A DNA stretch of 64,000 bases from an uncultured virus (IMG/VR IMGVR_UViG_3300033753_000202). Lineage: Duplodnaviria > Heunggongvirae > Uroviricota > Caudoviricetes. The translations under genes were made by a program, and so were the position numbers. Within the stretch, counting starts at the first letter, position 1, and each line of letters starts with the position of its first letter. Positions 1 to 64,000 of this stretch are shown one piece after another. The stretch lies in the IMG/VR virus record IMGVR_UViG_3300033753_000202, one strand, 5' to 3'. Under the pieces are notes generated by a model, which searched no databases, was not told where the DNA came from, and saw only the letters and a list, made by a program, of their open reading frames with translations.

Positions 1-10
1 GGTTATTGTT

Positions 11-493
11 ATGTTGGAGTCCGCTATCGGTGATATTACGCAAATTCGTGGGGTTGAGTACATCTGCAACGCGGCAAATCCGCAGGGGATCATGGGTGCT
101 GGTGTGGCTGGAGCCATCGCTCGGGCGGCGGGCGAACGTTTTCTTGAAGAGGTTCGTCGTGTCGCGCAGACTTACCGAGTGAAAGCGGGCGGTATCTATG
201 TTACTTCTGCTGGAAATCTCCCTTATCGTGGGATTATTCATTTGGCTTCTGTTCCTGCTCCCGGACGGCATTCGACTTACAGTATTGTGGAGTCGTGCTT
301 GAGGAATTTGGTGCAGTTTGCATCTTCTTCGCAGGCTACGGCGATAGCCCTGCCGCTTCTCGGCACGGGGGTAGGAAGACTTGATCCAGCACAGCTTAAG
401 TCGTTGTATCAGAAGTATTTGCAGGAGCATCGAACGCGCTTTGTGGTGGTCGAGTTTAACCCTGCTGTCTATGAAGCTTTTGTCAGGGGGTAG
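11..493 (+). CDS. Macrodomain (Appr-1-p processing / ADP-ribose-binding) protein
   Basis: Motifs GDIT, ICNAAN, GAGVAGAI, IIH and IALPLLGTGVG are typical of macrodomains; 160 aa. Confidence 0.9.
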   Translation: MLESAIGDITQIRGVEYICNAANPQGIMGAGVAGAIARAAGERFLEEVRRVAQTYRVKAGGIYVTSAGNLPYRGIIHLASVPAPGRHSTYSIVESCLRNLVQFASSSQATAIALPLLGTGVGRLDPAQLKSLYQKYLQEHRTRFVVVEFNPAVYEAFVRG

Positions 494-645
494 TGTTCGG
501 TGTATTTGGTCGAAGATTGTTTTGGTAGTCTGTATTTGACGGATACCAATACCCACGAGTGATTACGGAGTTGGTGGAACCTGCGATTTCCTTTAGCCAT
601 CACGACGGGTTTGGTACCTTACCAACTTAAAAGAGGTGATTCATT

Positions 646-1083
646 ATGGATCAGGTTTTGGCATTCGTTGAGGAGAATTATTTGTACTTGATGGGTATTT
701 TGCTTGTCGCTTTTATTCTTGTGCGTATTATCAAGAGTGTGATTAAGTGGCTTCTGTTGACGCTGATTGTATTCGGCGTGGCGGTATGGGGGTATGTGTA
801 TGTACCGGAGGAGGTACGGGAAGCACCGAAGGAAGTTGCTAAGACATTAGCGCAAGAACAGGTTGACAAAGTATTGGCATCCATTGTTACTGCAACGAAT
901 CTTGATGTTTCTCTCCGTGACGATGGGACGTACATTTTGTCTGCTCGGGTTTATTCTGAGGGTGTGGATATTTTGCTTACTGGGAAACCGGGTTCGGACA
1001 AGGCGACGTTGTATATTGGTAAGGTCAGCAAAGAAGTTAAATTGAGCAGTCAACTTATCAAGTTTATCCAGTCGAAGCTGTAA
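646..1083 (+). CDS. Hypothetical membrane protein (2 N-terminal TM helices)
   Basis: RBS AGAGGTG; two hydrophobic segments followed by a soluble domain. Confidence 0.75.
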   Translation: MDQVLAFVEENYLYLMGILLVAFILVRIIKSVIKWLLLTLIVFGVAVWGYVYVPEEVREAPKEVAKTLAQEQVDKVLASIVTATNLDVSLRDDGTYILSARVYSEGVDILLTGKPGSDKATLYIGKVSKEVKLSSQLIKFIQSKL

Positions 1084-1107
1084 CATTTCCACTAGGGGGT
1101 TATTTCT

Positions 1108-1983
1108 TTGCGGCAGTACTTGGATCATTGTCGGCAGATCCTTGAGCAGGGTGCGGTTCGTGGGGATCGAACGGGTACTGGTACGATCTCACACTTTGGT
1201 GGGCAAGTCGAGTATGACTTGTCGGAAGGTTTTCCGCTCATGACCACCAAGGACATGAGGGAAAACTTCCCACGCATCGTTCACGAGTTGGCGTGGTTTT
1301 TGAAGGGGGATACGCATCTTCGTTATCTTCTGCAAAACAACGTCAACATTTGGACACCTGATGCACATCGTGTGTATCGTCAGCGTGGTGGAACGCTTTC
1401 GCTTAAGGAGTTCAAGCAAAGGCTCCGGGAGGATGAACAGTTCCTTAATGACAATGGGGAACTCGGACCAGTTTATGGGAAGCAGTGGCGTTCGTGGGGT
1501 ATTGAAGGAATCGATCAACTCTCGATAGCTTTGGATCAGATCAAGAATGATCCTTCTTCTCGTCGCATTATCGTTTCGGCGTGGAATGTGTCCGATCTCG
1601 ATCAAATGGCACTCCCGCCGTGCCATGTTTTGTTCCAGTTCTATGTTCAAGATGGGCTTTTGTCTTGTAAGTTGTATCAACGGTCAGCAGACATGTTCTT
1701 GGGGGTACCGTTCAACATCGCGTCCTACGCGTTACTCGTCCATTTGATCGCGCATGTGACGGGGTTGAAGCCGGGTCGGTTCATTCACACCTTTGGTGAT
1801 GCTCATATTTATCTGAATCACGTCGAGCAAGTGAAAGAGCAACTGCGCCGCGAGCCTTTCCCGCTCCCGACGCTTCGTATCGATCCGCAACTTACTGATC
1901 TGTTTGACTTTGATCCTGCGTGGGTCACCCTTGAAAATTATAAGCACCACGGGGCGCTTCGTGGTGCTTTGTCGGTGGGTTGA
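1108..1983 (+). CDS. thyA: Thymidylate synthase
   Basis: [32 protein letters not shown], catalytic [36 protein letters not shown] start. Confidence 0.97.
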
Positions 1984-1996
1984 GAGCGCCCCCATT

Positions 1997-2025
1997 TGCT
2001 AGGGGTGCTTAAGCTACCCCTAGCA
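1997..2025 (+). terminator. Inverted repeat after thyA (possible terminator)
   Basis: TGCTAGGGGT-GCTTAAGCT-ACCCCTAGCA stem just after the stop codon; no strong U-tract. Confidence 0.45.
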
Positions 2026-2289
2026 TATGCGCTTCTTCGCGGAAATTTGCTAGTCCTACAGAAAAAAGTTTCCGTGGGCGTGACTTCATAATTACTTCAT
2101 AATCACTTTGAACCTACATCGCACCTACTTTGAGGGTTTGTCTCTCGAGGTAGGTGCTTGTCTTTTGACTGTAACAAAATTTTAAGCCATTTGGGACTTC
2201 GTCTTGACCGTTTCAGAGTCGAGTTGTAATATTTAGGTTGAACGTAGCTTAATTGTAGCTCATTCTTGCTTTGGGTGGTGATGTGTTAA

Positions 2290-2682
2290 GTGACGGAAGA
2301 ACCTCAACGAATGTCGCCTTCGCGAACCACACCGGAGCCTTTGGGCAGAATGAAACGCCATACTCGCTCTTGCATCTTAGCGCTCTTTCATCAGCATAAT
2401 GCACGAGAGGACTATGAAGAGCGGTATCCTTGTTACTGTGAGGAGTGCGAGGGTTGGGGGTACATCCACTACTTACCGGACATTGATTTGGACTTACTGC
2501 TCGATGCTCCAAAGGAAGTTTTCAATCGACAGTACTGTCGTTGTGTCCTTACTGGAAAATGTCCACGTTGTGGGACGGATGATGCTTTTGATCTAGAATC
2601 GGGTGACTGCGAGGAGTGCGGATTTGTTTTAGGTAAAACTGAAGGTATGCCCCTACGTCATCAGTGTAGTTGTTCAGAATAA
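2290..2682 (+). CDS. Cys-rich putative zinc-binding protein
   Basis: Several CxxC pairs (CEEC, CPRC, CEEC) plus CxC motifs; GTG start after GGTGGTG; candidate promoter TTGACC-17-TAATAT at 2204-2232. Confidence 0.65.
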   Translation: MTEEPQRMSPSRTTPEPLGRMKRHTRSCILALFHQHNAREDYEERYPCYCEECEGWGYIHYLPDIDLDLLLDAPKEVFNRQYCRCVLTGKCPRCGTDDAFDLESGDCEECGFVLGKTEGMPLRHQCSCSE

Positions 2683-2821
2683 AGATCGATAATCAGGGGT
2701 AGCGAAACTTTTTTCGGGAACCTCTGTTTTCTTTTCCTACCGAAAGAGGAATTGTACTTATAAAAGTACATTCTTCTTTCGGGAGGTGTGTCTTTTGAAG
2801 AAATCTCAAGGAGGCTTTAAC

Positions 2822-4927
2822 ATGGAAAACGTTGTTCTGTCTAAGGATGTTTTTTCTAAGGATGCACAGGATGTCTCAAAATTTCCGATGAATCGGGAGG
2901 AGCGCCGCATCCTTCGTAGGTTGGCAAGTAAAGATCCTGAACTGGCGGATTTGTTGTCGGATGTTTTGGACAAGCCTGCTGTGAAGCGCACGGTCGACCT
3001 TAAGACGCGGATTAAGCGCTTGTCGGATAAGTCTCGGGCTGTTAGGACGTTCTTTACTCTGTTGGAGTCGGAACAGACTGATGCAGGAATCTTGCTTAAA
3101 AAATCTGACGATGACGAGTCTTTGATTAATCCTTGCTTTACCGGACTTAATTTGACGCTGTTTTTCTCGGCATATATCGCGGCACATTTGGATGTTGTAT
3201 GTAATGATGACTCGTTGCGGGGGTACATCGACAACTATCCGGTAGTTAATGTAGAGACTTTGCCGCCCATGATGCCTATGCAGTATGAGACGATGGTTTC
3301 AACTATTAAACTATATTCCATTCTTCGGGAATGTGAAACCACTGGCAAGCGCGATTTCCTCAATCGTTTGGGGCATACGATGTTCCGCGAGGCATATAAG
3401 GAGGTTAAAAACCAACGCCCTACGGACAAGACGTTTCTTCTGCGGGAGACGCCCGGATTGACGATTTATCCGTCTGTGGTCAATATGTTCTTCTGTGCGT
3501 ACTATGTGGCATCTCAGGGGCATAAGTATTTTCGCGTCTTCTGTCAGACTTTGGAGGAAGCCGCATTGTTCATATCTCCTGAGTACAATAAGGCAGTTCG
3601 GGAGGAACGGCTCGATTCACTTAAGTCGGGCAGGAAGTTGGACTTTCTTGAAAATTTCAAGGAAGCTTTGTTTGAGACGTTACCGGAGTACGATTATCGG
3701 ATGTCGGAGTTGGAAAGTAAGTCTAAGGAAGATGGGGACTCCAAAGAAGCTTCTTCCTTCGGTTGCGCTTTTGGTAATTTTGCGTATAACCACTCTGTCT
3801 ATCGGGGGTATGAGTTCTATCGCCGGGTACGAAGAATGTTGTTGCAACCTGCGATATCGGAATTTGAGAGCAAGTTGAAGTCTCTCCCTAACGTGGAGAA
3901 GGTCGGCATGTCTTTGGTTAAGTCCAATTTGGATGATGACTTTGCCGCCTATGAAAAGCATTATGAGGAGGCAAAGAACGCCGCCGATAAGATTCGGAAC
4001 TCTCGCGGATCGTATATTTATCTGGCGTTCCAAGAATTGATGTCGCTCATGGAAGTTCGCTATTTGCCAGATTTGTTCACGCTCTCGATTGGTGATGAAA
4101 TCATTGAAAGGTTCGAGAAAGCGGTCAATTTGTTTTACTCCCGGTATGGGGGTCGTCGGTTCACCGAGCAGGAGTTGTTGATTTTCTTCTTTGCGATGAT
4201 CTATATTGATGTCGTCGCGGAGAACTATCTGCGGGTTGTGGATCGTAATCTTCGGATGGATGTGGGGGTGGATAATTATGCTATCCGCTATTATGACTTG
4301 AAGGATAAGGCGGAGGCTTTGGAGTCGGAGTTGGAGCAAAAGAATGCGGAAATTGAGGAACTCAAGCGGAAATTGGCTCAAGCTAATCAAACTGTCAATA
4401 GCTTGACTTCTCAATGCGAAGGTTTGCGGGAGGACAACCGCTCTCTTGCAAAGGAAGTTGCACAGCTTCAACGGGAACAGGAGTCTTTTGAACAGGAGAA
4501 GCAACGTCTTCATTCCAAGATTTCGTCGTTGGAGGCGGAGTTGGAGGAGTTCTATAATCAGGATAGCGAGGACACTGAGACTGAGGCTACTTACGAGGAG
4601 ATGATCGAATTCCTTCGCGGGCTTGATGTGGGTATTTATGGGGGTACTGTTAAGTGGGCGAATCGGGTTCGTGAGGTCTTTCCTAGCTTTCGCTGGTTGG
4701 AGTACACCAACAATGCACAGACGAACATCGACTACATAACGAGTCGGGATTTTGTCTTTATCAATCCGCGTACCATTGGGCATGCGATCTCGGAGCGGGT
4801 TCAACGCGAAGCGTCTAAGTATTGTCGGGTTCTCCATTGGAGCGGCGGTTTTGAGGAGTTTGTTAAGGAGATGTATATCTTCGCTAAGAAGAAGTTGCAG
4901 GAGGAACAGGAGGCACTCTCCAAGTAA
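2822..4927 (+). CDS. Coiled-coil protein with C-terminal DUF2325-like alpha/beta domain
   Basis: RBS AAGGAGG before ATG 2822; long heptad region (LESELEQKNAEIEELKRKL...); C-terminus GIYGG...FVFINPRTIGH resembles DUF2325. Confidence 0.7.
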   Translation: MENVVLSKDVFSKDAQDVSKFPMNREERRILRRLASKDPELADLLSDVLDKPAVKRTVDLKTRIKRLSDKSRAVRTFFTLLESEQTDAGILLKKSDDDESLINPCFTGLNLTLFFSAYIAAHLDVVCNDDSLRGYIDNYPVVNVETLPPMMPMQYETMVSTIKLYSILRECETTGKRDFLNRLGHTMFREAYKEVKNQRPTDKTFLLRETPGLTIYPSVVNMFFCAYYVASQGHKYFRVFCQTLEEAALFISPEYNKAVREERLDSLKSGRKLDFLENFKEALFETLPEYDYRMSELESKSKEDGDSKEASSFGCAFGNFAYNHSVYRGYEFYRRVRRMLLQPAISEFESKLKSLPNVEKVGMSLVKSNLDDDFAAYEKHYEEAKNAADKIRNSRGSYIYLAFQELMSLMEVRYLPDLFTLSIGDEIIERFEKAVNLFYSRYGGRRFTEQELLIFFFAMIYIDVVAENYLRVVDRNLRMDVGVDNYAIRYYDLKDKAEALESELEQKNAEIEELKRKLAQANQTVNSLTSQCEGLREDNRSLAKEVAQLQREQESFEQEKQRLHSKISSLEAELEEFYNQDSEDTETEATYEEMIEFLRGLDVGIYGGTVKWANRVREVFPSFRWLEYTNNAQTNIDYITSRDFVFINPRTIGHAISERVQREASKYCRVLHWSGGFEEFVKEMYIFAKKKLQEEQEALSK

Positions 4928-5185
4928 CCTTTCTGTGATACACGCCTTTCGCATCTTCGTTACGAGGAACTGTCCTTGTAACGGGGTATTTTTCTTTGAG
5001 ATACAAGTTGTTGGGTTGAACGTAATCTTTCCGAATCGGAACGTAAGTCTATTTTATATAGATGCTTCACTTTATGGTTACAGTAGAACCTACATTGGAC
5101 GGGGTACTGAGGTGGAAAGGAATGAGTAAGGTTCCAAGTGTACTCTAACCCAAGTAGTCTTAAGAGGAAAGGAGTTTGACCAGTT

Positions 5186-5512
5186 ATGACTACATCGCCC
5201 ATTTCGCCCATTTCTCGCCGCGAGGTGAAAATCGCTTTCAACAAGCCTATGCATCACCCGAGGCTAGGCACGTATTATCGCGGTTGTTTCACTCTTGATC
5301 TGGACACTTTTATAAAGTTCGTCGGCAACCCGACCAATCCGCGCTCGATGCTTTATCTCGATCCGCGAACCAAGCGAAACTGCTACTTCTTGAACTTGAT
5401 GGGGCGCGACGCTCTGGTGGACTTTTTGCGTAAGCACAACATTCCTTTTGATGCAAACCGGGCTTTCGCTCCCGGTGTCAATTACTACATCGACGTGCGT
5501 CTTCCCGAGTGA
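5186..5512 (+). CDS. Hypothetical protein
   Basis: RBS AAAGGAG; 108-aa ORF in the gene-dense orientation. Confidence 0.7.
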   Translation: MTTSPISPISRREVKIAFNKPMHHPRLGTYYRGCFTLDLDTFIKFVGNPTNPRSMLYLDPRTKRNCYFLNLMGRDALVDFLRKHNIPFDANRAFAPGVNYYIDVRLPE

Positions 5513-5655
5513 TTTCTTCACGGTTCCTTCACCGCCCTTTTCTCCTATATTCGCCCGTGTTCAAATTAGGACTTATCGCAAATCAACTTGATTGGCAGAT
5601 AAGTTCAAGTGTATAAGGGCTTAAAAATAGAGAGAAATAGGGCGGTGAATCATCT

Positions 5656-6726
5656 ATGCTTCGCATCATAGCCACTTTTCGTCCTCTCGGTTCCAAGCAG
5701 ATCGTGGGGTACCGTTTGTTAGTCGAGGACAAAGCTACCTTAGCCAAGCTTCACGCCAGCGGTTATCACTTCAGGGGTAATGTTGGCGACTTTTCGCCGC
5801 AGGAGACCTTTTTCTTGCTGGTCAACTTTGGTTCGATCAATGCCAGCGTCACCAATAATCAAATCACCTTGCTGGATGGTTCGATGGACTCACTCCCGAT
5901 TCTCAATCCGCGGACTGGACAATGCACGGACAATAACAATATTATCGTCCTTGCGTCGATTACCTATAATGATGAGGTCATCGGTTATCGGGTTTGCAAC
6001 TACACGGGAGCTATCGCGCAACTGCGCTATAACGACTTGCTGATCAAAGCCAAGCAAGGTTTCGCGAACGCCAAGATTGTTCATCGCGACGGGAAAGCCT
6101 TCATCTCCGCGATCAGGGGTACTTTCCCGACGACTCCGCTTCGCACCAAGGATGACCATATGCCCCGCGCTGTGATACCGACGGGTTCCAATTATCAAAC
6201 CCTTGTCGATACCACAAAACAGCGTGGAAACGTTAGCATCCCGGTGAAGTATTATGCTGACCCATCTCGCATGCAGACCGATCCGCCCACCAGCACAGGG
6301 CATGTGGCACTTACCGATAAGGGTGAAGTGGTCTATCGGTATCGAAACGAGCATGGTGACCCGAAGTTTGCGGTTGTTCCTAAGAACGTTTTTAATACCA
6401 ACTTCCAGTTGGGGGTAGCGTCGAGCGTCACTAAGCAGGAACTTGCCAACACCCCTCCCGCTCCGGCACCTACGCGAACCAACACCAAATACCTGCGAGA
6501 GGTCACGGAGAAGTATGGGATTGGTACCACCCTTAATGTTTTGTTCTTTCAAGGCACGACCAAACTTGCCGGACAGGTGCGCTTGAATCGCGGGGTAATC
6601 CATTTGCGGTATCGCCCAGATCCGAATGCGGATTTCAAGGTTGTGCAAGTCTCGGAGGCGGACTTCGATAAACACTTCCGTATTCAGGGGGTAATTCAGC
6701 CTAAGCCGCAACCGAAGTCATCTTAA
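5656..6726 (+). CDS. Hypothetical protein; N-terminal domain paralogous to 59875..60357
   Basis: RBS GGCGGTG; shares (G/R)YRLL, IVLxx..xxGYxVxxY and NAxxV motifs with the 59875 protein. Confidence 0.75.
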   Translation: MLRIIATFRPLGSKQIVGYRLLVEDKATLAKLHASGYHFRGNVGDFSPQETFFLLVNFGSINASVTNNQITLLDGSMDSLPILNPRTGQCTDNNNIIVLASITYNDEVIGYRVCNYTGAIAQLRYNDLLIKAKQGFANAKIVHRDGKAFISAIRGTFPTTPLRTKDDHMPRAVIPTGSNYQTLVDTTKQRGNVSIPVKYYADPSRMQTDPPTSTGHVALTDKGEVVYRYRNEHGDPKFAVVPKNVFNTNFQLGVASSVTKQELANTPPAPAPTRTNTKYLREVTEKYGIGTTLNVLFFQGTTKLAGQVRLNRGVIHLRYRPDPNADFKVVQVSEADFDKHFRIQGVIQPKPQPKSS

Positions 6727-6953
6727 CTTTCCTTCCCGCTTTCGTTTTCCACCCCTCCCCATAGTGAGAGGGGTATTTAAGCGAGTAAACGGAAAAACTA
6801 AGGACTAAGCGAGTAAAAATCTCGACTTTCCGTTGAACAGACTTTCTTTATACCGACTATTTTGTTATAATAGGCTCATCAGCTTCCGAGCTAACGCTAA
6901 GTTATACCGAGTCTCTCGGTTATAATAACGCTGTGTTGAAGGAGGGTTTTTCA

Positions 6954-8654
6954 TTGGACATGCATACCGTCTACTCGCTTCAGAATCGGAACTTCTCGGA
7001 TGCGGTTCTGGCGCTGGACACGCCGCTTGTTCGGCAACTTTCGCTTCTCGCACTCCAATCGGGGAAAGAGGGCAAAATTGTCAGCTTCATTATGCGTGAC
7101 CGCGTCTCGAATCGCGGGCAGGTTAAGGAGCGGGGTATTCCGGCATCGGAGAAATCGGTCGTCGATATCTGCAAGCTCACACCTTTGGTCGGGGGTAATG
7201 GCGCAAGCACGCTGTTGGAGGAGATCGCGCTTTATCGCGCCAATACCATCGACTTCAAGCCTTCGAAGGGCGACCTGCGTTCTTATGCGGAACTGTTGAT
7301 GGCGGACTATCTGATGTCCACTGCTCTCTGCTATGTTGAAATCGCCAAGCAGGGGCAAATCCGCGATAAGTTCTTGCTCACGCGCAACCCGCAAATCGCC
7401 GCTATTCTGGCGGACAAGTTGGAAAGCCCGCAGGACGTTGCCAAGTATCAACGCGCTCTTGTTACTTACACGTCGCACTACGAGAACAAGAAGCTCCCGT
7501 ATCTCAAAATCAACCTCAAGAAAACGGGCTTTTCGGTCACGGTTCCGAAAAATCCACTGGACTTTTTGTTCCCGATGAAGATCACACCGCTCTTTTTCAT
7601 CACCACTTTTGTGCAAGAGCTGACGAAGGTTCTGCAGGAGAAGATGGTGCGGGTCACCTTCATCAAGGATGACCTGTATGAGCGTGAGGTGGTCACCACC
7701 CTTAACCGGGAAATCCTCGGCAAGTATTATGACGAGGATTTCATTCAGGTTATGTTCTCGAATGTGGGCACCAACCTCGGTCGGGGGTATATCAAAGTGC
7801 CGGAACTCGGCAGTTCCAAGTATGACGCCACGGGCACCCGTTCCATTAATTTGGCGCGGATCACCAGTGTCAGTTTGGTCGAGACCTTCGACACGCGTTT
7901 CATCAACGTTGACCTGTCGAAAGTCCAGCCCGCTTTCGAGCATATGATCAGCACTTGCACTCGCCCAGAAATTCTGGCGAAGGTTTATCGGGATTTGACA
8001 GGGAATCCGCCGCAAAACACCAATATCTTCGTGTTGAAACAGCACTTGACGGACGAAATTCAGCGTATTGTGGCGGCAACCAGCACGACGGGTCTGCGTG
8101 ACTTGCATCTGTATATGATCGCCAATCCGAATATTTTCGTCAGCTATAACAGCGGGGTACCGATCAACTTCCTCAGTATGATTGACCCGGCTCTCGGTGC
8201 GGTGCATCAACCGACTGGCGCGTTTGGAGTGGATGCCCCGATTCGGACTGGGGGTAATCCAATCAAGCCGCCTTCGGACGTTCCGGTACCGCCGATGCCC
8301 GCGACCGCCGCACCGAATGCGGCTCCGATGTGGGGAGGGGTACCGCGCTCATTGGGTGGTGCGGCTCCAACGGGGCAGAAGCCTGTGAATCCGTATCAAG
8401 CACCGAAGCCCGCGCAAGCGGCTCCTGCGGCTTCGGGAGCGGCTTCGTTTGCGGTTCCTGCGGCGATGGCGGCAAATGCCCCTGTCACTCCGCAAAACGC
8501 GCAAGGCGCTCCAAGCGCCCCGTCCGATCCGTCTGTTCCGGCAACGCCACCATTCTCGCTTGGCGCGGCTCCGAAGTCGCTCGGAGGTGCAACGCCGACG
8601 ACAACGCAGGATGCGGCGAAAGCGGTATCCAAGCTCCCACCGCAGTTCCGTTGA
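6954..8654 (+). CDS. Hypothetical protein with WYL_2/Sm-like beta-barrel-like domain and Pro/Ala-rich tail; paralog of 8882..10576
   Basis: RBS AAGGAGG before TTG 6954 (alternative ATG 6960); VRVTFIKDDLYEREVVTTLN...TRSINLARITSV; low-complexity P/A C-terminus. Confidence 0.75.
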   Translation: MDMHTVYSLQNRNFSDAVLALDTPLVRQLSLLALQSGKEGKIVSFIMRDRVSNRGQVKERGIPASEKSVVDICKLTPLVGGNGASTLLEEIALYRANTIDFKPSKGDLRSYAELLMADYLMSTALCYVEIAKQGQIRDKFLLTRNPQIAAILADKLESPQDVAKYQRALVTYTSHYENKKLPYLKINLKKTGFSVTVPKNPLDFLFPMKITPLFFITTFVQELTKVLQEKMVRVTFIKDDLYEREVVTTLNREILGKYYDEDFIQVMFSNVGTNLGRGYIKVPELGSSKYDATGTRSINLARITSVSLVETFDTRFINVDLSKVQPAFEHMISTCTRPEILAKVYRDLTGNPPQNTNIFVLKQHLTDEIQRIVAATSTTGLRDLHLYMIANPNIFVSYNSGVPINFLSMIDPALGAVHQPTGAFGVDAPIRTGGNPIKPPSDVPVPPMPATAAPNAAPMWGGVPRSLGGAAPTGQKPVNPYQAPKPAQAAPAASGAASFAVPAAMAANAPVTPQNAQGAPSAPSDPSVPATPPFSLGAAPKSLGGATPTTTQDAAKAVSKLPPQFR

Positions 8655-8657
8655 TCG

Positions 8658-8682
8658 GAAGGGGAGGAAGACCCTCCCCTTC
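8658..8682 (+). terminator. Stem-loop, likely intrinsic terminator
   Basis: GAAGGGGAGG-AAGAC-CCTCCCCTTC immediately after the stop codon. Confidence 0.65.
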
Positions 8683-8881
8683 TTACCTAGTGGGGTACTG
8701 TCCATTTGGTACGGAAACATTCGAATCCTGTTTGTGTTACATTTTTCCCAATGGGACTTATCGTTTTGTTCACCCTTTATTTTTCGTCGCATAAGTTCTT
8801 GTACCCTAAGTATAGGGACTAGGACAAGCGGGTATACTCAAAGCAAGGAATTAAAATTTTCAGTAACGGAGGTTGTGTTTC

Positions 8882-10576
8882 ATGTCGCTTCATCCTCAAG
8901 TTCGGGACATTTTCTACCCGAATGTCGCCAACTCCCCGTATGCGGATTTGTCGGCGGTCGCTGGCAACGTTATGTTGGCGGCGTTCCAAGGTCGGACTTC
9001 GAGCTTCTTCCACGACTTTGCGGGGTACTTCAACGCCGTTCCCGGCGCGGCGAATTATCTCGCTAAGCTCGGACGCAACACCATCGGTCAACTGCACCAA
9101 AACAATGGTTGGAAGGGCGATGTTGAGAAGCTTCTTGAGGGGGTAACTCCGGCGTATGCCGCTATCTTCCAAGCGCTGTCCGATCTGATTTTTGTGGGTC
9201 TGGACACTACAAAGGAAGGTTACCCGACGGCACTCTACACTCGTTCTTTCCACGTCATCAAGCGCATGGTGGATGCGGGTATGGTGCAACCGGACAACGT
9301 GAACAAGGTTATGAAAGACCTGACGGGCACCAAAACAGCAAACGGTGTATCGGAAGGAACCTTCTGCGTGGTGCGTTTGGACTTCGAGCAGTACGTAAAC
9401 GGTATTCCGACTTTCAAGCTGACGGTTCCGCGTTCCAATCTCAAGGTTCTTGGCAACGATGCGGAGTATATGCTGGTACCGCTCATCTTCTATGCGGTTT
9501 TCAGCCAAATCCTGCAAAATGCTACGGCGGAACAGGCGTTTGAGTTCGAGAAGACTTCGGTCACGGGTAACATTCGGCACCAAGCCACCATCAGCCCGAA
9601 TGTGGTTAAGTTGGTGTACGCCAATTCTGACCCGGAGGACGTGGAAGCCAAAATTCGTCGTATTCGTCCGGGGTACGATCCGATCCGACAACGCTACACG
9701 CTCTACGATCTGGAATCGTCGGTCTATTCGCTCGGACTCGCGTCGTTCCGTCCTGAGATGCTTAACTACGTGAAGATTATCAATCCGCATTCCATCAATA
9801 CCGCTTGCCACAATGTGGACTTTGATGTTCTGCGGCAAATCTTCGCTACCCGCATTCGCGCTCTCAAGGCGGCGCAACTGGACGCGTTCAAGTACATTGA
9901 TCTCTCCAGTTACGCCAATATGACCGACAAGCAGAATGCTCTTATCGAACAGGCTGAAAAAGAGGATAATCGCAAACTGCTCTCGCTCATGCAAGCGCAC
10001 CCGGAAATCTTCGGAGACATCAATGAAGCCCTCGAAAAGCGTCGTCGGATTATGCCGAAGTTCCTCAAGGGCTTCCAGCCGGTAGAACTGCCGAACACCG
10101 AGCAAGAGCGCGTCGCCCTTCTGCGCGATCTCTTATCCAAGGGGGTAGTGCAGTTCGTTACTACGACGAAAGACGGTCGCGTGTCGGGTAAGCTGGCTTC
10201 TAACAATTCGAAGGTGTTGGAGCGTATCTACGGTAAGGACTACGTCCAAAAGTACGAGACGGTTAGCCTTCGAATCAAGGAAGTCAAAGCCGCTATTGAA
10301 CGCGGTGAGGTCAAGAGCCGGAAGGAAGCGGAGGAGTTGGCGGTTAAGTTCAATATCCTTCCTTCCATCGATGCGACCGAGTATCTCAAGGGCGGTAAAG
10401 CGACTCTTGCCGCACTTGACACCGCGATCAAGGAGTTGGAGGAAAAGTCGGCTTCCCGTACTCGCAACCCGGCGTATGTGCTGTATCGTAACCTGAAAGC
10501 GGAAAATAGCGACAATTTCTATGGTCAGGTTAACGTAAACTCGCTTATCTCGGTGGAGTTCCGGGCTTACGAGTGA
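8882..10576 (+). CDS. Hypothetical protein with two WYL_2/Sm-like beta-barrel-like segments
   Basis: RBS GGAGG before ATG 8882; FEFEKTSVTGNIRHQATIS...LYDLE...LASFRPEML and VVQFVTTTKDGRVSGKLASN...YRNL...VNVNSLISVEF. Confidence 0.75.
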   Translation: MSLHPQVRDIFYPNVANSPYADLSAVAGNVMLAAFQGRTSSFFHDFAGYFNAVPGAANYLAKLGRNTIGQLHQNNGWKGDVEKLLEGVTPAYAAIFQALSDLIFVGLDTTKEGYPTALYTRSFHVIKRMVDAGMVQPDNVNKVMKDLTGTKTANGVSEGTFCVVRLDFEQYVNGIPTFKLTVPRSNLKVLGNDAEYMLVPLIFYAVFSQILQNATAEQAFEFEKTSVTGNIRHQATISPNVVKLVYANSDPEDVEAKIRRIRPGYDPIRQRYTLYDLESSVYSLGLASFRPEMLNYVKIINPHSINTACHNVDFDVLRQIFATRIRALKAAQLDAFKYIDLSSYANMTDKQNALIEQAEKEDNRKLLSLMQAHPEIFGDINEALEKRRRIMPKFLKGFQPVELPNTEQERVALLRDLLSKGVVQFVTTTKDGRVSGKLASNNSKVLERIYGKDYVQKYETVSLRIKEVKAAIERGEVKSRKEAEELAVKFNILPSIDATEYLKGGKATLAALDTAIKELEEKSASRTRNPAYVLYRNLKAENSDNFYGQVNVNSLISVEFRAYE

Positions 10577-10604
10577 TTGATCTTTCCGGTTTGTCCAACT
10601 TTCT

Positions 10605-10634
10605 GACCCCGAGCGATCCAGCTCGGGGTCTTTT
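10605..10634 (+). terminator. Intrinsic terminator
   Basis: GACCCCGAGC-GATCCA-GCTCGGGGTC followed by TTTT. Confidence 0.8.
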
Positions 10635-10794
10635 CATGGACTTCAGCCCATTTTTGAATCTTATGGGTCTATTTTGCGGAATTTTACCATAAACTAGGAT
10701 AGCTCCGTCCACCTTGTAAGGTGTTTCTATTTTAATCGAACCTGCGTAAGGACGTGCAGTCTTTTTCACGCACCTTTAAAGGTGGTGTATTACA

Positions 10795-12288
10795 TTGAGT
10801 TTAGCGGTTTATCGTCAGTACTTGCAAAATATCGGCAAATGCTTGCAGGGGTATCAAGTACCGAATATTCCTGTTGACGCGTCTTTCTTGGATTTGGTGG
10901 GGTTCATTCGGGATCTGGACGAAATGACCTATATTGACCATTTCCTTTCTTCGCAAGGTCAACCTTCATACTTTTTACGGACTTACGATTTTCTTCACCA
11001 TTCGTATGCGTCTTCTATTTTGGAAAGGTTGAGAAATAAGGAGTTCTCGACGGAACTCCGGGATGAGTTCCTTGCGAATCTGGGTGCGTTGGCTGATCCG
11101 GGGTATTTTCCTCCCTCTCATACTGAGTCAGTACCTTCGTCTTTCTCGGAGATCCAGTCCGATTTCTCGGAACAATTTGCTCCTTTGCTTGAAGCGCATG
11201 CTTCAGATGATGAGGAATCAATTGAACCCTTCGATTACAATGACCCTAATTACGAGGAGCCTGATCCTAACGAGGACGACGATCTCTCCGACTTCGAAGG
11301 CGACGAGGATGAGCTTGACGTGGGGTATTCTGACGAGGACGATCTCTCTGACTTCGAAGGTGACGATGATGAACTAGACTTCAATGACGACGAGGACGAC
11401 TTTGAGGTTGTCGATGATAGCGAGGACGACGCTCTTTCCGACTTCGAAGGTGATGAAGAGGACGATGACCTTTCCGACTTCGAAGGTGATGAAGAGGACG
11501 ATGACCTTTCCGACTTTGAAGGCGCTGAGGATGACGATCTTGCAGACTTCGAAGGCGATGAGGATGACGATCTTGCAGACTTCGAAGGCGATGAGGACTC
11601 CGATTTCGAGGTTGTCGACGAGGAAGAGGACGATCTCTCTGACTTCGAGGGTGACGATGATGACTTCGAGGTTGTTTATGAGGAAGAGGACGATCTTTCT
11701 GACTTTGAAGGTGACGAGGATGATCTCTCCGATTTCGAAGGCGACGAGGACGAGTTGGACGACTATCAAGAAGAGGATGAAGATGACCTCTCTGATTTCG
11801 AAGGCGACGAGGACGATGATGACCTTTCCGACTTCGAAGGCGACGAGGACGACGACTTTCCACCCGAGGACGAGGACGACGACCTCTCTGATTTTGAGGA
11901 CGATGATACCGACGATTTCGAAGATCGAAACTATTTCGAGGACATGAAGCGTCCTGAGTCGGACAACTTCATAGACCCAGATGATTTGGAGTCTGATTTT
12001 AACGACATTCCTAAACAACCGTCAACTTCAAGTAGGTTAAACGAATTTTCTAAATTTCCTTCAGAAGGAAATGTACATTCGTCGAGTTCTTCGAATACTC
12101 TTGGGACTAAGTCTTCGACCCAAAAGAAGACATCGTCCTTGGATGATACTTTGGCAAATGCTATTTATAAGCTGGAGCGTAAAATGACTGGCGGTGCTGT
12201 AAAAGGCGTCCAAAAGGTCGTAGGCTTTAGCAAGCGAGCGAAAGAATCACTCCGGGGTATGGTGGTTTCTGATGAGGAAGAAACTTAA
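10795..12288 (+). CDS. Highly acidic protein with DDL(S/A)DFEGDE repeats
   Basis: RBS AAAGGTGG, TTG start; folded-looking N-terminus, about 230-aa D/E-rich repeat region, basic C-terminal segment. Confidence 0.85.
   Translation: MSLAVYRQYLQNIGKCLQGYQVPNIPVDASFLDLVGFIRDLDEMTYIDHFLSSQGQPSYFLRTYDFLHHSYASSILERLRNKEFSTELRDEFLANLGALADPGYFPPSHTESVPSSFSEIQSDFSEQFAPLLEAHASDDEESIEPFDYNDPNYEEPDPNEDDDLSDFEGDEDELDVGYSDEDDLSDFEGDDDELDFNDDEDDFEVVDDSEDDALSDFEGDEEDDDLSDFEGDEEDDDLSDFEGAEDDDLADFEGDEDDDLADFEGDEDSDFEVVDEEEDDLSDFEGDDDDFEVVYEEEDDLSDFEGDEDDLSDFEGDEDELDDYQEEDEDDLSDFEGDEDDDDLSDFEGDEDDDFPPEDEDDDLSDFEDDDTDDFEDRNYFEDMKRPESDNFIDPDDLESDFNDIPKQPSTSSRLNEFSKFPSEGNVHSSSSSNTLGTKSSTQKKTSSLDDTLANAIYKLERKMTGGAVKGVQKVVGFSKRAKESLRGMVVSDEEET
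11270..11900 (+). repeat. Coding imperfect repeats (about 12 x L(S/A)DFEG)
   Basis: Repeated GAYGAYCTYTCYGAYTTYGARGGYGAY units with synonymous variation. Confidence 0.9.
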
Positions 12289-12336
12289 GTCTCAGGGGTA
12301 TTATCAAAAATCTCATGTTGAAAGGATGTATGTTGG

Positions 12337-13317
12337 ATGTACAGAGGTTCTCAGTTTCGAGTGACTGAAGCGCAAGAAGCGCTTCGACCCTTGATCGGTC
12401 GCTTCGTCCTGAAGGAGGGTACGACGGTTGATCAACTGGCGCAACAACTGGCAGATGTTCAGTTCGCACTGAATATCTACCCGGATGCGCCGAAGGAAGT
12501 CATCTCGAAGAGCATTTACACGGTGTCGGAGGACAGTGACGTTGTTGAGTCGGTACGCTTCACCATTCGTCCTTCCTCGTCGCACAAGCTGTGGATCGAT
12601 GATCTGCACAAGGTTTTCACTCTGCAAGCGACGCCGGACTTCTTTGACAAGTTCATCACGGAGTTCGCACAGTGGGCGGACACTTGGACGTACCATTTCC
12701 GTCTGCAAACCAATCTCGAAGCCCTCAACACGGAAGTGGCGAAGGTTATCGAGGAAGAAGGTATCCCGTACAAGGTTTCCTTCACTCTTGGCGACGGACT
12801 GGCGGATGCAACGGACGATCATACGGTCATCGGGCTGAGCGCCGAGGTTATCGAAAATCTTGCCAACCTGCCGCTGTTCGGTGACAGCATCGAAAGCCGT
12901 CAGGAAGCTTGCCGTCAGTCGCTGGCTGATGCGCTGAAGGAAGCTAACTATGGTTACGATTTGCTCCGTAGCAAATCGACGTTCTTCAAACGCGATCTGG
13001 GGGTATACACTCGCAAATCGCTCAACAAGCTCCTGCGCGATTTCGTCAACCGCCGTATCCAGCACGTTCGCGTCGGTATCGGGCATTATGACAAGGACGG
13101 CGTTTTCGCCATCTTGGAACGCGTGGCTGTTAGTGAGGAAGAGTTGGCAAGCTACGATCTTTCCAAGGTTGTTGTTACGGACAACAAGGAGCCTTCCAGC
13201 AAGGAGAAAGCGCAGAACAAGACGAAGATCGTCACCTTCTTCCGGCTCTCGCCCATTGACCGTGAGACGGGCGTTCGCGTGGACTCTGTTACGCTCGAAC
13301 AAGCCATCGCGGGTTAA
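12337..13317 (+). CDS. Hypothetical protein (codon usage suggests high expression)
   Basis: RBS AAAGGA; 326 aa; preference for C-ending codons; followed by a strong hairpin. Confidence 0.8.
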   Translation: MYRGSQFRVTEAQEALRPLIGRFVLKEGTTVDQLAQQLADVQFALNIYPDAPKEVISKSIYTVSEDSDVVESVRFTIRPSSSHKLWIDDLHKVFTLQATPDFFDKFITEFAQWADTWTYHFRLQTNLEALNTEVAKVIEEEGIPYKVSFTLGDGLADATDDHTVIGLSAEVIENLANLPLFGDSIESRQEACRQSLADALKEANYGYDLLRSKSTFFKRDLGVYTRKSLNKLLRDFVNRRIQHVRVGIGHYDKDGVFAILERVAVSEEELASYDLSKVVVTDNKEPSSKEKAQNKTKIVTFFRLSPIDRETGVRVDSVTLEQAIAG

Positions 13318-13342
13318 TCGCGATCTCATCGGCATATCGCCT

Positions 13343-13381
13343 AAGAAAGCTGAAAGGTCTTCCCGCCTTTCAGCTTTCTTT
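13343..13381 (+). terminator. Intrinsic terminator (possibly bidirectional)
   Basis: AAGAAAGCTGAAAGG...CCTTTCAGCTTTCTT, 15-bp perfect stem. Confidence 0.8.
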
Positions 13382-13398
13382 GATAAGAGGTGGTCTTT

Positions 13399-14013
13399 AT
13401 GTATAAGAAGGCTGGTATAATCATCGGGGTGTTGATGCTTGGGGTCGCCTTGGTCATCCACTTCCTTTTTAGTACCGAAGGGGGTAAGGAGAAGGCATCT
13501 CGCCCGGCGACGCAACCCCAGCCGCAAGTTTCGGCTTCAGCGGATACTTCGGTTACGAAACCACCCCAAACTCAACCTGTTCAACCTACGCAACCCGCGC
13601 CACAGTCGCCATCTTCAGTACCTTCATCGCAGACGAATCTCATTTCTCCTCCGACGGAGGGGTATCGCTCCGAAGAAGGAACGCTCTCAAAGCGAATTTT
13701 CTCGGAGTACACGGAAGAGGAGTTTGCGAACGCTTTGGGCACTCCGGTGACGACTAATAAGGAGATCATGACTGTCTCGGCAAAGAAGGTTATTCTGTTT
13801 GATTCTGATGCGGTTTCCGGCTCTAAAGCGGGTAAGCAACTTACTTATGGGTTGACTCTGTTGGGGGATGACCCGAATTTCCGTCTTACGGCATATGTTA
13901 ATAAGGAAGCTTATGATTCGGTTGAGGTTGGGGATAGGCTTACGGTGGAGTATGAAATCTACGCCAACTCCAACAATGTGAAGTTACCGCTCATCAAATC
14001 CATCAAAAAGTAA
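13399..14013 (+). CDS. Membrane-anchored protein with P/Q linker and beta-rich C-terminal domain
   Basis: RBS GAGGTGG before ATG 13399; N-terminal TM helix; QPQPQ/PTQPAP linker; YDSVEVGDRLTVEY. Confidence 0.75.
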   Translation: MYKKAGIIIGVLMLGVALVIHFLFSTEGGKEKASRPATQPQPQVSASADTSVTKPPQTQPVQPTQPAPQSPSSVPSSQTNLISPPTEGYRSEEGTLSKRIFSEYTEEEFANALGTPVTTNKEIMTVSAKKVILFDSDAVSGSKAGKQLTYGLTLLGDDPNFRLTAYVNKEAYDSVEVGDRLTVEYEIYANSNNVKLPLIKSIKK

Positions 14014-14024
14014 TTTGACGCATT

Positions 14025-14056
14025 CCCCTTCTGTTCGAGAAGGGGTTTTCTTTTTT
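14025..14056 (+). terminator. Intrinsic terminator
   Basis: CCCCTTCT-GTTCG-AGAAGGGG followed by TTTTCTTTTTT. Confidence 0.85.
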
Positions 14057-14104
14057 GGGAAAATAGGTTAAATTAGTACACAGCCCTTAAAAGGAGTTGA
14101 GTAT

Positions 14105-14482
14105 ATGTCTTACGGTTATCTCTCGAAGTACGATCTGATCCGTAAGTTATCGGATTATCAGGTGCAACTCCTGCTTTTGTTGAAAGCGGGTTGTCGTGCG
14201 GTCACGAACGAGGGGGTCAATTATCGTTGTTGGATGGAGTTCAAGGACTCTGCGTTACCTTTTCGCTTGAGAAAAGATACGCTTCAGCATTTTTATGATC
14301 TTGGGCTTCTTACTCCTATTGATGATCCATTGTATCGACCGGGCACTTATTGTTACGGGTTATCTGCAAAGGGACTGCAAATCGCCTATGCTATCCCGGA
14401 TGCCCGAAGGAATCATTGTTTGTCACTCAGATCGTTTGTTACGCGACTTCGGGACTTTCAGGGGTTAGGGTTGCGTCTTTAA
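14105..14482 (+). CDS. Hypothetical protein, possible winged-helix
   Basis: RBS AAGGAG; TLQHFYDLGLL...YGLSAKG resembles a wHTH recognition helix plus wing. Confidence 0.6.
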   Translation: MSYGYLSKYDLIRKLSDYQVQLLLLLKAGCRAVTNEGVNYRCWMEFKDSALPFRLRKDTLQHFYDLGLLTPIDDPLYRPGTYCYGLSAKGLQIAYAIPDARRNHCLSLRSFVTRLRDFQGLGLRL

Positions 14483-14895
14483 GCGATCTTTAAGCGTACC
14501 TTGATTGAATTACAATTTCTTCCTTATCGACTTGATATGATATTTATGACTTATACTTGCTTGGAACGAGTTCTCCTTGCACCTTGGTAGGAAACCATCC
14601 TTTTTCTTCTGAAACATTTTTTCCCTTACTTTGAAACATTCCTGTCGATCTGTTTAATCCCTTTTAACCCCGCCTTTTCCGCTCGTATAGGCGGGGTACT
14701 TAGCGGTGGTTGCGCTCTTATGCGTTGCCCTGTATGTTTGCTCTGTGGCGCGTACAGCTTGTTTAGCGGCGGTGTGACGAGTGGTGCGGTTTGGGGTACT
14801 CGCAACCCTTGTACATGGGGTTACGGACGGTAACGGTATGAAACATGGTGTGTTACAAAAGCGGAGTATTTTGAAAAATATTTTTTAGAAATGAG

Positions 14896-14924
14896 TTGAC
14901 TTCTGTATTGAGCCAAGTTATTAT
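14896..14924 (+). promoter_or_regulatory. sigma-A-type promoter for 15041 gene
   Basis: TTGACT-17 bp-TATTAT preceded by A/T tracts (UP-element-like). Confidence 0.7.
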
Positions 14925-15040
14925 TGTTACTGTCAGGGGGTACTACTCCTACCCCGCAGGGACTTACCTCTCGGCGGCAGGGTCGGGGTCGCAACTCCCA
15001 AAATCGAAATTTTCAATTCCAATGAGGGAGGAAAAAAGTC

Positions 15041-15814
15041 ATGGCAATCCAACGTTCTGCTGTGGATCAAAACGTGGCTGGCGCTCCGGCTCCTGCCGCT
15101 ACCAAGGGAGGTAAGGAAAAGGTGCGGGCTTCCGAGAAGATCGCGGATCAAGGTCGCGCACTGGTCGCTTCGATGTCCGAAGCTGAAATCGAAGCACTCG
15201 GCTCCAAGTCGCACACCCTGATCTTCCTCGAATGCCTTGGCATGGGAAGCAAGCGCTCCAGCCGTCGCGTGGCTGAAGACCAAAACGTCGACTGCGCGAC
15301 TCCGGTTGCGGCACGTTTCCGCACCACGGAAGACATCATGGTTCCGCAAATCCCGATCACGAAAGACCGCTTCACGGGTATCAATCCGGAAACCGACATC
15401 ACGTGGGTACCGAAGAAGGCGGGCGAGGAATTCATCCTCTCCTACTACGAAATCATGTACCTGCTGATCAAGGACGAATACGGCGGCTACTGCTCGGACG
15501 GCGAAAATCCGAAGGGCGTTCGCTTCACGCCGCGTCTGAACGCCTACGTTGCGAACCAAGCTCTCCTGCCGACGCCGACGCTGACGCTGGAGAAGGGCGC
15601 TATCAAGGCTTCCATCACCAACATCGACGAAGAAGTCGAACCGGGCAAGTGGGTCTGCAAGCCGGAGTACGAAGAGAAGTTCGGTGACCTGTTCAAGAAG
15701 AAGGCTCCGCGCCGCGCTTCCGCCGAACCGAAGGGCAAGAAGATCTCCAGCACGACCTACATCGCCAAAGCCCTCAACCACATCCTGTACGCGGGCAACA
15801 AGGCAAACGCCTAA
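15041..15814 (+). CDS. Abundant Lys-rich hypothetical protein; paralog of 20816..21631
   Basis: RBS GAGGGAGG; strongest codon bias in the window; own promoter and terminator; TGINPExDI...AGEEF.L..YE.MYL.I..EYGG shared with the paralog. Confidence 0.9.
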   Translation: MAIQRSAVDQNVAGAPAPAATKGGKEKVRASEKIADQGRALVASMSEAEIEALGSKSHTLIFLECLGMGSKRSSRRVAEDQNVDCATPVAARFRTTEDIMVPQIPITKDRFTGINPETDITWVPKKAGEEFILSYYEIMYLLIKDEYGGYCSDGENPKGVRFTPRLNAYVANQALLPTPTLTLEKGAIKASITNIDEEVEPGKWVCKPEYEEKFGDLFKKKAPRRASAEPKGKKISSTTYIAKALNHILYAGNKANA

Positions 15815-15829
15815 TCCGGCGACTACGGC

Positions 15830-15860
15830 AAGGGAGGATCGAATTTCGATCCTCCCTTTT
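15830..15860 (+). terminator. Intrinsic terminator
   Basis: AAGGGAGGATCGA-ATT-TCGATCCTCCCTT followed by TT. Confidence 0.85.
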
Positions 15861-15950
15861 CGTATGCCAATTTTCCGGTATTTTCGCAACTATTTAAGTG
15901 TACCCAGCGTATAAGGGTTAAGATGCTTTTTGTGAGGGGAGGGAGTCTCG

Positions 15951-16568
15951 ATGCTCCGGTCACCGAAATTGGATTTGGACACGCTATTGTTTATCGATAC
16001 CGCTTATGTCCTTACGATTGATCAACGCCCGGTCGCCATTCGCGTAAAGGTGGGCAGGGGGTACTACGACTTTGCATTGACCACGCTTTTTCGGGTCGGA
16101 CTTCCTCCATCGTTTATTAGCTTGCAACCGTTCCCGGAGGTTCCGTTGTACTTGAAGAAGGGTTCGACGGATGAATATCTTTCTAAGCGAGAGTTGAATT
16201 GGGGTCGTCTTGCTCTGGATTGTTCGGAGGACTTGCTTTTGGCTTGCTTTATGAACTGCTTTATTCAGGCTTATTACTATCGGGTTGAAAATGAGACTGT
16301 ACATAATTATAGCATTCCTTCTTCGACCCTTGAAGAGTTACAATCGGAAATTTTTCCGTATCATCGTAAGAAGGTGTGTGGGCGTAATGGACGCCTTGTC
16401 CGCTATGGGGTAACTTTCTGCGATCCTGAAGCGCGGGATTTGAAAATCTTTGTACGGAGCCTTCATACCAAACGACTTTTCCTCTTTACACTCCCTGTTT
16501 TGCGTCGTTTTCTCACGTCTTCGCAGGAGGAACATTCCTTTGAGTTGTACCATGTGGTACATGCTTAA
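15951..16568 (+). CDS. Hypothetical protein
   Basis: RBS GGAGGGAG; 205 aa. Confidence 0.65.
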   Translation: MLRSPKLDLDTLLFIDTAYVLTIDQRPVAIRVKVGRGYYDFALTTLFRVGLPPSFISLQPFPEVPLYLKKGSTDEYLSKRELNWGRLALDCSEDLLLACFMNCFIQAYYYRVENETVHNYSIPSSTLEELQSEIFPYHRKKVCGRNGRLVRYGVTFCDPEARDLKIFVRSLHTKRLFLFTLPVLRRFLTSSQEEHSFELYHVVHA

Positions 16569-16957
16569 TACTTTGAATCATTCATTGTGGGAATCGGAAA
16601 CATCTTGCCGATTCCCGTTATTATTTTCCTGTTGAATGAAACAATCTTTAGCGAGGATTTCAAAAATCTTACTTTAGAACTGGTTTTCAGACTTGGACTT
16701 TTCTTTTCACCGCTAACCTCTAAATTTCCATCGACTTTTCCCTTTTTCTGAGAGAATTTTATGACCCCCGGTTCGACTCAGAAAAATTTTCTCCCAGACC
16801 CCAATCTCCCCAAATTATTTCTGAGGTAAAGTTATACTGATCACCGCTTCATCACGCCCCGCCGCTAGGGGCGGTGGGGGTACGGAGCAACCGTTTGCTC
16901 CCGGCTTTTGTGGGTCGGGCGGTTGTAGGATCATTACTTGATGGGAGGTTGCTGTCG

Positions 16958-17323
16958 TTGCTGGTTGCTTTTGATTCTCGTACAGGAAATGTGGCGCGGT
17001 TTATTAAGAAGTTGGATTTGCCCGCCGTTAAAATCACCCCGGAGTTGGTGATTGAGGAGCCATTCGTTTTGGTTACCTATACCACGGGTTTTGGGCAGGT
17101 TCCGGTAAGCACTGCTGAGTTTCTGCGGAATAACCATCAGCGTCTGATGGGGGTAGCGTCCAGCGGTAATCGTAACTGGGGTGCGAACTTTGGTAAAGCC
17201 GCTGATCGGATCGCAGACTTTTATCATGTAAGGGTAGTTTCCAAGTTTGAATTAAACGGAACGCTCTATGATGTTGAGCGTTTCCATAAGGAGGTTGAAT
17301 CTCTTGTCGTCGCAAATTTCTGA
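16958..17323 (+). CDS. nrdI: Class Ib RNR flavodoxin-like protein NrdI
   Basis: RBS GGGAGG then TTG; LVAFDSRTGNVARF, YTTGFGQVP, GVASSGNRNWG, KFELNGT. Confidence 0.95.
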   Translation: MLVAFDSRTGNVARFIKKLDLPAVKITPELVIEEPFVLVTYTTGFGQVPVSTAEFLRNNHQRLMGVASSGNRNWGANFGKAADRIADFYHVRVVSKFELNGTLYDVERFHKEVESLVVANF

Positions 17324-19439
17324 AGCTCCTGCAGTCAACGAAACGGACTTCCGTTTCATTGAGTTGAACAACATGATCACTCAACGCGGCGCGGACGGGT
17401 TTTTTCAGCTCGATAAAGACCGCGAAGCGATGGAGGAGTATCTGCGTTATGTCGACGCAAAAACGGTCAAGTTCAACTCCGATTTCGAGCGCGTGGTGTG
17501 GTTGATCGAGAATGGGTATTACGAGGACATTCGGAAATACTACTCCGATCATTTCATCATTGAAGCTCTGCATCAAGCTCGCAGTATCGATTCGCGTTTC
17601 TGCTCCTTCACGCAGGTATCCAAGCTGTGGGAAGAGTATCTCCTGCGTTCGGATGATCGGCAGTGGTTCCTTGAGGATTACCATCTTCGGAACGCCATTA
17701 CTGCCCTTTCCATCGCTCGGGGTAACAAAGCTCGCGCGATGGAGTACATTCGCGAGATTGGTACTCGTCGTCTGCAACCTGCAACCCCGGCGTACTCGAA
17801 TTCGGGTAAGGCTAGGGGTGGTGAACGCGTTTCCTGTTTCTTGTTGACTTTCGATGACACAACCAACTCCATCGAGTACACGCTCGGTTGTATGGCTCAA
17901 CTTTCCCGTATTGGCGGTGGAGTAGCTTTCGACCTTTCGAACATTCGGGCTTCCGGCGATCCGGTAAACGGGCGTAAAGGCACAGCTAAAGGGGTAGTCG
18001 GACTCGCTAAACAAGCTGAGCAGAAGTTTTTCTATTACGACCAAGGCGGACTCCGCAAAGGAGCTGGAGCGGGGTACCTTAACTGCTTCCATTTGGACAT
18101 TATCCCGTTCCTTGATACGAAAAAGGTTACGGCTGACCAGAATGCTTTGCTTAAGCACCTCTCCATCGGGGTAATCATTCCGAAGAAGCTTTACGATCTG
18201 GCGGAAGCGAATCAAGAATTCTACGCTTTCAGTCCTTACGATATTCGCAAATATTACGGTATGCGCATGACGGACGTTGACTTTGATGTTTACTACGACA
18301 CCTTTGTCAACGACGAGCGCATTCGGAAGAAGAAAATTATGAATGCCCGCGATTTTCTTGTAAAGATCGCGCAAATTCAAATTCAGTCGGGGTACCCGTA
18401 TATTTTCAATATCACCAATGCGAACAAGCGTCATGCTCTGCATCGGGTTGGGCGTATCCTTATGACCAATCTCTGCACCGAGATCATGCAGTTGCAAGAA
18501 GTGTCGGAAATCACCGATTATAACGTCGAGGACATCATTCGTCGTGATATTTCTTGCGTCCTTGCGTCGCTCAACATCACCAATGTCATGGAATCCAAGT
18601 CGTTGGCGGATACGGTGCGCGTTGCTATGTTCCTGCTTTCGGACGTATCTGATGCGTCGGATATTGTTAACGCTCCGGGGGTACGCAAAGCCAATCGTGA
18701 ACTGCATTCGGTCGGTTTGGGTGCGATGGACTTGCATGGGTTCTTGGCGAAGAATCATATCGCTTACGAATCCTTTGAGGCGTTGGATTTCGCTCGTACC
18801 TTCTTCATGATGATGAACTATTATTCGCTCGACGCGTCGTCTGACGTCGCTAAGGATCGGGGTAAATCCTTCGATGGTTTCGAGCTTTCCACGTATTATA
18901 CGGGCGAGTACTTCGAGAAATATTTCATCAATGACTATCGCCCGAAGACGGAAAAGGTTGCCAAGCTTTTCGAAGGTATGCATATCCCGACGCCGGAGGA
19001 TTGGAAGAAGCTGGCGCAGAAGGTTAAAATGCAAGGGCTGTACAACGCTTACCGTTTGGCTATCGCACCGACGCAGTCCATTTCGTATGTGCAAAACGCA
19101 ACGAGTTCGGTCATGCCGATTCAGGAAGTAATCACCAAGCGTTCGTATGCCAAGTCCACGACGTATTATCCGGCTCCGCATCTTACGCCGCAAAATCAAT
19201 TCTACTTCAAGTCGGCGTACAATATGGACATGCGGAAACTGCTTGATCTTATCGCGGTTATTCAAGAACACGTGGATCAAGGGGTCAGCACGACATTGTA
19301 TGTTCCGCAGGATATTAGCACGGCGGAGTTGGCAAGCTATTATGTTTATGCTAACAAGCTCGGTTTGAAGTCTTTGTATTACACTCGGAATCGGCGTAAG
19401 AACATTGAAGATGAGCTTTGCGTCAGTTGCGCTGTCTAA
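17304..19439 (+). CDS. nrdE: Class Ib ribonucleotide reductase alpha subunit
   Basis: RBS AAGGAGG then TTG 17304; QPATP, VSCFL, GGGV, TNLCTE, AIAPTQSIS, DQGVS, KSLYY and C-terminal CVSC; no ATP cone. Confidence 0.95.
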   Translation: MSSQISEAPAVNETDFRFIELNNMITQRGADGFFQLDKDREAMEEYLRYVDAKTVKFNSDFERVVWLIENGYYEDIRKYYSDHFIIEALHQARSIDSRFCSFTQVSKLWEEYLLRSDDRQWFLEDYHLRNAITALSIARGNKARAMEYIREIGTRRLQPATPAYSNSGKARGGERVSCFLLTFDDTTNSIEYTLGCMAQLSRIGGGVAFDLSNIRASGDPVNGRKGTAKGVVGLAKQAEQKFFYYDQGGLRKGAGAGYLNCFHLDIIPFLDTKKVTADQNALLKHLSIGVIIPKKLYDLAEANQEFYAFSPYDIRKYYGMRMTDVDFDVYYDTFVNDERIRKKKIMNARDFLVKIAQIQIQSGYPYIFNITNANKRHALHRVGRILMTNLCTEIMQLQEVSEITDYNVEDIIRRDISCVLASLNITNVMESKSLADTVRVAMFLLSDVSDASDIVNAPGVRKANRELHSVGLGAMDLHGFLAKNHIAYESFEALDFARTFFMMMNYYSLDASSDVAKDRGKSFDGFELSTYYTGEYFEKYFINDYRPKTEKVAKLFEGMHIPTPEDWKKLAQKVKMQGLYNAYRLAIAPTQSISYVQNATSSVMPIQEVITKRSYAKSTTYYPAPHLTPQNQFYFKSAYNMDMRKLLDLIAVIQEHVDQGVSTTLYVPQDISTAELASYYVYANKLGLKSLYYTRNRRKNIEDELCVSCAV

Positions 19440-19459
19440 TGGTGAGGGGGTATTGAATC

Positions 19460-20557
19460 TTGGAACTGATCACGCAAGAAGAGTTAGTGCGTCGTCAAAT
19501 CACCAACACTTATTTCAAGGCGGTTAACTGGAATAAGCCAGACGACGGTTTCACGTTGGATATTTGGTTGCAGAACATCGCACAGTTTTGGGTGTCTCGG
19601 GAGTTCCCGGTGTTGGAGGATAAGCTCGTTTGGGCGGATTTAACTCCGGCTCAGCGGACGGCGTATTCGCAGGTCTTGGTTGGGCTGACCGGGCTTGACA
19701 CTAAACAAATGAACAGTGGCATGCCCGCTGTCGGCTTCGTGACGGAGAGCGATCAGCGTAAGACGCTCATTTCCTTCATGGGTGCGATGGAGGGTATCCA
19801 TGCGGAGTCGTATAGCGCTATTTTCAACACTCTGCTTACTTCGGATGAAATTTCGGCTCTGCACGAGTGGGGTGAAAATCAGCCGAACCTTAACTACAAG
19901 GTTCAACGCATTAACCAGTATTATATGCGTGGACTCATCAATAAGGTCAACGGCACTTTGACGCCCCGCGATCATTTCCTGACGTTGGCGGCTTCGGTTC
20001 TCTTGGAGAGCTACCTGTTCTACAGCGGTTTCTTCTATCCACTGTACCTTTCCGGTAAGAGTATGATGACTGCCAGCGGTGAAATCATTGAACTGATCCT
20101 TCGGGACGAAAGCCTTCACGGTCTGTACACGGGGGTACTCGCACAGGAAGTTCTCGCTTCGATGTCCGATTCTGAGCGGGAGGCGACGCTGAACGAGTTC
20201 CATGAACTGTTCCACGATCTGCATCGGAATGAGATTGAGTACACCCAGCGCGTTTACGACCCGATTGGGCTTACGGACGAAGTGGTCAAGTACGTCGAGT
20301 ACAATGCTGACCGTGCGCACAGTCTGCTCGGGATCGAAGCTCCGTTCAATATCGATGCCGCGCAGGTCAACCCGATCATTCTCAATGGCATCTCGACGCA
20401 AACGAAGGATCACGACTTCTTCTCGATGCGGGGTAACGGCTATATGATCTCGGTCAATGTGCAACGGCTGGAGGATGAGCATTTCGTTGTTGAGCCGCCG
20501 CGTCACTTCGATGATATCACCGAAATGGAGTTGGCGGCACGGCGTTCGGCTTCCTGA
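19460..20557 (+). CDS. nrdF: Class Ib ribonucleotide reductase beta subunit
   Basis: KAVNWN, LTGLDTKQ, EGIHAESY, LESYLFYSGF, RDESLHG and HDFFS; metal ligands and radical Tyr intact. Confidence 0.95.
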   Translation: MELITQEELVRRQITNTYFKAVNWNKPDDGFTLDIWLQNIAQFWVSREFPVLEDKLVWADLTPAQRTAYSQVLVGLTGLDTKQMNSGMPAVGFVTESDQRKTLISFMGAMEGIHAESYSAIFNTLLTSDEISALHEWGENQPNLNYKVQRINQYYMRGLINKVNGTLTPRDHFLTLAASVLLESYLFYSGFFYPLYLSGKSMMTASGEIIELILRDESLHGLYTGVLAQEVLASMSDSEREATLNEFHELFHDLHRNEIEYTQRVYDPIGLTDEVVKYVEYNADRAHSLLGIEAPFNIDAAQVNPIILNGISTQTKDHDFFSMRGNGYMISVNVQRLEDEHFVVEPPRHFDDITEMELAARRSAS

Positions 20558-20815
20558 TCGGGTCTGATTGATCCGAGGTTGAAAATTCGGACTTTATATT
20601 TGACGGTTGGTTTCTTCTTCGATGGAGGAAACCAACCGTCTTTATTTTTGCTTTCGTCGCATGATTTTGAGTTTGGGGTACTGGCTTTCGGGAAACATTT
20701 CTCGAAGAAAAAGAAACAACTTTTTCGAGAAAGGATGTTTAACTTGCTTCTCAAGTGGATAACCTTAAGCTAGGTCGGTAAGGTTTAGAGTTCATGAAAA
20801 GGAGTGTAGACCGCT

Positions 20816-21631
20816 ATGGCTATTGTAAGAGACCGAGTTGCCAATTACGAGGAGGTAATTTCGATGGTTAACGGTAACGGTAACTTTACTTCTTCTGTAT
20901 CTGATGAAACGCCCGAGGTTTCTGCAGTTTCTGCGGAGGAAAAATCCACGGGGCGCACGGAGGCTAACGAGTATCTGGCGAATTATGGTTACCATCTGCT
21001 CCAGCAAGAGGAGAATGTTGAGGAGCTTGGTAAGGACTCCGGCACCTTGCATTTTGTTACTCTGCTTGGTTTGGCTTCGAAGCCGACAGTGCGGAAGATT
21101 AACGGACGTAACGTCACTTGCCCCACTACTATCGGGGTAACACTGGTGTCTGACAAGCAAATTGAAGTTCCGGTGATTGACCCTCGCAAGAATAAAGACA
21201 CGGGAATCAATCCGGAACGCGATATTTCCTATCGCACTGTACCGGCTGGTGAGGAGTTCCATCTCAATATGTACGAATTGATGTACCTCATCATTCGGAA
21301 TGAGTATGGTGGTTTCCTCAGCTATAAAGGAGATCCCAAGGGGGTATATTTTGCGCCCAAGGTGGCGAAGTTCCATCGTGGTGAATCGAAGATGCCGACT
21401 CCGGTGCTTGCATTCAAACCTGCTTATGGTGCGATCAAAGACGTCATGATTCCGATTGATGAGAAGGTCAACGGTGAATGGCGTATTAAGGATAAGTATC
21501 GTAAGGAGTTTGGCGCTTTGGAGAAGGAAATGAAATCTCGCCGCAGTGCGATTCGACATATTCCTAATCAGACAGCCATCGCGGTGGCTCTGCAAGAGCG
21601 TCTGCTCGGTGGACGTCAGAAGAGCCATTAA
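20816..21631 (+). CDS. Hypothetical protein; paralog of 15041..15814
   Basis: RBS AAAGGAG; aligned blocks LG.KS/DS.TL.F...LG, TGINPE.DI, AGEEF, PKGV.F.P, PTP.L. Confidence 0.85.
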   Translation: MAIVRDRVANYEEVISMVNGNGNFTSSVSDETPEVSAVSAEEKSTGRTEANEYLANYGYHLLQQEENVEELGKDSGTLHFVTLLGLASKPTVRKINGRNVTCPTTIGVTLVSDKQIEVPVIDPRKNKDTGINPERDISYRTVPAGEEFHLNMYELMYLIIRNEYGGFLSYKGDPKGVYFAPKVAKFHRGESKMPTPVLAFKPAYGAIKDVMIPIDEKVNGEWRIKDKYRKEFGALEKEMKSRRSAIRHIPNQTAIAVALQERLLGGRQKSH

Positions 21632-21649
21632 TAACAGTGTCCATAGCTC

Positions 21650-21678
21650 AAGGACGGGTATCCGTCCTTTTCTTTTTT
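21650..21678 (+). terminator. Intrinsic terminator
   Basis: AAGGACGG-GTAT-CCGTCCTT followed by TTCTTTTTT. Confidence 0.85.
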
Positions 21679-21753
21679 GGAGTTTTCGCCGGACGCCAGT
21701 TATATGGTATAGTTTAATGACCATTTACGGGGTATTTTTTGGAGGTGTCCTTT

Positions 21754-23214
21754 TTGGCGGAACTTACGTTGCCATTTCATAGAAAATATCGTCCTCGGAC
21801 TTTGGCGGAGTATGTAGGGAATGACCGTGTTAAGGAGCGCAGTTTGAATGCGGTTTCGGCATCGGTGCGTCCGCAGGTACTACTGTATACCGGACCCGCA
21901 GGTTGCGGTAAGACTACGATGGCGCGTCTTATGGCGAAGGAATATGTTTGTGAAAACCGCGATCCGGTTAAAGGGTCTTGCGGCGAGTGTTATTACTGCC
22001 GGGAGATGGATTACTTTATCGAAACTGGGGATGCGGGTAACCTCATGAACGTGCAGGAAATCGACGTTACTGATAGCAACAAGCGTCAAGATATTGACCG
22101 TTTGCTTGAGGATGCGTCTCAGCCCGATTTGGCGGGGAACTGGAAGGTCTATATTCTTGACGAGTGTCATATGATGACAGCAACTGCGCAGAACCGTTTG
22201 CTTAAGAACCTTGAAGAGCCTGCGGAAAAGGTACTTATGATCCTTTGTACCACGAACCCGGAGAAGCTCTTGGACACGATTCTCTCCCGCTGTCAGTACA
22301 CATTCAAGGTCAAAAAGCCGGAGTTGCAGGATCTCATGGGGTTGTTGATTCGCGTCTGCAAAACAGAAGGTGTGGAATTTGACACAAAAGCCCTCAATCT
22401 GGTTTGTATCGCCGGGGATTTTGTACCACGTAAGGTACTGACTTCCTTGGAGCGGGTTGTACGTCAAGCGGGAAAGGTGACGTACTCTGTTACGCGGGAA
22501 GTCCTTGATATGACGTCGACAAAGTACTTTTTTGACTTCTATAAGTACTTGTTGGCACCTCAAATTGACATAAAGGGGTATATCACCTTCATCGCTAGCA
22601 TCAAGGCGACAATGGATTTGGGGCAGTTTGTGGATGACCTTCTCGCTTTCACCATGCGTGGTTTGTATATTTACAGTGGGGTAAATACCGAGTCATTGGA
22701 CGAGTCGGAAATTGAGAATTACGTTAAGCTCTTTTCACAGTTCTCGACTGCTGATTTGGGAAATACTCTTGCAACTTTGCTGGATATTAAGTTTACTGGG
22801 GATCACGAAGTGCGTCTTATCCTTTTGGGTTATATGGGGCTTCGTGCAACGGTAGAGCCTGAGCTGTCGATGTCTCCCCAACCCGTTAAGGATGGTGGGA
22901 CTACTCTGCAAAAGCGCACTCGTCAGCGTTCGGAGCAAGCAAAAAATATGGCGAAAATGATTTTGGAGAATGTCACTCCGGGTGAAGAGCAGACTTACGG
23001 TGAGCGTCTACACCAGCTTAGGACAACTATGTCGCAAGCGGAGTTCGAACAGTTCATTAAGCAGGGAACTCAACTTGTTGGTGGTGATCAGCTTGCGGAT
23101 ACCTTCCAAGGTATGAAGGTTGACCCTACTCGTCAAGTTCCTAACCAATCGGCACCTTCGGTTCGTGATGAGCGGCTTGAAAGGTCTGGATTTTCGGGCT
23201 TCCCCGGTGTTTAA
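21754..23214 (+). CDS. dnaX: DNA polymerase III gamma/tau-like clamp-loader ATPase
   Basis: RKYRP, Walker A GPAGCGKTT, zinc module C...CGECYYC, ILDECHM, NRLLKNLEEP, TILSRC; RBS GGAGGTG then TTG 21754. Confidence 0.9.
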   Translation: MAELTLPFHRKYRPRTLAEYVGNDRVKERSLNAVSASVRPQVLLYTGPAGCGKTTMARLMAKEYVCENRDPVKGSCGECYYCREMDYFIETGDAGNLMNVQEIDVTDSNKRQDIDRLLEDASQPDLAGNWKVYILDECHMMTATAQNRLLKNLEEPAEKVLMILCTTNPEKLLDTILSRCQYTFKVKKPELQDLMGLLIRVCKTEGVEFDTKALNLVCIAGDFVPRKVLTSLERVVRQAGKVTYSVTREVLDMTSTKYFFDFYKYLLAPQIDIKGYITFIASIKATMDLGQFVDDLLAFTMRGLYIYSGVNTESLDESEIENYVKLFSQFSTADLGNTLATLLDIKFTGDHEVRLILLGYMGLRATVEPELSMSPQPVKDGGTTLQKRTRQRSEQAKNMAKMILENVTPGEEQTYGERLHQLRTTMSQAEFEQFIKQGTQLVGGDQLADTFQGMKVDPTRQVPNQSAPSVRDERLERSGFSGFPGV

Positions 23215-23355
23215 GCGATTTTAACTGTGGGAATCAGCGCTTCTTGTAACGATATAAGATAATTTCGTTGTTCTTACGGCATAAACCCAAATTTCGTGGC
23301 ATCTTGTAGAATGAAGTCTATATTACCTCACCAAGGTGCATAGGGGGTATTGTGA

Positions 23356-24252
23356 ATGACGGCATTCTCGCCAAGAGTGTTACGGAATTTGGGTCTTTTT
23401 ATGACCGCTTTGCTTCTGGCACTGTCTTTTATGACTATGACCGCGCATGCAACTGATCTGAACGGAATCGGGGCTGATCCTACTCCCGCTCCGCAACAGC
23501 AACCTGCGCAAACGCCTCAGCAAGCTCCGGTACAACAACCGCAACAATCTACTGTGACTCCAACTGCTCCGAGTCAGGTTGAGCAGTCGCAGGGAAGTAA
23601 CGATCCGGCGCAGTCGGTTCGAGACCTGTTCAATACGACGGTCTTGACTGACGAGGATATTGAAAAGAGTCGTAGTTTCGTTGAACCGGGCGCTCGGGTG
23701 ATCAATCGAATCACGTTGGCGATTTTCGCTATTTTGGGTTCGGTTTTGACCCTGATCTTTGCGTTGGATATGCTGTATTTGGCGGTTCCGTTCATTCGTC
23801 CGCTTTTGGTACGCGGTCAGCAACAGGCGAATAGCGGCATGGGCGGTATGGGAATGGGCTACGGTGGTGGTTATCATGGCGGCTATAGCGGTTATGGTGG
23901 AGGAGTGCAGTCTTCGGGCGGGCGTTCGTGGCAGTTGGTGTCGGATGAAGCCCTGCATGTCCTGCAGGAGTACCAGCAGTCGCAACAAGGGGCTGGTGGC
24001 GGCGCGATAGGCGGCATGGGTATGGGTTATGGCGGCGGTTATGGGGGTAGTTTTGGAGGCGGAGCCGCTGGCGGTCAGCAACCTTCCATGACTTCTCGCA
24101 TGATGATGGTCAATTACATGAAGCGTCGCGTGATCTTCCTTGTTTGCTTGGGGATGTCGCTGGTGTTATTCATGAGTACGTTGTTCACCGATATCGGTAT
24201 TTACTTCGGTGAGTGGGTCATGGATAAGCTCTCCGGCATGATCAGACTGTGA
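23356..24252 (+). CDS. Signal-peptide membrane protein with Gly/Tyr/Met-rich loops; paralog of 25755..26693 (pilin-like candidate)
   Basis: Signal peptide (AHA cleavage site), PQ linker, TM + DMLYLAVPFIR, LVSDEA, YMKRR + TM. Confidence 0.8.
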   Translation: MTAFSPRVLRNLGLFMTALLLALSFMTMTAHATDLNGIGADPTPAPQQQPAQTPQQAPVQQPQQSTVTPTAPSQVEQSQGSNDPAQSVRDLFNTTVLTDEDIEKSRSFVEPGARVINRITLAIFAILGSVLTLIFALDMLYLAVPFIRPLLVRGQQQANSGMGGMGMGYGGGYHGGYSGYGGGVQSSGGRSWQLVSDEALHVLQEYQQSQQGAGGGAIGGMGMGYGGGYGGSFGGGAAGGQQPSMTSRMMMVNYMKRRVIFLVCLGMSLVLFMSTLFTDIGIYFGEWVMDKLSGMIRL

Positions 24253-24267
24253 TGAGGGGTACTGGTT

Positions 24268-24552
24268 ATGTTTAAGAACTTGAATACGGTTAAGTATTGG
24301 AGGAGTCGCAAGGAAGCCAAACTTGCGGAAAAAGCCAAGGGTAATAAGTTGGTGGAGTACCGCTTGAAATTGGAACTACAGCAACTCCTTAACCAGTACC
24401 TTTCCTCCTATGATCGCATTATGTTGGAAGTTTCGCCAAAAGTTTTGACTGAATTCACGAACGTGATCGCGGATGAAGCCTTTAGCTGGTTGGTGGTCAC
24501 GCAAGTGGATGCGAATAAGTACGTCTTCGCGGAACGTGAAGTCGCTATTTAG
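24268..24552 (+). CDS. Hypothetical protein
   Basis: RBS GAGGGG; 94 aa; operonic spacing. Confidence 0.75.
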   Translation: MFKNLNTVKYWRSRKEAKLAEKAKGNKLVEYRLKLELQQLLNQYLSSYDRIMLEVSPKVLTEFTNVIADEAFSWLVVTQVDANKYVFAEREVAI

Positions 24553-24568
24553 TAAGTGAGGTGTAGTC

Positions 24569-25003
24569 ATGGGTCTGCATATGAAGCGCAACATTAGTAA
24601 CCGCGCTCGTCGCATCGCTAAACAGTTGCGGGTGTCGTACACATTGGTTGAGGAAATTTTGAAAGCAGACAATCGGATGCTTCGACAGGACTTGGAGGCG
24701 GGCGAACGGGTGGTTATTGATGGTCTTACGACTATCACACCTTATCGGGACTCTATTACCGGGATGATTTATCCTCGAGGTCGGGTTTCTTCGGCGTTGC
24801 GGGAGCGTTTGAAGGTTATTCCGGCTCCCGCGCATTTGCGGACATTCGACATGTCGCGTATGGTTGCCCCGGATGATGAAGAGGACGATGATCTGGACTT
24901 GGTTGTGGAAGGTTCGGATGCTGGCAACTCGGGAAATTCAGGGGGCACTTCTTCTGTCGACAGCGATAGTCTCGCAGAGGTGGAAATTGACGAAGATTTG
25001 TAG
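24569..25003 (+). CDS. HU/IHF-like DNA-binding protein with acidic tail
   Basis: RRIAKQLRVSYTLVEEILK...LEAGERVVIDGLTTI matches the HU helix-helix-strand pattern; ...SALRERL end; D/E-rich extension. Confidence 0.6.
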   Translation: MGLHMKRNISNRARRIAKQLRVSYTLVEEILKADNRMLRQDLEAGERVVIDGLTTITPYRDSITGMIYPRGRVSSALRERLKVIPAPAHLRTFDMSRMVAPDDEEDDDLDLVVEGSDAGNSGNSGGTSSVDSDSLAEVEIDEDL

Positions 25004-25059
25004 GTTAGTTATAATGCATACGGGGTACACTAAGATGCTGGCTTGAAGGGGGTGTTTAT

Positions 25060-25710
25060 TTGTTAGGTAAAACACATCGTGCGGGCGGAGTTGCCTTTAT
25101 GATGGTTGGTTTTGAATATATGCGAATGAAGGGGATGTTGACCCCGGAAATTCATCCACTTCTCCAGTTGTCGATTATGTACCCTGTCTCTCAATGGGCA
25201 TCTACTTTACCCGATTTGGATCATCACTGGGAGAGTGTTGGGGCGAAAACGCCCGTTAATAAAATTGTGCATTTCCTGTTGCATTTAACCCGCCCGAAAC
25301 ATCGAAGTTGGCAAACGCACTCCTTGTTGGTCACTGGGGGTTTTATCTTTCTTCTGCATACCTTGATCTTATACTGGGAGCAGGTCTTTGGTTTTGCGGC
25401 GTTCAATAGTATAGAAGGTTTGATTATACGAATGTTATTAGTGGGTTTTGAGCTTGGTCTTGCGAGTCACTTGGCACTTGATGCGTTGAATCCGAAGGGA
25501 ATTCATTTGTACCCCGGTTTTAAGATTCGACTTGTACCTAAGACTAGCTTCTTTGCAACAGGCGGACCTTGGGAAACATTCATGTTCTACTTGTGTAACA
25601 TTATCAGCGCACTGGCGGCGATCAACCTACTTTTAAGTTTCTTTGATCATACTTTGTTCAGTTTATGGGACTTAATTGTAAGTTGGGTCACCAGTAGATT
25701 TGGTTTTTAG
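25060..25710 (+). CDS. YdjM-family membrane metal-dependent hydrolase
   Basis: GKTH, LPDLDH, HRSWQTHS, SHLALDALNPKG motifs with TM helices. Confidence 0.85.
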   Translation: MLGKTHRAGGVAFMMVGFEYMRMKGMLTPEIHPLLQLSIMYPVSQWASTLPDLDHHWESVGAKTPVNKIVHFLLHLTRPKHRSWQTHSLLVTGGFIFLLHTLILYWEQVFGFAAFNSIEGLIIRMLLVGFELGLASHLALDALNPKGIHLYPGFKIRLVPKTSFFATGGPWETFMFYLCNIISALAAINLLLSFFDHTLFSLWDLIVSWVTSRFGF

Positions 25711-25754
25711 TTTGACTGTAAGAAAAAGTCGGAAACTTCTGGGAGGGAGAACCA

Positions 25755-26693
25755 ATGGAGCAAGCTATTTATCGAAAGGGGTACGGTCGGTGGGTCTTGT
25801 CGCTTCTTTTGGCGATGGTACTGGCGTTGTCTTTGCTTCCGACGCTGGCTTTTGCCGATGAGAAGCCCAAGGAAACCTCAATTCCGGCGACTGATCAGAC
25901 GGCGATGGGTTGGTACTTCGCTGTTCTGGAGGAAAAAGGTATCGCACAAAAGGATACCACATCAGCGGGGACGGGGTACGTCATTAAAGGGAAGTCCAAA
26001 AACAGTTCGATTCATAAGGGTGAAGAGGTAGTTGTTATTACGGCAGTGGGTACTGCTTCGACCGCTCCGGGTACGACTAAGCCTTCTTATAACATTAACA
26101 AGATCCAGTTCCATCCGGAGAACTTCAAAACTTTGCGGGATGAGGATCAGCGGAATATCACTGCCGAGTTCATCAAAAACCTGCAGAACTCGGATGTATC
26201 GAAGCAAACTCAGCAAAAGCTGTTCGACGACATGAATAATGCCAGCCCGGAAATTTCTCGTTTGATCATTCCGATGCTGATGGATGCAAGCTCGGCTGAC
26301 GTTTATGGTGCGATGCGCGTGGTTTCTCCGTTCCTTCCGCTCTTGCGAGTGATTTTGGGTATTATCGCTATCGGTGTTGTATTCTCGCTTGGTTTCTTTA
26401 CGGCGATGGACTTGTTCTTCATCGGTATTCCGTTTTTCCGCGATAAGATGCAAAGCAAGGGTGATGAACGGGGCGGCAAAATTCCGTTTGTTTCTTATGA
26501 CGCGGTATCGGTCGTCAATGAAACGGAGTCAGGAACAGGTGATGGGGGTTATAAGAACCCGGTTATCATGTACTTCAAGCGTCGGGCGCTTACGATTATC
26601 GCAGTTGGGGTCTGCTTGGTGTACTTGGTCTTCGGTGGACTCGGCGCACTGTTCTCGGGCTTCATGAGTTTGTTCAGCGGCTTCACTCTGTAA
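25755..26693 (+). CDS. Signal-peptide membrane protein; paralog of 23356..24252
   Basis: Signal peptide (AFA), TM + DLFFIGIPFFR, FVSYDA, YFKRR + TM. Confidence 0.8.
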   Translation: MEQAIYRKGYGRWVLSLLLAMVLALSLLPTLAFADEKPKETSIPATDQTAMGWYFAVLEEKGIAQKDTTSAGTGYVIKGKSKNSSIHKGEEVVVITAVGTASTAPGTTKPSYNINKIQFHPENFKTLRDEDQRNITAEFIKNLQNSDVSKQTQQKLFDDMNNASPEISRLIIPMLMDASSADVYGAMRVVSPFLPLLRVILGIIAIGVVFSLGFFTAMDLFFIGIPFFRDKMQSKGDERGGKIPFVSYDAVSVVNETESGTGDGGYKNPVIMYFKRRALTIIAVGVCLVYLVFGGLGALFSGFMSLFSGFTL

Positions 26694-26705
26694 TTCCTGT
26701 ACTTC

Positions 26706-26728
26706 AAAGGACGCGAAAGCGTCCTTTT
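26706..26728 (+). terminator. Intrinsic terminator
   Basis: AAAGGACGC-GAAA-GCGTCCTTTT. Confidence 0.85.
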
Positions 26729-26796
26729 CTATTTATATGAGGTTGTTTGAACTCTATGGACTTTGACATAATTTGGGGTATGGAGGGGAGTAATGT

Positions 26797-28995
26797 ATGC
26801 TGATACAAACTCGAAAGCTCTGTGTTTCTTTTATGTTGCTCTTGTTGGCACTCCCATTCTTCTTTGTGAAGGATGTTCACGCCGATACGATTTACACGGT
26901 GGATGCTAACGGAAATTTGGTGCTGTATGGTGCTTCGGGGTCTTCTGTCGACTTTGATTCTTTTCTTATGAATTTACAGAAAAACATTATTGACTCGGTA
27001 AAAGGATTGGATACAGGGACTCTGCATAATGGGATTACGGTCGTTGGGGGTCTGGATTACGAGTATCTCTCTGGGGGTTATGCGGGTTCTCTTTGGAGCA
27101 CCATCACTTCTTCAGATGTTGGTGGTTTTAAGGAGTCAACTGAAGGTCATTACGTCTACTTGCGTAATGGGTCGGACTTCTTGAAGGTCTATGTACCTCA
27201 AGGGAAAATTTATGTAGCAGATTATAAAAAAGTGGACGGGGTACTTGTCGCCAGTGGCGGACATTATGAATATGTAAACCAAAAGGAAATCGCCAGGGCG
27301 CAAGAGTTGTTTAAGCGCTATGCGGACGTGGTGAAGCAGTCTGTTGCGGTAGGGTCGATGGCGCATGCGTTTAACGTTTATACTTTCTATCCTTCTTCTC
27401 GTCAGGTTTATCTGAAGGACTTGATTGAGTTTCCTTCGGATGGGTCGGAGGGGAAGCTTAAGGCGAATTCCAGTATCAGTTATTCGTTGGACTACCTCAT
27501 GCATCCCTTCCGGGGGCGTATGAAGTTCTCGGAAGTGCAAGGGGTAACAAGTTGGGAGACGACTACAGGGCTTCCAACGCCGACGACTAATAAAGAACGC
27601 GTTACTTTTGCGGTCAATGAAAATTATCGGGATTTTATTATCAGTTCTGAGGGTCGTGAGTCGCTGTCGGAGATTCAAAGTACGGTTCTGGGGACGAATA
27701 GCGGTGGGATTAAAGAAGTGACGTCTCAGCGCAGTAAGACTAAGGTTTCTCCGCTCCATGCAGTGGATACTACGTTGCGGTTGGCAGTGCCGTTTAAGTT
27801 CTCTGAGTTTGCGGCGAATCGTGGAACCTACTTCTTGAAGGATACGACGGGGTATAAACTCTTTGACGGGGTGAGACTTCGCGTAACTACTAATGAGGTT
27901 TATACGGAAGATGAGAATGGGAACTTCAAAAGTGCCGGAGACTATGCGAAGTATAATATCGTTTTGGATAGTTTGGTTATCACGAAATTGGAAGTTGATG
28001 ATGACGGAAAGCCTTCGGAAGGAACCTCCAAGTTTATTGGTGCGGTTGTTCCGCTTCGGTATAAGGAGGCGGTTTTCGTTCCGAATGTCTCGTCGGGGGT
28101 AGCCACGAATTCCGAAGGTAACACGGTTCCCATTATTGATGGGGGTATGGACATTCCTTCTACGGGGAAGGTTTACTTTACGGGGCGTGAGTTGCATTTT
28201 CGGAATGACTATGCGACGAAGGCTACCTTGATTGGAACTAACCAAGATATTTTTGCGGTGTATTCGATTACGGGTTATTCTGACGCTCGTTTGTTGCACT
28301 ATGCTTTCCTTCCGGGCAAGTCGGATCACACTGACCCTAGTAACCATACGGATTTTAAGGATTTGCGTCCACCGTCTTTCGAGATCAGTGCGGGGTTCTA
28401 TGCTGACGAGACGGGGTATGGTGGTTTTGTTCTGTTTTATAACAATTACTATGTTGAAAATCAGGATTTGATGTCTTGGTTGCGGAGTGATCATGCCAAG
28501 TCTATGTCAGGGGTATACGCAGAAGAGTTGTTGAGTCATATCAAGGGGTTGTTTGAAGTTGAGGAAATTCCGCTCTCTTACGCAGAGTGGAATCGTTTGC
28601 AGGAAATTAGAGTGGAGCTGGAGGAAACAGAAACCTCTTTCTTAGGGAGGGTCATTTATGTGATCCTTTTGAGTTTTGGTATTCTGCTTTCTTTCTATGC
28701 ATCTTTGATTTTGATGGTGTACTGGATTGACCGAGCGAACTTTTTTGGGGATTTCCAGTTGCTTGGTTTCTTGACTTTCGGGAGACTGAATGTTTCTCCG
28801 GGTGAAATTCGTCCATTCCGTTTCCACTCCGAGTATCCGTCTGAAGGTGGTGTAACTTATGCAACCTTCGGTCGAATGGTGGTCATAAGTTTGTCGCTTT
28901 ACGCGCTTTCTGTTCTCTGTGCAAATGCGCCTTGGTTAATCAGTCTCTTTGTGGACATTTACTATACCTTCATGGAGTGGGTGGGGTTTGTATGA
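26797..28995 (+). CDS. Large exported protein with C-terminal TM helices
   Basis: Signal peptide (VHA), about 590-aa extracellular region, 2-3 C-terminal hydrophobic helices; ATGA overlap with the next gene. Confidence 0.8.
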   Translation: MLIQTRKLCVSFMLLLLALPFFFVKDVHADTIYTVDANGNLVLYGASGSSVDFDSFLMNLQKNIIDSVKGLDTGTLHNGITVVGGLDYEYLSGGYAGSLWSTITSSDVGGFKESTEGHYVYLRNGSDFLKVYVPQGKIYVADYKKVDGVLVASGGHYEYVNQKEIARAQELFKRYADVVKQSVAVGSMAHAFNVYTFYPSSRQVYLKDLIEFPSDGSEGKLKANSSISYSLDYLMHPFRGRMKFSEVQGVTSWETTTGLPTPTTNKERVTFAVNENYRDFIISSEGRESLSEIQSTVLGTNSGGIKEVTSQRSKTKVSPLHAVDTTLRLAVPFKFSEFAANRGTYFLKDTTGYKLFDGVRLRVTTNEVYTEDENGNFKSAGDYAKYNIVLDSLVITKLEVDDDGKPSEGTSKFIGAVVPLRYKEAVFVPNVSSGVATNSEGNTVPIIDGGMDIPSTGKVYFTGRELHFRNDYATKATLIGTNQDIFAVYSITGYSDARLLHYAFLPGKSDHTDPSNHTDFKDLRPPSFEISAGFYADETGYGGFVLFYNNYYVENQDLMSWLRSDHAKSMSGVYAEELLSHIKGLFEVEEIPLSYAEWNRLQEIRVELEETETSFLGRVIYVILLSFGILLSFYASLILMVYWIDRANFFGDFQLLGFLTFGRLNVSPGEIRPFRFHSEYPSEGGVTYATFGRMVVISLSLYALSVLCANAPWLISLFVDIYYTFMEWVGFV

Positions 28996-31900
28996 TATTT
29001 TTAAGACATAAGAAATTCGTGTCACTATTTCTCTTGTTTTCTCTTACGTTACCTTTGCTTTTTTCGCTTATTGTTCCAATTAGTAAGGTAACGGCGGCTG
29101 AAGTACCAGGGGGTAATAGTGCGAATCAAATGGCGACCTCCATGATCGGGTATTTCCGGGATAAGAACAATATCAACCCGAAGGGGTTGAAGCAAGCGGA
29201 AGCCCGTATCTGGGGTGTGTTCTTGTCGAACTTCTTTATTCCTTGGAGTACGACGCTGGAGTCTTTGAAGAATGACACTCAACAAGCTAAGGAACTTTCA
29301 GAAACGCTGAGTAAACGCTTTTTTGGGGACGACTTGGCACAGTCTTCGGTCTTTTTGGAATTGAACGGTTTGATCCATCAGGCGATTTATGATGAAGCGG
29401 TTAACGGTACCTTTGCGCTTTATCCGACGGCGGATGAAGCGAAAAATAAAGGTACGAAGCTTTCTGGTGAACTGCTCTTGAAGAAAATCGCCAGTGTGCA
29501 AATGCGTTCGGATGGTGCGAACAGCTCTGAAAAAGTAGATGGTTCGAATACGGTAGAGGCGTATGACCCTTACTTGTACCTCAACAAAAATGGTGTTGGG
29601 GTAAAGGTGATGAATCTCAATGACAAGGCAACGCGGGCGGCGTTGAAAGTCTTGTTTGGTTTGTCATCAGAAATGGTCATGTCGAAGGAAAAGGGTCTTC
29701 GCAAGATGGAATCGCTCCATCTTGACGGTTTTGGGAATATCTGGGGTAGACCAGAAGGGGAGCATGATTACAATAAACTTGTCCTTGTACTTCCGGCGGC
29801 ATTGAACCCGGTGACGTTTGGTGGGGACAAAAGTCTGGATAATAATTCGATGAAGTTCCCGGTTGCCAATACGTTTGTTATGGGTACGATCATGCATTTT
29901 AATGCTGGCGATCTTTCAAATAACCCAAATAAGTTTATTCCGTACTATAACGTGGCTTTCGACTCTCAGGTCAGCTTGAGCAACTCGGTTTCCCTTTATG
30001 GGGTATATTCGGTGTCTCCGAATATCGCTAATTCGGACAGGCTCTTTAAGGGGTATGGTTCTAGCCTTACGTTGGATGATATTAAGGACTTTGTTAACTC
30101 TGAGACTGGAGCCTTGAAGTCTGAGTCTAACGCAGTCGTGTTCCTCGATTATAACGTAAAGGAGAACTCCTATTTCTCTACTAAAGCGTTTGAGGAGTCG
30201 AATCTTTCTGGTTTTACGACTAATGCTCGGCAGTCTTTGTCGCAGTATTTCGCAGAAAGTTTGGCGTTCCGTCTCAATGAGTTGGCGGATGAGATGTATT
30301 ACTTCAATAACCCATATCAAAGCCTTAGTGGGGAGTTGGAGATCAGTGATGAGATGAGTTTGTTCTCTAAGCAACGTTTGTTCACTAAGGCGATCTTCGA
30401 TGAATCTTCGGGTGAGTATTTGGATTCTTTCGCTTTTTATAATGGTTCGCATGCCAGCTCTCCTTTAATGACGCTTTTGAGTCGTTTTTGGACTGAAGGC
30501 GGGTACACGCAGGAAGCACAAGATGGATTTCTGACTTCAAACTTCAAGGATCGGTACACGAGTTTGAAGGAAGATCCTGATTACTTTAATTCTGGAGCAC
30601 ATCGTCCTGATCCACCTCTTGTAAGGCAGGATATTAGGGATTTCTTTAATACTTTGACGTTCGATAGTCGTTTTAAGAGTTGGGAAACTACGCGCTCTAC
30701 GCCTTCACAGGTTTCTTACTCGTCTCTCTTGCAGTCGTTGGCGAAGTTTCTTTCGCAGGGCACGACTACGAAATTTATCGGTTCTTCCCTTTTACCGACA
30801 CCTCTTGGTGCGGAAAAAGTTGTGTTGAAGGATAATTTTAAGTTCCTGTTCGATATTCCGTGGACGGGGAAGAAAAGGGTGGTTTCGGCTTCCTTTACAA
30901 AGGAAGACAGCTTGCTTGGACAGTTGGTGACAGACGGTTCGTGGGTAGCGGTTCCTTCGAGTTCGGTTGCGTCACACCATTACTTTACGTCTCTTGGCTC
31001 CGAGTGGTATTTCTCCGGGGATTTGTATTCGCGTTATCAACAGTTGGAGAAAGGTGCGATGAACTACCCGCCCACACAAGAGTTGCGGAACCTTATCGCG
31101 CATTTCTTTATCTACGAGGTCTTCGGGGTACCGAACTCAATTCGTGGAGCGTTGCGAGGGGTAAATGCGGGTTCTGAGGTTCCTTCTTATCAAGGTAGCG
31201 ACTCGAAGTTTAAGCTCGAAAGTGCCATCTATAATGAAGTGAACTACTTCGTGGGGATTTATTGGGGGTACATGGTGGGTCTGCTCGGTGCGGGGAAGGA
31301 TAATATCGAGCAGGAGTTACTGTTCTCTAACCAGTATCTTCCGACTATTAACATCAATGTTTCCGGGGGTAGTGGTTTCCGTTTCTCCGATGCGTTCACT
31401 TCTGCTGGAGCGGTGGCATCGGATAAGATGACGGACGAAGTGTTGGCTCGGGACTTGCTTCGCAAAATGTACTCGTTGTTAAGCGATGGAGAAAGTCAAT
31501 ATCGTAACAATATCATTAAAGCGACGCAAGATAGCTGGATCATTTCGACGCATCATAGCATTGTCGGTTCTTGGGTCGGAAAGGACTTCTCGGTATCGGC
31601 AGGTGGCGGCAACTCTTACGGTTCAGTCGTGGGGTTCATTAACACGCCGAGTTTAACGGATTTGCCGTTGACGGCATGGCTTTTGAAGGATTATATGTTG
31701 GTCTACCTCTGCGTGTTGGTTGTGACGTTCATCTTGTGTATTTTGATGGTTGCGGTCAACGTGCGCTCCCTGCGGGAGGGGGTATTGACCTTCATTGTGA
31801 TGGCATTTCTACTCTTTTTACCGCAGTTCTTGCTTTCGGGGGTTATTAACCTTACGAACAGTGTGTCTGACCGTATTTTCTCGGATCGCTTTAATTACTG

Positions 31901-34499
31901 GGCGATTGTTCAGCATGAGCAAAGTGTTCGTGGTTTGAGTAAGGCGGCGGAGACAGGTGACCCGCTTGAGTTTAATATTGAAGTTGCGGCTCAACAAATG
32001 ACAAACACTTACGGTAGCACACCTAGCGTTACGCTGAAGTGGATGGCACCGAAACGCTATGACTACTTTAAGAAAATAAACGGAACTTCAACGGTCACTA
32101 AAAACATCACTTCTAACCTGAGTATCTTTCGCTGGATTTTTGCATCGTTCCTCACGCAAGATCAGTTTGTTTATAACGATCCTTTGGCAACTTATGTTTA
32201 TCGTTCTTATAATACGATAGCGCTTGAAGCAAAGAACATGGTCAAGGATATGCGTGACGAGAACGTGTCAAAGGCGGGGGTACTTGCGGAACTGGAGTCG
32301 AAAGTTAATGGTTTTGCGGGTTTGCCTGATGAACGTTTTGCTAAAATTTTGGGAAAGGTGAACTTTACTTTTTCCCCAGAAATTGAGCAACGGGTAGCTC
32401 GCGTGGCTCCGATTAACAAAGGTGATCCGCTTTGGAACACAAATGGTTCTCAAGCGGAGAAGGAAAAGGTAGAGATTTATCGCTATTGGTTCCTCAGCAG
32501 TCAGGATATCAATAATGCTATTTTTAACTCCAGCGTTGACACGGGGGTAGGTTTTTCTGGAAGCATCAATAACAGTCGTAACCGAGCCTTCGCATTGATT
32601 ACGGAAAGTCCTTTCTACTACTTCTACAGTGCTTTGGCAAACCGACAATTGGGGACGAATTTCCGTAACGACTTGTTGAATGAAAATATCTTCCGGGTTA
32701 AAGGTGAAACGGGTGAGCTGTATAATAATCAGCTTCGTGACTTCTTGGATTTGGAAGGTCTTTTCACGTATGTCATTCCGTACTTGCAACAGGGTAACGA
32801 TTATGTCTATCGTTATGTGAATAAGTATGGTAAGGACTACAAGGATATGTCAAACGTTATCGCTCCGACCATGCCAGATCCGAGTGACCCAGATTATGAA
32901 CGGAAGCTTAAGGAGTATCAAGAGTATGAAAGTCTGATGCAACACAATACAAATCTGGAGAAGGTTTGGTTCTTGTATAGTCCTTGGGTTGATCAGCTTT
33001 ATTCGACTTCTTTCTCGCATGGTAGTTATCGAGCCGCTGGTAAGTCTTATTATTTGGACGACACTATCAATCCATCGTACTATGAAATTAGCGGTAGACC
33101 GATGATCTTCTCCCCTGCGGATATGCATGCGAAGTATTTTAAGGAATCTGATCTTACGTTGGTGGAGCAAAAGATTCAAAACGTGTTGAAAGAGACCTAC
33201 CGTGATATGATGTATCTCATTAACTACTATGACTTTGACGATGATGTTTTGCTTACAGCGGCGGCGATGTCGGCAACTTTCAATTTTAATAAGGAGTTCT
33301 CGGAGATTCGTTTTCTTGGAGAAAGTTCCATTCAGTACCCACAGGGTTTTGAGTTGAAGAACTTCAACTATGATGCCTTTATGCGGTTGATCCTTATGAA
33401 TTCAACGGGCGAGCCGATGTTGTCTGATGAGGACTTGTATGTTCGGGTGGTCAAAAAGACCTCTTTCATCACTGGACTCCTTCTGTTGGCTTCGGATATT
33501 CTGAATGTCATCGTGGTTCCGGCGCTTAAGATGGTCTTGTTGTTCCTGCTCTTTATCATGATCTTCATCATGGTACTGAATGGTATGATTACCCCGCCAG
33601 ATAAGGTTCTTTCTCACGTGATGAAGAAAATCTTTGTGCCAGTTTTGAGCTTCATGGTAGCGACAGTGGTCTTCGCCATTATCGTCTCGATGATTATGGG
33701 CGAAGGTTTGACGGGGTACGTTGGTTCCCGCTTGCCGACGATTGGCATGACTGACCCGACTATCACGTTGCTCATTATGATCGTGGTTTCGCTCATTTAC
33801 ATCTTTGTCATGTTCATTCTGGCACTCAAGTTCTTCCGTACTATTCGGGATGAGGGTTCAGCGTTGCTTGGTTCTGTGGTGGGTATGGTGGCAGACGCCA
33901 GCGCTGGTTTACTGCAAAAGGTTACGGGTGGTGCTTTGCGTGGGTTTGGTCGAGTTTTTGGGTTTGGTCGTCCTTCGGTTCGGTATAAGGGGCGGTTGAA
34001 AGTTTCGCCTGAGAAGCCGAAGCGTCGTTTGATTCGTCGTACTGCTCGTTGGCTTACGGCGCGTTCTGTGGAGGATCAGGCTCGTAAAACGGATAATCAG
34101 GCGGATTCTGCACCATCTGCAGGTATGACGACGGAAGAAATTGATAAGTTGGCAAGTCAGTCTAACCAGCCAGAGATTTCGGCAGAGCCGACATCGGTAG
34201 AGGCATCACAACCTGCAGTCGAGCCGCAACCTCGTCAACCTGCTGTACCTCCGTTCGATGAACCAGCACGGGGTATGGATTTCAATGATCCATATATGAA
34301 GCAAATGAGGGTTACTCGTTCAAAGGCGGGCGATATTTCTATCAGCATGAAGTTGCGTTCCCCGGAAGAGTTCGAAAAGTATCTGAAGGAGAAGGAGCAA
34401 CGGAAGGCTGATGAAGCCGCTCGTCGAGAAGCGAATAAACAGGCGCAAGTCGCTTCTGGTAAGGTTAAGTCGAAGAAGCGTCGGAAGAAAAAGAAATAA
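28992..34499 (+). CDS. Giant (about 1835 aa) polytopic membrane protein, extended-VirB6-like candidate
   Basis: ATG overlaps previous stop; signal peptide; two large soluble domains separated by a TM pair; C-terminal multi-TM bundle; basic tail. The VirB6 analogy is from topology and context only. Confidence 0.75.
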   Translation: MIFLRHKKFVSLFLLFSLTLPLLFSLIVPISKVTAAEVPGGNSANQMATSMIGYFRDKNNINPKGLKQAEARIWGVFLSNFFIPWSTTLESLKNDTQQAKELSETLSKRFFGDDLAQSSVFLELNGLIHQAIYDEAVNGTFALYPTADEAKNKGTKLSGELLLKKIASVQMRSDGANSSEKVDGSNTVEAYDPYLYLNKNGVGVKVMNLNDKATRAALKVLFGLSSEMVMSKEKGLRKMESLHLDGFGNIWGRPEGEHDYNKLVLVLPAALNPVTFGGDKSLDNNSMKFPVANTFVMGTIMHFNAGDLSNNPNKFIPYYNVAFDSQVSLSNSVSLYGVYSVSPNIANSDRLFKGYGSSLTLDDIKDFVNSETGALKSESNAVVFLDYNVKENSYFSTKAFEESNLSGFTTNARQSLSQYFAESLAFRLNELADEMYYFNNPYQSLSGELEISDEMSLFSKQRLFTKAIFDESSGEYLDSFAFYNGSHASSPLMTLLSRFWTEGGYTQEAQDGFLTSNFKDRYTSLKEDPDYFNSGAHRPDPPLVRQDIRDFFNTLTFDSRFKSWETTRSTPSQVSYSSLLQSLAKFLSQGTTTKFIGSSLLPTPLGAEKVVLKDNFKFLFDIPWTGKKRVVSASFTKEDSLLGQLVTDGSWVAVPSSSVASHHYFTSLGSEWYFSGDLYSRYQQLEKGAMNYPPTQELRNLIAHFFIYEVFGVPNSIRGALRGVNAGSEVPSYQGSDSKFKLESAIYNEVNYFVGIYWGYMVGLLGAGKDNIEQELLFSNQYLPTININVSGGSGFRFSDAFTSAGAVASDKMTDEVLARDLLRKMYSLLSDGESQYRNNIIKATQDSWIISTHHSIVGSWVGKDFSVSAGGGNSYGSVVGFINTPSLTDLPLTAWLLKDYMLVYLCVLVVTFILCILMVAVNVRSLREGVLTFIVMAFLLFLPQFLLSGVINLTNSVSDRIFSDRFNYWAIVQHEQSVRGLSKAAETGDPLEFNIEVAAQQMTNTYGSTPSVTLKWMAPKRYDYFKKINGTSTVTKNITSNLSIFRWIFASFLTQDQFVYNDPLATYVYRSYNTIALEAKNMVKDMRDENVSKAGVLAELESKVNGFAGLPDERFAKILGKVNFTFSPEIEQRVARVAPINKGDPLWNTNGSQAEKEKVEIYRYWFLSSQDINNAIFNSSVDTGVGFSGSINNSRNRAFALITESPFYYFYSALANRQLGTNFRNDLLNENIFRVKGETGELYNNQLRDFLDLEGLFTYVIPYLQQGNDYVYRYVNKYGKDYKDMSNVIAPTMPDPSDPDYERKLKEYQEYESLMQHNTNLEKVWFLYSPWVDQLYSTSFSHGSYRAAGKSYYLDDTINPSYYEISGRPMIFSPADMHAKYFKESDLTLVEQKIQNVLKETYRDMMYLINYYDFDDDVLLTAAAMSATFNFNKEFSEIRFLGESSIQYPQGFELKNFNYDAFMRLILMNSTGEPMLSDEDLYVRVVKKTSFITGLLLLASDILNVIVVPALKMVLLFLLFIMIFIMVLNGMITPPDKVLSHVMKKIFVPVLSFMVATVVFAIIVSMIMGEGLTGYVGSRLPTIGMTDPTITLLIMIVVSLIYIFVMFILALKFFRTIRDEGSALLGSVVGMVADASAGLLQKVTGGALRGFGRVFGFGRPSVRYKGRLKVSPEKPKRRLIRRTARWLTARSVEDQARKTDNQADSAPSAGMTTEEIDKLASQSNQPEISAEPTSVEASQPAVEPQPRQPAVPPFDEPARGMDFNDPYMKQMRVTRSKAGDISISMKLRSPEEFEKYLKEKEQRKADEAARREANKQAQVASGKVKSKKRRKKKK

Positions 34500-34514
34500 G
34501 TTTGAACCCGTTAG

Positions 34515-34546
34515 TGGAGGGGTAGCTCTGTCTGCCCCTCCATTTC
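34515..34546 (+). terminator. Stem-loop / weak terminator
   Basis: TGGAGGGGTAG...CTGCCCCTCCA followed by TTTC. Confidence 0.55.
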
Positions 34547-34562
34547 TTAGAGGGGTGTTTGT

Positions 34563-36800
34563 ATGCTGAGTTTTCTTTTACTTATAAAGTCTCTTTTTAT
34601 TCGGGTCACTTCATTGTTTAAGAAGAATTCGAAGGGTCAGGTTGAGAAGGCAAAGCGCTCTTTTGGACAAGCCATCTTGGAAAGTGTGCTTGTAGTATTG
34701 GCGGCTTTCGAGATGATGCCAATTTTTCTGGTTTTAGCGCAAGTCTTCCTATTTGCTCTCCTTGCAGGGATACTTATAGTCGTAATTTTAGGTATTTATC
34801 TATCAATCGTTTCTTTTTTCTCCGTAACTCCTGATGTGGTACCTCCTGATTTGACGTTTCCTGTGGAGGAAGAGACGGTTGTCACTGGACACAATGGGAT
34901 CAAAGGTAATAAGCTCTCTTGGTCGGTAGAAGAGTTGAATGCAAACATGGCAAATCTTACCCCGTTGGAGCAGAACATCTATCGTTTGGGGATTCTTATC
35001 AACCAAGCGATTACGGGGTATGACACCAAAAAGCGTGTTCTTGATCTGCCAACTCCTAGCATTGATGTTGACATAGCTATGTTTTTGGGGAAGTTGAGTA
35101 CCGAGCAGTCTATGGTTATTTATCCTGAAAAGGATCTCCCAAATAAAAACGTTTTCCAACACCCGTATATGGCGACGGAAAGTAATGCTGGTTTTGTGAA
35201 CTTTGGTATTAGTAAGAATGATACGCCGCGAAACTACACGTCTGTTGCGGGTAAGGACGTTGTAGATGCCCTTTATCGGTTATATCCCTCACCTACGGGG
35301 TCGTATTCGTATCCTGCAAACTACTATCCTTGGGCGACTTTTATGTCGGTTGCGCACATCGCTGGGAAGGCTGACTATGCAAATAGTTTCCTTAAGAATA
35401 AGGGCGAATTGGGTGCGCATGAAGACCGTTTAATGAAGGTCATCGAGGCTTGGGGTATTAGTGAGAAACGCCGTATGGAGCTTTACACTATGCTTTACTA
35501 TTTCCTTCTTCAAGCCCATTATCATGGGGTATCTCAAACGGAGTACGAACATTATTTCAATTTTTGGTGCGCTCTTTACTATGTTTCTGGTGATTCGGAC
35601 GATACTCGCAGTCTCTATAATTGGGAACTTGTAGCTTTGACAAATAAGGATGAAGACGCCTTTCCTGCTGTACCGGAGTACAAGTTCCGTAAGATTTTTA
35701 TTGGTAGCGAGGGTATGAATGATCCGAAGTGGAAGCATCACACGGAGTTGAAGTTGGGTGATAATTCTATTAGAATGAAGCTTAATGGTAGGGTTTTGGA
35801 GGAGCCTGTTTGGAAGTTCATTATGTCAGAAGCAAATATGTCGACTTACCCTGAAAGTCGGCGTGTAGCGATGGAGGAGGCTTGGCAAGAGCTTAAGAAA
35901 ATGTCGGGCTACTCCGGTAACATGCAAACTCGCACTTTGAACTTCCATTATGGGTTTAACTCTTTCATTCAAGGAAAAGCTATTATTGAAATCCTTGAAA
36001 AGAAGGTCGTACCGCTCCGCTCCGAAATCGTTTACGGGGGTAAGAATCCCGAGGGTAACGCGACCTTTACGATTGGCGGGCAAACCTACACTACTCGTCG
36101 TTATTATGAAGAGGTAAAGAAATCGCAGTTGCCGGATGATGCAGTAACTATCATCAATAATTTGATTAACTACTTTGGTGTTTCTGCATATGAGCAAGGG
36201 GAGGATTCTAAAGCTGAGGCTTTGCGTGAAGCCTATCCTTTAGAATCTGACCCTTATCAAGTGCCTTTCCAACGTCAGAGTGCTGATATCGAGTTGTATG
36301 GTGGGCAACCTTGGAGTACTCGTCGGGATAAGAATGGCAGATGGACGTTCTCTCGTAATGGTTGTATGATCTATTCTGTTGCTTACGTCCTCACGGCAAA
36401 GACGCGGATCGGGATTAATCCCCCTGAAACGGCGGCGCTTATGTATATGACAAATTCGCTTAGCAGTGATGGGCTACAGCGTTCTGGGTTACCGACTCTT
36501 TTTGGGTTGTTCGGTTTGAAGGTGAAGGAAGTTTCGAATATTCGTGCAACGAGTACGTGGGATAAGATCGATGAAACTTTGCGGAATGGGGGTTTGGTTA
36601 TCGCTAAATTCTCCGATCCTCCAATCGCTTCAAGGGGTTCGGATCACTTTGTGGTTATTAATAAGTTAATCGAGGAAAATGGTACGAAGAAATATCGAAT
36701 GTATTCTTCGTCTGATGTATCGGATTCCCTTAAGTTGTGGGGTCGTGAGGAACTGCGGAAAGCGAGTTCAGCCGCAAACTATGTACTCTTAGTATATTGA
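34563..36800 (+). CDS. Membrane-anchored protein with C-terminal C39-like cysteine peptidase domain (candidate cell-wall hydrolase)
   Basis: N-terminal TMs; PFQRQ...NGCMIYSVAYVL...INPPETA...HFVVI pattern of papain-fold C39-like domains. Confidence 0.65.
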   Translation: MLSFLLLIKSLFIRVTSLFKKNSKGQVEKAKRSFGQAILESVLVVLAAFEMMPIFLVLAQVFLFALLAGILIVVILGIYLSIVSFFSVTPDVVPPDLTFPVEEETVVTGHNGIKGNKLSWSVEELNANMANLTPLEQNIYRLGILINQAITGYDTKKRVLDLPTPSIDVDIAMFLGKLSTEQSMVIYPEKDLPNKNVFQHPYMATESNAGFVNFGISKNDTPRNYTSVAGKDVVDALYRLYPSPTGSYSYPANYYPWATFMSVAHIAGKADYANSFLKNKGELGAHEDRLMKVIEAWGISEKRRMELYTMLYYFLLQAHYHGVSQTEYEHYFNFWCALYYVSGDSDDTRSLYNWELVALTNKDEDAFPAVPEYKFRKIFIGSEGMNDPKWKHHTELKLGDNSIRMKLNGRVLEEPVWKFIMSEANMSTYPESRRVAMEEAWQELKKMSGYSGNMQTRTLNFHYGFNSFIQGKAIIEILEKKVVPLRSEIVYGGKNPEGNATFTIGGQTYTTRRYYEEVKKSQLPDDAVTIINNLINYFGVSAYEQGEDSKAEALREAYPLESDPYQVPFQRQSADIELYGGQPWSTRRDKNGRWTFSRNGCMIYSVAYVLTAKTRIGINPPETAALMYMTNSLSSDGLQRSGLPTLFGLFGLKVKEVSNIRATSTWDKIDETLRNGGLVIAKFSDPPIASRGSDHFVVINKLIEENGTKKYRMYSSSDVSDSLKLWGREELRKASSAANYVLLVY

Positions 36801-36813
36801 GGAGGTATTTGAG

Positions 36814-37578
36814 ATGGAGCTGTTGTCTCGGAAGTATTTGCTGTGGGTGCTTATCATTAGTTTTCTCACGCTATTGGTAGCAGGGGTTACAATGGCAAAA
36901 CTGCTTGGGGATTTGGAAAAGCAAAAGGTTGATGCACTGCAGGAAAATGGTTTGCTTTTCGCTAAGTCTTTGGCGGCTTCTTTCTACGGTTGGTACGACC
37001 CTAATTTGCAGTTGACAGTGGATTCTTCTTTCTTTGATCCGGGTGTGTTTGTTGCTTATGAGCAACATTATCGGGACTTGGAATCGAAGGACGAGCAGGT
37101 TTTTAATATGACGCAGTGGTTGGAAAGCGAGAGTATGTCTGGTTCGGAAATTGAAGCGATGCCTGATTTGGATAGCATCCCTTCCGATGAAGAGGACACC
37201 GAGGTTCCAGATTCTGATATTGAGGATATCGACTTGAACAAAGAAACCTTCGGTATGTTCGATCCTCGTTTGTTTGATCAAAATGGGGATTGGGTAATTC
37301 GGGTTAATGATTTGCACTTTAATGACGAGGGTTGGGACGTTGTTGTGTATGATGGGTCTGAGTACGTTATCTCGAAATCCCTTGTTCCTATCACCTTCGA
37401 GATGATGAAAAATGACCTTGACTATCATTACAATTTTAAGGACTCCTTCTTACGGAGGGAGAATAAGTCCTCTGGTTTCTTTGATGCGACTTTCGCGTCG
37501 TCGGTGACGCAAAAACCCCTATTGGTCAGGTTGTATTTCGAGGGGTATAAGTTCACTCGTTTTGAGGTGCGACAATGA
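36814..37578 (+). CDS. Single-pass membrane protein
   Basis: RBS GAGGAGG; N-terminal TM; acidic insert. Confidence 0.75.
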   Translation: MELLSRKYLLWVLIISFLTLLVAGVTMAKLLGDLEKQKVDALQENGLLFAKSLAASFYGWYDPNLQLTVDSSFFDPGVFVAYEQHYRDLESKDEQVFNMTQWLESESMSGSEIEAMPDLDSIPSDEEDTEVPDSDIEDIDLNKETFGMFDPRLFDQNGDWVIRVNDLHFNDEGWDVVVYDGSEYVISKSLVPITFEMMKNDLDYHYNFKDSFLRRENKSSGFFDATFASSVTQKPLLVRLYFEGYKFTRFEVRQ

Positions 37579-38006
37579 AGTGGGTTCGTTTGGTGTTTGT
37601 TCTCCTGCTCTTGTGTGTATTGGTGGGGTGTGAAGGGGGTAATACCGCTGAGAATGAGAAAGTACAGTCTCTTTTGTCGGCTTATGCGGTGGCAGAAGCC
37701 CCTTCGAAGGAGTTTTATTTGGAGGTTATCCATTACTTAAACTCGAATACGTTCTCGGTGTCCAACTCCCCTTATGCGGGGTACGAGGACAATATTAGAG
37801 CATTCGTTGAGCATATCAACAAATATCAGTCACCAGACGTACCCTTCGATCCATATATTGAAAACTATTTGTTTCTTGATGACACTACGGGTGTAGTTGA
37901 ACAAATGATTCATTTTTACAACTCAAATGGTAAGTCGGCATCTATTTTCATTTGGTATAAGGAGGGTGAGATTGTTGACGTGGAGACGGTTATTCACGCT
38001 GTCTAG
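37575..38006 (+). CDS. Lipoprotein
   Basis: MKWVR + hydrophobic stretch + lipobox LVGC; ATGA overlap. Confidence 0.8.
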   Translation: MKWVRLVFVLLLLCVLVGCEGGNTAENEKVQSLLSAYAVAEAPSKEFYLEVIHYLNSNTFSVSNSPYAGYEDNIRAFVEHINKYQSPDVPFDPYIENYLFLDDTTGVVEQMIHFYNSNGKSASIFIWYKEGEIVDVETVIHAV

Positions 38007-38424
38007 CGTGGTGGCGTTTGTTATAGTCGTGGCGTTTATCGCTTATGACTTGATTGTCGGCTCACCCTACCGAGCGGAATTAAATAGGACGAAGCATGAG
38101 TTGACTGCTTATTTCACGGCAAAGTCGTTGGTTTTGGAGTTACCCGACATCTTATATTTTAGTTCGGAAGAAGACTTCCAGTCTAAGCGACAGCGTTACT
38201 TCTCTCGCATGACATCGGACTTTTGGTTGAACTACTTTTCTTCCTATCAGGAAGGAACTTACTATCCACTGGCGGTCAAACGTATTGTTGGTCAACCTTC
38301 TCCTTCCGGGGATTTCGTCTTTAAGGCGGATTTGGTTCAGCGTACCCCAACCGGGGATCGCCAGTTTACAACCTTGATCATCTTTGAAGAAGGACGCATA
38401 GCAAATTTATACAAGGTGTTCTAG
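37972..38424 (+). CDS. Single-pass membrane protein
   Basis: RBS AAGGAGG then TTG 37972; N-terminal TM; helix-then-beta-meander C-terminus. Confidence 0.7.
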   Translation: MLTWRRLFTLSSVVAFVIVVAFIAYDLIVGSPYRAELNRTKHELTAYFTAKSLVLELPDILYFSSEEDFQSKRQRYFSRMTSDFWLNYFSSYQEGTYYPLAVKRIVGQPSPSGDFVFKADLVQRTPTGDRQFTTLIIFEEGRIANLYKVF

Positions 38425-38442
38425 GTTTCTAGAACACCTTTT
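38413..38442 (+). terminator. Stem-loop overlapping a stop codon
   Basis: AAGGTGTTCTAG-GTTT-CTAGAACACCTT followed by TT. Confidence 0.6.
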
Positions 38443-38454
38443 CTATTAGGAGGT

Positions 38455-38901
38455 ATGAACGTGAGACGTTTACTGTTTGTTCTTGTACTCGGGGCGCTCC
38501 CTCTACTACTCTCGGCTTGTGGGGCATCTTCGGAAACTCTTGCGCGTGAGATTGAGGAATATAATGGAGTTGTGGAAAGTACATTAGATTCCTACCTCTC
38601 TGCTAAGAGATTAGCTGAGAAAAATCGTGATGTTTTGATTGACTTCGTTACTACTGGAGAGAACTCTGGAAATTTAACTATCCCAGAAGGGTTCTCTTTT
38701 TCGGAAGAAGTGCGAAATATTTTGGGGACTCTCCCCTACGACACTCCGGCGTATGAAGCCTTTTTCACGGCATTCGGGTATAATGGGGTTCGTCATTTTA
38801 TGCTGTTTAGTGCGGCGGACTTCAGATATCGTGTAGAGGCTATTTGGACACCTCAAGGTTTAGAAAAGATCGAAGTGGGGGTATTACGCGATGGTCGATA
38901 A
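38455..38901 (+). CDS. Lipoprotein
   Basis: RBS AGGAGG; lipobox LSAC. Confidence 0.8.
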   Translation: MNVRRLLFVLVLGALPLLLSACGASSETLAREIEEYNGVVESTLDSYLSAKRLAEKNRDVLIDFVTTGENSGNLTIPEGFSFSEEVRNILGTLPYDTPAYEAFFTAFGYNGVRHFMLFSAADFRYRVEAIWTPQGLEKIEVGVLRDGR

Positions 38902-39403
38902 ATCTTCGGTTGTTGAAGATAGAAACATTTCTATGCAACCTAAGAAACGATGGAAGAAGATCTTGTATTGGGTTGTGTTTTCAGTGTCGTTTGTGATCAT
39001 GGTGTGGGTGGTGGTTATGGGGGTATGGGAGAATAAGCAAATCGCTTATGTTAACTCCACCATGAATCCGCACTTTTTGTTGTATGAGGATCACAAGCAG
39101 ACGGTGATTACGGAGGTACGTAACTTTTTCTTGGTTTCGGATGCAACATCGTATCAATCTTCTAAGTCAAGTCCAAAATTGTCGGAAAACGTTGTAAGCT
39201 CGTTATATGGTAAGTCATATGATCCCTATCGTTTCATTGGGGCTTCTAAGGTTTCGTTTGTCGAGGTGCAGTATCAGCTTGGTGATCCGCTGTTTACGGA
39301 CTACTATGTCCTTTTGAATTTTGAGAAGGGTGGGCAAACCTATACTGCACGGGTGTTGGTGACAGTTATCAACGGTATTATTGAAGACTTTAGGTTTGTT
39401 TGA
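38891..39403 (+). CDS. Single-pass membrane protein
   Basis: KKRWKK + TM; C-terminal beta-rich segment ending VINGIIEDF, similar to neighbouring genes. Confidence 0.75.
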   Translation: MVDKSSVVEDRNISMQPKKRWKKILYWVVFSVSFVIMVWVVVMGVWENKQIAYVNSTMNPHFLLYEDHKQTVITEVRNFFLVSDATSYQSSKSSPKLSENVVSSLYGKSYDPYRFIGASKVSFVEVQYQLGDPLFTDYYVLLNFEKGGQTYTARVLVTVINGIIEDFRFV

Positions 39404-39415
39404 GGAGGATAAGGG

Positions 39416-40444
39416 ATGGAACCTACTCGCGAGAATACCTCTCATATTGAAATACCCTTGACTTTTGACTCGAAGCGGCGTGGAAAGCCTAGTACAGCTT
39501 CTAAGGTATTTCTTGGGATTGGGCTTACGTTGGTTTGGGGTTTTCTTATGTTTCTTACGCTTGCCGCGTCCACGCTTGGGCAAACTCTGCTTTGGATGGT
39601 GGTAGTGACTATCGCGTACATTTACGTCATGCGTTTTCTTCTTTTCCGGGAGCATTATTATCGGGAGAAGCGGGCGGCGTTGGAAGAGTCGAACTATATG
39701 TTCGGAACAAATTTGTTGTGGTCGATTGTGGAGGTATCGAACACCTTTCCGTATGTGGTAACGTTCCGTAACGGTTATCGTGGGGTCTTCATCGCTCTCG
39801 ATAAGGGGGTAATCGTCGGTAAGGAAGACGATTATGTTTTTGACCATCATCAGGCTATAGCGGATGTTTATAAGGAATTGGCGAAGGCAGAAATTGAGTT
39901 TACGCATATTGATTACATGGACAGCATCGGAAAAGATTCTCGTTTGAATAACCTTTTTAGCGCCGCCGCTTCGATTGATGGGAAGAATCTTCGTTACCTC
40001 ATCACTATGAAGTACGATTATCTGGAGAAAGCGATGCAACGGGCATTTTCTACTTACGATGTGTACTGTTTGTATTGGCGGAAGGACGATTATGACGCTC
40101 TTTTGGATATCCGTGAAGCGGTGTCTGGTTTTAAGCGGGCGAACTTTGCGCGTATTCGGTACCTTAACAAGTATATGATTGGTCAACTAGTGCAAACGGT
40201 GTTTAACTTGGAGTCCTTCTCACCCAATAATGCTATTGAGAATGTACTTAATAGTCGCGAGTTGAGCGCACCGCTCACAGTAATTTGGGGAGAAAAGGAC
40301 GGAGTTAAGACCGTCTTTAACCTTACTTCTGAAGAGAAGAGAGCCAATATGCGTGTATCTGCTGGGGAGCGGAAGCTCAAACGGAAGCGCACTTGGTTTA
40401 AGCGTAAAAATGAGCAACCGGACGAGGAGATTTCGTTGGATTAA
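39416..40444 (+). CDS. Two-TM protein with cytoplasmic domain (VirB3/TcpE/PrgI-like candidate)
   Basis: RBS GAGGAGG; two N-terminal TMs; upstream of the VirB4-like ATPase. Family assignment is contextual. Confidence 0.6.
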   Translation: MEPTRENTSHIEIPLTFDSKRRGKPSTASKVFLGIGLTLVWGFLMFLTLAASTLGQTLLWMVVVTIAYIYVMRFLLFREHYYREKRAALEESNYMFGTNLLWSIVEVSNTFPYVVTFRNGYRGVFIALDKGVIVGKEDDYVFDHHQAIADVYKELAKAEIEFTHIDYMDSIGKDSRLNNLFSAAASIDGKNLRYLITMKYDYLEKAMQRAFSTYDVYCLYWRKDDYDALLDIREAVSGFKRANFARIRYLNKYMIGQLVQTVFNLESFSPNNAIENVLNSRELSAPLTVIWGEKDGVKTVFNLTSEEKRANMRVSAGERKLKRKRTWFKRKNEQPDEEISLD

Positions 40445-40459
40445 CGAGGGGGTATTCAT

Positions 40460-42805
40460 ATGAAGCTCGGTATTATCGGTAAGAAAGCACGGGCGGATCA
40501 GTTGAAGCAACTCATTCTTGGTCGCTTTGACAATATTCAGATCACCACTTATAATTCCGTGCAGGACTTTATGCGGGAGACGCAAGTTCGTCGTATTGAT
40601 CATGATCGGTTGTTGATTCTGCAAAATGCCTTTGATTTCGAGAATCTCTCGGAGCATGTGAAACCCGAGGAAGTTTTGTCGTCGTTCAATACTTATCTTT
40701 ACGAACGCTTTTTTGGTTGTCGCGTGATCTTCATTACTACTGGGGAAACGGTTTATCGTCTGTTTAATCGAATCTTTTCTTCTATCTACACAGCGGTTGT
40801 TCTCTGTGAGAAGGTTAAGCCCTCCTTTATCTTCACGGTGGTTGAGTGGGATATTGACCGTATTAAAAAGACATATTGTGAAGATGCATTGAGTCCTGCT
40901 GGTGATGGGGAAGACCTTATCAATGAGACTATCGAGTCCAAGCCCAAGTCTACTTCTCAACCAAAGAAACCTGTACCCACGGAAAAGAAGAAGGATAAGG
41001 GCGGCTTGTTTGGTTTGTTCGGTAGGGGTAAGAAAAAGAAGGGACAGGAAGCGGAATCTCCCGCCACGGAAGAAGAGGTTCCCGCGTCTGAGCCTGTGCC
41101 GGAATCCTTTGAGGGGTATTTCGACAATCCAGACTCCTTACCTGAAGAGGAAACTCCGGTTTCGCTTCCCGGTTTTTCTTTTGAATCGGGTAACGATGTT
41201 GGTTTGGGGGTAAGGCTTCCAGAGGATGAATCTTCAGACGCTTGGGACACTGAGGTTCAGTCTGGTGATGAGTCTGCGTTTCCGTCCGAAACATCGGAGG
41301 TTTCTTCTTTCGGAGAGCCTATGGCAGACGATGACTTCCCGCCGGAAGATGTCTGGGACACTCCTTCGGGTAGTGAGGAGTTGTTTCCTTCGTCGGGAGA
41401 TCAGTCTTCTTTGGAGGGGTGGGGATCGCCATCTGATGAAGGTGTTTTCCCTTCGAGTGGGAAGGATAGTTCTCTTGAAGGTTCGTCTGGGGATGAGGGT
41501 CATTCTGTCAATGGTGATGACTCTTGGATGGATTTCACGGTTCGTGGTGGGGGTATTTCATGGGGAGGTGCTGGTGATGAGGGTTCTTCATCACTCGGTG
41601 ACACTTCTACTCCTTCGGTAGAGTCGGAATCATCCGATGGCGTTTTTGCGGATGCAGAAGGGGACGAGGACAATTGGGGTTTGGATACAGAAGAGATCGA
41701 TTCGTCCTCTGAGTCGATTACTGCTTTTGAGTCTGAGTCGGAGTCTCCTTCTTCATCTGAATTTGAAACTCCATCTGCTTCGACTACCATTCAGTACCCG
41801 GAAGAGTCAGATACACCAAGACTGAGTGAAGATACCTCTTGGCAAGATAAAACACGTCGTTTGACCGAGTTGGGGGAAAAACTTAAACAAGAAAATGTTC
41901 CACCCATTCCTGACTCTGTTCCGCAAGTATTTGCCCCGAAAATTATCACGCCTTCGGTCGAAGTGGTGTCTGAGGAAGAGAACTTGGACTTGCCGGATGC
42001 CGCGAAACTGGCAGAAGAGTTGGAGCGGGAGCAAGCAGAACGGAATAAAGTCGTTGTTGAGCGTGTTATTGTCAAGGAAGTGGGTAGTGGACGTCGTGGG
42101 GGTAGCAGTAATGCTCCTGAACTCATCATTGTTACTGGGGATCGACGCTCGGGGGTAACGACAACTGCTTTTAACCTTGCGGCGGCGGCTGGTCGGCGTA
42201 AGAAGACACTTTTCGTGGACTTTGATTTGAAGCGGAAGGGTTCTCTTATTTTCGGAGTTCTCGATCATTTGCTTCAAGAAGAGGAAAATGTTCAGAGAGG
42301 TCTTCTCAGCCTTAAATCTGCCGCTATGTTAGACAACGTTTCCCTTCCTTTCTTTGAAGGGGGTTTCGATTGTATCGCAAATCTGTATGACACGGAGTTT
42401 GATGATGACCATTTGCAACTTCTGCAAGACGTCTTCATCGCTCAGCGTTTGTATCGCACTGTTGTTTTTGATTGTCCTGCTGAGAATCTGAAATATTTCC
42501 CGGATCTGGTTCAGTACGCTTCTGTGGTCTTTTGTTTGGAGGATGATTTGGGGAGTGCGTTGAACTCGTTTATTACTTTAGATACTGCGTTCCCGGACAA
42601 TCGGCATAAGGTTAGACTGTTTAGTAATCTGCATTATTTCCTCGCTAAAGGCGGAAACCCGGAAATGCATTATCGGAACATGGCGTATATCGCTGATCTG
42701 TTTGATCTCAGTGAAAAGGAGATCGATTGGAGTAAGGTTCCTCTGATCGTTCCGTCCGTGGGTGGGGTGAATATGTACGTTGAGGTTTTGAGCAACATCA
42801 GTTAA
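40460..42805 (+). CDS. MinD/CpaE-like P-loop protein with long acidic linker
   Basis: Receiver-like alpha/beta N-terminus; about 300-aa S/E/D linker; IIVTGDRRSGVTTTAFNLA, TLFVDFD and TVVFDCP; Walker A lysine absent. Confidence 0.7.
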   Translation: MKLGIIGKKARADQLKQLILGRFDNIQITTYNSVQDFMRETQVRRIDHDRLLILQNAFDFENLSEHVKPEEVLSSFNTYLYERFFGCRVIFITTGETVYRLFNRIFSSIYTAVVLCEKVKPSFIFTVVEWDIDRIKKTYCEDALSPAGDGEDLINETIESKPKSTSQPKKPVPTEKKKDKGGLFGLFGRGKKKKGQEAESPATEEEVPASEPVPESFEGYFDNPDSLPEEETPVSLPGFSFESGNDVGLGVRLPEDESSDAWDTEVQSGDESAFPSETSEVSSFGEPMADDDFPPEDVWDTPSGSEELFPSSGDQSSLEGWGSPSDEGVFPSSGKDSSLEGSSGDEGHSVNGDDSWMDFTVRGGGISWGGAGDEGSSSLGDTSTPSVESESSDGVFADAEGDEDNWGLDTEEIDSSSESITAFESESESPSSSEFETPSASTTIQYPEESDTPRLSEDTSWQDKTRRLTELGEKLKQENVPPIPDSVPQVFAPKIITPSVEVVSEEENLDLPDAAKLAEELEREQAERNKVVVERVIVKEVGSGRRGGSSNAPELIIVTGDRRSGVTTTAFNLAAAAGRRKKTLFVDFDLKRKGSLIFGVLDHLLQEEENVQRGLLSLKSAAMLDNVSLPFFEGGFDCIANLYDTEFDDDHLQLLQDVFIAQRLYRTVVFDCPAENLKYFPDLVQYASVVFCLEDDLGSALNSFITLDTAFPDNRHKVRLFSNLHYFLAKGGNPEMHYRNMAYIADLFDLSEKEIDWSKVPLIVPSVGGVNMYVEVLSNIS

Positions 42806-42818
42806 GGGTGGCGATAAA

Positions 42819-44312
42819 ATGGTGCATCTCGTCAGTGCGACGGTAACCCTTGAGGGGGTAAACTGTGTTAAATCTCTGACAGAACTGCCAGAGGATATCG
42901 AGTCTATCGATTGTTTGGTATATCACTCGTCTGTTGATTCGGACGTTAACATAGCGATGTATTTGAGTGGGCTTAAAGGTAAGGGTTTGAAGATTCTGTA
43001 TATCAACAAGGTCTTTGAACCCTTGCTTTTGGTTATCTTTTCAGCACTTTCTGCGGATTTTCATGACTATGAGGACGCTCTTTATGACAAGTCTTTGTTG
43101 GACGAACTTATCGCAGACTATGGGAACTACGGTATCCCCTTGAACAACTTTACGGAGGACATTTCGGTACTTCGCAAGTTTATCTCCACGGTTGGGGGTA
43201 ACGATTCCTCTAAACGGAATGAGCTGATCGCCCGCAAGGTTAACTTGGCTCTCGATAACATCACTGAAGCCTTGACTGTAGCTTCAAACTCCAATCAGCG
43301 GGTTGTTCATGCTTTAAGTGAAGCTAAGGTCATGCTCGATAGGTTAAAGGATCAGTACAAGCAGGTTTACAATACCCTGCTTGAAGCACAGGAAGAGGTG
43401 CAAAAGCTCGACTCCCATTATGGGGAGGAGATTTCCTCTTTGCAGTCCAGTCACTTGGAGCTTTCGCAAACCATCAAGGAATATGAAACTCAGCTCTCGG
43501 AGAAGGATAAAGAACTTGCCGAGGTCAAGGGGCAGTTGCAGGAGGCACATGATAAGCTGGCTCCTAGTGAAGAGAAACTCAGGGAATATGAGGCTAGACT
43601 TCGTGAACTGGAACTGAAGCTTCGGTTGGAGAAGGAAGCTAAGGAGGAAATGGAGAAACAGCTTCGGTTGGAGCAACAGAAGAACGTCACTAGCACCACT
43701 TTCCTCTTTCCTACGGTTATGATTCCGGTTACGACCCCGCATGTCATGTATGTTGAGGTCTTTTCACCTATCAACTACCTCAACACTTTCATGATTATGT
43801 TCCAGCGTTGGTTGAAATACGAAGCAACTAAGCGGGTCAACAGTAAACTTCTCTTTGTCTACCCGCAACTTAAAAAGTATACGGAGCGGTACAAGCATCT
43901 TCCGCTTCTCTCCAGTTCGGGGGTAGCAACGATTGAAAGTGTGCTGAAGGAGTCTGACTATTATATCACTTATGAGCCTTATAAGCGCGTTCTCGACTTG
44001 TTCTTCCAACAGCCCAACGTGAATCTGTATATTGTTGTAGACTATTTGATGGGGGATCAGCTCTTGAAAGGTTCCCGTATGACGCGTTTTGGGGTAACTC
44101 GCGGTCAGGGCATCCCGGATTCGTCTATTCCCGAGACGCATTACATTCGCTCTTTGACTGCGAAGAGTGGGGTAATTAAGGTCATGCACGTCAATGAGTG
44201 GTATCGTCCCGGAGGAGAACCTGCATCGGAAGCGGAACGAGTCAATGCGTTTATGAATAAGCATCGAAATATGTTTGAGTTGATTAGAAGTCATATTTTC
44301 GGGAGTGATTAA
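42819..44312 (+). CDS. Coiled-coil protein
   Basis: Central heptad region (LSQTIKEYETQLSEKDKEL...) flanked by alpha/beta domains. Confidence 0.75.
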   Translation: MVHLVSATVTLEGVNCVKSLTELPEDIESIDCLVYHSSVDSDVNIAMYLSGLKGKGLKILYINKVFEPLLLVIFSALSADFHDYEDALYDKSLLDELIADYGNYGIPLNNFTEDISVLRKFISTVGGNDSSKRNELIARKVNLALDNITEALTVASNSNQRVVHALSEAKVMLDRLKDQYKQVYNTLLEAQEEVQKLDSHYGEEISSLQSSHLELSQTIKEYETQLSEKDKELAEVKGQLQEAHDKLAPSEEKLREYEARLRELELKLRLEKEAKEEMEKQLRLEQQKNVTSTTFLFPTVMIPVTTPHVMYVEVFSPINYLNTFMIMFQRWLKYEATKRVNSKLLFVYPQLKKYTERYKHLPLLSSSGVATIESVLKESDYYITYEPYKRVLDLFFQQPNVNLYIVVDYLMGDQLLKGSRMTRFGVTRGQGIPDSSIPETHYIRSLTAKSGVIKVMHVNEWYRPGGEPASEAERVNAFMNKHRNMFELIRSHIFGSD

Positions 44313-44315
44313 CAC

Positions 44316-46379
44316 ATGTTGGGGCTTTGGGGTAAAGGTGGTTTCAGGAAGTATTGGAGGGAGACAATCTCCCTCTATGACGATATGTATTTTGCCGCGA
44401 AGACGAAGAACAACTCGGCGTTCGGGCGTGAGTTACCTCACGTTCCGGACAAAGTCGGGGTGGACTTCGTCGCGTCTTATGATGGGGAGAAAATGGTGTA
44501 TTACTACGTTCTTAAGTCTTTTCCCCGTCATTTGCTTGCGGACTTTAAGGAAATCATTCGTAGCTGTTGTCGACAGGGGGTACGGGTGAATTTTATCACT
44601 ACTTTTAAGCCCCACATGATCAACTGGAATTCTACGGAGATGAAGAACCGTTTGCGTGTCCTTTCTCGGGTTGATGAGGAGCGGCAGAATAAGGAAGTCA
44701 ATGCTTTTAACCTGCATAGCATTATTGGTACGATGGACAAGCAAGCTTGGATACGGGATTCCCTCTCTTATCTTTCCTTGGCGAGTGTGCGGAGAGGGCG
44801 ATCCCTTTTTCGTCTTTCTATGCTTATGATGGTGTTGGGAGATCGTGGGGAAGACCTTGATATCAGTGTTCGGAGTATTGAAAAGGTGACCTCGGACTTG
44901 GGTTTGAACATGGAGCGTGTCCTTTATGATATCCCGGATGTTATTGGGCATTTCAGCCCGTACAAACGGATGTTTACGAAGGAGTCTATGGCGATTATTC
45001 CCGAGTTGGTTATTACGGACGAGGTTGCTTCCCGTTTCAACACCTACGATCAGGGAACGCTCGGAGCGCTGGGGGTGTATGTTGGTTCGGACGTTTATTC
45101 GTTATACCCGGTATTGAAGCGTTTCAAAGCGCGGGATGACGCGGCTGAGGTTTGGCTTATTACAGCGGAAACGGGTGGCGGTAAGTCGAACTTTGTAAAG
45201 GATATTCTGCTTCAGCTTATCGCGCACGGGGTAAACGGAACGATTATGGACGTCGAAGGTCTGGAGTATGCACCTATCGCCAATTTCCTCAGTAACGACT
45301 ATAAGGTTTTGACAATTAACATGGCGGAAGGTACCGGACGTTATATCGATCCATTGGAAATTCCAGAGCCTGTTGGTTTGCCGGAGATTGATGATGCGGC
45401 GAAAACGTTCGCTACCAATTTTACATTGGCGTACTTTAGGACGTTACTTTCAGGTTTGCCGGATAACAATGGTTGGTTGGATATCGCTATTAACGATGCG
45501 GTGTCTCAGACCTATGCTGATGCAGGGGTAACGGATGACAAGTCGACTTGGTATAAGTCTAAGGGGCTTACTTTGTTTGATGTCTATCGTAAGTTCTATC
45601 AGCTTCAAGAGAGTGAGTATCGGAATAATGATGAATACTTGGACGCTTTGGAGCAAGCTATCGCGGTTTTAGATCGATATTTTTCCCCTCTCGGACTTCG
45701 GCGTTCCTTGTTCCGGGAGCGAGTAAATATTTCAGACATTATCGATGCCCGTCTGGTTGTTTGTTCGTTCGGGATGGCGGGTAAGTCAGAACAATCGGTT
45801 GACCCGGTGCAGTTGGCGCTTATGCAGTTGGGGGCGGCGCAAATCTCTCACCAACGTTCGTTGTTCTCCTATATGCAAGGGCTTTACAACTTCAAAGTCT
45901 GGGAGGAATTTCAACGTTGGGGTAATTTCCCCGGCTCTGACAAGACTATCGGGGTTGCTGTAACAGGTGGTCGTAAGTTGGGGGATATTAACTTTATTAT
46001 CACCAACAACGTGGCGGATTTGCTTAAAGCTGATCGTTTCGCTATCTTGGGGAACATTACTTCATTCCTCATTGGAGCTATTTCTGACCGAAATGTTCGG
46101 GCGGAGTTGAGTAGGCGTCTTTCTATTGAACATATGCTTGATGACTTGGACGCTATCGCTAAAGCAAAGAAACCTGACGATGCGGAGGATTATGGTACGG
46201 AGGACGATTCTGCGGAAGATCCTTTGACTTTTGCATTCCTTGCGGGTCTTGACCGGAGTAAGTATAGTGTGGTGAAGATCATGAATCCACCAGAAATTCG
46301 ATCCTCCAAACTGTATAAGACGGGGGTAAGTACACCGAAGTCGAAGGACGACCCTGTTTCACAGGGGGAGGGGGATTGA
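44316..46379 (+). CDS. VirB4-like (HerA/FtsK superfamily) ATPase
   Basis: Walker A AETGGGKS, IMDVEGLEY, YIDPL, LTLFDVY, Walker B-like KVWEEFQ, GGRKLG; spacing matches VirB4/TraE C-terminal domains. Confidence 0.75.
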   Translation: MLGLWGKGGFRKYWRETISLYDDMYFAAKTKNNSAFGRELPHVPDKVGVDFVASYDGEKMVYYYVLKSFPRHLLADFKEIIRSCCRQGVRVNFITTFKPHMINWNSTEMKNRLRVLSRVDEERQNKEVNAFNLHSIIGTMDKQAWIRDSLSYLSLASVRRGRSLFRLSMLMMVLGDRGEDLDISVRSIEKVTSDLGLNMERVLYDIPDVIGHFSPYKRMFTKESMAIIPELVITDEVASRFNTYDQGTLGALGVYVGSDVYSLYPVLKRFKARDDAAEVWLITAETGGGKSNFVKDILLQLIAHGVNGTIMDVEGLEYAPIANFLSNDYKVLTINMAEGTGRYIDPLEIPEPVGLPEIDDAAKTFATNFTLAYFRTLLSGLPDNNGWLDIAINDAVSQTYADAGVTDDKSTWYKSKGLTLFDVYRKFYQLQESEYRNNDEYLDALEQAIAVLDRYFSPLGLRRSLFRERVNISDIIDARLVVCSFGMAGKSEQSVDPVQLALMQLGAAQISHQRSLFSYMQGLYNFKVWEEFQRWGNFPGSDKTIGVAVTGGRKLGDINFIITNNVADLLKADRFAILGNITSFLIGAISDRNVRAELSRRLSIEHMLDDLDAIAKAKKPDDAEDYGTEDDSAEDPLTFAFLAGLDRSKYSVVKIMNPPEIRSSKLYKTGVSTPKSKDDPVSQGEGD

Positions 46380-46382
46380 TTT

Positions 46383-46520
46383 ATGGTCTTGTTCTTCATC
46401 TTGATGTTCACTTTACTGTCGTATGTGGTGGCATCTCCGATTAAGGAGGAGACGAAGACGTCTTTTTATATCACCTTTTTCGTTCTGTGTGTTTTGATTG
46501 TGCTATTCTCGTTTCTCTAG
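46383..46520 (+). CDS. 45-aa two-TM small membrane protein (absent from the ORF track)
   Basis: GGGGGAGGGGG RBS; MVLFFILMFTLLSYVVASPIKEETKTSFYITFFVLCVLIVLFSFL*; fills the gap between the two ATPase genes. Confidence 0.7.
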   Translation: MVLFFILMFTLLSYVVASPIKEETKTSFYITFFVLCVLIVLFSFL

Positions 46521-46535
46521 GAAGGAGGGTTCTAA

Positions 46536-48968
46536 ATGGGTATTATGGACAAGGTCAGTAAAGAGGACATGAATAATGCTCGAATTGAGCGGGAACGGCA
46601 AATGAATCCTCCTGCCGCCGAGCCAGGAATGGACGATTGGGGGTTCGACGATGCGTCGACCTTTGCGGGAGGTGAAGGTATGGGTGGCGGTGACGCTTGG
46701 GGTTCCTCTTTTGGAGGTTTTGGTGGCGGCGCTGGTGGTGCTGGCTCTGTAGGAGGGGGTAGTGATCCCTTCGGTGGCGGTGCGAATCTGTTTGGTGGCG
46801 GCGCTTCGACACCGTTTGGCGGTGGCTCTGCTTGGGGTGGTTTTGGTTCTTTTGACACGGGACAATCGGCTTGGGGGCAACCGCAAGGGCAACAGGGGCA
46901 GTCTTCCAAAATAGAGGATGCTTTGTGGGATACTGCCAAAGGGGTTATGAAGGGGTTTTTCACCTTTGCTTCGGAGTTTGTTAATTCTTTCAAGTCGATG
47001 AACACCTTGAGTTATATGGTTATGGGTCGGACTCAGCTCATTATCAGTATTGTGGCATTTCTTTCGGGTTGTTTGTTCCTTATCTTCGCATCTACCAAAT
47101 CTCTTGGACTTTCGCTCATCGTTTCCGGGTTGGCTTCCGGGGGTATTGGGCTTATGATCTTTATGTCCTGTTACGAGAAGGTAAGCGCCAACCCGGAAGC
47201 GTTTCAACCAGAATCGCAACCGGATGCTTTTGGAGATGCACAAGCTGATCCTTTTGCACAGCCTGATAGCTTCTCCGATCCTTTCGGCGGTGGTGGGTCG
47301 GATGATGGTTGGGGTACTGAAAGTGATGGTTGGGGCGAGGAATTGGATTCTTTTGGTGATGAGGAAGAACCGTTTGAGGATGACTTCGAAGAAGAGGAGT
47401 CATTCGATACGTCTTTCTCTGCGAGTGAGTGGGGTTCCAGCGAAGAGTTGGAATTCTCTGCTCTCGGGGGCACGGGGTATTCTCCACTTTCCGATGCGGA
47501 TCAGGATAAAATTTTGAGTCAGGTTCAAGAGGGGAATAAACTGCTAACTCGTCAGTATCTTTATGAAAACATCGTGTCAATGTACCCTTATATTCGCCGG
47601 GATTACAATAAAGTACGGGAAATAACGGGAGCGGAGTTTGATGCTTGGGATGCGGTGGTACAACAGTCTGCAAATATCCTTAAGCCGAAAGGTTCCGACG
47701 TGGAAATGCCGTATCTTATTAAGGCGGAGGAGCGGTTGTTTTTCTATCGTTTGGTGGTCAAGCGGGTTCCTTGGATTAAGAATGTCAATCAGTTTGTGAC
47801 AGAGATCACCAATATTTACAGCTTCGATGAAACGACGGCTCGCCTGAATGACTTGGTGTACGGGTTCGGGGTACAGGTCGGGAATAACATCAATATTACG
47901 ATCATGAAGGGCGAAACTGCGATGGTTTCGGTTCGTGACTTGTACCAAAATATCAGCAAGGAAATCCTTAATCTAGACAATATGATCCCGGTTGTCTTCG
48001 GGGTAGATGATAAAGGGAACGAAATTTGGAGGGATATCAAAAACATTGAGTCTTTGCTGGTAACCGGGATGCCACGTTCCGGTAAGACTTGGTTGGTCTT
48101 GTCGATGCTGGCGCAAATGATGACTTTCCTTTCTCCTTCGGAGTTGCATTTTTATATTTGCGACCCGAAAGAAGGGATCTCGGATTTCAAAAAGATCAAG
48201 GTTCCGCATGTGCGTAAGTTTGTTTCGGATGATGCGGATATCATTCGCACCCTTCGGCATGTTGTTCGGGTCGAGGGTGCGCGGAGAACGAAGGTTTTGG
48301 CGGATGCGGGTTGTGTGAACATCTTCGATTACAATAAGGCAAACCCAGACAAAAAGATGCCGCTTCTGTACGTCATCATTGACGAGATTGTTTCTCTGTC
48401 TGAGCGTATGGACAAGGAAACAAAAGATGAGTTTCAGGGTCTTATCATGGAACTGGTTTCGCGTCTGCCAGCTTTAGGGATCAGAATTATTATGATTCCG
48501 CACCTTGTGAAAAACGAGTTCATCAAGAAGAGCATTACTGCTCTTATTACTTGCCGTATTTCGGTTCGCGGTTCGGCAGAGCATATTGAAGACACCTTGG
48601 GGGTACGCAAATTCGAGCATAGTCTTGTTCATCCGGGGGATATGGCGGTATCCTTTAAGAGTGGTGAAGCACAATTCGTGCATGCGGCGGTGCTGGCGAA
48701 AACCAATGATGAAACGGCGGCGATCTTCGATTTCTTGTTCAAGTTCTGGTCAAAAGTCGATCCCGATTCTTTGAAGGGTTCGTACTATGAGGCATCGTTG
48801 AATGAAATGGCTAGTGCGGAGGTAGCCCGTCCGAAAACGGATATCTCTTTCGCTCCTGTCAATGAGGCTTCTACGAAAACGACGGGTCGGGTGCGGCTTA
48901 CGGATCAAGAGCGCTCTGAGCTTCTTGCGGAGTTACAGGGTGATGGGTTAGACTTGTTGGACGATTAA
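46536..48968 (+). CDS. FtsK/SpoIIIE-family ATPase (TcpA-like coupling protein / DNA translocase candidate)
   Basis: RBS AGGAGG; Gly/Phe-rich N-terminus, 2 TMs, acidic linker; IPVVFGVD, LLVTGMPRSGKT, ICDPK, YVIIDE, ALGIRII, PGDM. Confidence 0.85.
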   Translation: MGIMDKVSKEDMNNARIERERQMNPPAAEPGMDDWGFDDASTFAGGEGMGGGDAWGSSFGGFGGGAGGAGSVGGGSDPFGGGANLFGGGASTPFGGGSAWGGFGSFDTGQSAWGQPQGQQGQSSKIEDALWDTAKGVMKGFFTFASEFVNSFKSMNTLSYMVMGRTQLIISIVAFLSGCLFLIFASTKSLGLSLIVSGLASGGIGLMIFMSCYEKVSANPEAFQPESQPDAFGDAQADPFAQPDSFSDPFGGGGSDDGWGTESDGWGEELDSFGDEEEPFEDDFEEEESFDTSFSASEWGSSEELEFSALGGTGYSPLSDADQDKILSQVQEGNKLLTRQYLYENIVSMYPYIRRDYNKVREITGAEFDAWDAVVQQSANILKPKGSDVEMPYLIKAEERLFFYRLVVKRVPWIKNVNQFVTEITNIYSFDETTARLNDLVYGFGVQVGNNINITIMKGETAMVSVRDLYQNISKEILNLDNMIPVVFGVDDKGNEIWRDIKNIESLLVTGMPRSGKTWLVLSMLAQMMTFLSPSELHFYICDPKEGISDFKKIKVPHVRKFVSDDADIIRTLRHVVRVEGARRTKVLADAGCVNIFDYNKANPDKKMPLLYVIIDEIVSLSERMDKETKDEFQGLIMELVSRLPALGIRIIMIPHLVKNEFIKKSITALITCRISVRGSAEHIEDTLGVRKFEHSLVHPGDMAVSFKSGEAQFVHAAVLAKTNDETAAIFDFLFKFWSKVDPDSLKGSYYEASLNEMASAEVARPKTDISFAPVNEASTKTTGRVRLTDQERSELLAELQGDGLDLLDD

Positions 48969-48990
48969 GCGTATAAGGGGGTATTTGCCC

Positions 48991-50133
48991 ATGTCGAATG
49001 AATTGACGCGCTCAGCTTTTCTTTCTTTGGTGCAAGGAAAAAAGGCACCCGCGTCTGAGTCTGTGGCGGAGCCGGAGTCAACCGCTACTCCGGCTCTTTC
49101 TTCTGTCTATCCTTATTCGAAGTTGACTCAGCCTTTCACTTCATCTACGGGCACCAATTCGGGGGTATCTGAAGATGATGCGGGTTCCGATGAATTAGAG
49201 GGCTACCCGGAAGAGAACGACTCCTTCGACGAGGGCGACGAGGAACTTTTTGATGAAGAGGACGAGGGCGACGAGGAGTTTTCTGACGAAGAGGACGAGG
49301 AGTTCTCTGAGGACGACTATCCGGAAGAGGATGACGATGAGTTTGCTGATGAAGAGGACGACTACCCTGCCGAGGACGAGGATTACCCGGACGAGGAAGA
49401 GGAGGACGGTCTTTCAGACTTCGATGAGGAAGAGGACGACTACCCAGAAGAGGAAGACTATCCGGAGGAGGAGGACGACTATCCGGAAGAGGATGACTAC
49501 CCGGAAGAGGATGACTACCCGGAAGAGGATGACTACCCGGAAGAGGATGACTACCCGGAAGAGGATGACTACCCGGAAGATGACGACTTCCCGGATGACG
49601 ATGTGGAAGATGATCTATCCGATTTTGAAGGCGACGAGGACAATGAGGACTTTTCTGACTTCGATCAGGAAGAGGAGGACTTTCCTGCTGACTCCGACGA
49701 GGGCGAAGAGGAGGATGTTTCTGTTCCGGCACCACAATCCACGGCTCGTCCAGTAGAGTCAGTAACTCCTTCGCCAACTCCTGTTCAGAAATCATCGAAT
49801 GTGGTTCCTTTCGTATCTGGTAACAAGTCTTCTGTGTCAGAAGCTCCGTTTGCTACAAGCGCTCCGGTGGTGGAGAAGGAGGTCAGCCCAGCGTCGACAG
49901 GGGGTACTTCTTTTTCCGTTTCTCCTATGGTGGTTAAAACCCATGCTGGAGAGGTGGACTTGTCTGAGTATAATGCAGTTTTTAACCCAATGATGACAAT
50001 TCGTGAGTTTCTGCGTACCAATAAGCATATTCGAAGCAAAGTGATCCTTTTGAAGTTCTTCACGAAGGAGCAAATCAACGCGGAAGTTGCGGCGAATCGT
50101 CTGTTCTTCCGAGGGGATAAAATTACGATTTAG
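48991..50133 (+). CDS. Highly acidic repeat protein with small basic C-terminal domain
   Basis: EEDDYP repeats, one DDLSDFEGDE unit, C-terminus MTIREFLRTNKHIRSKVILLKFF...; ATG 48991 is best spaced from the RBS. Confidence 0.8.
   Translation: MSNELTRSAFLSLVQGKKAPASESVAEPESTATPALSSVYPYSKLTQPFTSSTGTNSGVSEDDAGSDELEGYPEENDSFDEGDEELFDEEDEGDEEFSDEEDEEFSEDDYPEEDDDEFADEEDDYPAEDEDYPDEEEEDGLSDFDEEEDDYPEEEDYPEEEDDYPEEDDYPEEDDYPEEDDYPEEDDYPEEDDYPEDDDFPDDDVEDDLSDFEGDEDNEDFSDFDQEEEDFPADSDEGEEEDVSVPAPQSTARPVESVTPSPTPVQKSSNVVPFVSGNKSSVSEAPFATSAPVVEKEVSPASTGGTSFSVSPMVVKTHAGEVDLSEYNAVFNPMMTIREFLRTNKHIRSKVILLKFFTKEQINAEVAANRLFFRGDKITI
49483..49572 (+). repeat. Perfect 18-bp tandem repeat x5 (CCGGAAGAGGATGACTAC; PEEDDY)
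   Basis: Five identical adjacent copies read directly, with degenerate copies on either side. Confidence 0.95.
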
Positions 50134-50144
50134 GTGGTGTCGTA

Positions 50145-51863
50145 ATGCGTAAGTTTGGTAAAGTATTGAGTGTTTCTTTGGCGGTAGCCCTGCTTTTGTC
50201 GGCGTGTGGAGGGGGTAATAGTGTTAAGGAGATCGCTCCTTTGACACTGGAAGAGGTCGCGGGTAATCGGTTGGCAAAGCTGACAACGAATGAGCGAGAA
50301 GGTTTGATTTATCGGTATGTCAGTGATATGATCATGGTGGATCGTGACAATCTCATTGAGGTTACGAATCAAGACCGTTCTGCGATCAATACACTTGTTT
50401 CTCGTATCAACTCGGATTTGATGAATGGAACGAGTAAGTATTTGACTGAAGAGTATGCCAATTATCTTTTGACTGAGTTCGCACGTACTGCATATACTTG
50501 GGAGTATGAATCGACGGATATCGTTGGTTTTGACCCGGCGACACGTTTCTTCTTTGTTGATGTGACGTATAAAACGACTTCGAATTTGAAGGCGGTAGTT
50601 CCTTCTAGCCGCATTCCGCTCGGTGCGCCGGATGAGGAGCATCTGAAGAGTCAGCGTTATTCTGATTATATCTCGTATTTGAACAGTAAACGGAATATGC
50701 TCCCCGAACAATCTGAGGCGATAAAAGCGGAGTTTGAGCGGACGTGGGGGAGTATTGATAGTATTATGGAGGAACAACAGGGAATTTCTCTGTTGAAACG
50801 AACGCAAACCATGCGAGACATTCCCGGTATCGGGAAGCTCACCTATGGTGGTTTGGTATCGGAGGATCGTTTTGAACGCGGGGCGAAAATGACCATTCGG
50901 TATATCTTCGCGTACAAGTTCAATCTCGGGGAAGTCACAGATCTGGGGGTAGAAGCCCTTTACCTCAAGGATTATAAGGTCAATAATGCGGAGGATCTTC
51001 TGAAGAGCTATGAATCCTCGCAGGATTATGGGGTAGAGGTTTTGAAGCCTTTTATCGATGAAACCATTAACTCTTACCATAAAGCGGTTGAGGAAACCAA
51101 TTACGTCGGTTTGTATTCTCTGCATGACAATTTCGCCAATATTGATAAGTATTATCAGGATATCCACAACTACACTTATCTCAGCATTGGCGGGTATAAT
51201 TTCAAGACCCTCCAGCGGAGTAATGATAATACTGTTGTGGTTCAAGTTAATCGCGTGTATAAGATTCGTGCGCGTGGGGCTAATATGTCGTTGCCGACTT
51301 ATGAAGAGACGCTTATCTATCGCATGGCACTCGGTAATGATGATAAGATCCGCGTAAAGAGTGTTAATTTGGTTAGCTCTACCTTGACTGGTGAGCCTGT
51401 TTCGGTCATAAAGAATGTCAGTGGTATTTCGGATTTGATCCAGTTCTCGAATACGGCTTTCACTGAGACGAATAAAACCAAGGTCGAAAATGCCCTTCGG
51501 GACTTCATGCAAGTTGTCTTTGAAGCGAAGGTTGACACCGACGCCTTTACCAACGTTGTAGACATCGGGGTATCGCAACCTACGTTGCTGAAGATCTCGG
51601 AATACGTTACCGCTATTAAGGATAGCCATCAAAAGACGAACTACATCGTGGCGTGGGAAACGAAAACGAACGTCTTTGTCAGCGTCCGGGTTCGTGAGAT
51701 TTTTGAGACTTCGCAAGGCACTTATGACACTGAGGCTTTGGTCGACTTGGTGAACCGTAATGGTACTTGGAAAGTTGTCAATTATACGCGGGTACAGAAC
51801 GTCAAGGTGAATGGTAACACTCTCAGTACGAAAAACGCGCTCAGTCAGAATAAGAAATCTTAA
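50145..51863 (+). CDS. Large lipoprotein with repeated NTF2-like (VirB8/TcpC-like) segments
   Basis: Lipobox LSAC; repeated helix+beta units ending e.g. LVDLVNRNGTWKVVNY and YRMALGNDDKIRV. The fold is an inference. Confidence 0.7.
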   Translation: MRKFGKVLSVSLAVALLLSACGGGNSVKEIAPLTLEEVAGNRLAKLTTNEREGLIYRYVSDMIMVDRDNLIEVTNQDRSAINTLVSRINSDLMNGTSKYLTEEYANYLLTEFARTAYTWEYESTDIVGFDPATRFFFVDVTYKTTSNLKAVVPSSRIPLGAPDEEHLKSQRYSDYISYLNSKRNMLPEQSEAIKAEFERTWGSIDSIMEEQQGISLLKRTQTMRDIPGIGKLTYGGLVSEDRFERGAKMTIRYIFAYKFNLGEVTDLGVEALYLKDYKVNNAEDLLKSYESSQDYGVEVLKPFIDETINSYHKAVEETNYVGLYSLHDNFANIDKYYQDIHNYTYLSIGGYNFKTLQRSNDNTVVVQVNRVYKIRARGANMSLPTYEETLIYRMALGNDDKIRVKSVNLVSSTLTGEPVSVIKNVSGISDLIQFSNTAFTETNKTKVENALRDFMQVVFEAKVDTDAFTNVVDIGVSQPTLLKISEYVTAIKDSHQKTNYIVAWETKTNVFVSVRVREIFETSQGTYDTEALVDLVNRNGTWKVVNYTRVQNVKVNGNTLSTKNALSQNKKS

Positions 51864-51884
51864 TCGCAGAAAGGGTCGAATTTA

Positions 51885-52505
51885 ATGGCGAAATTGTATT
51901 TCCGTTACGGGACGATGAATTCTGGTAAGTCCAATGAAATATTGAACATTCGGCACTCCTATTTGGAGTGTGGTAAAGAGGTTGCTACCTTCAAGTCGAT
52001 CATCGACACTCGCAACCCCGGTGTAATTTACTCTCGCGCCAAAGATCTTTGTGTGAAGGTTGACTTGGTGGTGGGTTTGGTAGCAGACGGTTCTATGTTC
52101 CGTTTTGCACAGCAGAATCCGGTTGATCTCATTCTCGTTGATGAGTGTCATTTCTTGACGGAAGCTCACATTGACGAGACGGCTCGTATCGTTGACGAGT
52201 TGAATATCCCGGTTATGCATTTTGGTTTGCGTTCGGACTTCCAGACAAAAATCTTCCCGGCGAGCAAACGGCTCTTTGAGATTGCGGATGATATTCGTGA
52301 GAGTAAAGCCATTTGCTGGTGCTGTAACCGTAAGGCGCTGTTCAACCTTCGCCTTGATCCGAAGGCACAAATTCCGGTCTTTGAGGGTGAGCAGGTTTTG
52401 GTAGGTGATAAGGACATCTACCGTTCGGTTTGTCGTTCTTGCTACAATCTCGCTCGAAAGACTGGTAAATTCCCGGAAATTCGTAAAAGGCGAAACGGAC
52501 ATTGA
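51885..52505 (+). CDS. tdk: Thymidine kinase
   Basis: LYFRYGTMNSGKS, ILVDECHFL, FGLRSDF, Zn cysteines ICWCC and VCRSCY. Confidence 0.95.
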   Translation: MAKLYFRYGTMNSGKSNEILNIRHSYLECGKEVATFKSIIDTRNPGVIYSRAKDLCVKVDLVVGLVADGSMFRFAQQNPVDLILVDECHFLTEAHIDETARIVDELNIPVMHFGLRSDFQTKIFPASKRLFEIADDIRESKAICWCCNRKALFNLRLDPKAQIPVFEGEQVLVGDKDIYRSVCRSCYNLARKTGKFPEIRKRRNGH

Positions 52506-52540
52506 TTTAACACTCAATCGAATAAGGTTGATCCTCTTTC

Positions 52541-52575
52541 AAAGCAGAAGCTATACTCGGTATAGCTTCTGTTTT
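52541..52575 (+). terminator. Stem-loop, likely terminator
   Basis: GCAGAAGCTATAC-TCG-GTATAGCTTCTGT followed by TTT. Confidence 0.7.
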
Positions 52576-52594
52576 CGTGAGGGAGGGGTATTTG

Positions 52595-53482
52595 ATGTCT
52601 AGTTCGGGGTACATTTTGCGCACCTTGCATGATCTTTTGTTGGGTGGACAGGTTGTGGGAAAACGAGTTGCGCTTGAATCCGTTCGTTCTTCTCGTTCGT
52701 TGAATTCGAGGTCTTTTTCTGGACGTAACGAACGTGTATATGATATCGACCTCGATACCTACAACCTTATTGTGAAAGATTTTGGTGAACATCAGGACAT
52801 TTCAGGACATCCCGATTTTACGATCCATCGGGATACCGCACTTGTTAATCCGCTTCCGTTGGTTTTACAGGGTGAGCAGTATATGGTTCCTTCGGATAAG
52901 GGCGGGGACGCCCCGACTATGCAGTACGATACCGTAGCAACGCTCTTGGGGTATTCGAACATGCAGGGGACGGACACGCAACTTAAGCTCTTGTATAATC
53001 AGTATAACCAGCAGTATTTTGGGGGTGTGTTACCTACTTATATAGGAATCAAGTGGAATCCACGCCTTTCCCGTACTTGGGGTCGTTATCGTTACCGAGT
53101 TCGTCGGTATAATCGGCGTATCGTTGAAACGTTTCCGGGGCGTATTGAGCTTTCTTCTTTACTTCGCAACCGAACGCCGGAAGAGTTTCGTGACGTTCTT
53201 TTGCATGAGATGATCCATGTTCGTTTTCCGGGCAAGGGGCATGGTGCGGAGTTCAAAGGTATGATGCATACGATGAATAATCAACATGGGTTCAATATCT
53301 CGGTTTACTGCAGTGAGTCACTTGATTGGCGGTATGAGTATCGTTGCGATAAGTGCGGGCATACCTTCACGCGCATGAAGCGTTTGTCTCACCCGCTTCA
53401 TACGTACTACTGTCCGAAGAAGGTTAACGGGAGTGTCTGCAGGGGTAGTATCGTACTTTCGGATGTCAAAGAGGATGTATAA
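52595..53482 (+). CDS. SprT-like zinc metalloprotease with N-terminal extension
   Basis: YNQYNQQYFGG, WNPRL, IELS, LLHEMIH, HGAEFK, YRCDKCG...YCPK. Confidence 0.85.
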   Translation: MSSSGYILRTLHDLLLGGQVVGKRVALESVRSSRSLNSRSFSGRNERVYDIDLDTYNLIVKDFGEHQDISGHPDFTIHRDTALVNPLPLVLQGEQYMVPSDKGGDAPTMQYDTVATLLGYSNMQGTDTQLKLLYNQYNQQYFGGVLPTYIGIKWNPRLSRTWGRYRYRVRRYNRRIVETFPGRIELSSLLRNRTPEEFRDVLLHEMIHVRFPGKGHGAEFKGMMHTMNNQHGFNISVYCSESLDWRYEYRCDKCGHTFTRMKRLSHPLHTYYCPKKVNGSVCRGSIVLSDVKEDV

Positions 53483-53522
53483 CGTTCCCTACTCGGGGGT
53501 ACACTATTATTGGTGATGACTA

Positions 53523-53726
53523 TTGAGAGGGGATCTGCTTTACTTACTCTATGTACCTAAGTTTGAAGGGATTCGTGTCTCTACCTATCTCTTTTACCAC
53601 AATCTCCACGTGACCCCGCAGGGGTATCTTGCCTTACTTCAACTTTCGGAATCCGGGTTTGCTATTCTAGATGCGGAAGTTTTCGAGGAAGTTAAGGTTT
53701 GTCTGCAAGCTGGACTGCTCTTTTAA
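53523..53726 (+). CDS. Possible small hypothetical protein
   Basis: TTG after GGTGATG; fills an intergenic gap; no motif. Confidence 0.4.
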   Translation: MRGDLLYLLYVPKFEGIRVSTYLFYHNLHVTPQGYLALLQLSESGFAILDAEVFEEVKVCLQAGLLF

Positions 53727-53820
53727 GGGCAGTCCAGCTTTATTTTTGACTCATAGTTACCTTTCTGTACTTTTCATCGCAGATATCTTATATAGGTATC
53801 AATTTTTCTGGGGGTTGTAT

Positions 53821-54159
53821 ATGTCTAAGTCGACTTCACATAAAGCGGCAAAGCCGAAGAATAAGTTCGATCCTTATCGCAAAGGAGCGCGGCGTCCGCT
53901 GGTCAGTCTTCGCACTGTTCTGGCGAATTTGGAGGATCACGGGGAAGGTCGCGTCGTTGGGGAGTACTGTAAACAAGGGAATAAGTATGCGGAAGCACTC
54001 GTTGCTCAATATGTGCATTATTCTGCGAATCCGTTGAACAAGGAAAAGCAACGTTTGCTTTGTTTGTGTTATCAGGATTTTAAGCGGAGCGTTAATGCTC
54101 CTTCTTTGTCGGAACCGCTTCGAATGGATTTCACCCCCACGCTTAATGTTTTGATATAA
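53821..54159 (+). CDS. Basic hypothetical protein
   Basis: ATG 53821 after GGGGG; K-rich N-terminus. Confidence 0.6.
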   Translation: MSKSTSHKAAKPKNKFDPYRKGARRPLVSLRTVLANLEDHGEGRVVGEYCKQGNKYAEALVAQYVHYSANPLNKEKQRLLCLCYQDFKRSVNAPSLSEPLRMDFTPTLNVLI

Positions 54160-54172
54160 TGAGGTGGTCATC

Positions 54173-55804
54173 ATGACGCAAACTAGAGGGAGTGCGATTT
54201 ATCAAGGAAAATACTATCAAGGTTCTCTGTCTGCGGAAACAGCGGACATCCTTCTGCGTCTCGCCAAGGTGGGGGAGGTGGAGTCGCTCCGGCATTGTAT
54301 TTACGATCTTCCGACGCATACTGTTTTGCAAATCAAGTATGAGGCAGAGCAGTATCTTAAGCAACACGGTACCCTTCAGGGGTACTCCAGTCGTTTCAAG
54401 GACAATATGCCTGTTGGTACCTTGCGCCCGGAGCAGACGATTGGTGTAGCGTATATGTACTATGCGGGTTCGCTTTTGCTTGGAGACGATGTAGGGGTAG
54501 GGAAAACGGTGCAAGCCGCCGGGTTGATTCGCTGTTGGGAAAAACGCTTTGAAGCTGAAGGTAAACCACCGTTTCGCGCTCTTTTTCTTGCGGAGAAGAG
54601 TTCTGCCGCGCAAATACAGGATAAATTCATCAAGTTCACTGGTGATTATGTGGACTTGATTGAGAGTGGTACCAAGGTGGAAGTGGAGAAGTTCTTCCAA
54701 CGTAACCCGCAGGGGTACTCTCATCACGTCGTGGCGACCCATGCCATTCTGCTTAATCCGGAATTTCTTGCGCGTGTTTCGAAGCATCCTTTTGACTTGA
54801 TCATTTTTGATGAAAGTAGTGCGCTTAAAAACTCGACGACGGATCTTTATGATGCGGCGAAAGCTCTGTTTAAGTTCATTCCGCGTCGCATTTTGCTCAA
54901 TGCTACGGTTTTTGAGACCAATCTGCGGGATATCTACAATCAACTGTATCTCGTTGACCCACTTTTGCTTCCTCCGGTAACGGAGTTTGAGCGTTTGTTT
55001 GTGGAGAAAAAGATGGGGCGGTTCCGTCGCTTGGAGAAAAAGGGGTACAAAAACGAGAGCTTTTTCAAAGAATCGATTTCTTTGCGTTATCTTGCCCGTA
55101 CCCGTGCCAATCTTGGGGCGAAGTTTGAGGACAATACGGTCAAGGTGGTCTTTTTACCTCTTTCGGCGGAGCAAAAGATGCTCATGAAGAAGACTAATCT
55201 CTATGACCTTGTCTCCAACTATCCTACGATGGTGAAACCCGATATCCTTTTTAATGAGGAGACTACGCCAAAGCTCAAGGCGGTACTTCATTTGGCGGAG
55301 AAAGTGGTTGGTCAGCAGGGGGAGCAACTGTTCATTTACTGTCGGTATGTTGAGGCACAGGAAGCACTAGCGGCTCGTCTTCGCGATGAGGGGTATCGGG
55401 TAGCGATCTTGAATGGGCGCAAAGGTGGAGGAAGCACTCGCGTCCGTGCTGAGATCTGTGCGGACTTCAATAATAAGTTGTACGATATTCTTATTTCTAA
55501 TGTTATTCGCGGTCTTGACCTTACCTCTTGTGACAACTGTATTCTTTATACGGTTGACCCTAATCCCGGCAAGCTTACTCAGGTTGAAGGGCGTATTATT
55601 CGAACCCTTGACGTTATCGGTAAAAACATCTGGATGCTTGTTATGATGGGGAAGGAGAAGCAACGCGTTGAGAAAGTTCTCAAGCTTCGTATTTCAGAGG
55701 CGCAAAAGCTCTCCAATCAGGGGCAAAGCCTGATTACGTCCTCGGTCGTGGATGGGTTAAACTTTGAACTCTGTGATTTGTTTGTTGAGGTAGGTGCGAC
55801 CTAA
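54173..55804 (+). CDS. SNF2-like SF2 helicase/translocase
   Basis: LRPEQ (Q motif), LLGDDVGVGKT, IIFDESS (variant DExH), LLNAT, RGLDL, QVEGRIIR. Confidence 0.85.
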   Translation: MTQTRGSAIYQGKYYQGSLSAETADILLRLAKVGEVESLRHCIYDLPTHTVLQIKYEAEQYLKQHGTLQGYSSRFKDNMPVGTLRPEQTIGVAYMYYAGSLLLGDDVGVGKTVQAAGLIRCWEKRFEAEGKPPFRALFLAEKSSAAQIQDKFIKFTGDYVDLIESGTKVEVEKFFQRNPQGYSHHVVATHAILLNPEFLARVSKHPFDLIIFDESSALKNSTTDLYDAAKALFKFIPRRILLNATVFETNLRDIYNQLYLVDPLLLPPVTEFERLFVEKKMGRFRRLEKKGYKNESFFKESISLRYLARTRANLGAKFEDNTVKVVFLPLSAEQKMLMKKTNLYDLVSNYPTMVKPDILFNEETTPKLKAVLHLAEKVVGQQGEQLFIYCRYVEAQEALAARLRDEGYRVAILNGRKGGGSTRVRAEICADFNNKLYDILISNVIRGLDLTSCDNCILYTVDPNPGKLTQVEGRIIRTLDVIGKNIWMLVMMGKEKQRVEKVLKLRISEAQKLSNQGQSLITSSVVDGLNFELCDLFVEVGAT

Positions 55805-55830
55805 TTTGAATATGTAGGAGCGGTGTTGTT

Positions 55831-56232
55831 ATGAAAGTGAAAATGGTAGAAACGAATGAAAGAATCCGAAACGCCGCTCGAGTAGTGGTTCGGTCTTTCG
55901 TGAACCATATCAAGCATCAGGTAGACGCAGGAAATCCGCTCTATATCCAAGAGCGCTTGGATATTTCCGTGGAACATTACGAGCAACTGTATAAATACGC
56001 CATCGGTTCTTCTTTGGGTATCGAGGTGACTTCCAAGGTTACATATCCGAAGGATCTTTTGAAAGACCTGACTTCTGTGGTAACGAACGCCATGAAGGAA
56101 AATGGTCTGAAGGGTCTTATGAAGAATCCGTTCTACAAGTCATGTATTTACGATCTCTGCTTGCTGGTTTTTACCAAGTTCAAGGAACACGGTGAAACTG
56201 AGCTGGAGGGGGTATCAGCTCATGAACAGTAA
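55831..56232 (+). CDS. Hypothetical protein
   Basis: RBS AGGAGCGG; 133 aa; overlaps the next start. Confidence 0.75.
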   Translation: MKVKMVETNERIRNAARVVVRSFVNHIKHQVDAGNPLYIQERLDISVEHYEQLYKYAIGSSLGIEVTSKVTYPKDLLKDLTSVVTNAMKENGLKGLMKNPFYKSCIYDLCLLVFTKFKEHGETELEGVSAHEQ

Positions 56233-57145
56233 TGCTCTTTGTCCTTACCGTTGTGTGGAAGGGCGCGTATTTTTGGAGACTCAGGGGTATGTTCCCTGTC
56301 CGCATTGTTCCGATTTGGTAAAAGTTGCGGAAACGGTGTTGGAGACAACGGGAGAGGATTTGTTTTCTCAGCTTCGCATCCCACCGCAGTATCGGGATGC
56401 GACGCTCGTTGACGAGGCATTATTTCGTCCGAGTTTGGTTTCCAACTTCACACCTGAGTCTGTCTATGAAATGAAGACTCTTTTTTCCAATATTAATCGT
56501 TCTCTTTATCATGGGAATGTGTATCGACTCAGCGTCTATTTTCATAATCCGAATGTCGTTGATACCCGCCTTTTCGTATATGGAGCGATGCGCTTTGCCT
56601 TTGAGAAGGGTTTGGGGGTATGTCCTTTCGTTTCCTGTCACACTCTTTATGGTATTCAAAAGCTCGGGGATTATCCTTACGGTACCCTTCGAGAAGCCAG
56701 CGAGAACACTAACATTAAGGAGTACTCCCCTGAACTGATCGCCGCTGTTGATGGATTTCGTTTTGTCGCAGACACTAAGCTGACTTACTACGATTTCGTC
56801 AACGCGGACTTGTGTTTTATTGAGGCAACTGCTAATACTACAGATAAAGGCTGGACGGCGCTTGCCGATCTTCTTTCGGAGCGGGCGAAAAATGGACTTC
56901 CTACCTATGTAATGGGGTATTGGAGCGTTCGTTACTCCAGAGGAGTCGGTGGTCGTGGTCTGAAGTACCTGCTTGCCCCAGAGGGTTTAGGGGTACACCG
57001 TTTGGACATGTTGATTCCGTATGAACTTCAACCGAAAGGAGAGAGCGGTAATGCTCCGACGCCCATTAAAAAGGTTGTCAATGTACCTGACGCGCGTTCT
57101 TCTGTCACCGCTGGCTTATCCACTCGAGATCTGCTTGGCGGGTAG
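56222..57145 (+). CDS. DnaC/DnaI-like protein with degenerate ATPase motifs
   Basis: N-terminal CxxxC...CPHC, LRIPPQYRDATL, ADLCFIE, LADLLSERAKNGLPT resemble helicase loaders; no GxGKT. Confidence 0.55.
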   Translation: MNSNALCPYRCVEGRVFLETQGYVPCPHCSDLVKVAETVLETTGEDLFSQLRIPPQYRDATLVDEALFRPSLVSNFTPESVYEMKTLFSNINRSLYHGNVYRLSVYFHNPNVVDTRLFVYGAMRFAFEKGLGVCPFVSCHTLYGIQKLGDYPYGTLREASENTNIKEYSPELIAAVDGFRFVADTKLTYYDFVNADLCFIEATANTTDKGWTALADLLSERAKNGLPTYVMGYWSVRYSRGVGGRGLKYLLAPEGLGVHRLDMLIPYELQPKGESGNAPTPIKKVVNVPDARSSVTAGLSTRDLLGG

Positions 57146-57392
57146 TACACTCATTTTCGGTAAGTTTGCTGTCAGTTTGCTTTTTTCTGATTGAGTTTAC
57201 TTCTAAACTTCGAATATTTTCTGTCTTTGGTCGAGTTTGTTGACGTCTGCAGAAAAAGCTATTAAACTGGGTGTATAGTTCGTATATTATGGTACGCACC
57301 CTTAAAGGCGGTGAAACACCGAGAAATTTTATGTATTACACGCGTTATTGAGTTTCTTTCATCGCGTGATTACTTGATTAGGAGGAGATAGG

Positions 57393-59495
57393 ATGTCGGA
57401 TATGGACAAAATGCCGGAATCCGAATCCCCTCAAGTTCGAGGGGAGTATAACGACGATAGTATTTCGTCCAAGAAAGGCGCGGCACGGGTACGCGACCGG
57501 GTGTCCGTTATGTTCGGTACGGACAATGTCCACGGGGCGTTTCATAGCGTCATTGAGATCGTGGGCAACTCGATGGACGAAGCCCGTTCGGGATACGGCA
57601 ACAAGCTGATCGTCATCTACCATGAAGACGGTTCCGTTTCAGTGCGTGACTTCGGTCGCGGGGTACCAATGGGTTGGAACGAGAAGGAACAGCGTTACAA
57701 CTGGGACTTGGTCTTCAATGAGCTGTATGCTGGGGGTAAATATGCCGAAGAGGTTGAAGATGAAAAAGACCTTGCTTATGAGTTCCCGATGGGGCTTAAT
57801 GGTCTGGGTGCAACCTCGACGCAGTACACTTCGGCTTGGTGCAAGGTTATCTCGTACCGCGAAGGTAAAGCCTTCTTGAAGGAATTCAAGGAAGGTAACC
57901 CACTGGACATGGGACCGGCTATCGAACTGGAAAATCCCAATAACGAAACGGGTACGCTCGTTCATTGGAAGCCGGACGATAAGGTCTTCACCAGCACGGA
58001 CTTCACGCACGAGATGTTCATGCGCTTCTTGATTCCGCAAGCGCATCTGAACAAGGTGACGATTGAGTTCACCAACCTGCGCCACGGCAAGGGAACCGTT
58101 GTGATCGAAGGTCTGGGGCTGGAAAAGTACTTCCGGCAAACCATCGGTGAAGAGAATATCATCGCGATGTACTACGGTACGCGCAAAAACTCCGGTAAGG
58201 AAGGCACCAAGAAGTTCCGTACTAAGGCGGACGTTTATCTCGCCATTACGGAGGACTCCAAAAACCGCATGATGTTCTTCCATAATACCGGGGTAATGAA
58301 TCAAGGGGTTCATCCCACGGTTACGGACGCGGTGCTGTCGCGTTTCTTCTCGCGGCTTGGTCGTGAGCAAGGGCTGACTGTTCTGCCGATGGACTATAAG
58401 GATTATATCAGCGTGGCGATCAGTTCCTTCTCGAACACTGAGGTCACGTCCTTCATCGGTCAGACCAAGGACGGGGTAACCAACGCTTTTATCGCGGATA
58501 ACATTGAATACGTGCTGGCGGATATTCTGGAAACCGAATATGCGAAAAAGTCGCCAGATTTCATGTTCATGGTGGAGCGCGTACTCGCCGCCGCGCAAGC
58601 GCGTAAAGAAGCGAAAGAACGCGAAGCCCAACGCCGTAAGCTGGAACGTGCTTCGAAGTCCAGCCGTCGTCCGATTGATAAACCGGACACGCTGGTCGAC
58701 TGCATTTCGCGTGACCCGGAGAAGACCGAACTCTATATCACGGAAGGTAACTCGGCGGGTAGTTCTTGTAAAAAGGCGCGTGACGCTAATTACCAAGCCA
58801 TCCTCCCTCTCCGGGGTAAACCGCCGAATGGTCTGAAGTTATCGCTCGACAAGCTCCTTGAGTTGGAGGTTGTCAAGACCATCATCAAGGCGCTTGGTTG
58901 CGGGGTAGATGCTTCGGTTGATGGGGTTAGTACCTTTGATGAATCGAAGCTCCATTGGAGCAAAATCATCTTTGCAACCGATGCGGATATTGACGGTCAG
59001 CAAATTCGGGTTCTGCTGTTCACGCTGTTCCTGCGGCTGTTCCCGAAACTGTTGGAGAATGGTTATGTCTACGTTGTCGAGTCGCCGTTGTTTGAACTCG
59101 AAATCTCGGATGATCTGTCGTGGTTCGCTTATAGCATTGAGGAGCGCGACCAGCTCATGGCGAAGGCGGCGCGTGAGGGTATCAAGATTCGCAAGATTCA
59201 TCGTTCTAAGGGTCTTGGCGAAAATAACCCGGAAATGCTGTGGCATACGACTATGAACCCGGAAACTCGTCGTTTGGTGCAACTCAAGATCGATCCGAAG
59301 AATGAGACGGTTCGGAAGATCTCCGACATGCTGTTCGGCAACGACGTCAACAACGAGCGTCGGGATTATGTCTTCGATCTGCTCAGCGAGAAAATCTCGT
59401 TGGATATGGATTTGAAGCTTCTGGCTGAAACTGTTGAGGCGTTGGAGTCTGGTGATAATACGGAAACCACTCCGCTTGAACAGGAAGTTGGCTAA
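57393..59495 (+). CDS. Type IIA topoisomerase B subunit (GyrB/ParE-like)
   Basis: EIVGNSMDE, DFGRGVP, LYAGGKY, GLNGLG, TOPRIM EGNSA, PLRGK, TDADIDG, KGLGE; cannot distinguish gyrase from topo IV. Confidence 0.95.
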   Translation: MSDMDKMPESESPQVRGEYNDDSISSKKGAARVRDRVSVMFGTDNVHGAFHSVIEIVGNSMDEARSGYGNKLIVIYHEDGSVSVRDFGRGVPMGWNEKEQRYNWDLVFNELYAGGKYAEEVEDEKDLAYEFPMGLNGLGATSTQYTSAWCKVISYREGKAFLKEFKEGNPLDMGPAIELENPNNETGTLVHWKPDDKVFTSTDFTHEMFMRFLIPQAHLNKVTIEFTNLRHGKGTVVIEGLGLEKYFRQTIGEENIIAMYYGTRKNSGKEGTKKFRTKADVYLAITEDSKNRMMFFHNTGVMNQGVHPTVTDAVLSRFFSRLGREQGLTVLPMDYKDYISVAISSFSNTEVTSFIGQTKDGVTNAFIADNIEYVLADILETEYAKKSPDFMFMVERVLAAAQARKEAKEREAQRRKLERASKSSRRPIDKPDTLVDCISRDPEKTELYITEGNSAGSSCKKARDANYQAILPLRGKPPNGLKLSLDKLLELEVVKTIIKALGCGVDASVDGVSTFDESKLHWSKIIFATDADIDGQQIRVLLFTLFLRLFPKLLENGYVYVVESPLFELEISDDLSWFAYSIEERDQLMAKAAREGIKIRKIHRSKGLGENNPEMLWHTTMNPETRRLVQLKIDPKNETVRKISDMLFGNDVNNERRDYVFDLLSEKISLDMDLKLLAETVEALESGDNTETTPLEQEVG

Positions 59496-59513
59496 CTTCA
59501 TACTGCCGACTTT

Positions 59514-59551
59514 GAGGGTTGAGAACTGACCAATTTGTTCTCAGCCCTCTT
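59514..59551 (+). terminator. Stem-loop after topoisomerase B
   Basis: GAGGGTTGAGAAC...GTTCTCAGCCCTC. Confidence 0.65.
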
Positions 59552-59874
59552 AACGTTTTTGGACACTAATGTTATAACAATCGCATAATTTTACGACTCA
59601 AAGTAACCTCAACCGATTCCTTGCTGGTCGCTTTGTTAATAGGAGAGAGTTTTATATTATATTAGACGGAAAAAGGTGTAAAAATTTACGATTTTCATTC
59701 TTCACGGCTGTACTTGGCGTAATCTTCCTATACGAACTCGGTAGTTAACTGTAACACTTTAATGTTATAATAAAGGAAACGAAATCGTCCTGTTTATGGA
59801 CTTGTATCGCTCTCTTTCGGATCAGGTGGTAAGTTACAATAACCATTCAATTCTTTTGGAGTGGAGTTGGTGTC

Positions 59875-60357
59875 ATGGATGGAAAGTTCAAAATTGTAGC
59901 GGTGTTGCAGGGGCAACCGCTCTTTACAGGGAATCGGTATCGTTTGCTTTCAATCTATACGGGTGAGTGGTGGGATTTGCCGCTTACTGCGATTATGCAA
60001 CATGGGTTTAAGATTCAGTTGGGTCGTGTTTTTGTTCCGACTGCGTTGGACTATCCTGTTTTTAGTCCGTATGACGGACTTAGTTACGAGTTGCCATTCA
60101 TCCCAGAGGGGAGAAATGTTCCCTCACGGAACGATACGGTTATTGTTCTTGGTGAGAAGCGGCGCGGTACGGAGGTACAGGGGTATTGGGTTACGGATTA
60201 TCAAGCTCAAATTCACTTTTTTGACATTCCTACAGCGCTCTCCTACGCGGATGTGGGGTACTGGAATGCGGAAGTTGTAGAAGGTAGATTGAGTCCTAAG
60301 CAACTTCACATTCCATCCTTTCCGGGATTATCTTCATTCCCGGTTTTATCTTTATAA
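59875..60357 (+). CDS. Hypothetical protein; paralog of the 5656 N-terminal domain
   Basis: RBS GGAG; VIVLGEK...VQGYWVTDY...NAEVV. Confidence 0.7.
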   Translation: MDGKFKIVAVLQGQPLFTGNRYRLLSIYTGEWWDLPLTAIMQHGFKIQLGRVFVPTALDYPVFSPYDGLSYELPFIPEGRNVPSRNDTVIVLGEKRRGTEVQGYWVTDYQAQIHFFDIPTALSYADVGYWNAEVVEGRLSPKQLHIPSFPGLSSFPVLSL

Positions 60358-60374
60358 GGAGGAGGGGTTCTATT

Positions 60375-60995
60375 ATGCAGATTAGAAATTTGGATATTGA
60401 TGTTCTCCATCTTCGCTCGAAGTATGTTAGGTTGCCCTATGAAGGGAGACCTCGGGCATTTTTCGCTTTTAATCTTGGAGAAGTGTCTCGCGGTTTTCCT
60501 TATAATGTTGTGTTGATTGATGCTGATATTCTTGAAGGCGACGATGATCCGGCGGCTTGTATTGAACAGGCGAATGTTAAAGTGGACGTGGTGCAAGGGT
60601 ACCCAGCTATTATTCGCATTCCCGGCAAGCCACAAGGAAGTCTCTTGTTTTTCACAGGGGTATACGCGAGTTATGATCAATCGCATGCAGTTTTGGCGGG
60701 GCATGTCAATATTCATTTGCAGAAGCCGGGACAAGTTCGTGGGGTGGACGTGATCGCTTGCGGTTTGCTTCCGGTAGCGCGACAGGTAGCGTCAGGGGTA
60801 AATGGTTTGGCTGAGAATGCGGTGTATCGGGTTCCTGAGTATGCAAATTATTCCCTTTGGCAACCGCAAGTTGGGGCGTACTTTTCGGTCAATACTGGAC
60901 GTCCGATCTCTCCGGTAAATTCGGGTTTTCCTCTGAAAAAGACTGCGGCTCTTTATGATCGTTCTTTGCGGAAGCTTGGGTTGACTAGGCGTTAA
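60375..60995 (+). CDS. Hypothetical protein
   Basis: RBS AAGGAGGAGG; 206 aa. Confidence 0.75.
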   Translation: MQIRNLDIDVLHLRSKYVRLPYEGRPRAFFAFNLGEVSRGFPYNVVLIDADILEGDDDPAACIEQANVKVDVVQGYPAIIRIPGKPQGSLLFFTGVYASYDQSHAVLAGHVNIHLQKPGQVRGVDVIACGLLPVARQVASGVNGLAENAVYRVPEYANYSLWQPQVGAYFSVNTGRPISPVNSGFPLKKTAALYDRSLRKLGLTRR

Positions 60996-61012
60996 ATTTG
61001 TGACTGAGTTGG

Positions 61013-61041
61013 TTGACACTTGCAGAGGGGTTTATTAAAAT
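61013..61041 (+). promoter_or_regulatory. sigma-A-type promoter for topoisomerase A subunit
   Basis: TTGACA-17 bp-TAAAAT. Confidence 0.75.
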
Positions 61042-61190
61042 AGGAACATAATTCCGTATGGTGAAGTAAGTGTAGATTTTTACACTTACTTTACTTTTTG
61101 CCCAAACAGGGGTAAATTTTCGCAGTATGTGTTGCAGTGGTTTCATACTTAACATGGTTTTATCAATTTTACTTATAGGAGGTTGTTTCT

Positions 61191-63350
61191 GTGGCGAAAC
61201 GTCAGTATGACTCCAGTCCGACTACGGATCTGGATTTGGAGTGGTTGTCGCGGAACGATCCCGACACTTTGCAGGCACTCCAGTTCCTGATTCATTGGTA
61301 CTCGGAGTATGCTAAAGAGGTTGTTATCGACCGCGCCATCATCAATCTGGACGGTTTGAAGCCTGTCCAACGCCGCATCCTCTATGCGATGCATAAGAAG
61401 GGTTGGTACAATGAGCTTCACAAGAGCGCGAAGGTTGTCGGTGACATTATTTCCCTCCACCCGCACGGTGACGAGAGTATCTATCTCTCCATGACGCGGA
61501 TGGTGTCCAGCTCCTTGTACTTCAACTTCCCGATGCTGGACGGCAAGGGAGACTTGGGTTCGGTTTATTCCAAGAGCAAACCAGCCCATATGCGTTACAC
61601 TCAAGCTACGCTCAATGACAATGCGAAGCTGGCTTTCGAGGGCATGCGGGGTATTGACATGGTTCTCACTGAAAGCGGTGAGGATTATGAGCCTTCGCTT
61701 CTTCCGATAGCGGTTCCGCTTGGACTGCTGAACGCCAGCTCGGGTATCGCGGTCGGGATGGCTTCCAACATTCCGTCTTTCAACTTCCATGAGGTGTTGG
61801 AGGCGACGTTGGAGTATATCGAGACGGGCAACATCACCAAGCTCTTGGTACCGGACTACACGATGGGTTCCGATATTGTCATCTCGGAGAGCACGCTGAA
61901 GCGGCTCCGCGATGAGGGGAAAGGTTCCTTCAAGCTTCGGGCAAAATGGGTTGTTGATGGGAATACTATTCGGTTCAGCGAAATTCCGTATTACACCACC
62001 ATCGATGAAATCCTCAGCCAAATCGCCAAAGCCCAAATTCCGGGGGTATCGGACTACCGGGAGATCACGGACTTGCGTCGAGTTGGTATCGAGGTGGTTT
62101 GTTCCAGCAAGAATGCGGTTTCCACAGTGCTTCCGCAACTTCTGAAGAACACCAACCTGCAAATGACCGTTCCGGCGAATATGATGGTCATTGTTCGCGA
62201 CCGTCCGAAGTTGGTGGGTATCAAGGACTACATCCACGAGTGGTTGGAATTCCGCAAGGAAGTCGTGCGTCGGGAGCTTACGGCGGAACTTGAAGCGGTC
62301 AATTTTGAGATCCCGCGCTACGAACTGTTGGTGGATTTGCTTGGTACCGATTATAAGCGTGAGCGTTTCATGGCGACGTTGTCCAAGCAGGGTACGAAGG
62401 AAGCTCGCATGGTGCTTCGGGAGTTCTACCCGGACGCGGACAACGATATCTTCGACTGGATTCTCGGTATGCGGCTGTCCTCACTTGGTGGGGTAGGCAA
62501 CAAGGGCGCTCGTCTGGAGCGACTGTATGCGGCGCGGAAGCAACTGGAATATGACCTTGAGCACATTCCGCAGTATATCGCTAAGCAACTGCGCGAGTAC
62601 AATCAGAAATACAGCTTCCCACGCAAAACCACGGTTTCCGACGTCGACTACACCTTTGAACGTGAAGCTCCGGCGAAGGTTGAACTTCCGGCGATGCCTT
62701 GTATTGTGCAACTGGATGGGAAGTTCTTCAAACGCTACAACGTAGACGTCATCACGAAGAACTACGAAGGTATCCGTTGCTCGTCGAAGGACGTTATCTC
62801 GATGATCGACACGCACGGTCGACTCTTGCGTGTCAAGGTCGAAGACATCGAACCGGTCTCTGGAAATGGGCGTGGCGTTTATCTGCCGTCCTTCTTGGAG
62901 ATTCCCGACGATTTTGAAATCGTTGCGTGCGATGTCATCTCGGACAAAAAAGTAGGTTATGTATACTCCGATGGTTTCGTGTCCGTCTTGGATCTGTCCG
63001 AGTGGGCGGATAGCAAGCGCACCACCCGGATGACGCAGAATGGGGTATCTCCTGAAGCCTATAAGATCATCGCTGAGTTCCCGATTCCGAGCGAGTACTT
63101 GTACGTTGTCACGTCGAAGGGACGTTTTGGTTTCTTCACTGCCAATGAGTTCAAGCACAAGCATCGCACGGCTCGAACCAAGCTGATCAATCTTAAGCCG
63201 GGAGAAGATCTCACTTATGCGTTGCCTGTTTCCGGCGTGGATCTGCTGAAGTTGGTCAGCAACGCGGCGCGTTATATCGACAAGCTCGGGGCACTGGCGG
63301 CGGACGACACCTTCAATACGGAGTATCTCAACACACTGAGCGGGGCTTAA
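61191..63350 (+). CDS. Type IIA topoisomerase A subunit (GyrA/ParC-like)
   Basis: DGLKPVQRRILY, KSAKVVG, HPHGD, catalytic MRYT, LLNASSGIAVGMASNIP; shortened, degenerate C-terminal domain. Confidence 0.95.
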   Translation: MAKRQYDSSPTTDLDLEWLSRNDPDTLQALQFLIHWYSEYAKEVVIDRAIINLDGLKPVQRRILYAMHKKGWYNELHKSAKVVGDIISLHPHGDESIYLSMTRMVSSSLYFNFPMLDGKGDLGSVYSKSKPAHMRYTQATLNDNAKLAFEGMRGIDMVLTESGEDYEPSLLPIAVPLGLLNASSGIAVGMASNIPSFNFHEVLEATLEYIETGNITKLLVPDYTMGSDIVISESTLKRLRDEGKGSFKLRAKWVVDGNTIRFSEIPYYTTIDEILSQIAKAQIPGVSDYREITDLRRVGIEVVCSSKNAVSTVLPQLLKNTNLQMTVPANMMVIVRDRPKLVGIKDYIHEWLEFRKEVVRRELTAELEAVNFEIPRYELLVDLLGTDYKRERFMATLSKQGTKEARMVLREFYPDADNDIFDWILGMRLSSLGGVGNKGARLERLYAARKQLEYDLEHIPQYIAKQLREYNQKYSFPRKTTVSDVDYTFEREAPAKVELPAMPCIVQLDGKFFKRYNVDVITKNYEGIRCSSKDVISMIDTHGRLLRVKVEDIEPVSGNGRGVYLPSFLEIPDDFEIVACDVISDKKVGYVYSDGFVSVLDLSEWADSKRTTRMTQNGVSPEAYKIIAEFPIPSEYLYVVTSKGRFGFFTANEFKHKHRTARTKLINLKPGEDLTYALPVSGVDLLKLVSNAARYIDKLGALAADDTFNTEYLNTLSGA

Positions 63351-63376
63351 TGCCCCGCTTTTTGGGAGGTTCCGGT

Positions 63377-64000
63377 ATGAAAATCAGTTTGAGGTATGGG
63401 ACACCGCCAAGGGATTTCGAGGCATCGGTCGACTCTATTGTACCCAAGCCGATTGAGTTGGCGGTGGAGAACGTTGGGGATTTTCCGTCGCAAGCTCGGT
63501 CGTTGCAGTTTTATGTCCAGTCCCTGAAGTACCTCTTTCAAGGGGTAACCAACATGGTGACAGGGAATTTGCTCCGTCTTTCGGTCGAGAAGAGTTGGTT
63601 CGGTAAGATCGAACGTGACGGCTTCTCAATCAAGTGGGAACCCCGGATCGACAAGTTTTTCGTGGTGGTTTATTCGCTTGGTGACGCTAAGTTGGATGAG
63701 GACATGTACGTTGCCGATGTGGTGTATTCCACGAAAAGTGGTCGTATTGATACACAACCTGTATGGCTCAACTCGCTCTTGAACCAGAAGAGCAAAGCCG
63801 CCGCGATGGAGAAGGAGCATCTGACGGGCGCTATCGCCGCTGTCACTAAGCACATTGGCTCTTGCTCTTTGGTGTACACGAACGACAAGTTGACGGTCAT
63901 TGACCGTCGTCGGAAGAAGCAGATTCAAGTGGAAGACATTCCTTCGGATGAAGTGTACGTCTTGGTGCGTCTTATCTATCGGATTTTGAGTAAAGGACTG
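63377..64000 (+). CDS. Hypothetical protein, truncated by the window end
   Basis: RBS GGGAGG, ATG 63377, open for 208 codons to the edge (MKISLRYGTPPRDFEAS...). Confidence 0.75.
   Translation, partial: MKISLRYGTPPRDFEASVDSIVPKPIELAVENVGDFPSQARSLQFYVQSLKYLFQGVTNMVTGNLLRLSVEKSWFGKIERDGFSIKWEPRIDKFFVVVYSLGDAKLDEDMYVADVVYSTKSGRIDTQPVWLNSLLNQKSKAAAMEKEHLTGAIAAVTKHIGSCSLVYTNDKLTVIDRRRKKQIQVEDIPSDEVYVLVRLIYRILSKGL

Follow-up and report, generated by a model that had tools for sequence, protein, structure and literature searches.

The 64,000-nucleotide stretch analyzed here (the window; GC content 47.7%) is most likely ~64 kb of a giant plasmid-like element of the pXO16 type, at least 229–273 kb in size and from a Bacillota host, which combines a replication and nucleotide tool-kit with a type IV secretion system (T4SS). 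Judged from its proteins, the element is a distant relative of pXO16, a conjugative megaplasmid of Bacillus thuringiensis. The preliminary description had envisaged a giant extrachromosomal element of Bacillota with replication autonomy, spreading perhaps by conjugation and not by virions. This is supported by protein-level collinearity with pXO16, by the occurrence of the window's sequence on contigs of 228,941 bp (metagenome; 100% identical) and 273,468 bp, and by closed circular relatives in which neither terminase nor capsid families nor any virion-category PHROG was found. The window's element is itself presumably circular and extrachromosomal and, by analogy with pXO16, may be conjugative.

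The literature describes pXO16 as a 350-kb B. thuringiensis plasmid whose conjugation was shown experimentally (PMC6199540; PMC9673590), which transfers ssDNA by a mechanism distantly related to T4SSs, as in pCW3 (PMC6199540), and which has a 25-kb tip locus containing two ATPases and a hydrolase (PMC9673590). We used pBTHD789-1, a 349.6-kb B. thuringiensis plasmid that is a copy of pXO16, as the reference. A tblastn search of 72,556 plasmids with the VirB4-like protein of the window returned 21 records, the 10 best of which are ~349.6-kb B. thuringiensis plasmids (39.8% identity, 90% coverage). Fourteen of 51 window proteins match pBTHD789-1 (tblastn, E≤1e-3). The identities are low (24–42%), and 13 of the 14 matches are strictly collinear, running from 15.0 to 63.4 kb in the window and from 231.2 to 183.6 kb in the plasmid.

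The credible genes of the window, like all features located below, lie on the plus strand: a log-odds score of codon usage, with 12 recognized genes as its training set, favors the plus-strand candidates and not their minus-strand rivals. The score was above 0 for all tested plus-strand candidates except 2290–2682, and no higher than 0.003 in 15 of 15 minus-strand rivals tested. A Pfam scan of 57 ORFs (51 on the plus strand and 6 rivals on the minus strand) likewise found no family in any of the six rivals. The majority of ORFs have no recognizable family. Neither tRNAs nor Rfam families at gathering score were found in the 64-kb window, and a search of 49 of its ORFs against PHROGs (E≤1e-5) matched seven proteins.

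Recognizable replication and nucleotide genes are scattered among these ORFs. The preliminary description had listed thyA, tdk, nrdIEF, dnaX, type IIA topoisomerase, SNF2, SprT, and macrodomain genes among unknown genes on one strand, with no virion genes; Pfam agrees on the former, and PHROGs assign no window protein to the head/packaging, connector, tail, or lysis categories. The unusual gene neighborhoods it had pointed out were also recovered with Pfam: no DHFR family follows thyA, no YbaB or RecR family follows dnaX, and two unknown ORFs separate the topoisomerase subunits. A macro domain protein of the ADP-ribose binding/hydrolase type (2–493; PF01661, E 4.5e-26) is truncated by the window start and scores below the cut-off of every NCBIfam macro-domain model. 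ThyA thymidylate synthase (1108–1983; Pfam E 4.6e-107; TIGR03284, 398 bits vs cut-off 108) has no counterpart in pXO16 by tblastn against pBTHD789-1. Absent from that plasmid as well is the cluster of nrdI (16874–17323), nrdE (17268–19439), and nrdF (19460–20557), identified by Pfam and encoding a class Ib (aerobic) ribonucleotide reductase (16874–20557; TIGR00333, TIGR04170, and TIGR04171 above their cut-offs). The nearest NrdE relatives are on metagenome contigs (59–76%), and the top cellular matches (55–57%) are from Paenibacillus, Brevibacillus, Cohnella, and Xylanibacillus. The host is probably an aerobic bacillus resembling Paenibacillus or Brevibacillus.

A DnaX-like clamp-loader ATPase (21739–23214; Pfam DNA_pol3_delta2, E 1.6e-33; phrog_5846 clamp loader, E 3.3e-54) is 41.6% identical to an 'AAA family ATPase' of pXO16 and opens a block collinear with that plasmid. 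Thymidine kinase (Tdk, 51885–52505; Pfam TK, E 1e-38; best NCBIfam model 178.9 vs cut-off 195) and a SprT-like metalloprotease with a zinc ribbon (52577–53482; Pfam SprT-like, E 2.1e-16) have no match in pXO16 by tblastn; the pXO16 annotation includes a different SprT-like gene. The SNF2-family helicase (54164–55804; Pfam SNF2-rel_dom and Helicase_C) is 32.8% identical to a DEAD/DEAH helicase of pXO16, is kept beside the transfer ATPases, and is present in 61 of 92 related loci. The GyrB-like (57393–59495) and GyrA/ParC-like (61191–63350) subunits of a type IIA topoisomerase, both recognized by Pfam, are 35.6% and 29.9% identical to the pXO16 pair, with order kept, and PHROG topoisomerase II families (465.7 and 312.4 bits) outscore the cellular GyrB/GyrA models for them. 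DnaX (215.8 vs 250), GyrB (394.6 vs 740), and GyrA/ParC (315.7 vs 654) all fall below their NCBIfam cut-offs and are therefore diverged versions.

The stretch from 23 to 52 kb, rich in signal peptides, transmembrane (TM) segments, and lipoboxes, is best explained, by analogy with pXO16, as a non-canonical Gram-positive type IV secretion apparatus, in which the roles given to individual uncharacterized proteins are predicted ones. It opens with envelope proteins recognized by hydropathy, signal peptides, and Pfam (23356–28995): a membrane protein (298 aa), two small ORFs, a YdjM-type membrane hydrolase (25060–25710; Pfam YdjM), a signal-peptide/TM protein (312 aa), and a secreted/TM protein (732 aa). 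ORFs 23356, 25060, and 25755 match pXO16 in the same order. A giant polytopic membrane protein of 1,855 aa follows (28932–34499), having a signal peptide and ~4 TM helices in each of two blocks (~913–974 and ~1531–1631). It is 29% identical over 993 aa to a 1,834-aa pXO16 protein, occurs in 64 of 92 loci, and has no sequence match in Pfam, NCBIfam, or the PDB; we consider it a candidate channel with a VirB6/TcpH-like role. The next six ORFs (34563–39403; 745, 254, 143, 165, 148, and 170 aa), judged to be membrane-anchored or lipoproteins from N-terminal TM segments or lipobox-like signals, are poorly conserved (2–7 of 92 loci).

Downstream lies a conserved 342-aa protein (39416–40444; 73 of 92 loci; 28.5% identity to pXO16) with two N-terminal TM helices and an α/β domain. 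In its AF2 model (pLDDT 81.7), this domain shows a weak resemblance to the VirB4 N-terminal domain, a lead that comes from the top Foldseek PDB rows (R388 TrwK/VirB4, E 0.04, prob 0.91) and a VIA comparison (Z 6.9, 195 aligned, rmsd 5.5). The 781-aa cytoplasmic protein at 40460–42805 (47 of 92 loci) has a small N-terminal domain, a ~370-aa acidic disordered linker, and, at its C terminus, a ParA/MinD-like domain whose Walker A is degenerate. Weak Pfam matches to AAA_14/CbiA/AAA_31 (554–628) and Atlas feature matches of 0.92–0.97 to clusters with AAA_31/CbiA provide a lead to a TadZ/CpaE-like layout. It is followed by a protein of 497 aa that has a coiled coil and a single TM segment (42819–44312; 24 of 92 loci).

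The hallmark gene of the family encodes a 687-aa VirB4-like transfer ATPase (44316–46379; Pfam DUF87, HerA/DUF87 type), which is 39.7% identical over 625 aa to its pXO16 equivalent. A profile built from 27 relatives had a VirB4 structure (4ag5, E 6.7e-9) as its sole PDB match, and weak NCBIfam matches are to VirB4-like ATPases of ICEs. An FtsK/SpoIIIE-type ATPase with N-terminal TM helices (46536–48968; PF01580) is a putative coupling protein or DNA translocase: its PDB matches are FtsK (4e-9), EccC, and 6o1w ('DNA translocase coupling protein', 5e-5). It is 37.8% identical to an FtsK-domain protein of pXO16 and present in 74 of 92 loci. A strongly acidic protein of 382 aa (35% Asp+Glu) and a conserved lipoprotein of 572 aa, identified by its lipobox (29 of 92 loci, identity up to 55%) complete the block (48985–51863). 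Pfam detected no relaxase family in the window, and neither Rep_trans nor MOBP Relaxase (0 of 5 each) turned up in closed relatives, so that one of the parts that define a conjugation system is missing. No cell-wall hydrolase domain was recognized in the window by Pfam or NCBIfam.

Conserved backbone proteins also occur outside the transfer block. Two of these (573 and 567 aa; 6933–10576) have homologs, in the same order, in the circular relative G003. The 567-aa protein (8873–10576) has 136 representative relatives and a confidently predicted fold (AF2 pLDDT 95.9, pTM 0.90) with Sm/WYL-like β-barrel sub-domains; Foldseek found no match to it in the PDB or BFVD at E≤0.001, and the best VIA Z, 6.4, is limited to sub-domains. 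Two paralogs (15041–15814 and 20816–21631; 36.7% identity over 251 aa) bracket the nrdIEF cluster, and both match one pXO16 gene at ~230.5–231.3 kb.

Relatives are numerous in metagenomes. Among 8,000 scored proteins, 423 were VirB4-like at E≤1e-10, and at least 130 metagenome relatives share gene order with the window. Of the 79 loci retained, 16 are on contigs no shorter than 200 kb, the longest being 410,465 bp. The order conserved across 92 loci is the giant protein, ORFs 39416, 40460, and 42819, VirB4, FtsK, ORF 50145, SNF2, and GyrB. The closed relative G003 (179,785 bp, exact 55-bp end repeat), one of the circles that IMG/VR lists as complete viruses, has all but two of its 191 ORFs (189) on a single strand. 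Its products include a polymerase, DnaB-like helicase, primase, ligase, clamp loader, topoisomerase II, and ParM/ParB-like proteins; complete relatives also encode a DNA polymerase, DnaB-like helicase, split primase, NAD ligase, and ParM/ParB-like partition genes. Forty-eight of the 191 ORFs match pXO16, largely collinearly around the whole circle, and GC skew is single-signed in both (17/17 windows in G003 and 34/34 in pXO16).

That the window instead belongs to a jumbo phage or phage-plasmid, with its virion module outside the window or too diverged and the VirB4/FtsK-like ATPases serving packaging or another phage role, is improbable. HerA/FtsK-class ATPases do serve DNA packaging in some viruses, the one-strand gene order is phage-like, most ORFs have no known function, and the replication genes best match phage families (phrog_28877, phrog_543, phrog_551, and phrog_5846). 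Ten relatives, moreover, are filed as viral in IMG/VR; 5 of these have terminal repeats and CheckV 100%, and several closed circles are listed there as complete viruses. However, these ATPases lie among membrane proteins and lipoproteins, the VirB4-like protein has no match among 50,697 phage records, and 0 of the 191 ORFs of closed G003 fall into virion or lysis PHROG categories (head/packaging, connector, tail, lysis). Terminase_6N was found in 0 of 6, TerL_ATPase in 0 of 5, and Phage_capsid in 0 of 5 records, and the predicted fold of 8873–10576, the sole conserved unknown so examined, is not that of a capsid, portal, or terminase. A phage-like nature was suspected for pXO16 too, the sole characterized relative, yet PMC6199540 reports transfer by cell contact and that plaques were never obtained.

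A giant ICE or genomic island integrated in a bacterial chromosome, as opposed to an autonomous replicon, is slightly less probable again. Three of the 10 IMG/VR relatives are labeled 'provirus', MAGs and a C. difficile isolate also have contigs with relatives, and circularity of the 228,941- and 273,468-bp contigs bearing the window is a presumption; but pXO16 and at least five relatives are closed circles of 180–350 kb, a full replisome and partition proteins are encoded by complete relatives, the window was found to have no integrase, recombinase, or tRNA, and Pfam detects no chromosomal housekeeping context across the 64 kb. We regard it as very unlikely that the membrane/ATPase block works in secretion or surface assembly, as a type VII-like, Tad-like, or protein-exporting T4SS system, without moving DNA of the element, which would then be a non-transmissible megaplasmid. 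Such a system would fit the lack of a relaxase in the window and five closed relatives, the match of the FtsK-like ATPase to EssC/EccC of type VII secretion, the TadZ/CpaE-type ParA-like protein resembled by 40460, and the PLSDB typing of pXO16 copies as 'non-mobilizable'. It does not fit the VirB4-specific PDB match of the 687-aa ATPase profile or the lack of EsxA/WXG100 and EssB families in the window (Pfam). Nor does it fit pXO16, which self-transfers efficiently according to PMC6199540, and whose homologous block would sit where PMC9673590 describes the experimentally defined 25-kb transfer locus. Least credible of all is identity with Hodor (human gut) or Inocle (oral Streptococcus) elements, which are similar in size class, in belonging to Bacillota, and in having been misfiled as huge phages; the window's GC content is close to that of Hodor group 1 (47.1%). 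Membership in either was rejected. The Hodor tables give a TraC-type VirB4 (855/897 aa), a VirD4/TraG-type coupling protein, ThyX, NrdD, SecY/E/G, and topoisomerase III, with no row naming 'gyrase', 'thymidine kinase', or 'FtsK'. Neither SecY nor Rep_3 was detected in closed relatives (0 of 5 each), and the 12 IMG/VR identifiers of the Hodor table do not overlap with the 10 IMG/VR relatives identified in this work. Inocles carry the InoC marker, have a GC content of 24–32%, and switch gene orientation between their two replichores.

For a pXO16-type conjugative element, the following mechanism can be proposed. The T4SS parts would be the giant polytopic protein, the lipoproteins and membrane proteins, and the VirB3/VirB4-NTD-like, ParA-like, VirB4-like, and FtsK-type proteins. 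If homology with pXO16 is a guide, a channel through the thick cell wall may be formed by the envelope proteins together with the VirB4-like ATPase, via which the membrane-anchored FtsK-type hexamer would pump DNA into a contacted recipient, with the neighboring SNF2 helicase and topoisomerase assisting in its unwinding and processing. The phage-like tool-kit of the window (clamp loader, split type IIA topoisomerase, SNF2 helicase, ThyA, NrdIEF, and Tdk) could make establishment in a new host less reliant on host supply.

In pXO16, according to PMC6199540, every CDS has one orientation. No relaxase or oriT was identified in the window, and likewise none is reported for pXO16 in PMC9673590. The annotation of pXO16 agrees with the window's gene order, running from AAA ATPase through metal-dependent hydrolase, 1,834-aa protein, VirB4-like protein, FtsK, DEAD/DEAH helicase, toprim protein, and GyrA to a DnaB-like protein; some of these CDSs probably correspond to the published tip locus. 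Formerly regarded as one of a kind, pXO16 has distant cousins in the window's element and its metagenomic kin.

The closest plasmid relatives of the VirB4-like ATPase encoded in the window (687 amino acids; nucleotides 44316–46379) belong to pXO16, the conjugative megaplasmid of Bacillus thuringiensis. A tblastn search of 72,556 plasmids with this protein returned 21 records, all from Bacillus. The ten best were B. thuringiensis plasmids of ~349.6 kb (39.8% identity over 90% of the query), while none of 50,697 phage records matched. pXO16 is among the most efficient conjugative and mobilizing plasmids of Gram-positive bacteria. The ~349.6-kb plasmids are identified as copies of pXO16 in the available text of PMC6199540, which further describes CDS that are all in the same orientation, many paralogues, a suspected phage-like nature for which plaques were never obtained, and a transfer mechanism for single-stranded DNA that has a distant relationship to T4SSs, as in pCW3. 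According to the available sections of PMC9673590, pXO16 (350 kb, from B. thuringiensis sv. israelensis) is conjugative and promotes aggregation, and its 434 CDS have very few database homologues. The same sections report that 16 CDS make up a 25-kb transfer locus ("tip"), with two ATPases and a cell-wall hydrolase among their products, and state that the relaxase and oriT have had no identification to date; only nine near-identical copies of pXO16 occur among 1,168 B. cereus-group plasmids, and the plasmid is called unique (PMC9673590).

All 51 proteins of the window were compared by tblastn with the complete pBTHD789-1 (NC_018516.1), a copy of pXO16. Fourteen had a match at E≤1e-3, with identities of 24–42%, and 13 of the 14 are strictly collinear over 48 kb, plasmid positions 231.2–183.6 kb corresponding to 15.0–63.4 kb of the window. 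The remaining match is weak (E 4e-4) and off the diagonal. Chance cannot be expected to place 13 matches in monotonic order (on the order of 1 in 13!). The collinear series starts with two paralogues (15041–15814 and 20816–21631) that match a single plasmid gene, and continues with the clamp loader (21739–23214; 42%), a membrane protein (starting at 23356), a YdjM-type hydrolase (25060–25710; 30%), a 312-amino acid membrane protein, a giant polytopic membrane protein of 1,855 amino acids (28932–34499; 29% over 993 amino acids) and a 342-amino acid membrane protein (starting at 39416; 29%). These are followed by the VirB4-like ATPase (39.7–39.8% over ~620 amino acids, E 1e-132), an FtsK-type ATPase (46536–48968; 37.8%), an SNF2 helicase (54164–55804; 33%) that is annotated as a DEAD/DEAH helicase in the plasmid, and the GyrB-like (57393–59495; 36%) and GyrA-like (61191–63350; 30%) topoisomerase subunits. 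The Macro domain gene (2–493), thyA (1108–1983), nrdIEF (16874–20557) and the thymidine kinase gene tdk (51885–52505) have no counterpart in pBTHD789-1 at E≤1e-3.

One annotated pXO16 copy has 16 CDS, among them the VirB4-like and FtsK genes, in the 22.9 kb that run from a 1,834-amino acid gene to the DEAD/DEAH helicase; we infer that these constitute the tip locus. Like the element in the window, pXO16 has every gene on one strand, extends over hundreds of kilobases, consists mostly of genes without known function and lacks a recognizable relaxase. It differs in GC content (33.4% as compared to 47.7% for the window) and in its annotated, very large surface or aggregation proteins, none of which occur in the window. 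The window element is also set apart by its added thyA, nrdIEF and tdk, and by its host lineage, which is probably different. pXO16 is the sole member of the family for which transfer between cells has been demonstrated. By these comparisons, the window element is a new, distant relative of the pXO16 type. The preliminary description had proposed a giant extrachromosomal element of Bacillota that may spread by conjugation rather than by virions; kinship with pXO16 upholds that proposal, with transfer itself and a circular form being predicted from the relationship.

The gene content of the window agrees with this assignment. A Pfam scan covered 57 open reading frames (ORFs), of which 51 are on the plus strand and six are long minus-strand rivals that overlap recognized genes. 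All recognized families fell on the plus strand and none of the six rivals had one. Assignments of ThyA and of NrdI, NrdE and NrdF were also above the curated cut-offs of NCBIfam, while the DnaX-like clamp loader and both the GyrB-like and GyrA/ParC-like subunits scored well below the cut-offs for cellular models. The Macro domain, the YdjM-type hydrolase, the HerA/DUF87 domain of the VirB4-like protein, the FtsK/SpoIIIE ATPase (PF01580), the thymidine kinase, an SprT-like protease with a zinc ribbon (52577–53482, plus strand) and the SNF2 helicase were assigned by Pfam. Codon-usage log-odds, trained on 12 recognized genes, were positive for all plus-strand candidates tested except 2290–2682, and did not exceed 0.003 for the 15 minus-strand rivals tested. 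GC skew was positive in 16 of 16 4-kb windows. The earlier statement that the listed genes lie on one strand thus holds, as do three observations on their neighborhoods: Pfam detected nothing similar to ybaB or recR after dnaX and nothing DHFR-like after thyA, and the topoisomerase subunits are separated by two ORFs without a family. A tRNA search of the window found none, and no Rfam family reached its gathering score. Similarly, 23 uncharacterized ORFs, searched against Pfam at E≤1, yielded nothing above any gathering score.

Several further features of the window were observed. The plus-strand ORFs 2290–2682 and 5186–5512 have codon scores of -0.107 and 0.037, respectively, and lack homologues. 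It is likely that neither is a gene, in which case gaps of ~0.7–0.8 kb follow thyA and ORF 2786–4927. Two proteins (10795–12288 and 48985–50133) are extremely acidic, with 37% and 35% Asp+Glu and ~5% Lys+Arg, and the second is encoded directly 3' of the coupling ATPase gene; a DNA-mimic or anti-restriction role is conceivable for these.

The segment from 23 to 52 kb, the transfer block, was found by hydropathy and signal analysis to encode largely an envelope apparatus. Signal peptides or transmembrane helices are predicted for the plus-strand proteins starting at 23356, 25755, 26797, 34563, 36814, 37927 and 38891, and lipobox-type signals for those at 37575, 38455 and 50145. For the giant protein, the analysis predicts a signal peptide and ~8 transmembrane helices in two blocks of ~4, but this protein has neither a family match nor a sequence relative in the PDB. 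The sole PDB sequence match of a profile built from 27 VirB4-like relatives was Thermoanaerobacter VirB4 (4ag5, E 6.7e-9), and matches to the NCBIfam models of VirB4-like ATPases from integrative and conjugative elements were weak (34 and 30 bits, far below cut-offs). The FtsK-type ATPase has N-terminal transmembrane helices, and its PDB matches are FtsK, EccC and a chain named "DNA translocase coupling protein". No coupling protein family of the VirD4/TraG type occurs in the window, where the second ATPase is of the FtsK/SpoIIIE type.

Two further proteins of the block offered structural leads. The 342-amino acid protein at 39416, modeled with 42 relatives (pLDDT 81.7), has two transmembrane helices followed by an α/β domain. 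Its best Foldseek matches were to the N-terminal region of R388 TrwK/VirB4 (E 0.04, probability 0.91), and comparison with the VirB4 N-terminal domain gave a weak likeness (VIA Z 6.9, 195 residues, rmsd 5.5). On the basis of this model, we regard the protein as a sub-threshold candidate for a VirB3- or VirB4-NTD-like part. In the 781-amino acid protein at 40460–42805, a small N-terminal domain is connected by an acidic low-complexity linker of ~370 amino acids to a ParA/MinD-like domain at the C terminus, whose Walker A motif is degenerate and is missing the usual lysine. This layout is reminiscent of TadZ/CpaE, which we treat as only a lead.

No relaxase family was recognized by Pfam or NCBIfam in the 51 ORFs of the window, and neither Rep_trans nor the MOBP Relaxase family was found in any of five closed relatives, the same situation as in pXO16. 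The position and conservation of the protein encoded at 50145–51863 made it a candidate relaxase, but it was rejected because it carries a lipoprotein signal. As to the conjugative cell-wall hydrolase of the tip system (TipB), the same two databases recognized no hydrolase domain in the transfer block. ORF 34563–36800 occupies the position of a 710-amino acid gene in pXO16 and has no tblastn match to that plasmid.

The catalogue from which the window comes classifies it as viral, and part of its gene content is indeed what a jumbo phage of Bacillota would carry. Such phages likewise have one-directional gene blocks and encode a clamp loader, type II topoisomerase, ribonucleotide reductase, ThyA and Tdk of their own, and the replication genes of the window have their best profile matches in phage families, with strong PHROGs matches of the clamp loader and both topoisomerase subunits to the phage clamp-loader and topoisomerase II families. 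However, only seven of 49 window ORFs had any PHROGs match, and none of these was in a virion or lysis category; no terminase large subunit, portal, major capsid or tail genes were detected among the 49, as the preliminary description had noted for virion genes in general. Five IMG/VR relatives of 179,785–284,026 bp (G001, G003, G005, G006 and G009, corresponding to loci L098, L092, L095, L096 and L099, respectively) have terminal repeats, are 100% complete according to CheckV and are catalogued as viruses. In G003 (179,785 bp, 35.7% GC), the two ends carry an exact repeat of 55 bp, as expected of a circle opened by the assembler. Of the 191 ORFs in G003 that are 60 amino acids or longer, 189 lie on one strand, and 13 window proteins have collinear matches in this replicon. 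None of the 191 ORFs fell in the PHROGs categories of head and packaging, connector, tail or lysis. Those that were assigned encode a 1,212-amino acid DNA polymerase, a DnaB-like helicase, a split primase, a split NAD ligase, a clamp loader and both topoisomerase II subunits; RNase H, a dUTPase, and RecJ- and SbcD-like nucleases; and ParM- and ParB-like partition proteins, a Ser/Thr kinase, an anti-restriction protein and an FtsK-like ATPase. Among virus-catalogue records of relatives, Terminase_6N was absent from all six searched, and TerL_ATPase and Phage_capsid from all five. The difference from jumbo phages is that terminase, portal, capsid, tail and lysis genes were found neither in the window nor in G003, and that a T4SS-like envelope apparatus is present instead.

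G003 also connects back to pXO16. Matches to pXO16 were found for 48 of the 191 ORFs, largely collinear around the whole circle, and GC skew is single-signed in both replicons (17 of 17 10-kb windows in G003 and 34 of 34 in pXO16), following gene orientation. The kinship thus covers the whole replicon and not the transfer cassette alone. Neither replicon has a replichore switch, in contrast to ordinary theta-replicating plasmids or to Inocles, the giant elements of oral Streptococcus.

As a direct check for a hidden virion fold, we modeled a conserved protein of ~560 amino acids encoded at 8873–10576, which has 136 representative relatives. The model (8882–10576, 564 amino acids) has a pLDDT of 95.9 and a pTM of 0.90. 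Foldseek found no matches at E≤0.001 in the PDB or BFVD, and the best VIA match (Z 6.4) was confined to an Sm/WYL-like barrel and helical subdomains. No likeness to a capsid, portal or terminase was apparent by either method; a missing match proves little, nor does it establish a new fold. The neighboring ORF 6933–8654 has a weak WYL_2 match and a long Pro/Ala-rich tail. An Atlas search with its residues 1–430 gave scores of at most 0.77, a level that is uninformative.

The element in the window belongs to an extensive family. Among 8,000 candidates scored, 423 relatives of the VirB4-like protein were found at E≤1e-10; the 120 of these listed are 46–100% identical to it and occur on contigs of up to 410 kb. 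An alignment of 27 VirB4-like sequences was then used as the query for searches of genomes, metagenome contigs and IMG/VR. Three loci were found in species-representative genomes (an Oscillospiraceae MAG, a Clostridia MAG and Clostridioides difficile CD160), 130 relatives in metagenome contigs, of which 79 loci were kept (16 on contigs of at least 200 kb), and 10 relatives in IMG/VR, on contigs of 26–284 kb. Window proteins are 100% identical, one by one, to those of a locus on a 228,941-bp contig, and 91–100% identical to those of a locus on a 273,468-bp contig. In IMG/VR, a search for an exact copy of a 42-base segment of the window had no match. Over 92 loci with GC contents of 25–47%, the order is kept as giant protein (present in 64), 39416 (73), 40460 (47), 42819 (24), VirB4-like ATPase (92), FtsK-type ATPase (74), 50145 (29), SNF2 helicase (61) and GyrB-like subunit (16, a number limited by the 10-kb flanks). 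In a rough neighbor-joining tree of the VirB4-like ATPases, computed from BLOSUM distances and carrying no support values, pXO16 falls within the diversity of the family, and the window shares a cluster with the C. difficile locus and three large contigs (410, 388 and 324 kb).

This C. difficile locus comes from a cultured isolate (CD160, L011; ~1–18000 of a 40.3-kb contig) and is a compact transfer block of 25% GC, with equivalents of 34563, 39416, 40460, 42819, the VirB4-like ATPase (45%), the FtsK-type ATPase and 50145 (47%); SNF2 and topoisomerase genes were not found within its flank. A remoter DUF87 ATPase (~25% identity over 74–81% of the query) is present in plasmids of B. velezensis/amyloliquefaciens (~215 kb) and of the B. 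subtilis group (143–146 kb), which possibly constitute a further branch in cultured strains.

The relatives also bear on the host. The closest relatives of NrdE (59–76%) are on large metagenome contigs, one of them of 311,094 bp; this is probably the same contig as the one of that length that encodes a VirB4-like protein 57% identical to that of the window. The best cellular matches of NrdE, at 55–57%, are in Xylanibacillus, Brevibacillus, Paenibacillus and Cohnella. Together with the GC content and the oxygen dependence of a class Ib reductase, this similarity suggests an aerobic, Paenibacillus/Brevibacillus-like host for the branch of the window; other branches of the family occur in Clostridia. 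In a blastn search of plasmids, the nrdE–dnaX region had only short matches to nrdE and nrdF (66–75%), in plasmids that are not related. The nrdIEF genes are flanked by the two paralogues 15041–15814 and 20816–21631 (36.7% identity over 251 amino acids), which have a single matching locus in pXO16. This layout looks like, and suggests, an insertion of nrdIEF into a duplicated region of the backbone.

The family is large and much of it is catalogued as complete viruses; its only cultured representative appears to be pXO16. A literature search, mostly outside subscription journals, found no paper on relatives of pXO16 in metagenomes. Taken jointly, these results may be read as follows, with about even odds for the reading as a whole: pXO16 would be no orphan but part of a large, ancient and unnamed family of conjugative elements of 180–410 kb that have their genes on one strand, carry their own replisome, occur in Bacilli and Clostridia from gut, compost and other habitats, keep their gene order across the replicon, and are filed as complete "huge phages". 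On the same joint reading, a jumbo-phage-like ancestral replicon may have given up its virion module and acquired in its place a T4SS that lacks a relaxase and is built around VirB4-like and FtsK-type ATPases, and the branch of the window would have gained aerobic nucleotide synthesis (nrdIEF, thyA and tdk).

The window represents a distant cousin of pXO16 in what is probably another host lineage, with a backbone shared by more than 100 metagenomic relatives. The family constitutes a comparative data set for the conserved core of an unusual transfer system, including its missing DNA-processing enzyme, and, if the joint reading is true, more than 100 diverged relatives make the relaxase and oriT of pXO16 approachable by comparative genomics. 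It is also a case of giant plasmids being systematically misfiled as huge phages, parallel to and distinct from the Hodors, and points to a life-style that recurs in Bacillota, that of giant self-transmissible replicons equipped with a replisome and a dNTP supply of their own.

Among known transfer systems, the Tcp system of Clostridium perfringens pCW3 is alike in being a Gram-positive T4SS variant in which an FtsK/SpoIIIE-type coupling ATPase replaces VirD4/TraG and which has no classical relaxase. Its components include an FtsK-type coupling protein (TcpA), a VirB4-like protein (TcpF) and a VirB6-like protein (TcpH). pCW3 differs in its small size and is not known to carry a replisome or nucleotide-metabolism genes of its own. 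The available pXO16 literature itself draws the parallel with pCW3 (PMC6199540).

Hodors, conjugative megaplasmids of >300 kb from human-gut Bacillota, are another case of mistaken identity (PMC12934698, in the portion available). Like the window element, they are Bacillota giants filed as huge phages, with DNA-metabolism genes and with a VirB6 and a relaxase that are hard to recognize (PMC12934698). Their backbone, as far as the tables at hand describe it, includes Rep_3, ParA/B, SecY/E/G, sortases and a surface protein of >7,300 amino acids, along with a TraC-type VirB4 (855/897 amino acids), a VirD4/TraG-type coupling protein, ThyX, NrdD and topoisomerase III; no row in these tables contains "gyrase", "thymidine kinase" or "FtsK" (PMC12934698). 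In contrast, none of the Hodor backbone features, such as Rep_3, SecY/E/G, sortases and the >7,300-amino acid protein, was seen in the window, and SecY and Rep_3 were each found in none of the five closed relatives of the window. The ATPases differ as well, with a VirB4-like protein of 687 amino acids and an FtsK-type coupling ATPase in the window as compared to 855–897 amino acids and the VirD4/TraG type in the Hodor tables. The Hodor table contains 12 IMG/VR identifiers, and our 10 IMG/VR relatives include none of these; the accessible text of the preprint makes no mention of pXO16 (PMC12934698). Inocles, in the part of their description available, have two replichores with a switch in gene orientation, the marker InoC and GC contents of 24–32%. 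InoC (Replic_Relax, PF13814) was not detected in the window by Pfam, and the Inocle orientation switch differs from the one-strand layout of the window and from the one-sign skew of the window, G003 and pXO16. From these comparisons, the element in the window is of the pXO16 kind, and is neither a Hodor nor an Inocle.

Follow-up and report, generated by a model that had tools for sequence, protein, structure and literature searches.

A strand-polarised GGGGTA word spread along a family of pXO16-like elements, a possible priming signal for an element-encoded split primase

The window, by which we mean the whole 64,000-nt stretch analysed here (uncultured virus, IMGVR_UViG_3300033753_000202), carries 54 ORFs on the + strand that represent 0.897 of its length, and its GC skew is positive in 16 of 16 bins. 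The genes annotated on this strand include the cargo genes NrdI, NrdE and NrdF (16874..20557), a DnaX-like clamp-loader ATPase that would belong to the element's own replication set (21739..23214) and a series of membrane-anchored proteins, among them ones of 732, 1855, 745 and 781 aa (23356..44312), syntenic with the transfer (tip) region of the plasmid pXO16. A VirB4-like (DUF87) predicted transfer ATPase (44316..46379) is followed by an FtsK/SpoIIIE-like membrane ATPase with an acidic tail (46536..48968), a candidate coupling protein of the TcpA type, and, towards the end of the window, by GyrB-like and GyrA-like topoisomerase genes (57393..63350).

Superimposed on these genes is the hexamer GGGGTA. 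Counting both strands of the window, we found 164 copies on the + (coding) strand (368..63547) and only 6 of the inverse TACCCC, which confirms the hand count of about 160 against 6 made in an earlier, sequence-only reading. The array starts at 368 and not at 487 as was then given, and eight of the nine example positions quoted were exact, the remaining one (58803) being in fact 58813. The repeat of about 400 bp that had been claimed corresponds to a mean spacing of 388 bp (median 331, largest gap 1505 bp), with 7-14 copies per 4 kb, and the spacing is more even than chance would produce (CV of the gaps 0.74 vs. 0.99 for random placement, 0 of 5000 simulations being equally even). The + strand expectation is 22.6 copies from base composition, 18.2 and 25.0 under Markov models of order 1 (dinucleotide level) and order 2, and it rises to 44.5 and 108.8 under those of order 3 and order 4, against the 164 observed. 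The enrichment also survives codon-shuffled nulls: there are 142 copies within + strand ORFs vs. 25.3 ± 4.6 in 200 synonymous-codon shuffles (maximum 37) and 17.9 ± 4.1 when codon order is shuffled, and against the same synonymous null GGGGTA is the top hexamer with a z of 23.4, the runner-up reaching 6.3. As had been noticed before, the word appears in all reading frames (67/35/39 copies) and also between genes, with 23 copies in intergenic or boundary positions. Non-coding copies read mostly GGGGTAYT (14 of 23). GGGGTA is taken at 67 of 121 Gly-Val sites, 39 of 69 X-Gly-Tyr sites and 35 of 79 frame-1 opportunities. Its presence within nrdE and the topoisomerase genes was likewise correctly read, with 6 copies in the GyrB-like gene, 4 in the GyrA-like gene and 7 in NrdE, even though an NrdE ortholog is absent from pXO16 and from two other relatives (G001 and G002). 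The same holds for the statement that it doubles as the ribosome-binding site of some genes while most copies are internal: six copies are separated from a following start codon by only 1-7 nt, one of them the G-rich ribosome-binding site of the NrdF gene (19447..19452) and the others at 21729, 23344, 24256, 40449 and 48978, all on the + strand. GGGGTA is under strong nucleotide-level selection.

The six inverted copies (- strand, at 2015, 14950, 25510, 33590, 34958 and 38343, spanning 2015..38348) are a chance-level count, 5-8 TACCCC being expected on the + strand, with no sign of depletion. The one at 14950 forms a hairpin-like inverted repeat with the forward copy at 14937. A second polar word in the window, GAAGAG (67:0), fits the orientation pattern of Type III restriction sites, in which the copies of an asymmetric word likewise all point one way, as in phage T7 for CAGCAG/EcoP15I (CTGCTG 36:0). 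That bias comes without over-representation, whereas GGGGTA is about 6-fold enriched and its inverse is undepleted.

Judged from its genes, the element is distantly related to pXO16 (pBTHD789-1, NC_018516.1), a conjugative plasmid of 350 kb found in Bacillus thuringiensis sv. israelensis. The VirB4-like ATPase, which served as the family marker for finding relatives, is 39.8% identical over 90% of the query to a protein of NC_018516.1, and both share a run of AAA/DnaX-like, YdjM-type hydrolase, giant membrane protein, VirB4-like, FtsK-like, SNF2-type helicase and GyrB/GyrA-like genes. The FtsK/SpoIIIE gene is adjacent to the VirB4-like gene in the window and lies 2.3 kb downstream of it in pXO16. 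All genes of pXO16 are on one strand (as also described in the review PMC6199540), and GGGGTA is present in the plasmid with identical polarity (658:5). The two differ in G+C content (33% in pXO16, 48% in the window), in the preferred flank of the word (AGGGGTA[G/T] vs. (G)GGGGTA[Y]) and in cargo such as NrdE, missing from pXO16. In the excerpted accounts of PMC9673590 and PMC6199540, conjugative transfer is demonstrated for pXO16 itself only. GGGGTA goes unmentioned in the pXO16 literature examined, a set that does not extend to the two primary sequence papers. One-strand coding extends to eight relatives, in which the share of the + strand taken up by ORFs of at least 150 aa is 0.68-0.86, that of the - strand only 0.00-0.04; GC skew is never negative in these eight, and in every element the strand with the motif is the G-rich one.

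When related elements were searched for a polar motif of their own, pXO16 and seven other relatives were found to have the same word or a shifted one (GGGTAT, GGTATC, GTTTAT, GGTTA). GGGGTA itself is counted 281:4, 246:6, 164:10 and 192:6 in four IMG/VR relatives, and the shifted words reach 454:21 (GGTATC), 583:83 (GTTTAT) and 722:139 (GGTTA). Sites occur once per 210-620 nt, and the CV of the gaps is 0.63-0.90, more even than random in every element, as would be expected if the signal has to cover the whole molecule. Between two relatives with 84.6% identity, 26 of 34 GGTATC sites are kept vs. 39.6% of all hexamers (p = 1.4e-5); by this measure the motif is under purifying selection. One could think of a neutral by-product of strand-biased mutation or composition, the + strand being G-rich throughout. 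However, GGGGTA ranks first among 30 same-letter permutations in five of seven elements (in the window 164 vs. a median of 21), about half of the synonymous opportunities are taken, sites are conserved above background and the spacing is under-dispersed. We regard this origin as extremely improbable, and for practical purposes the permutation and shuffle controls refute it.

The signal belongs to the element and not to its host, because neither a co-resident plasmid nor two MAG genomes are enriched. In the one other replicon of the pXO16 host strain that was compared, the 235-kb B. thuringiensis plasmid NC_018509.1, GGGGTA is found 15/21 times vs. 31/31 for a control word, and two MAG genomes that hold related contigs have 169/193 and 436/454 copies. 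Chi and other skewed chromosomal oligomers are also G-rich and on the G-rich strand, like the motif, which might suggest that the element has copied a signal for recombination or repair from its host. Chi (read by RecBCD/AddAB) is, however, a host-wide word, GGGGTA is below its control in the co-resident plasmid and unenriched in the MAGs, and the same hexamer is common to elements of 33% and 48% G+C from different habitats, all of which makes such an origin very unlikely. Nor does the pattern resemble DNA uptake sequences (DUS/USS), which are frequent in either orientation and abound in the host chromosome, in contrast to 164:6 in the window and to the unenriched plasmid and MAGs. The earlier proposal of an element-wide cis signal read by a factor of the element's own is thus supported by pXO16 and the seven relatives, by the selection on the word and by its lack of enrichment in the co-resident plasmid and MAGs; protein sequence does not produce it as a side effect.

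The polarity does not flip. Round the whole circle of pXO16 there are 13-26 copies per 10 kb with constant orientation, and not a single 10-kb bin has more - than + copies in pXO16, G002, G004 and G005 (complete circles or terminal-repeat records), so that the change at ori/ter that a polarity plot might have displayed is absent. Inverted copies are not below chance in the window (6 vs. a permutation median of 5.5) or in its relatives (pXO16 5 vs. 7, G001 4 vs. 5, G003 9 vs. 5), and this lack of depletion points to a reader of one strand. KOPS (FtsK) and SRS (SpoIIIE), with which the word had been compared, are also polar, rich in G and scattered along a replicon, where a motor of the FtsK family reads them, and the window too encodes an FtsK-like ATPase. 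They are, however, 8-mers several kb apart whose orientation changes at the terminus (dif) and whose reader uses a C-terminal winged-helix gamma domain, whereas here we have a hexamer every 400 bp, and we reject the analogy because the polarity never flips in the complete circular relatives and inverted copies are not selected against. The clt/TRS repeats of Streptomyces TraB differ in being clustered in one short locus.

A related alternative is a directional signal that loads or stimulates the FtsK-like coupling ATPase, or another T4SS-like part, for one-way pumping into the recipient, a sort of dispersed substitute for oriT. The membrane-bound ATPase adjoins the VirB4-like one, uniform polarity round the circle would suit a one-way thread, and undepleted inverted copies would still fit if the motor reads only the transferred single strand. 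Moreover, neither a relaxase nor an oriT is known for pXO16 according to the excerpted text of PMC9673590. Against this, no Pfam match to a gamma domain was obtained in the last 110 or 210 residues of the FtsK-like ATPase at E up to 10, and its C-terminal tail, acidic throughout, is not conserved even between relatives that have GGGGTA in common; for both reasons this protein, one of the readers named in the sequence-only reading, is a poor candidate. An evenly spaced site per 400 bp far exceeds what a loading signal needs, the flip of KOPS-type signals is missing, and to our knowledge no coupling protein reads sequence, so we find a role in the transfer motor distinctly unlikely. For the SNF2 protein, the HU-like protein and the 15041 protein, also named as readers, no specific evidence was found.

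Since every gene is on the motif strand, the motif is in every transcript, and GGGGUA in the RNA, or GGGGTA in the non-template strand, might recruit a factor that keeps transcription of very long operons going or protects or processes their RNA. The one-strand arrangement of the window and of all relatives agrees with this, inverted copies are neutral, and the core GGTA is found also in the ops element read by RfaH. However, no NusG-family protein above the cut-off was found in five of five elements, and motif density does not change in ORF-poor DNA (1.91/kb vs. 1.88/kb in pXO16), including a 4.4-kb gene-free stretch of that plasmid. GGGGU is similar to a Shine-Dalgarno sequence, but the variants GGTATC and GTTTAT are not, at most 4% of the copies are at ribosome-binding sites, and true Shine-Dalgarno-like heptamers are depleted within genes. 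The antitermination signals known to us occur once per operon, not every 400 nt. On balance an RNA-level signal appears improbable.

The word could also be the site of some other DNA protein of the element, involved in coating or compaction, in partition or cohesion, in an anti-defence mark of self or in strand-specific base modification. The motif is specific to the element, conserved and evenly distributed, no function is known for most of the family's proteins, and the window shows clear restriction-system pressure. Yet it is not obvious why a binder of double-stranded DNA should require a strand polarity of 96-99%, neither a methyltransferase nor any other modification gene was seen in the window, and nothing points directly to such a reader, which leaves this explanation unlikely, though worth keeping in mind.

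Among the functions listed earlier, the one that we favour, tentatively and knowing that it could well turn out otherwise, is priming: GGGGTA would mark the sites at which a split, element-encoded primase starts on the discontinuously copied strand. No primase gene is found in the 64-kb window. In ten relatives examined, a CHC2 DnaG zinc-ribbon protein (172-216 aa), matching the primase zinc-binding-domain structures 1D0Q and 2AU3, was present in eight of eight that have the motif and in neither of the two without it. A separate protein of ca. 260 aa with DNAG_N and Toprim_2 was found in seven of the eight, Toprim_2 being undetected in G008, which has both motif and zinc ribbon. A DnaB-like helicase and a family A polymerase were each detected in five of five elements searched. 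In pXO16 the GyrB/GyrA-like pair is followed by the DnaB-like helicase and the CHC2 zinc-ribbon gene; because of this order the corresponding genes would sit just past the end of the window, and by synteny alone the primase genes are presumed to be present in the window's own element. The best candidate for the reader would be this DnaG-type zinc-ribbon protein, placed by synteny outside the window. According to the excerpted text of PMC2978363, the zinc-binding domain of primases reads the single-stranded template, sets specificity and can act in trans on a separate catalytic domain, the 3' base of the site is left uncopied, and Firmicute DnaG primases initiate at d(CTA) or d(TTA), opposite the middle base. 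All variants of the motif contain d(KTA), as d(GTA) in GGGGTA, GGGTAT and GGTATC and as d(TTA) in GTTTAT and GGTTA, so that an initiation trinucleotide, with central pyrimidine and uncopied 3' base, may be seen in each, a matter of consistency and not of proof. Inverted copies at chance are as expected for a reader of single-stranded DNA, and the G-rich strand is usually the lagging-strand template. A signal read on RNA or by the transcribing polymerase predicts the same, because all genes are on the motif strand in every relative.

Several points argue against priming. DnaG sites (d(CTG), d(CTA), d(TTA)) and those of T7 gp4 (GGGTC, TGGTC, GTGTC) are, like the motif with its terminal d(GTA), short words, and the family encodes DnaG-type zinc-ribbon and Toprim proteins, but such sites have 3-5 bases and are common by chance, while GGGGTA, with its 6 bases, is 6- to 10-fold enriched along one strand of an entire replicon, and the primase seems to consist of two separate proteins. 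It would be unusual for a primase of this kind to require six bases, since known DnaG primases need only three, and in phage T7, the best-known case, primase sites are not polar and are little enriched (GGGTC 39/55, TGGTC 79/62, GTGTC 43/42). Bacterial Okazaki fragments are 1-2 kb long, and the motif sites are denser. The two residues of the zinc ribbon that determine specificity in cellular DnaG vary independently of the motif (IF in pXO16, RY in G001, both with GGGGTA). Moreover, the co-occurrence of zinc ribbon and motif is confounded by family membership: the one-strand architecture is missing altogether from W04, and the completeness of G009 is only 59%.

Priming of the transferred single strand in the recipient is a problem for which plasmids have their own means (Frpo/ssi of F, Sog of ColIb-P9, TraC of RP4). 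The known conjugative ssi signals, however, are structured, 40-300 nt long and confined to a single site or a few sites close to oriT, different from a six-base word repeated hundreds of times plasmid-wide. We infer here both that the primase is the reader and that the + strand is the one copied discontinuously or transferred. The replication set of the element would consist of a family A DNA polymerase, a DnaB-like helicase, a DnaX-like clamp loader, a type II topoisomerase and a DnaG-type primase whose zinc-ribbon and Toprim parts are separate, stand-alone proteins. The + strand would always be copied in pieces, as the lagging-strand template if the circle replicates one way, in the direction of transcription, and probably also as the single strand that enters the recipient in conjugation. 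GGGGTA on this single strand would be recognised by the zinc-ribbon protein, after which the Toprim protein would begin synthesis opposite the T of the terminal d(GTA), so that the primer would read pppAC and then Cs. Second-strand synthesis is a limiting step in the pXO16 system, because, in the excerpted account of PMC6199540, single-stranded DNA is what pXO16 moves and the plasmids that it mobilises require an intact, correctly oriented single-strand origin.

On the + strand of the window (64 kb) the hexamer GGGGTA is present in 164 copies and its complement in six, which bears out the approximate hand count (about 160 and 6) of the sequence-only reading. Eight of the nine positions quoted there were exact (the ninth copy, given as 58803, sits at 58813), and the earliest copy is found at 368 and not at 487, where the array had been said to start. 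Base composition predicts 22.6 copies on this strand and Markov models of orders 1-3 between 18 and 45; an order 4 model of the whole + strand expects 108.8. All the plausible genes of the window are on the + strand, and when codons were swapped synonymously within each gene (200 runs) the 142 in-gene copies had to be compared with 25.3±4.6 expected and a maximum of 37. Shuffling the codon order gave 17.9±4.1 in-gene copies. GGGGTA is the top hexamer against the synonymous shuffle (z=23.4, the runner-up reaching 6.3). Since longer words score no better, the hexamer is the core of the signal.

The copies fall in the three codon frames (67, 35, and 39), with a further 23 intergenic or at gene boundaries, and together with the excess over the synonymous shuffle this supports the earlier claim that protein sequence alone is insufficient to explain the word. 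Gly-Val pairs are written GGG-GTA in 67 of 121 cases, where codon usage predicts 6.3, and the hexamer is used at 39 of 69 X-Gly-Tyr sites and at 35 of 79 third-phase sites; roughly half of the protein-neutral opportunities are taken. The inverse word is at chance level (6 seen, 5 to 8 expected), i.e., there is no depletion. Spacing along the window is more even than random, with a coefficient of variation (CV) of the gaps of 0.74 vs. 0.99 (none of 5000 simulations was as low), only 4 gaps below 50 bp (19.4 expected) and a widest gap of 1505 bp. A ribosome-binding role had been suggested for some genes, with most copies lying elsewhere, and indeed at most 4% of the copies precede starts. As a general explanation we rejected this role, on that low fraction and because the variant words found in relatives (GGTATC, GTTTAT) are not Shine-Dalgarno-like. 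A tRNA and Rfam search of the window gave no match. Two intergenic, G+C-rich inverted repeats have the look of terminator hairpins, GGGGTA...TACCCC at 14937-14955 and GGAGGGGTAGC...GCCCCTCC at 34519-34545, the latter including a motif copy.

The window is a segment of a 228,941-bp metagenome contig, to which a second contig of 273,468 bp is 99.4% identical. The majority of its proteins have no family. Those that could be assigned are Macro, ThyA, NrdI/E/F, a DnaX-like clamp loader, YdjM, thymidine kinase, SprT, a SNF2 helicase, and GyrB-like and GyrA-like proteins, and we saw no capsid, portal or terminase families in the window. A VirB4-like (DUF87) ATPase (44316-46379, + strand) adjoins a membrane-bound FtsK/SpoIIIE-like ATPase, and 20 kb of genes coding for membrane-anchored proteins come before the pair. 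Neither blastn with 7.7 kb of the window nor tblastn with the VirB4-like ATPase found a match in the phage collection, and an exact 40-mer from the window was absent from IMG/VR. A 781-aa protein had no relative in genome contigs and only three in the protein collection. The ATPase profile matched only two short contigs among the genome contigs, both in metagenome-assembled genomes (MAGs), labeled Clostridia and Oscillospiraceae. DNA nearly identical to window 26001-36000 was present in runs labeled as metagenomes of compost, phyllosphere, mixed culture, bioreactor, and sheep gut (16 studies), five of which runs may come from the source sample; the 20 runs containing the stretch, one RNA run included, all did so as assembled contigs. 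One metatranscriptome contains a quarter of the words sampled from this same stretch.

The VirB4-like ATPase has at least 423 relatives, the longest of their contigs reaching 410 kb. By tblastn it matched 21 plasmid records, and the best of the three that we examined was NC_018516.1, the 349,599-bp pBTHD789-1 of Bacillus thuringiensis HD-789 (39.8% identity), in which the gene order round the ATPase agrees with that of the window. The review PMC6199540 equates this record with pXO16. In two reviews (PMC6199540, PMC9673590), pXO16 is described as a conjugative plasmid with more than 30 years of study behind it and a very high transfer frequency, with every CDS oriented one way, that passes single-stranded DNA via a distant relative of type IV secretion systems. 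In these reviews no relaxase and no oriT is identified for it, and plasmids without oriT are mobilized if they have an intact single-strand origin in the correct orientation. A profile search of IMG/VR with the ATPase gave 10 loci, seven covered as whole or near-whole records and two as 22-kb loci only. IMG/VR labels these relatives (G001-G005, G008, G009, and G011) as viruses, either “provirus” or “direct terminal repeats,” and CheckV puts their completeness as high as 100%; these virus-labeled records are relatives of a proven conjugative plasmid. G001 encodes a protein with a phage-tail-lysozyme domain.

The word is also found in pXO16, with 658 copies of GGGGTA on the coding strand and 5 on the opposite one, in a plasmid with a G+C of only 33%. 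Every 10-kb bin of the circle holds 13 to 26 copies, the CV of the gaps is 0.71 and the widest gap 2071 bp. Among the IMG/VR relatives the two strands carry 281:4 (G001), 246:6 (G002), 164:10 (G003), 192:6 (G004), and 121:12 (G005). When each word was ranked, element by element, against all words of identical letters, GGGGTA came first of 30 in the window, pXO16, G001, G002, and G003, and GGGTAT first of 60 in all seven elements ranked. The leading word of G005 is GGTATC (454:21, first of 180), those of G008 are GTTTAT (583:83) and GTTTA (1297:335), and W03, a B. velezensis plasmid, has a weaker one, GGTTA (722:139). The sequence-only reading had proposed a test of related elements for a polar word of their own; each of these has the same or a shifted word, and the variants indicate that the motif drifts along G-K-K-T-A with TA constant. 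No such word was found in W04, a 146-kb ordinary-looking Bacillus plasmid whose genes occupy both strands, or in G009, whose record is 59% complete.

The sites are conserved above background. Two relatives that are 84.6% identical keep 26 of 34 GGTATC sites, compared with 39.6% for hexamer windows as a whole and 41% for words of identical letters (p=1.4e-5). Sixteen motif sites are common to the window and the 99.4%-identical contig, with one gained and one lost; comparing the window with pXO16, a few sites share a codon and most do not. The window's NrdE gene has 7 copies of GGGGTA and no ortholog in pXO16, G001 or G002, so that incoming DNA is evidently raised to the standard motif density. 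The co-resident 235-kb plasmid of the pXO16 strain has GGGGTA 15/21 times on its two strands, below the control word, and the two MAG genomes with related contigs have 169/193 and 436/454. The enrichment that would have marked a host signal, and so refuted the sequence-only reading, is absent from this plasmid and from both MAG genomes.

The motif strand carries nearly all ORFs in every motif-bearing element, and the GC skew is negative in no 10-kb window. An analogy had been drawn with KOPS and SRS, whose polarity would be expected to flip, and in the complete circles there is no flip; this excludes any reader that depends on two arms of replication converging on a terminus (as for KOPS, SRS, and chromosomal Chi). 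Besides, the inverted copies are neutral, which fits a reader of one strand (single-stranded DNA or RNA), while a signal steering a motor on double-stranded DNA should suffer from them. The FtsK-like ATPase is a rival candidate as reader of the motif, but no gamma domain was found in it and its tail is acidic and unconserved.

Tentatively, and with rather more doubt than conviction, we read the polarity, the one-strand relevance and the candidate proteins as pointing to primase start sites. The + strand would be the strand always copied piecewise, that is, the lagging-strand template in a replication running one way, in the same direction as transcription. It would probably also be the strand that enters the recipient, where repeated priming would be needed as it arrives, and a split primase would begin synthesis at the motif. 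Primase start sites would fit the even spacing, the relevance of one strand, the uniformity over the whole circle and the family-specific drift, and also the known importance of second-strand synthesis in mobilization by pXO16.

We searched for candidate readers in five elements, pXO16 (W01, NC_018516.1), G001, G002, G004, and G005. All five encode a DnaB-like helicase, a family A DNA polymerase (1133-1311 aa), a stand-alone DnaG-type CHC2 zinc-ribbon protein (178-216 aa) extended at its C-terminus by a helical stretch of ca. 90 aa and, 25-130 kb away from the zinc-ribbon gene, a protein of ca. 260 aa with a DNAG_N end followed by Toprim_2. No Prim-Pol and no C-family or B-family polymerase was found in any of the five. 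The DnaG-type primase of the family appears to be split over two separate genes. The zinc ribbon was also found in G003, G008, and W03 and is absent from W04 and G009, both without polar word; Toprim_2 was also found in G003 and W03, and none was detected in G008. Aligned with 1D0Q and 2AU3, structures of primase zinc-binding domains, the zinc-ribbon protein of G001 retains the zinc ligands; it has 16 close relatives, none of them on the 273-kb contig. In pXO16 the GyrB/GyrA pair is followed by the helicase and zinc-ribbon genes; the window ends at this pair, so that by synteny both genes are expected just past its end and its element should carry them there. The last ORF of the window is not a DnaB-like helicase. 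PMC2978363 states that the zinc-binding domain of cellular DnaG selects the start trinucleotide and can work in trans on a separate catalytic domain, and that Firmicute DnaG starts opposite the central base of d(CTA) and d(TTA). GGGGTA terminates in d(GTA), and all variants retain d(GTA) or d(TTA).

Several points count against primase start sites. The sites of the T7 primase, our positive control, are neither polar nor enriched, unlike GGGGTA. In the zinc-ribbon proteins, the two residues known from cellular DnaG to set specificity do not vary in step with the motif, G008 lacks a detectable Toprim, the association between zinc ribbon and motif is confounded with family membership, and a requirement for six bases would be unusual for a DnaG-type primase. 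Moreover, with all genes on the motif strand, a signal acting on RNA or transcription predicts the same pattern, but the NusG family was above cut-off in none of the five elements. The motif density is unchanged where pXO16 is poor in ORFs (40 copies in 21 kb, 1.91/kb vs. 1.88/kb overall), a 4.4-kb stretch free of genes being part of that DNA. We sought opposite-strand gene blocks in the relatives and found none; the sole sizeable opposite-strand ORF in any element is at 122617-125151 of the G004 record (2617-5151 of excerpt L057), antisense, whose product is a coiled-coil protein of 844 aa carrying an LPXTG anchor. The ORF lacks the motif on both strands, with one GGGTA on the + and one on the - strand (7.5 expected), and the + strand GC skew across it stays positive (0.14). 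It looks recent and is uninformative on whether the signal is at the DNA or the RNA level.

The gene-free stretch of pXO16 (NC_018516.1 40088-44524, or 1089-5525 of excerpt L090) lies just downstream of the Toprim gene and has no annotated gene, tRNA or Rfam match. It is packed with dispersed repeats of 25-60 nt, 100-350 bp apart, and holds a short tandem array with an 11-nt unit; it may serve as an origin or have a regulatory function as an array. A tandem run of ca. 10 genes for proteins of ca. 190-230 aa without family (174560-180741, or 6561-12742 of excerpt L087) also separates the DnaB-like helicase gene of pXO16 from its zinc-ribbon gene, whereas the other relatives have just 2-4 genes there. 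Numerous paralogues are mentioned in a review covering pXO16.

Other words are biased in the window. CTCTTC is missing from the + strand (20.3±4.0 expected from the synonymous shuffle, minimum 10 in 200 runs) and GAAGAG, its complement, has 67 copies there (42.2 expected). When all copies of an asymmetric word run one way and the duplex site is undepleted, the pattern is that of Type III restriction evasion, and the one-way bias here resembles that of CTGCTG in T7 (36:0). It is weaker in the relatives (CTCTTC/GAAGAG 15/361, 18/112, and 42/193). GCAAT and ATTGC (1 and 1, vs. 48.9 and 56.1 expected) and GGACC and GGTCC (4 and 0, vs. 37.7 and 30.6) are also scarce in the window, in what looks like restriction-site avoidance. 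In pXO16, G001, and G002 GCAAT is not avoided; GGTCC numbers 1, 0, and 0 and GGACC 17, 17, and 23, and with the window's count this indicates that GGTCC is missing from the + strand family-wide.

The literature within our reach, a scope outside which the primary pXO16 sequence papers lie (Plasmid 2015; Environ Microbiol 2018), does not mention the motif, and we found nothing relevant there that ties pXO16 to a primase or deals with strand bias of primase sites. Polar words and primase sites are kinds of signal already known. What is new is a six-base word 6- to 10-fold up on one strand over whole replicons of 130-350 kb, evenly, without a flip and drifting between lineages. It has a direct bearing on an open problem, by what means pXO16, for which no oriT is known, replicates and transfers, and its maintenance on one strand of this plasmid and its metagenomic relatives offers a testable handle on replication or transfer, as well as a simple sequence signature to find members of the family and orient their strands. 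If primase start sites are the correct reading, this would be the first replicon to rewrite about half of its available synonymous sites in favor of a primase of its own while the word drifts from one lineage to another. It is also conceivable, if improbable, that GGGGTA is a dispersed, co-evolving, strand-specific “self” code of this family of giant elements, replacing a single oriT or single-strand origin, by which a relaxase-less conjugation system and a split primase would recognize, orient and re-prime their own strand anywhere along 130-400 kb, host DNA being ignored. Such a code would be a genome-wide cis signal of a kind undescribed for any plasmid or phage.
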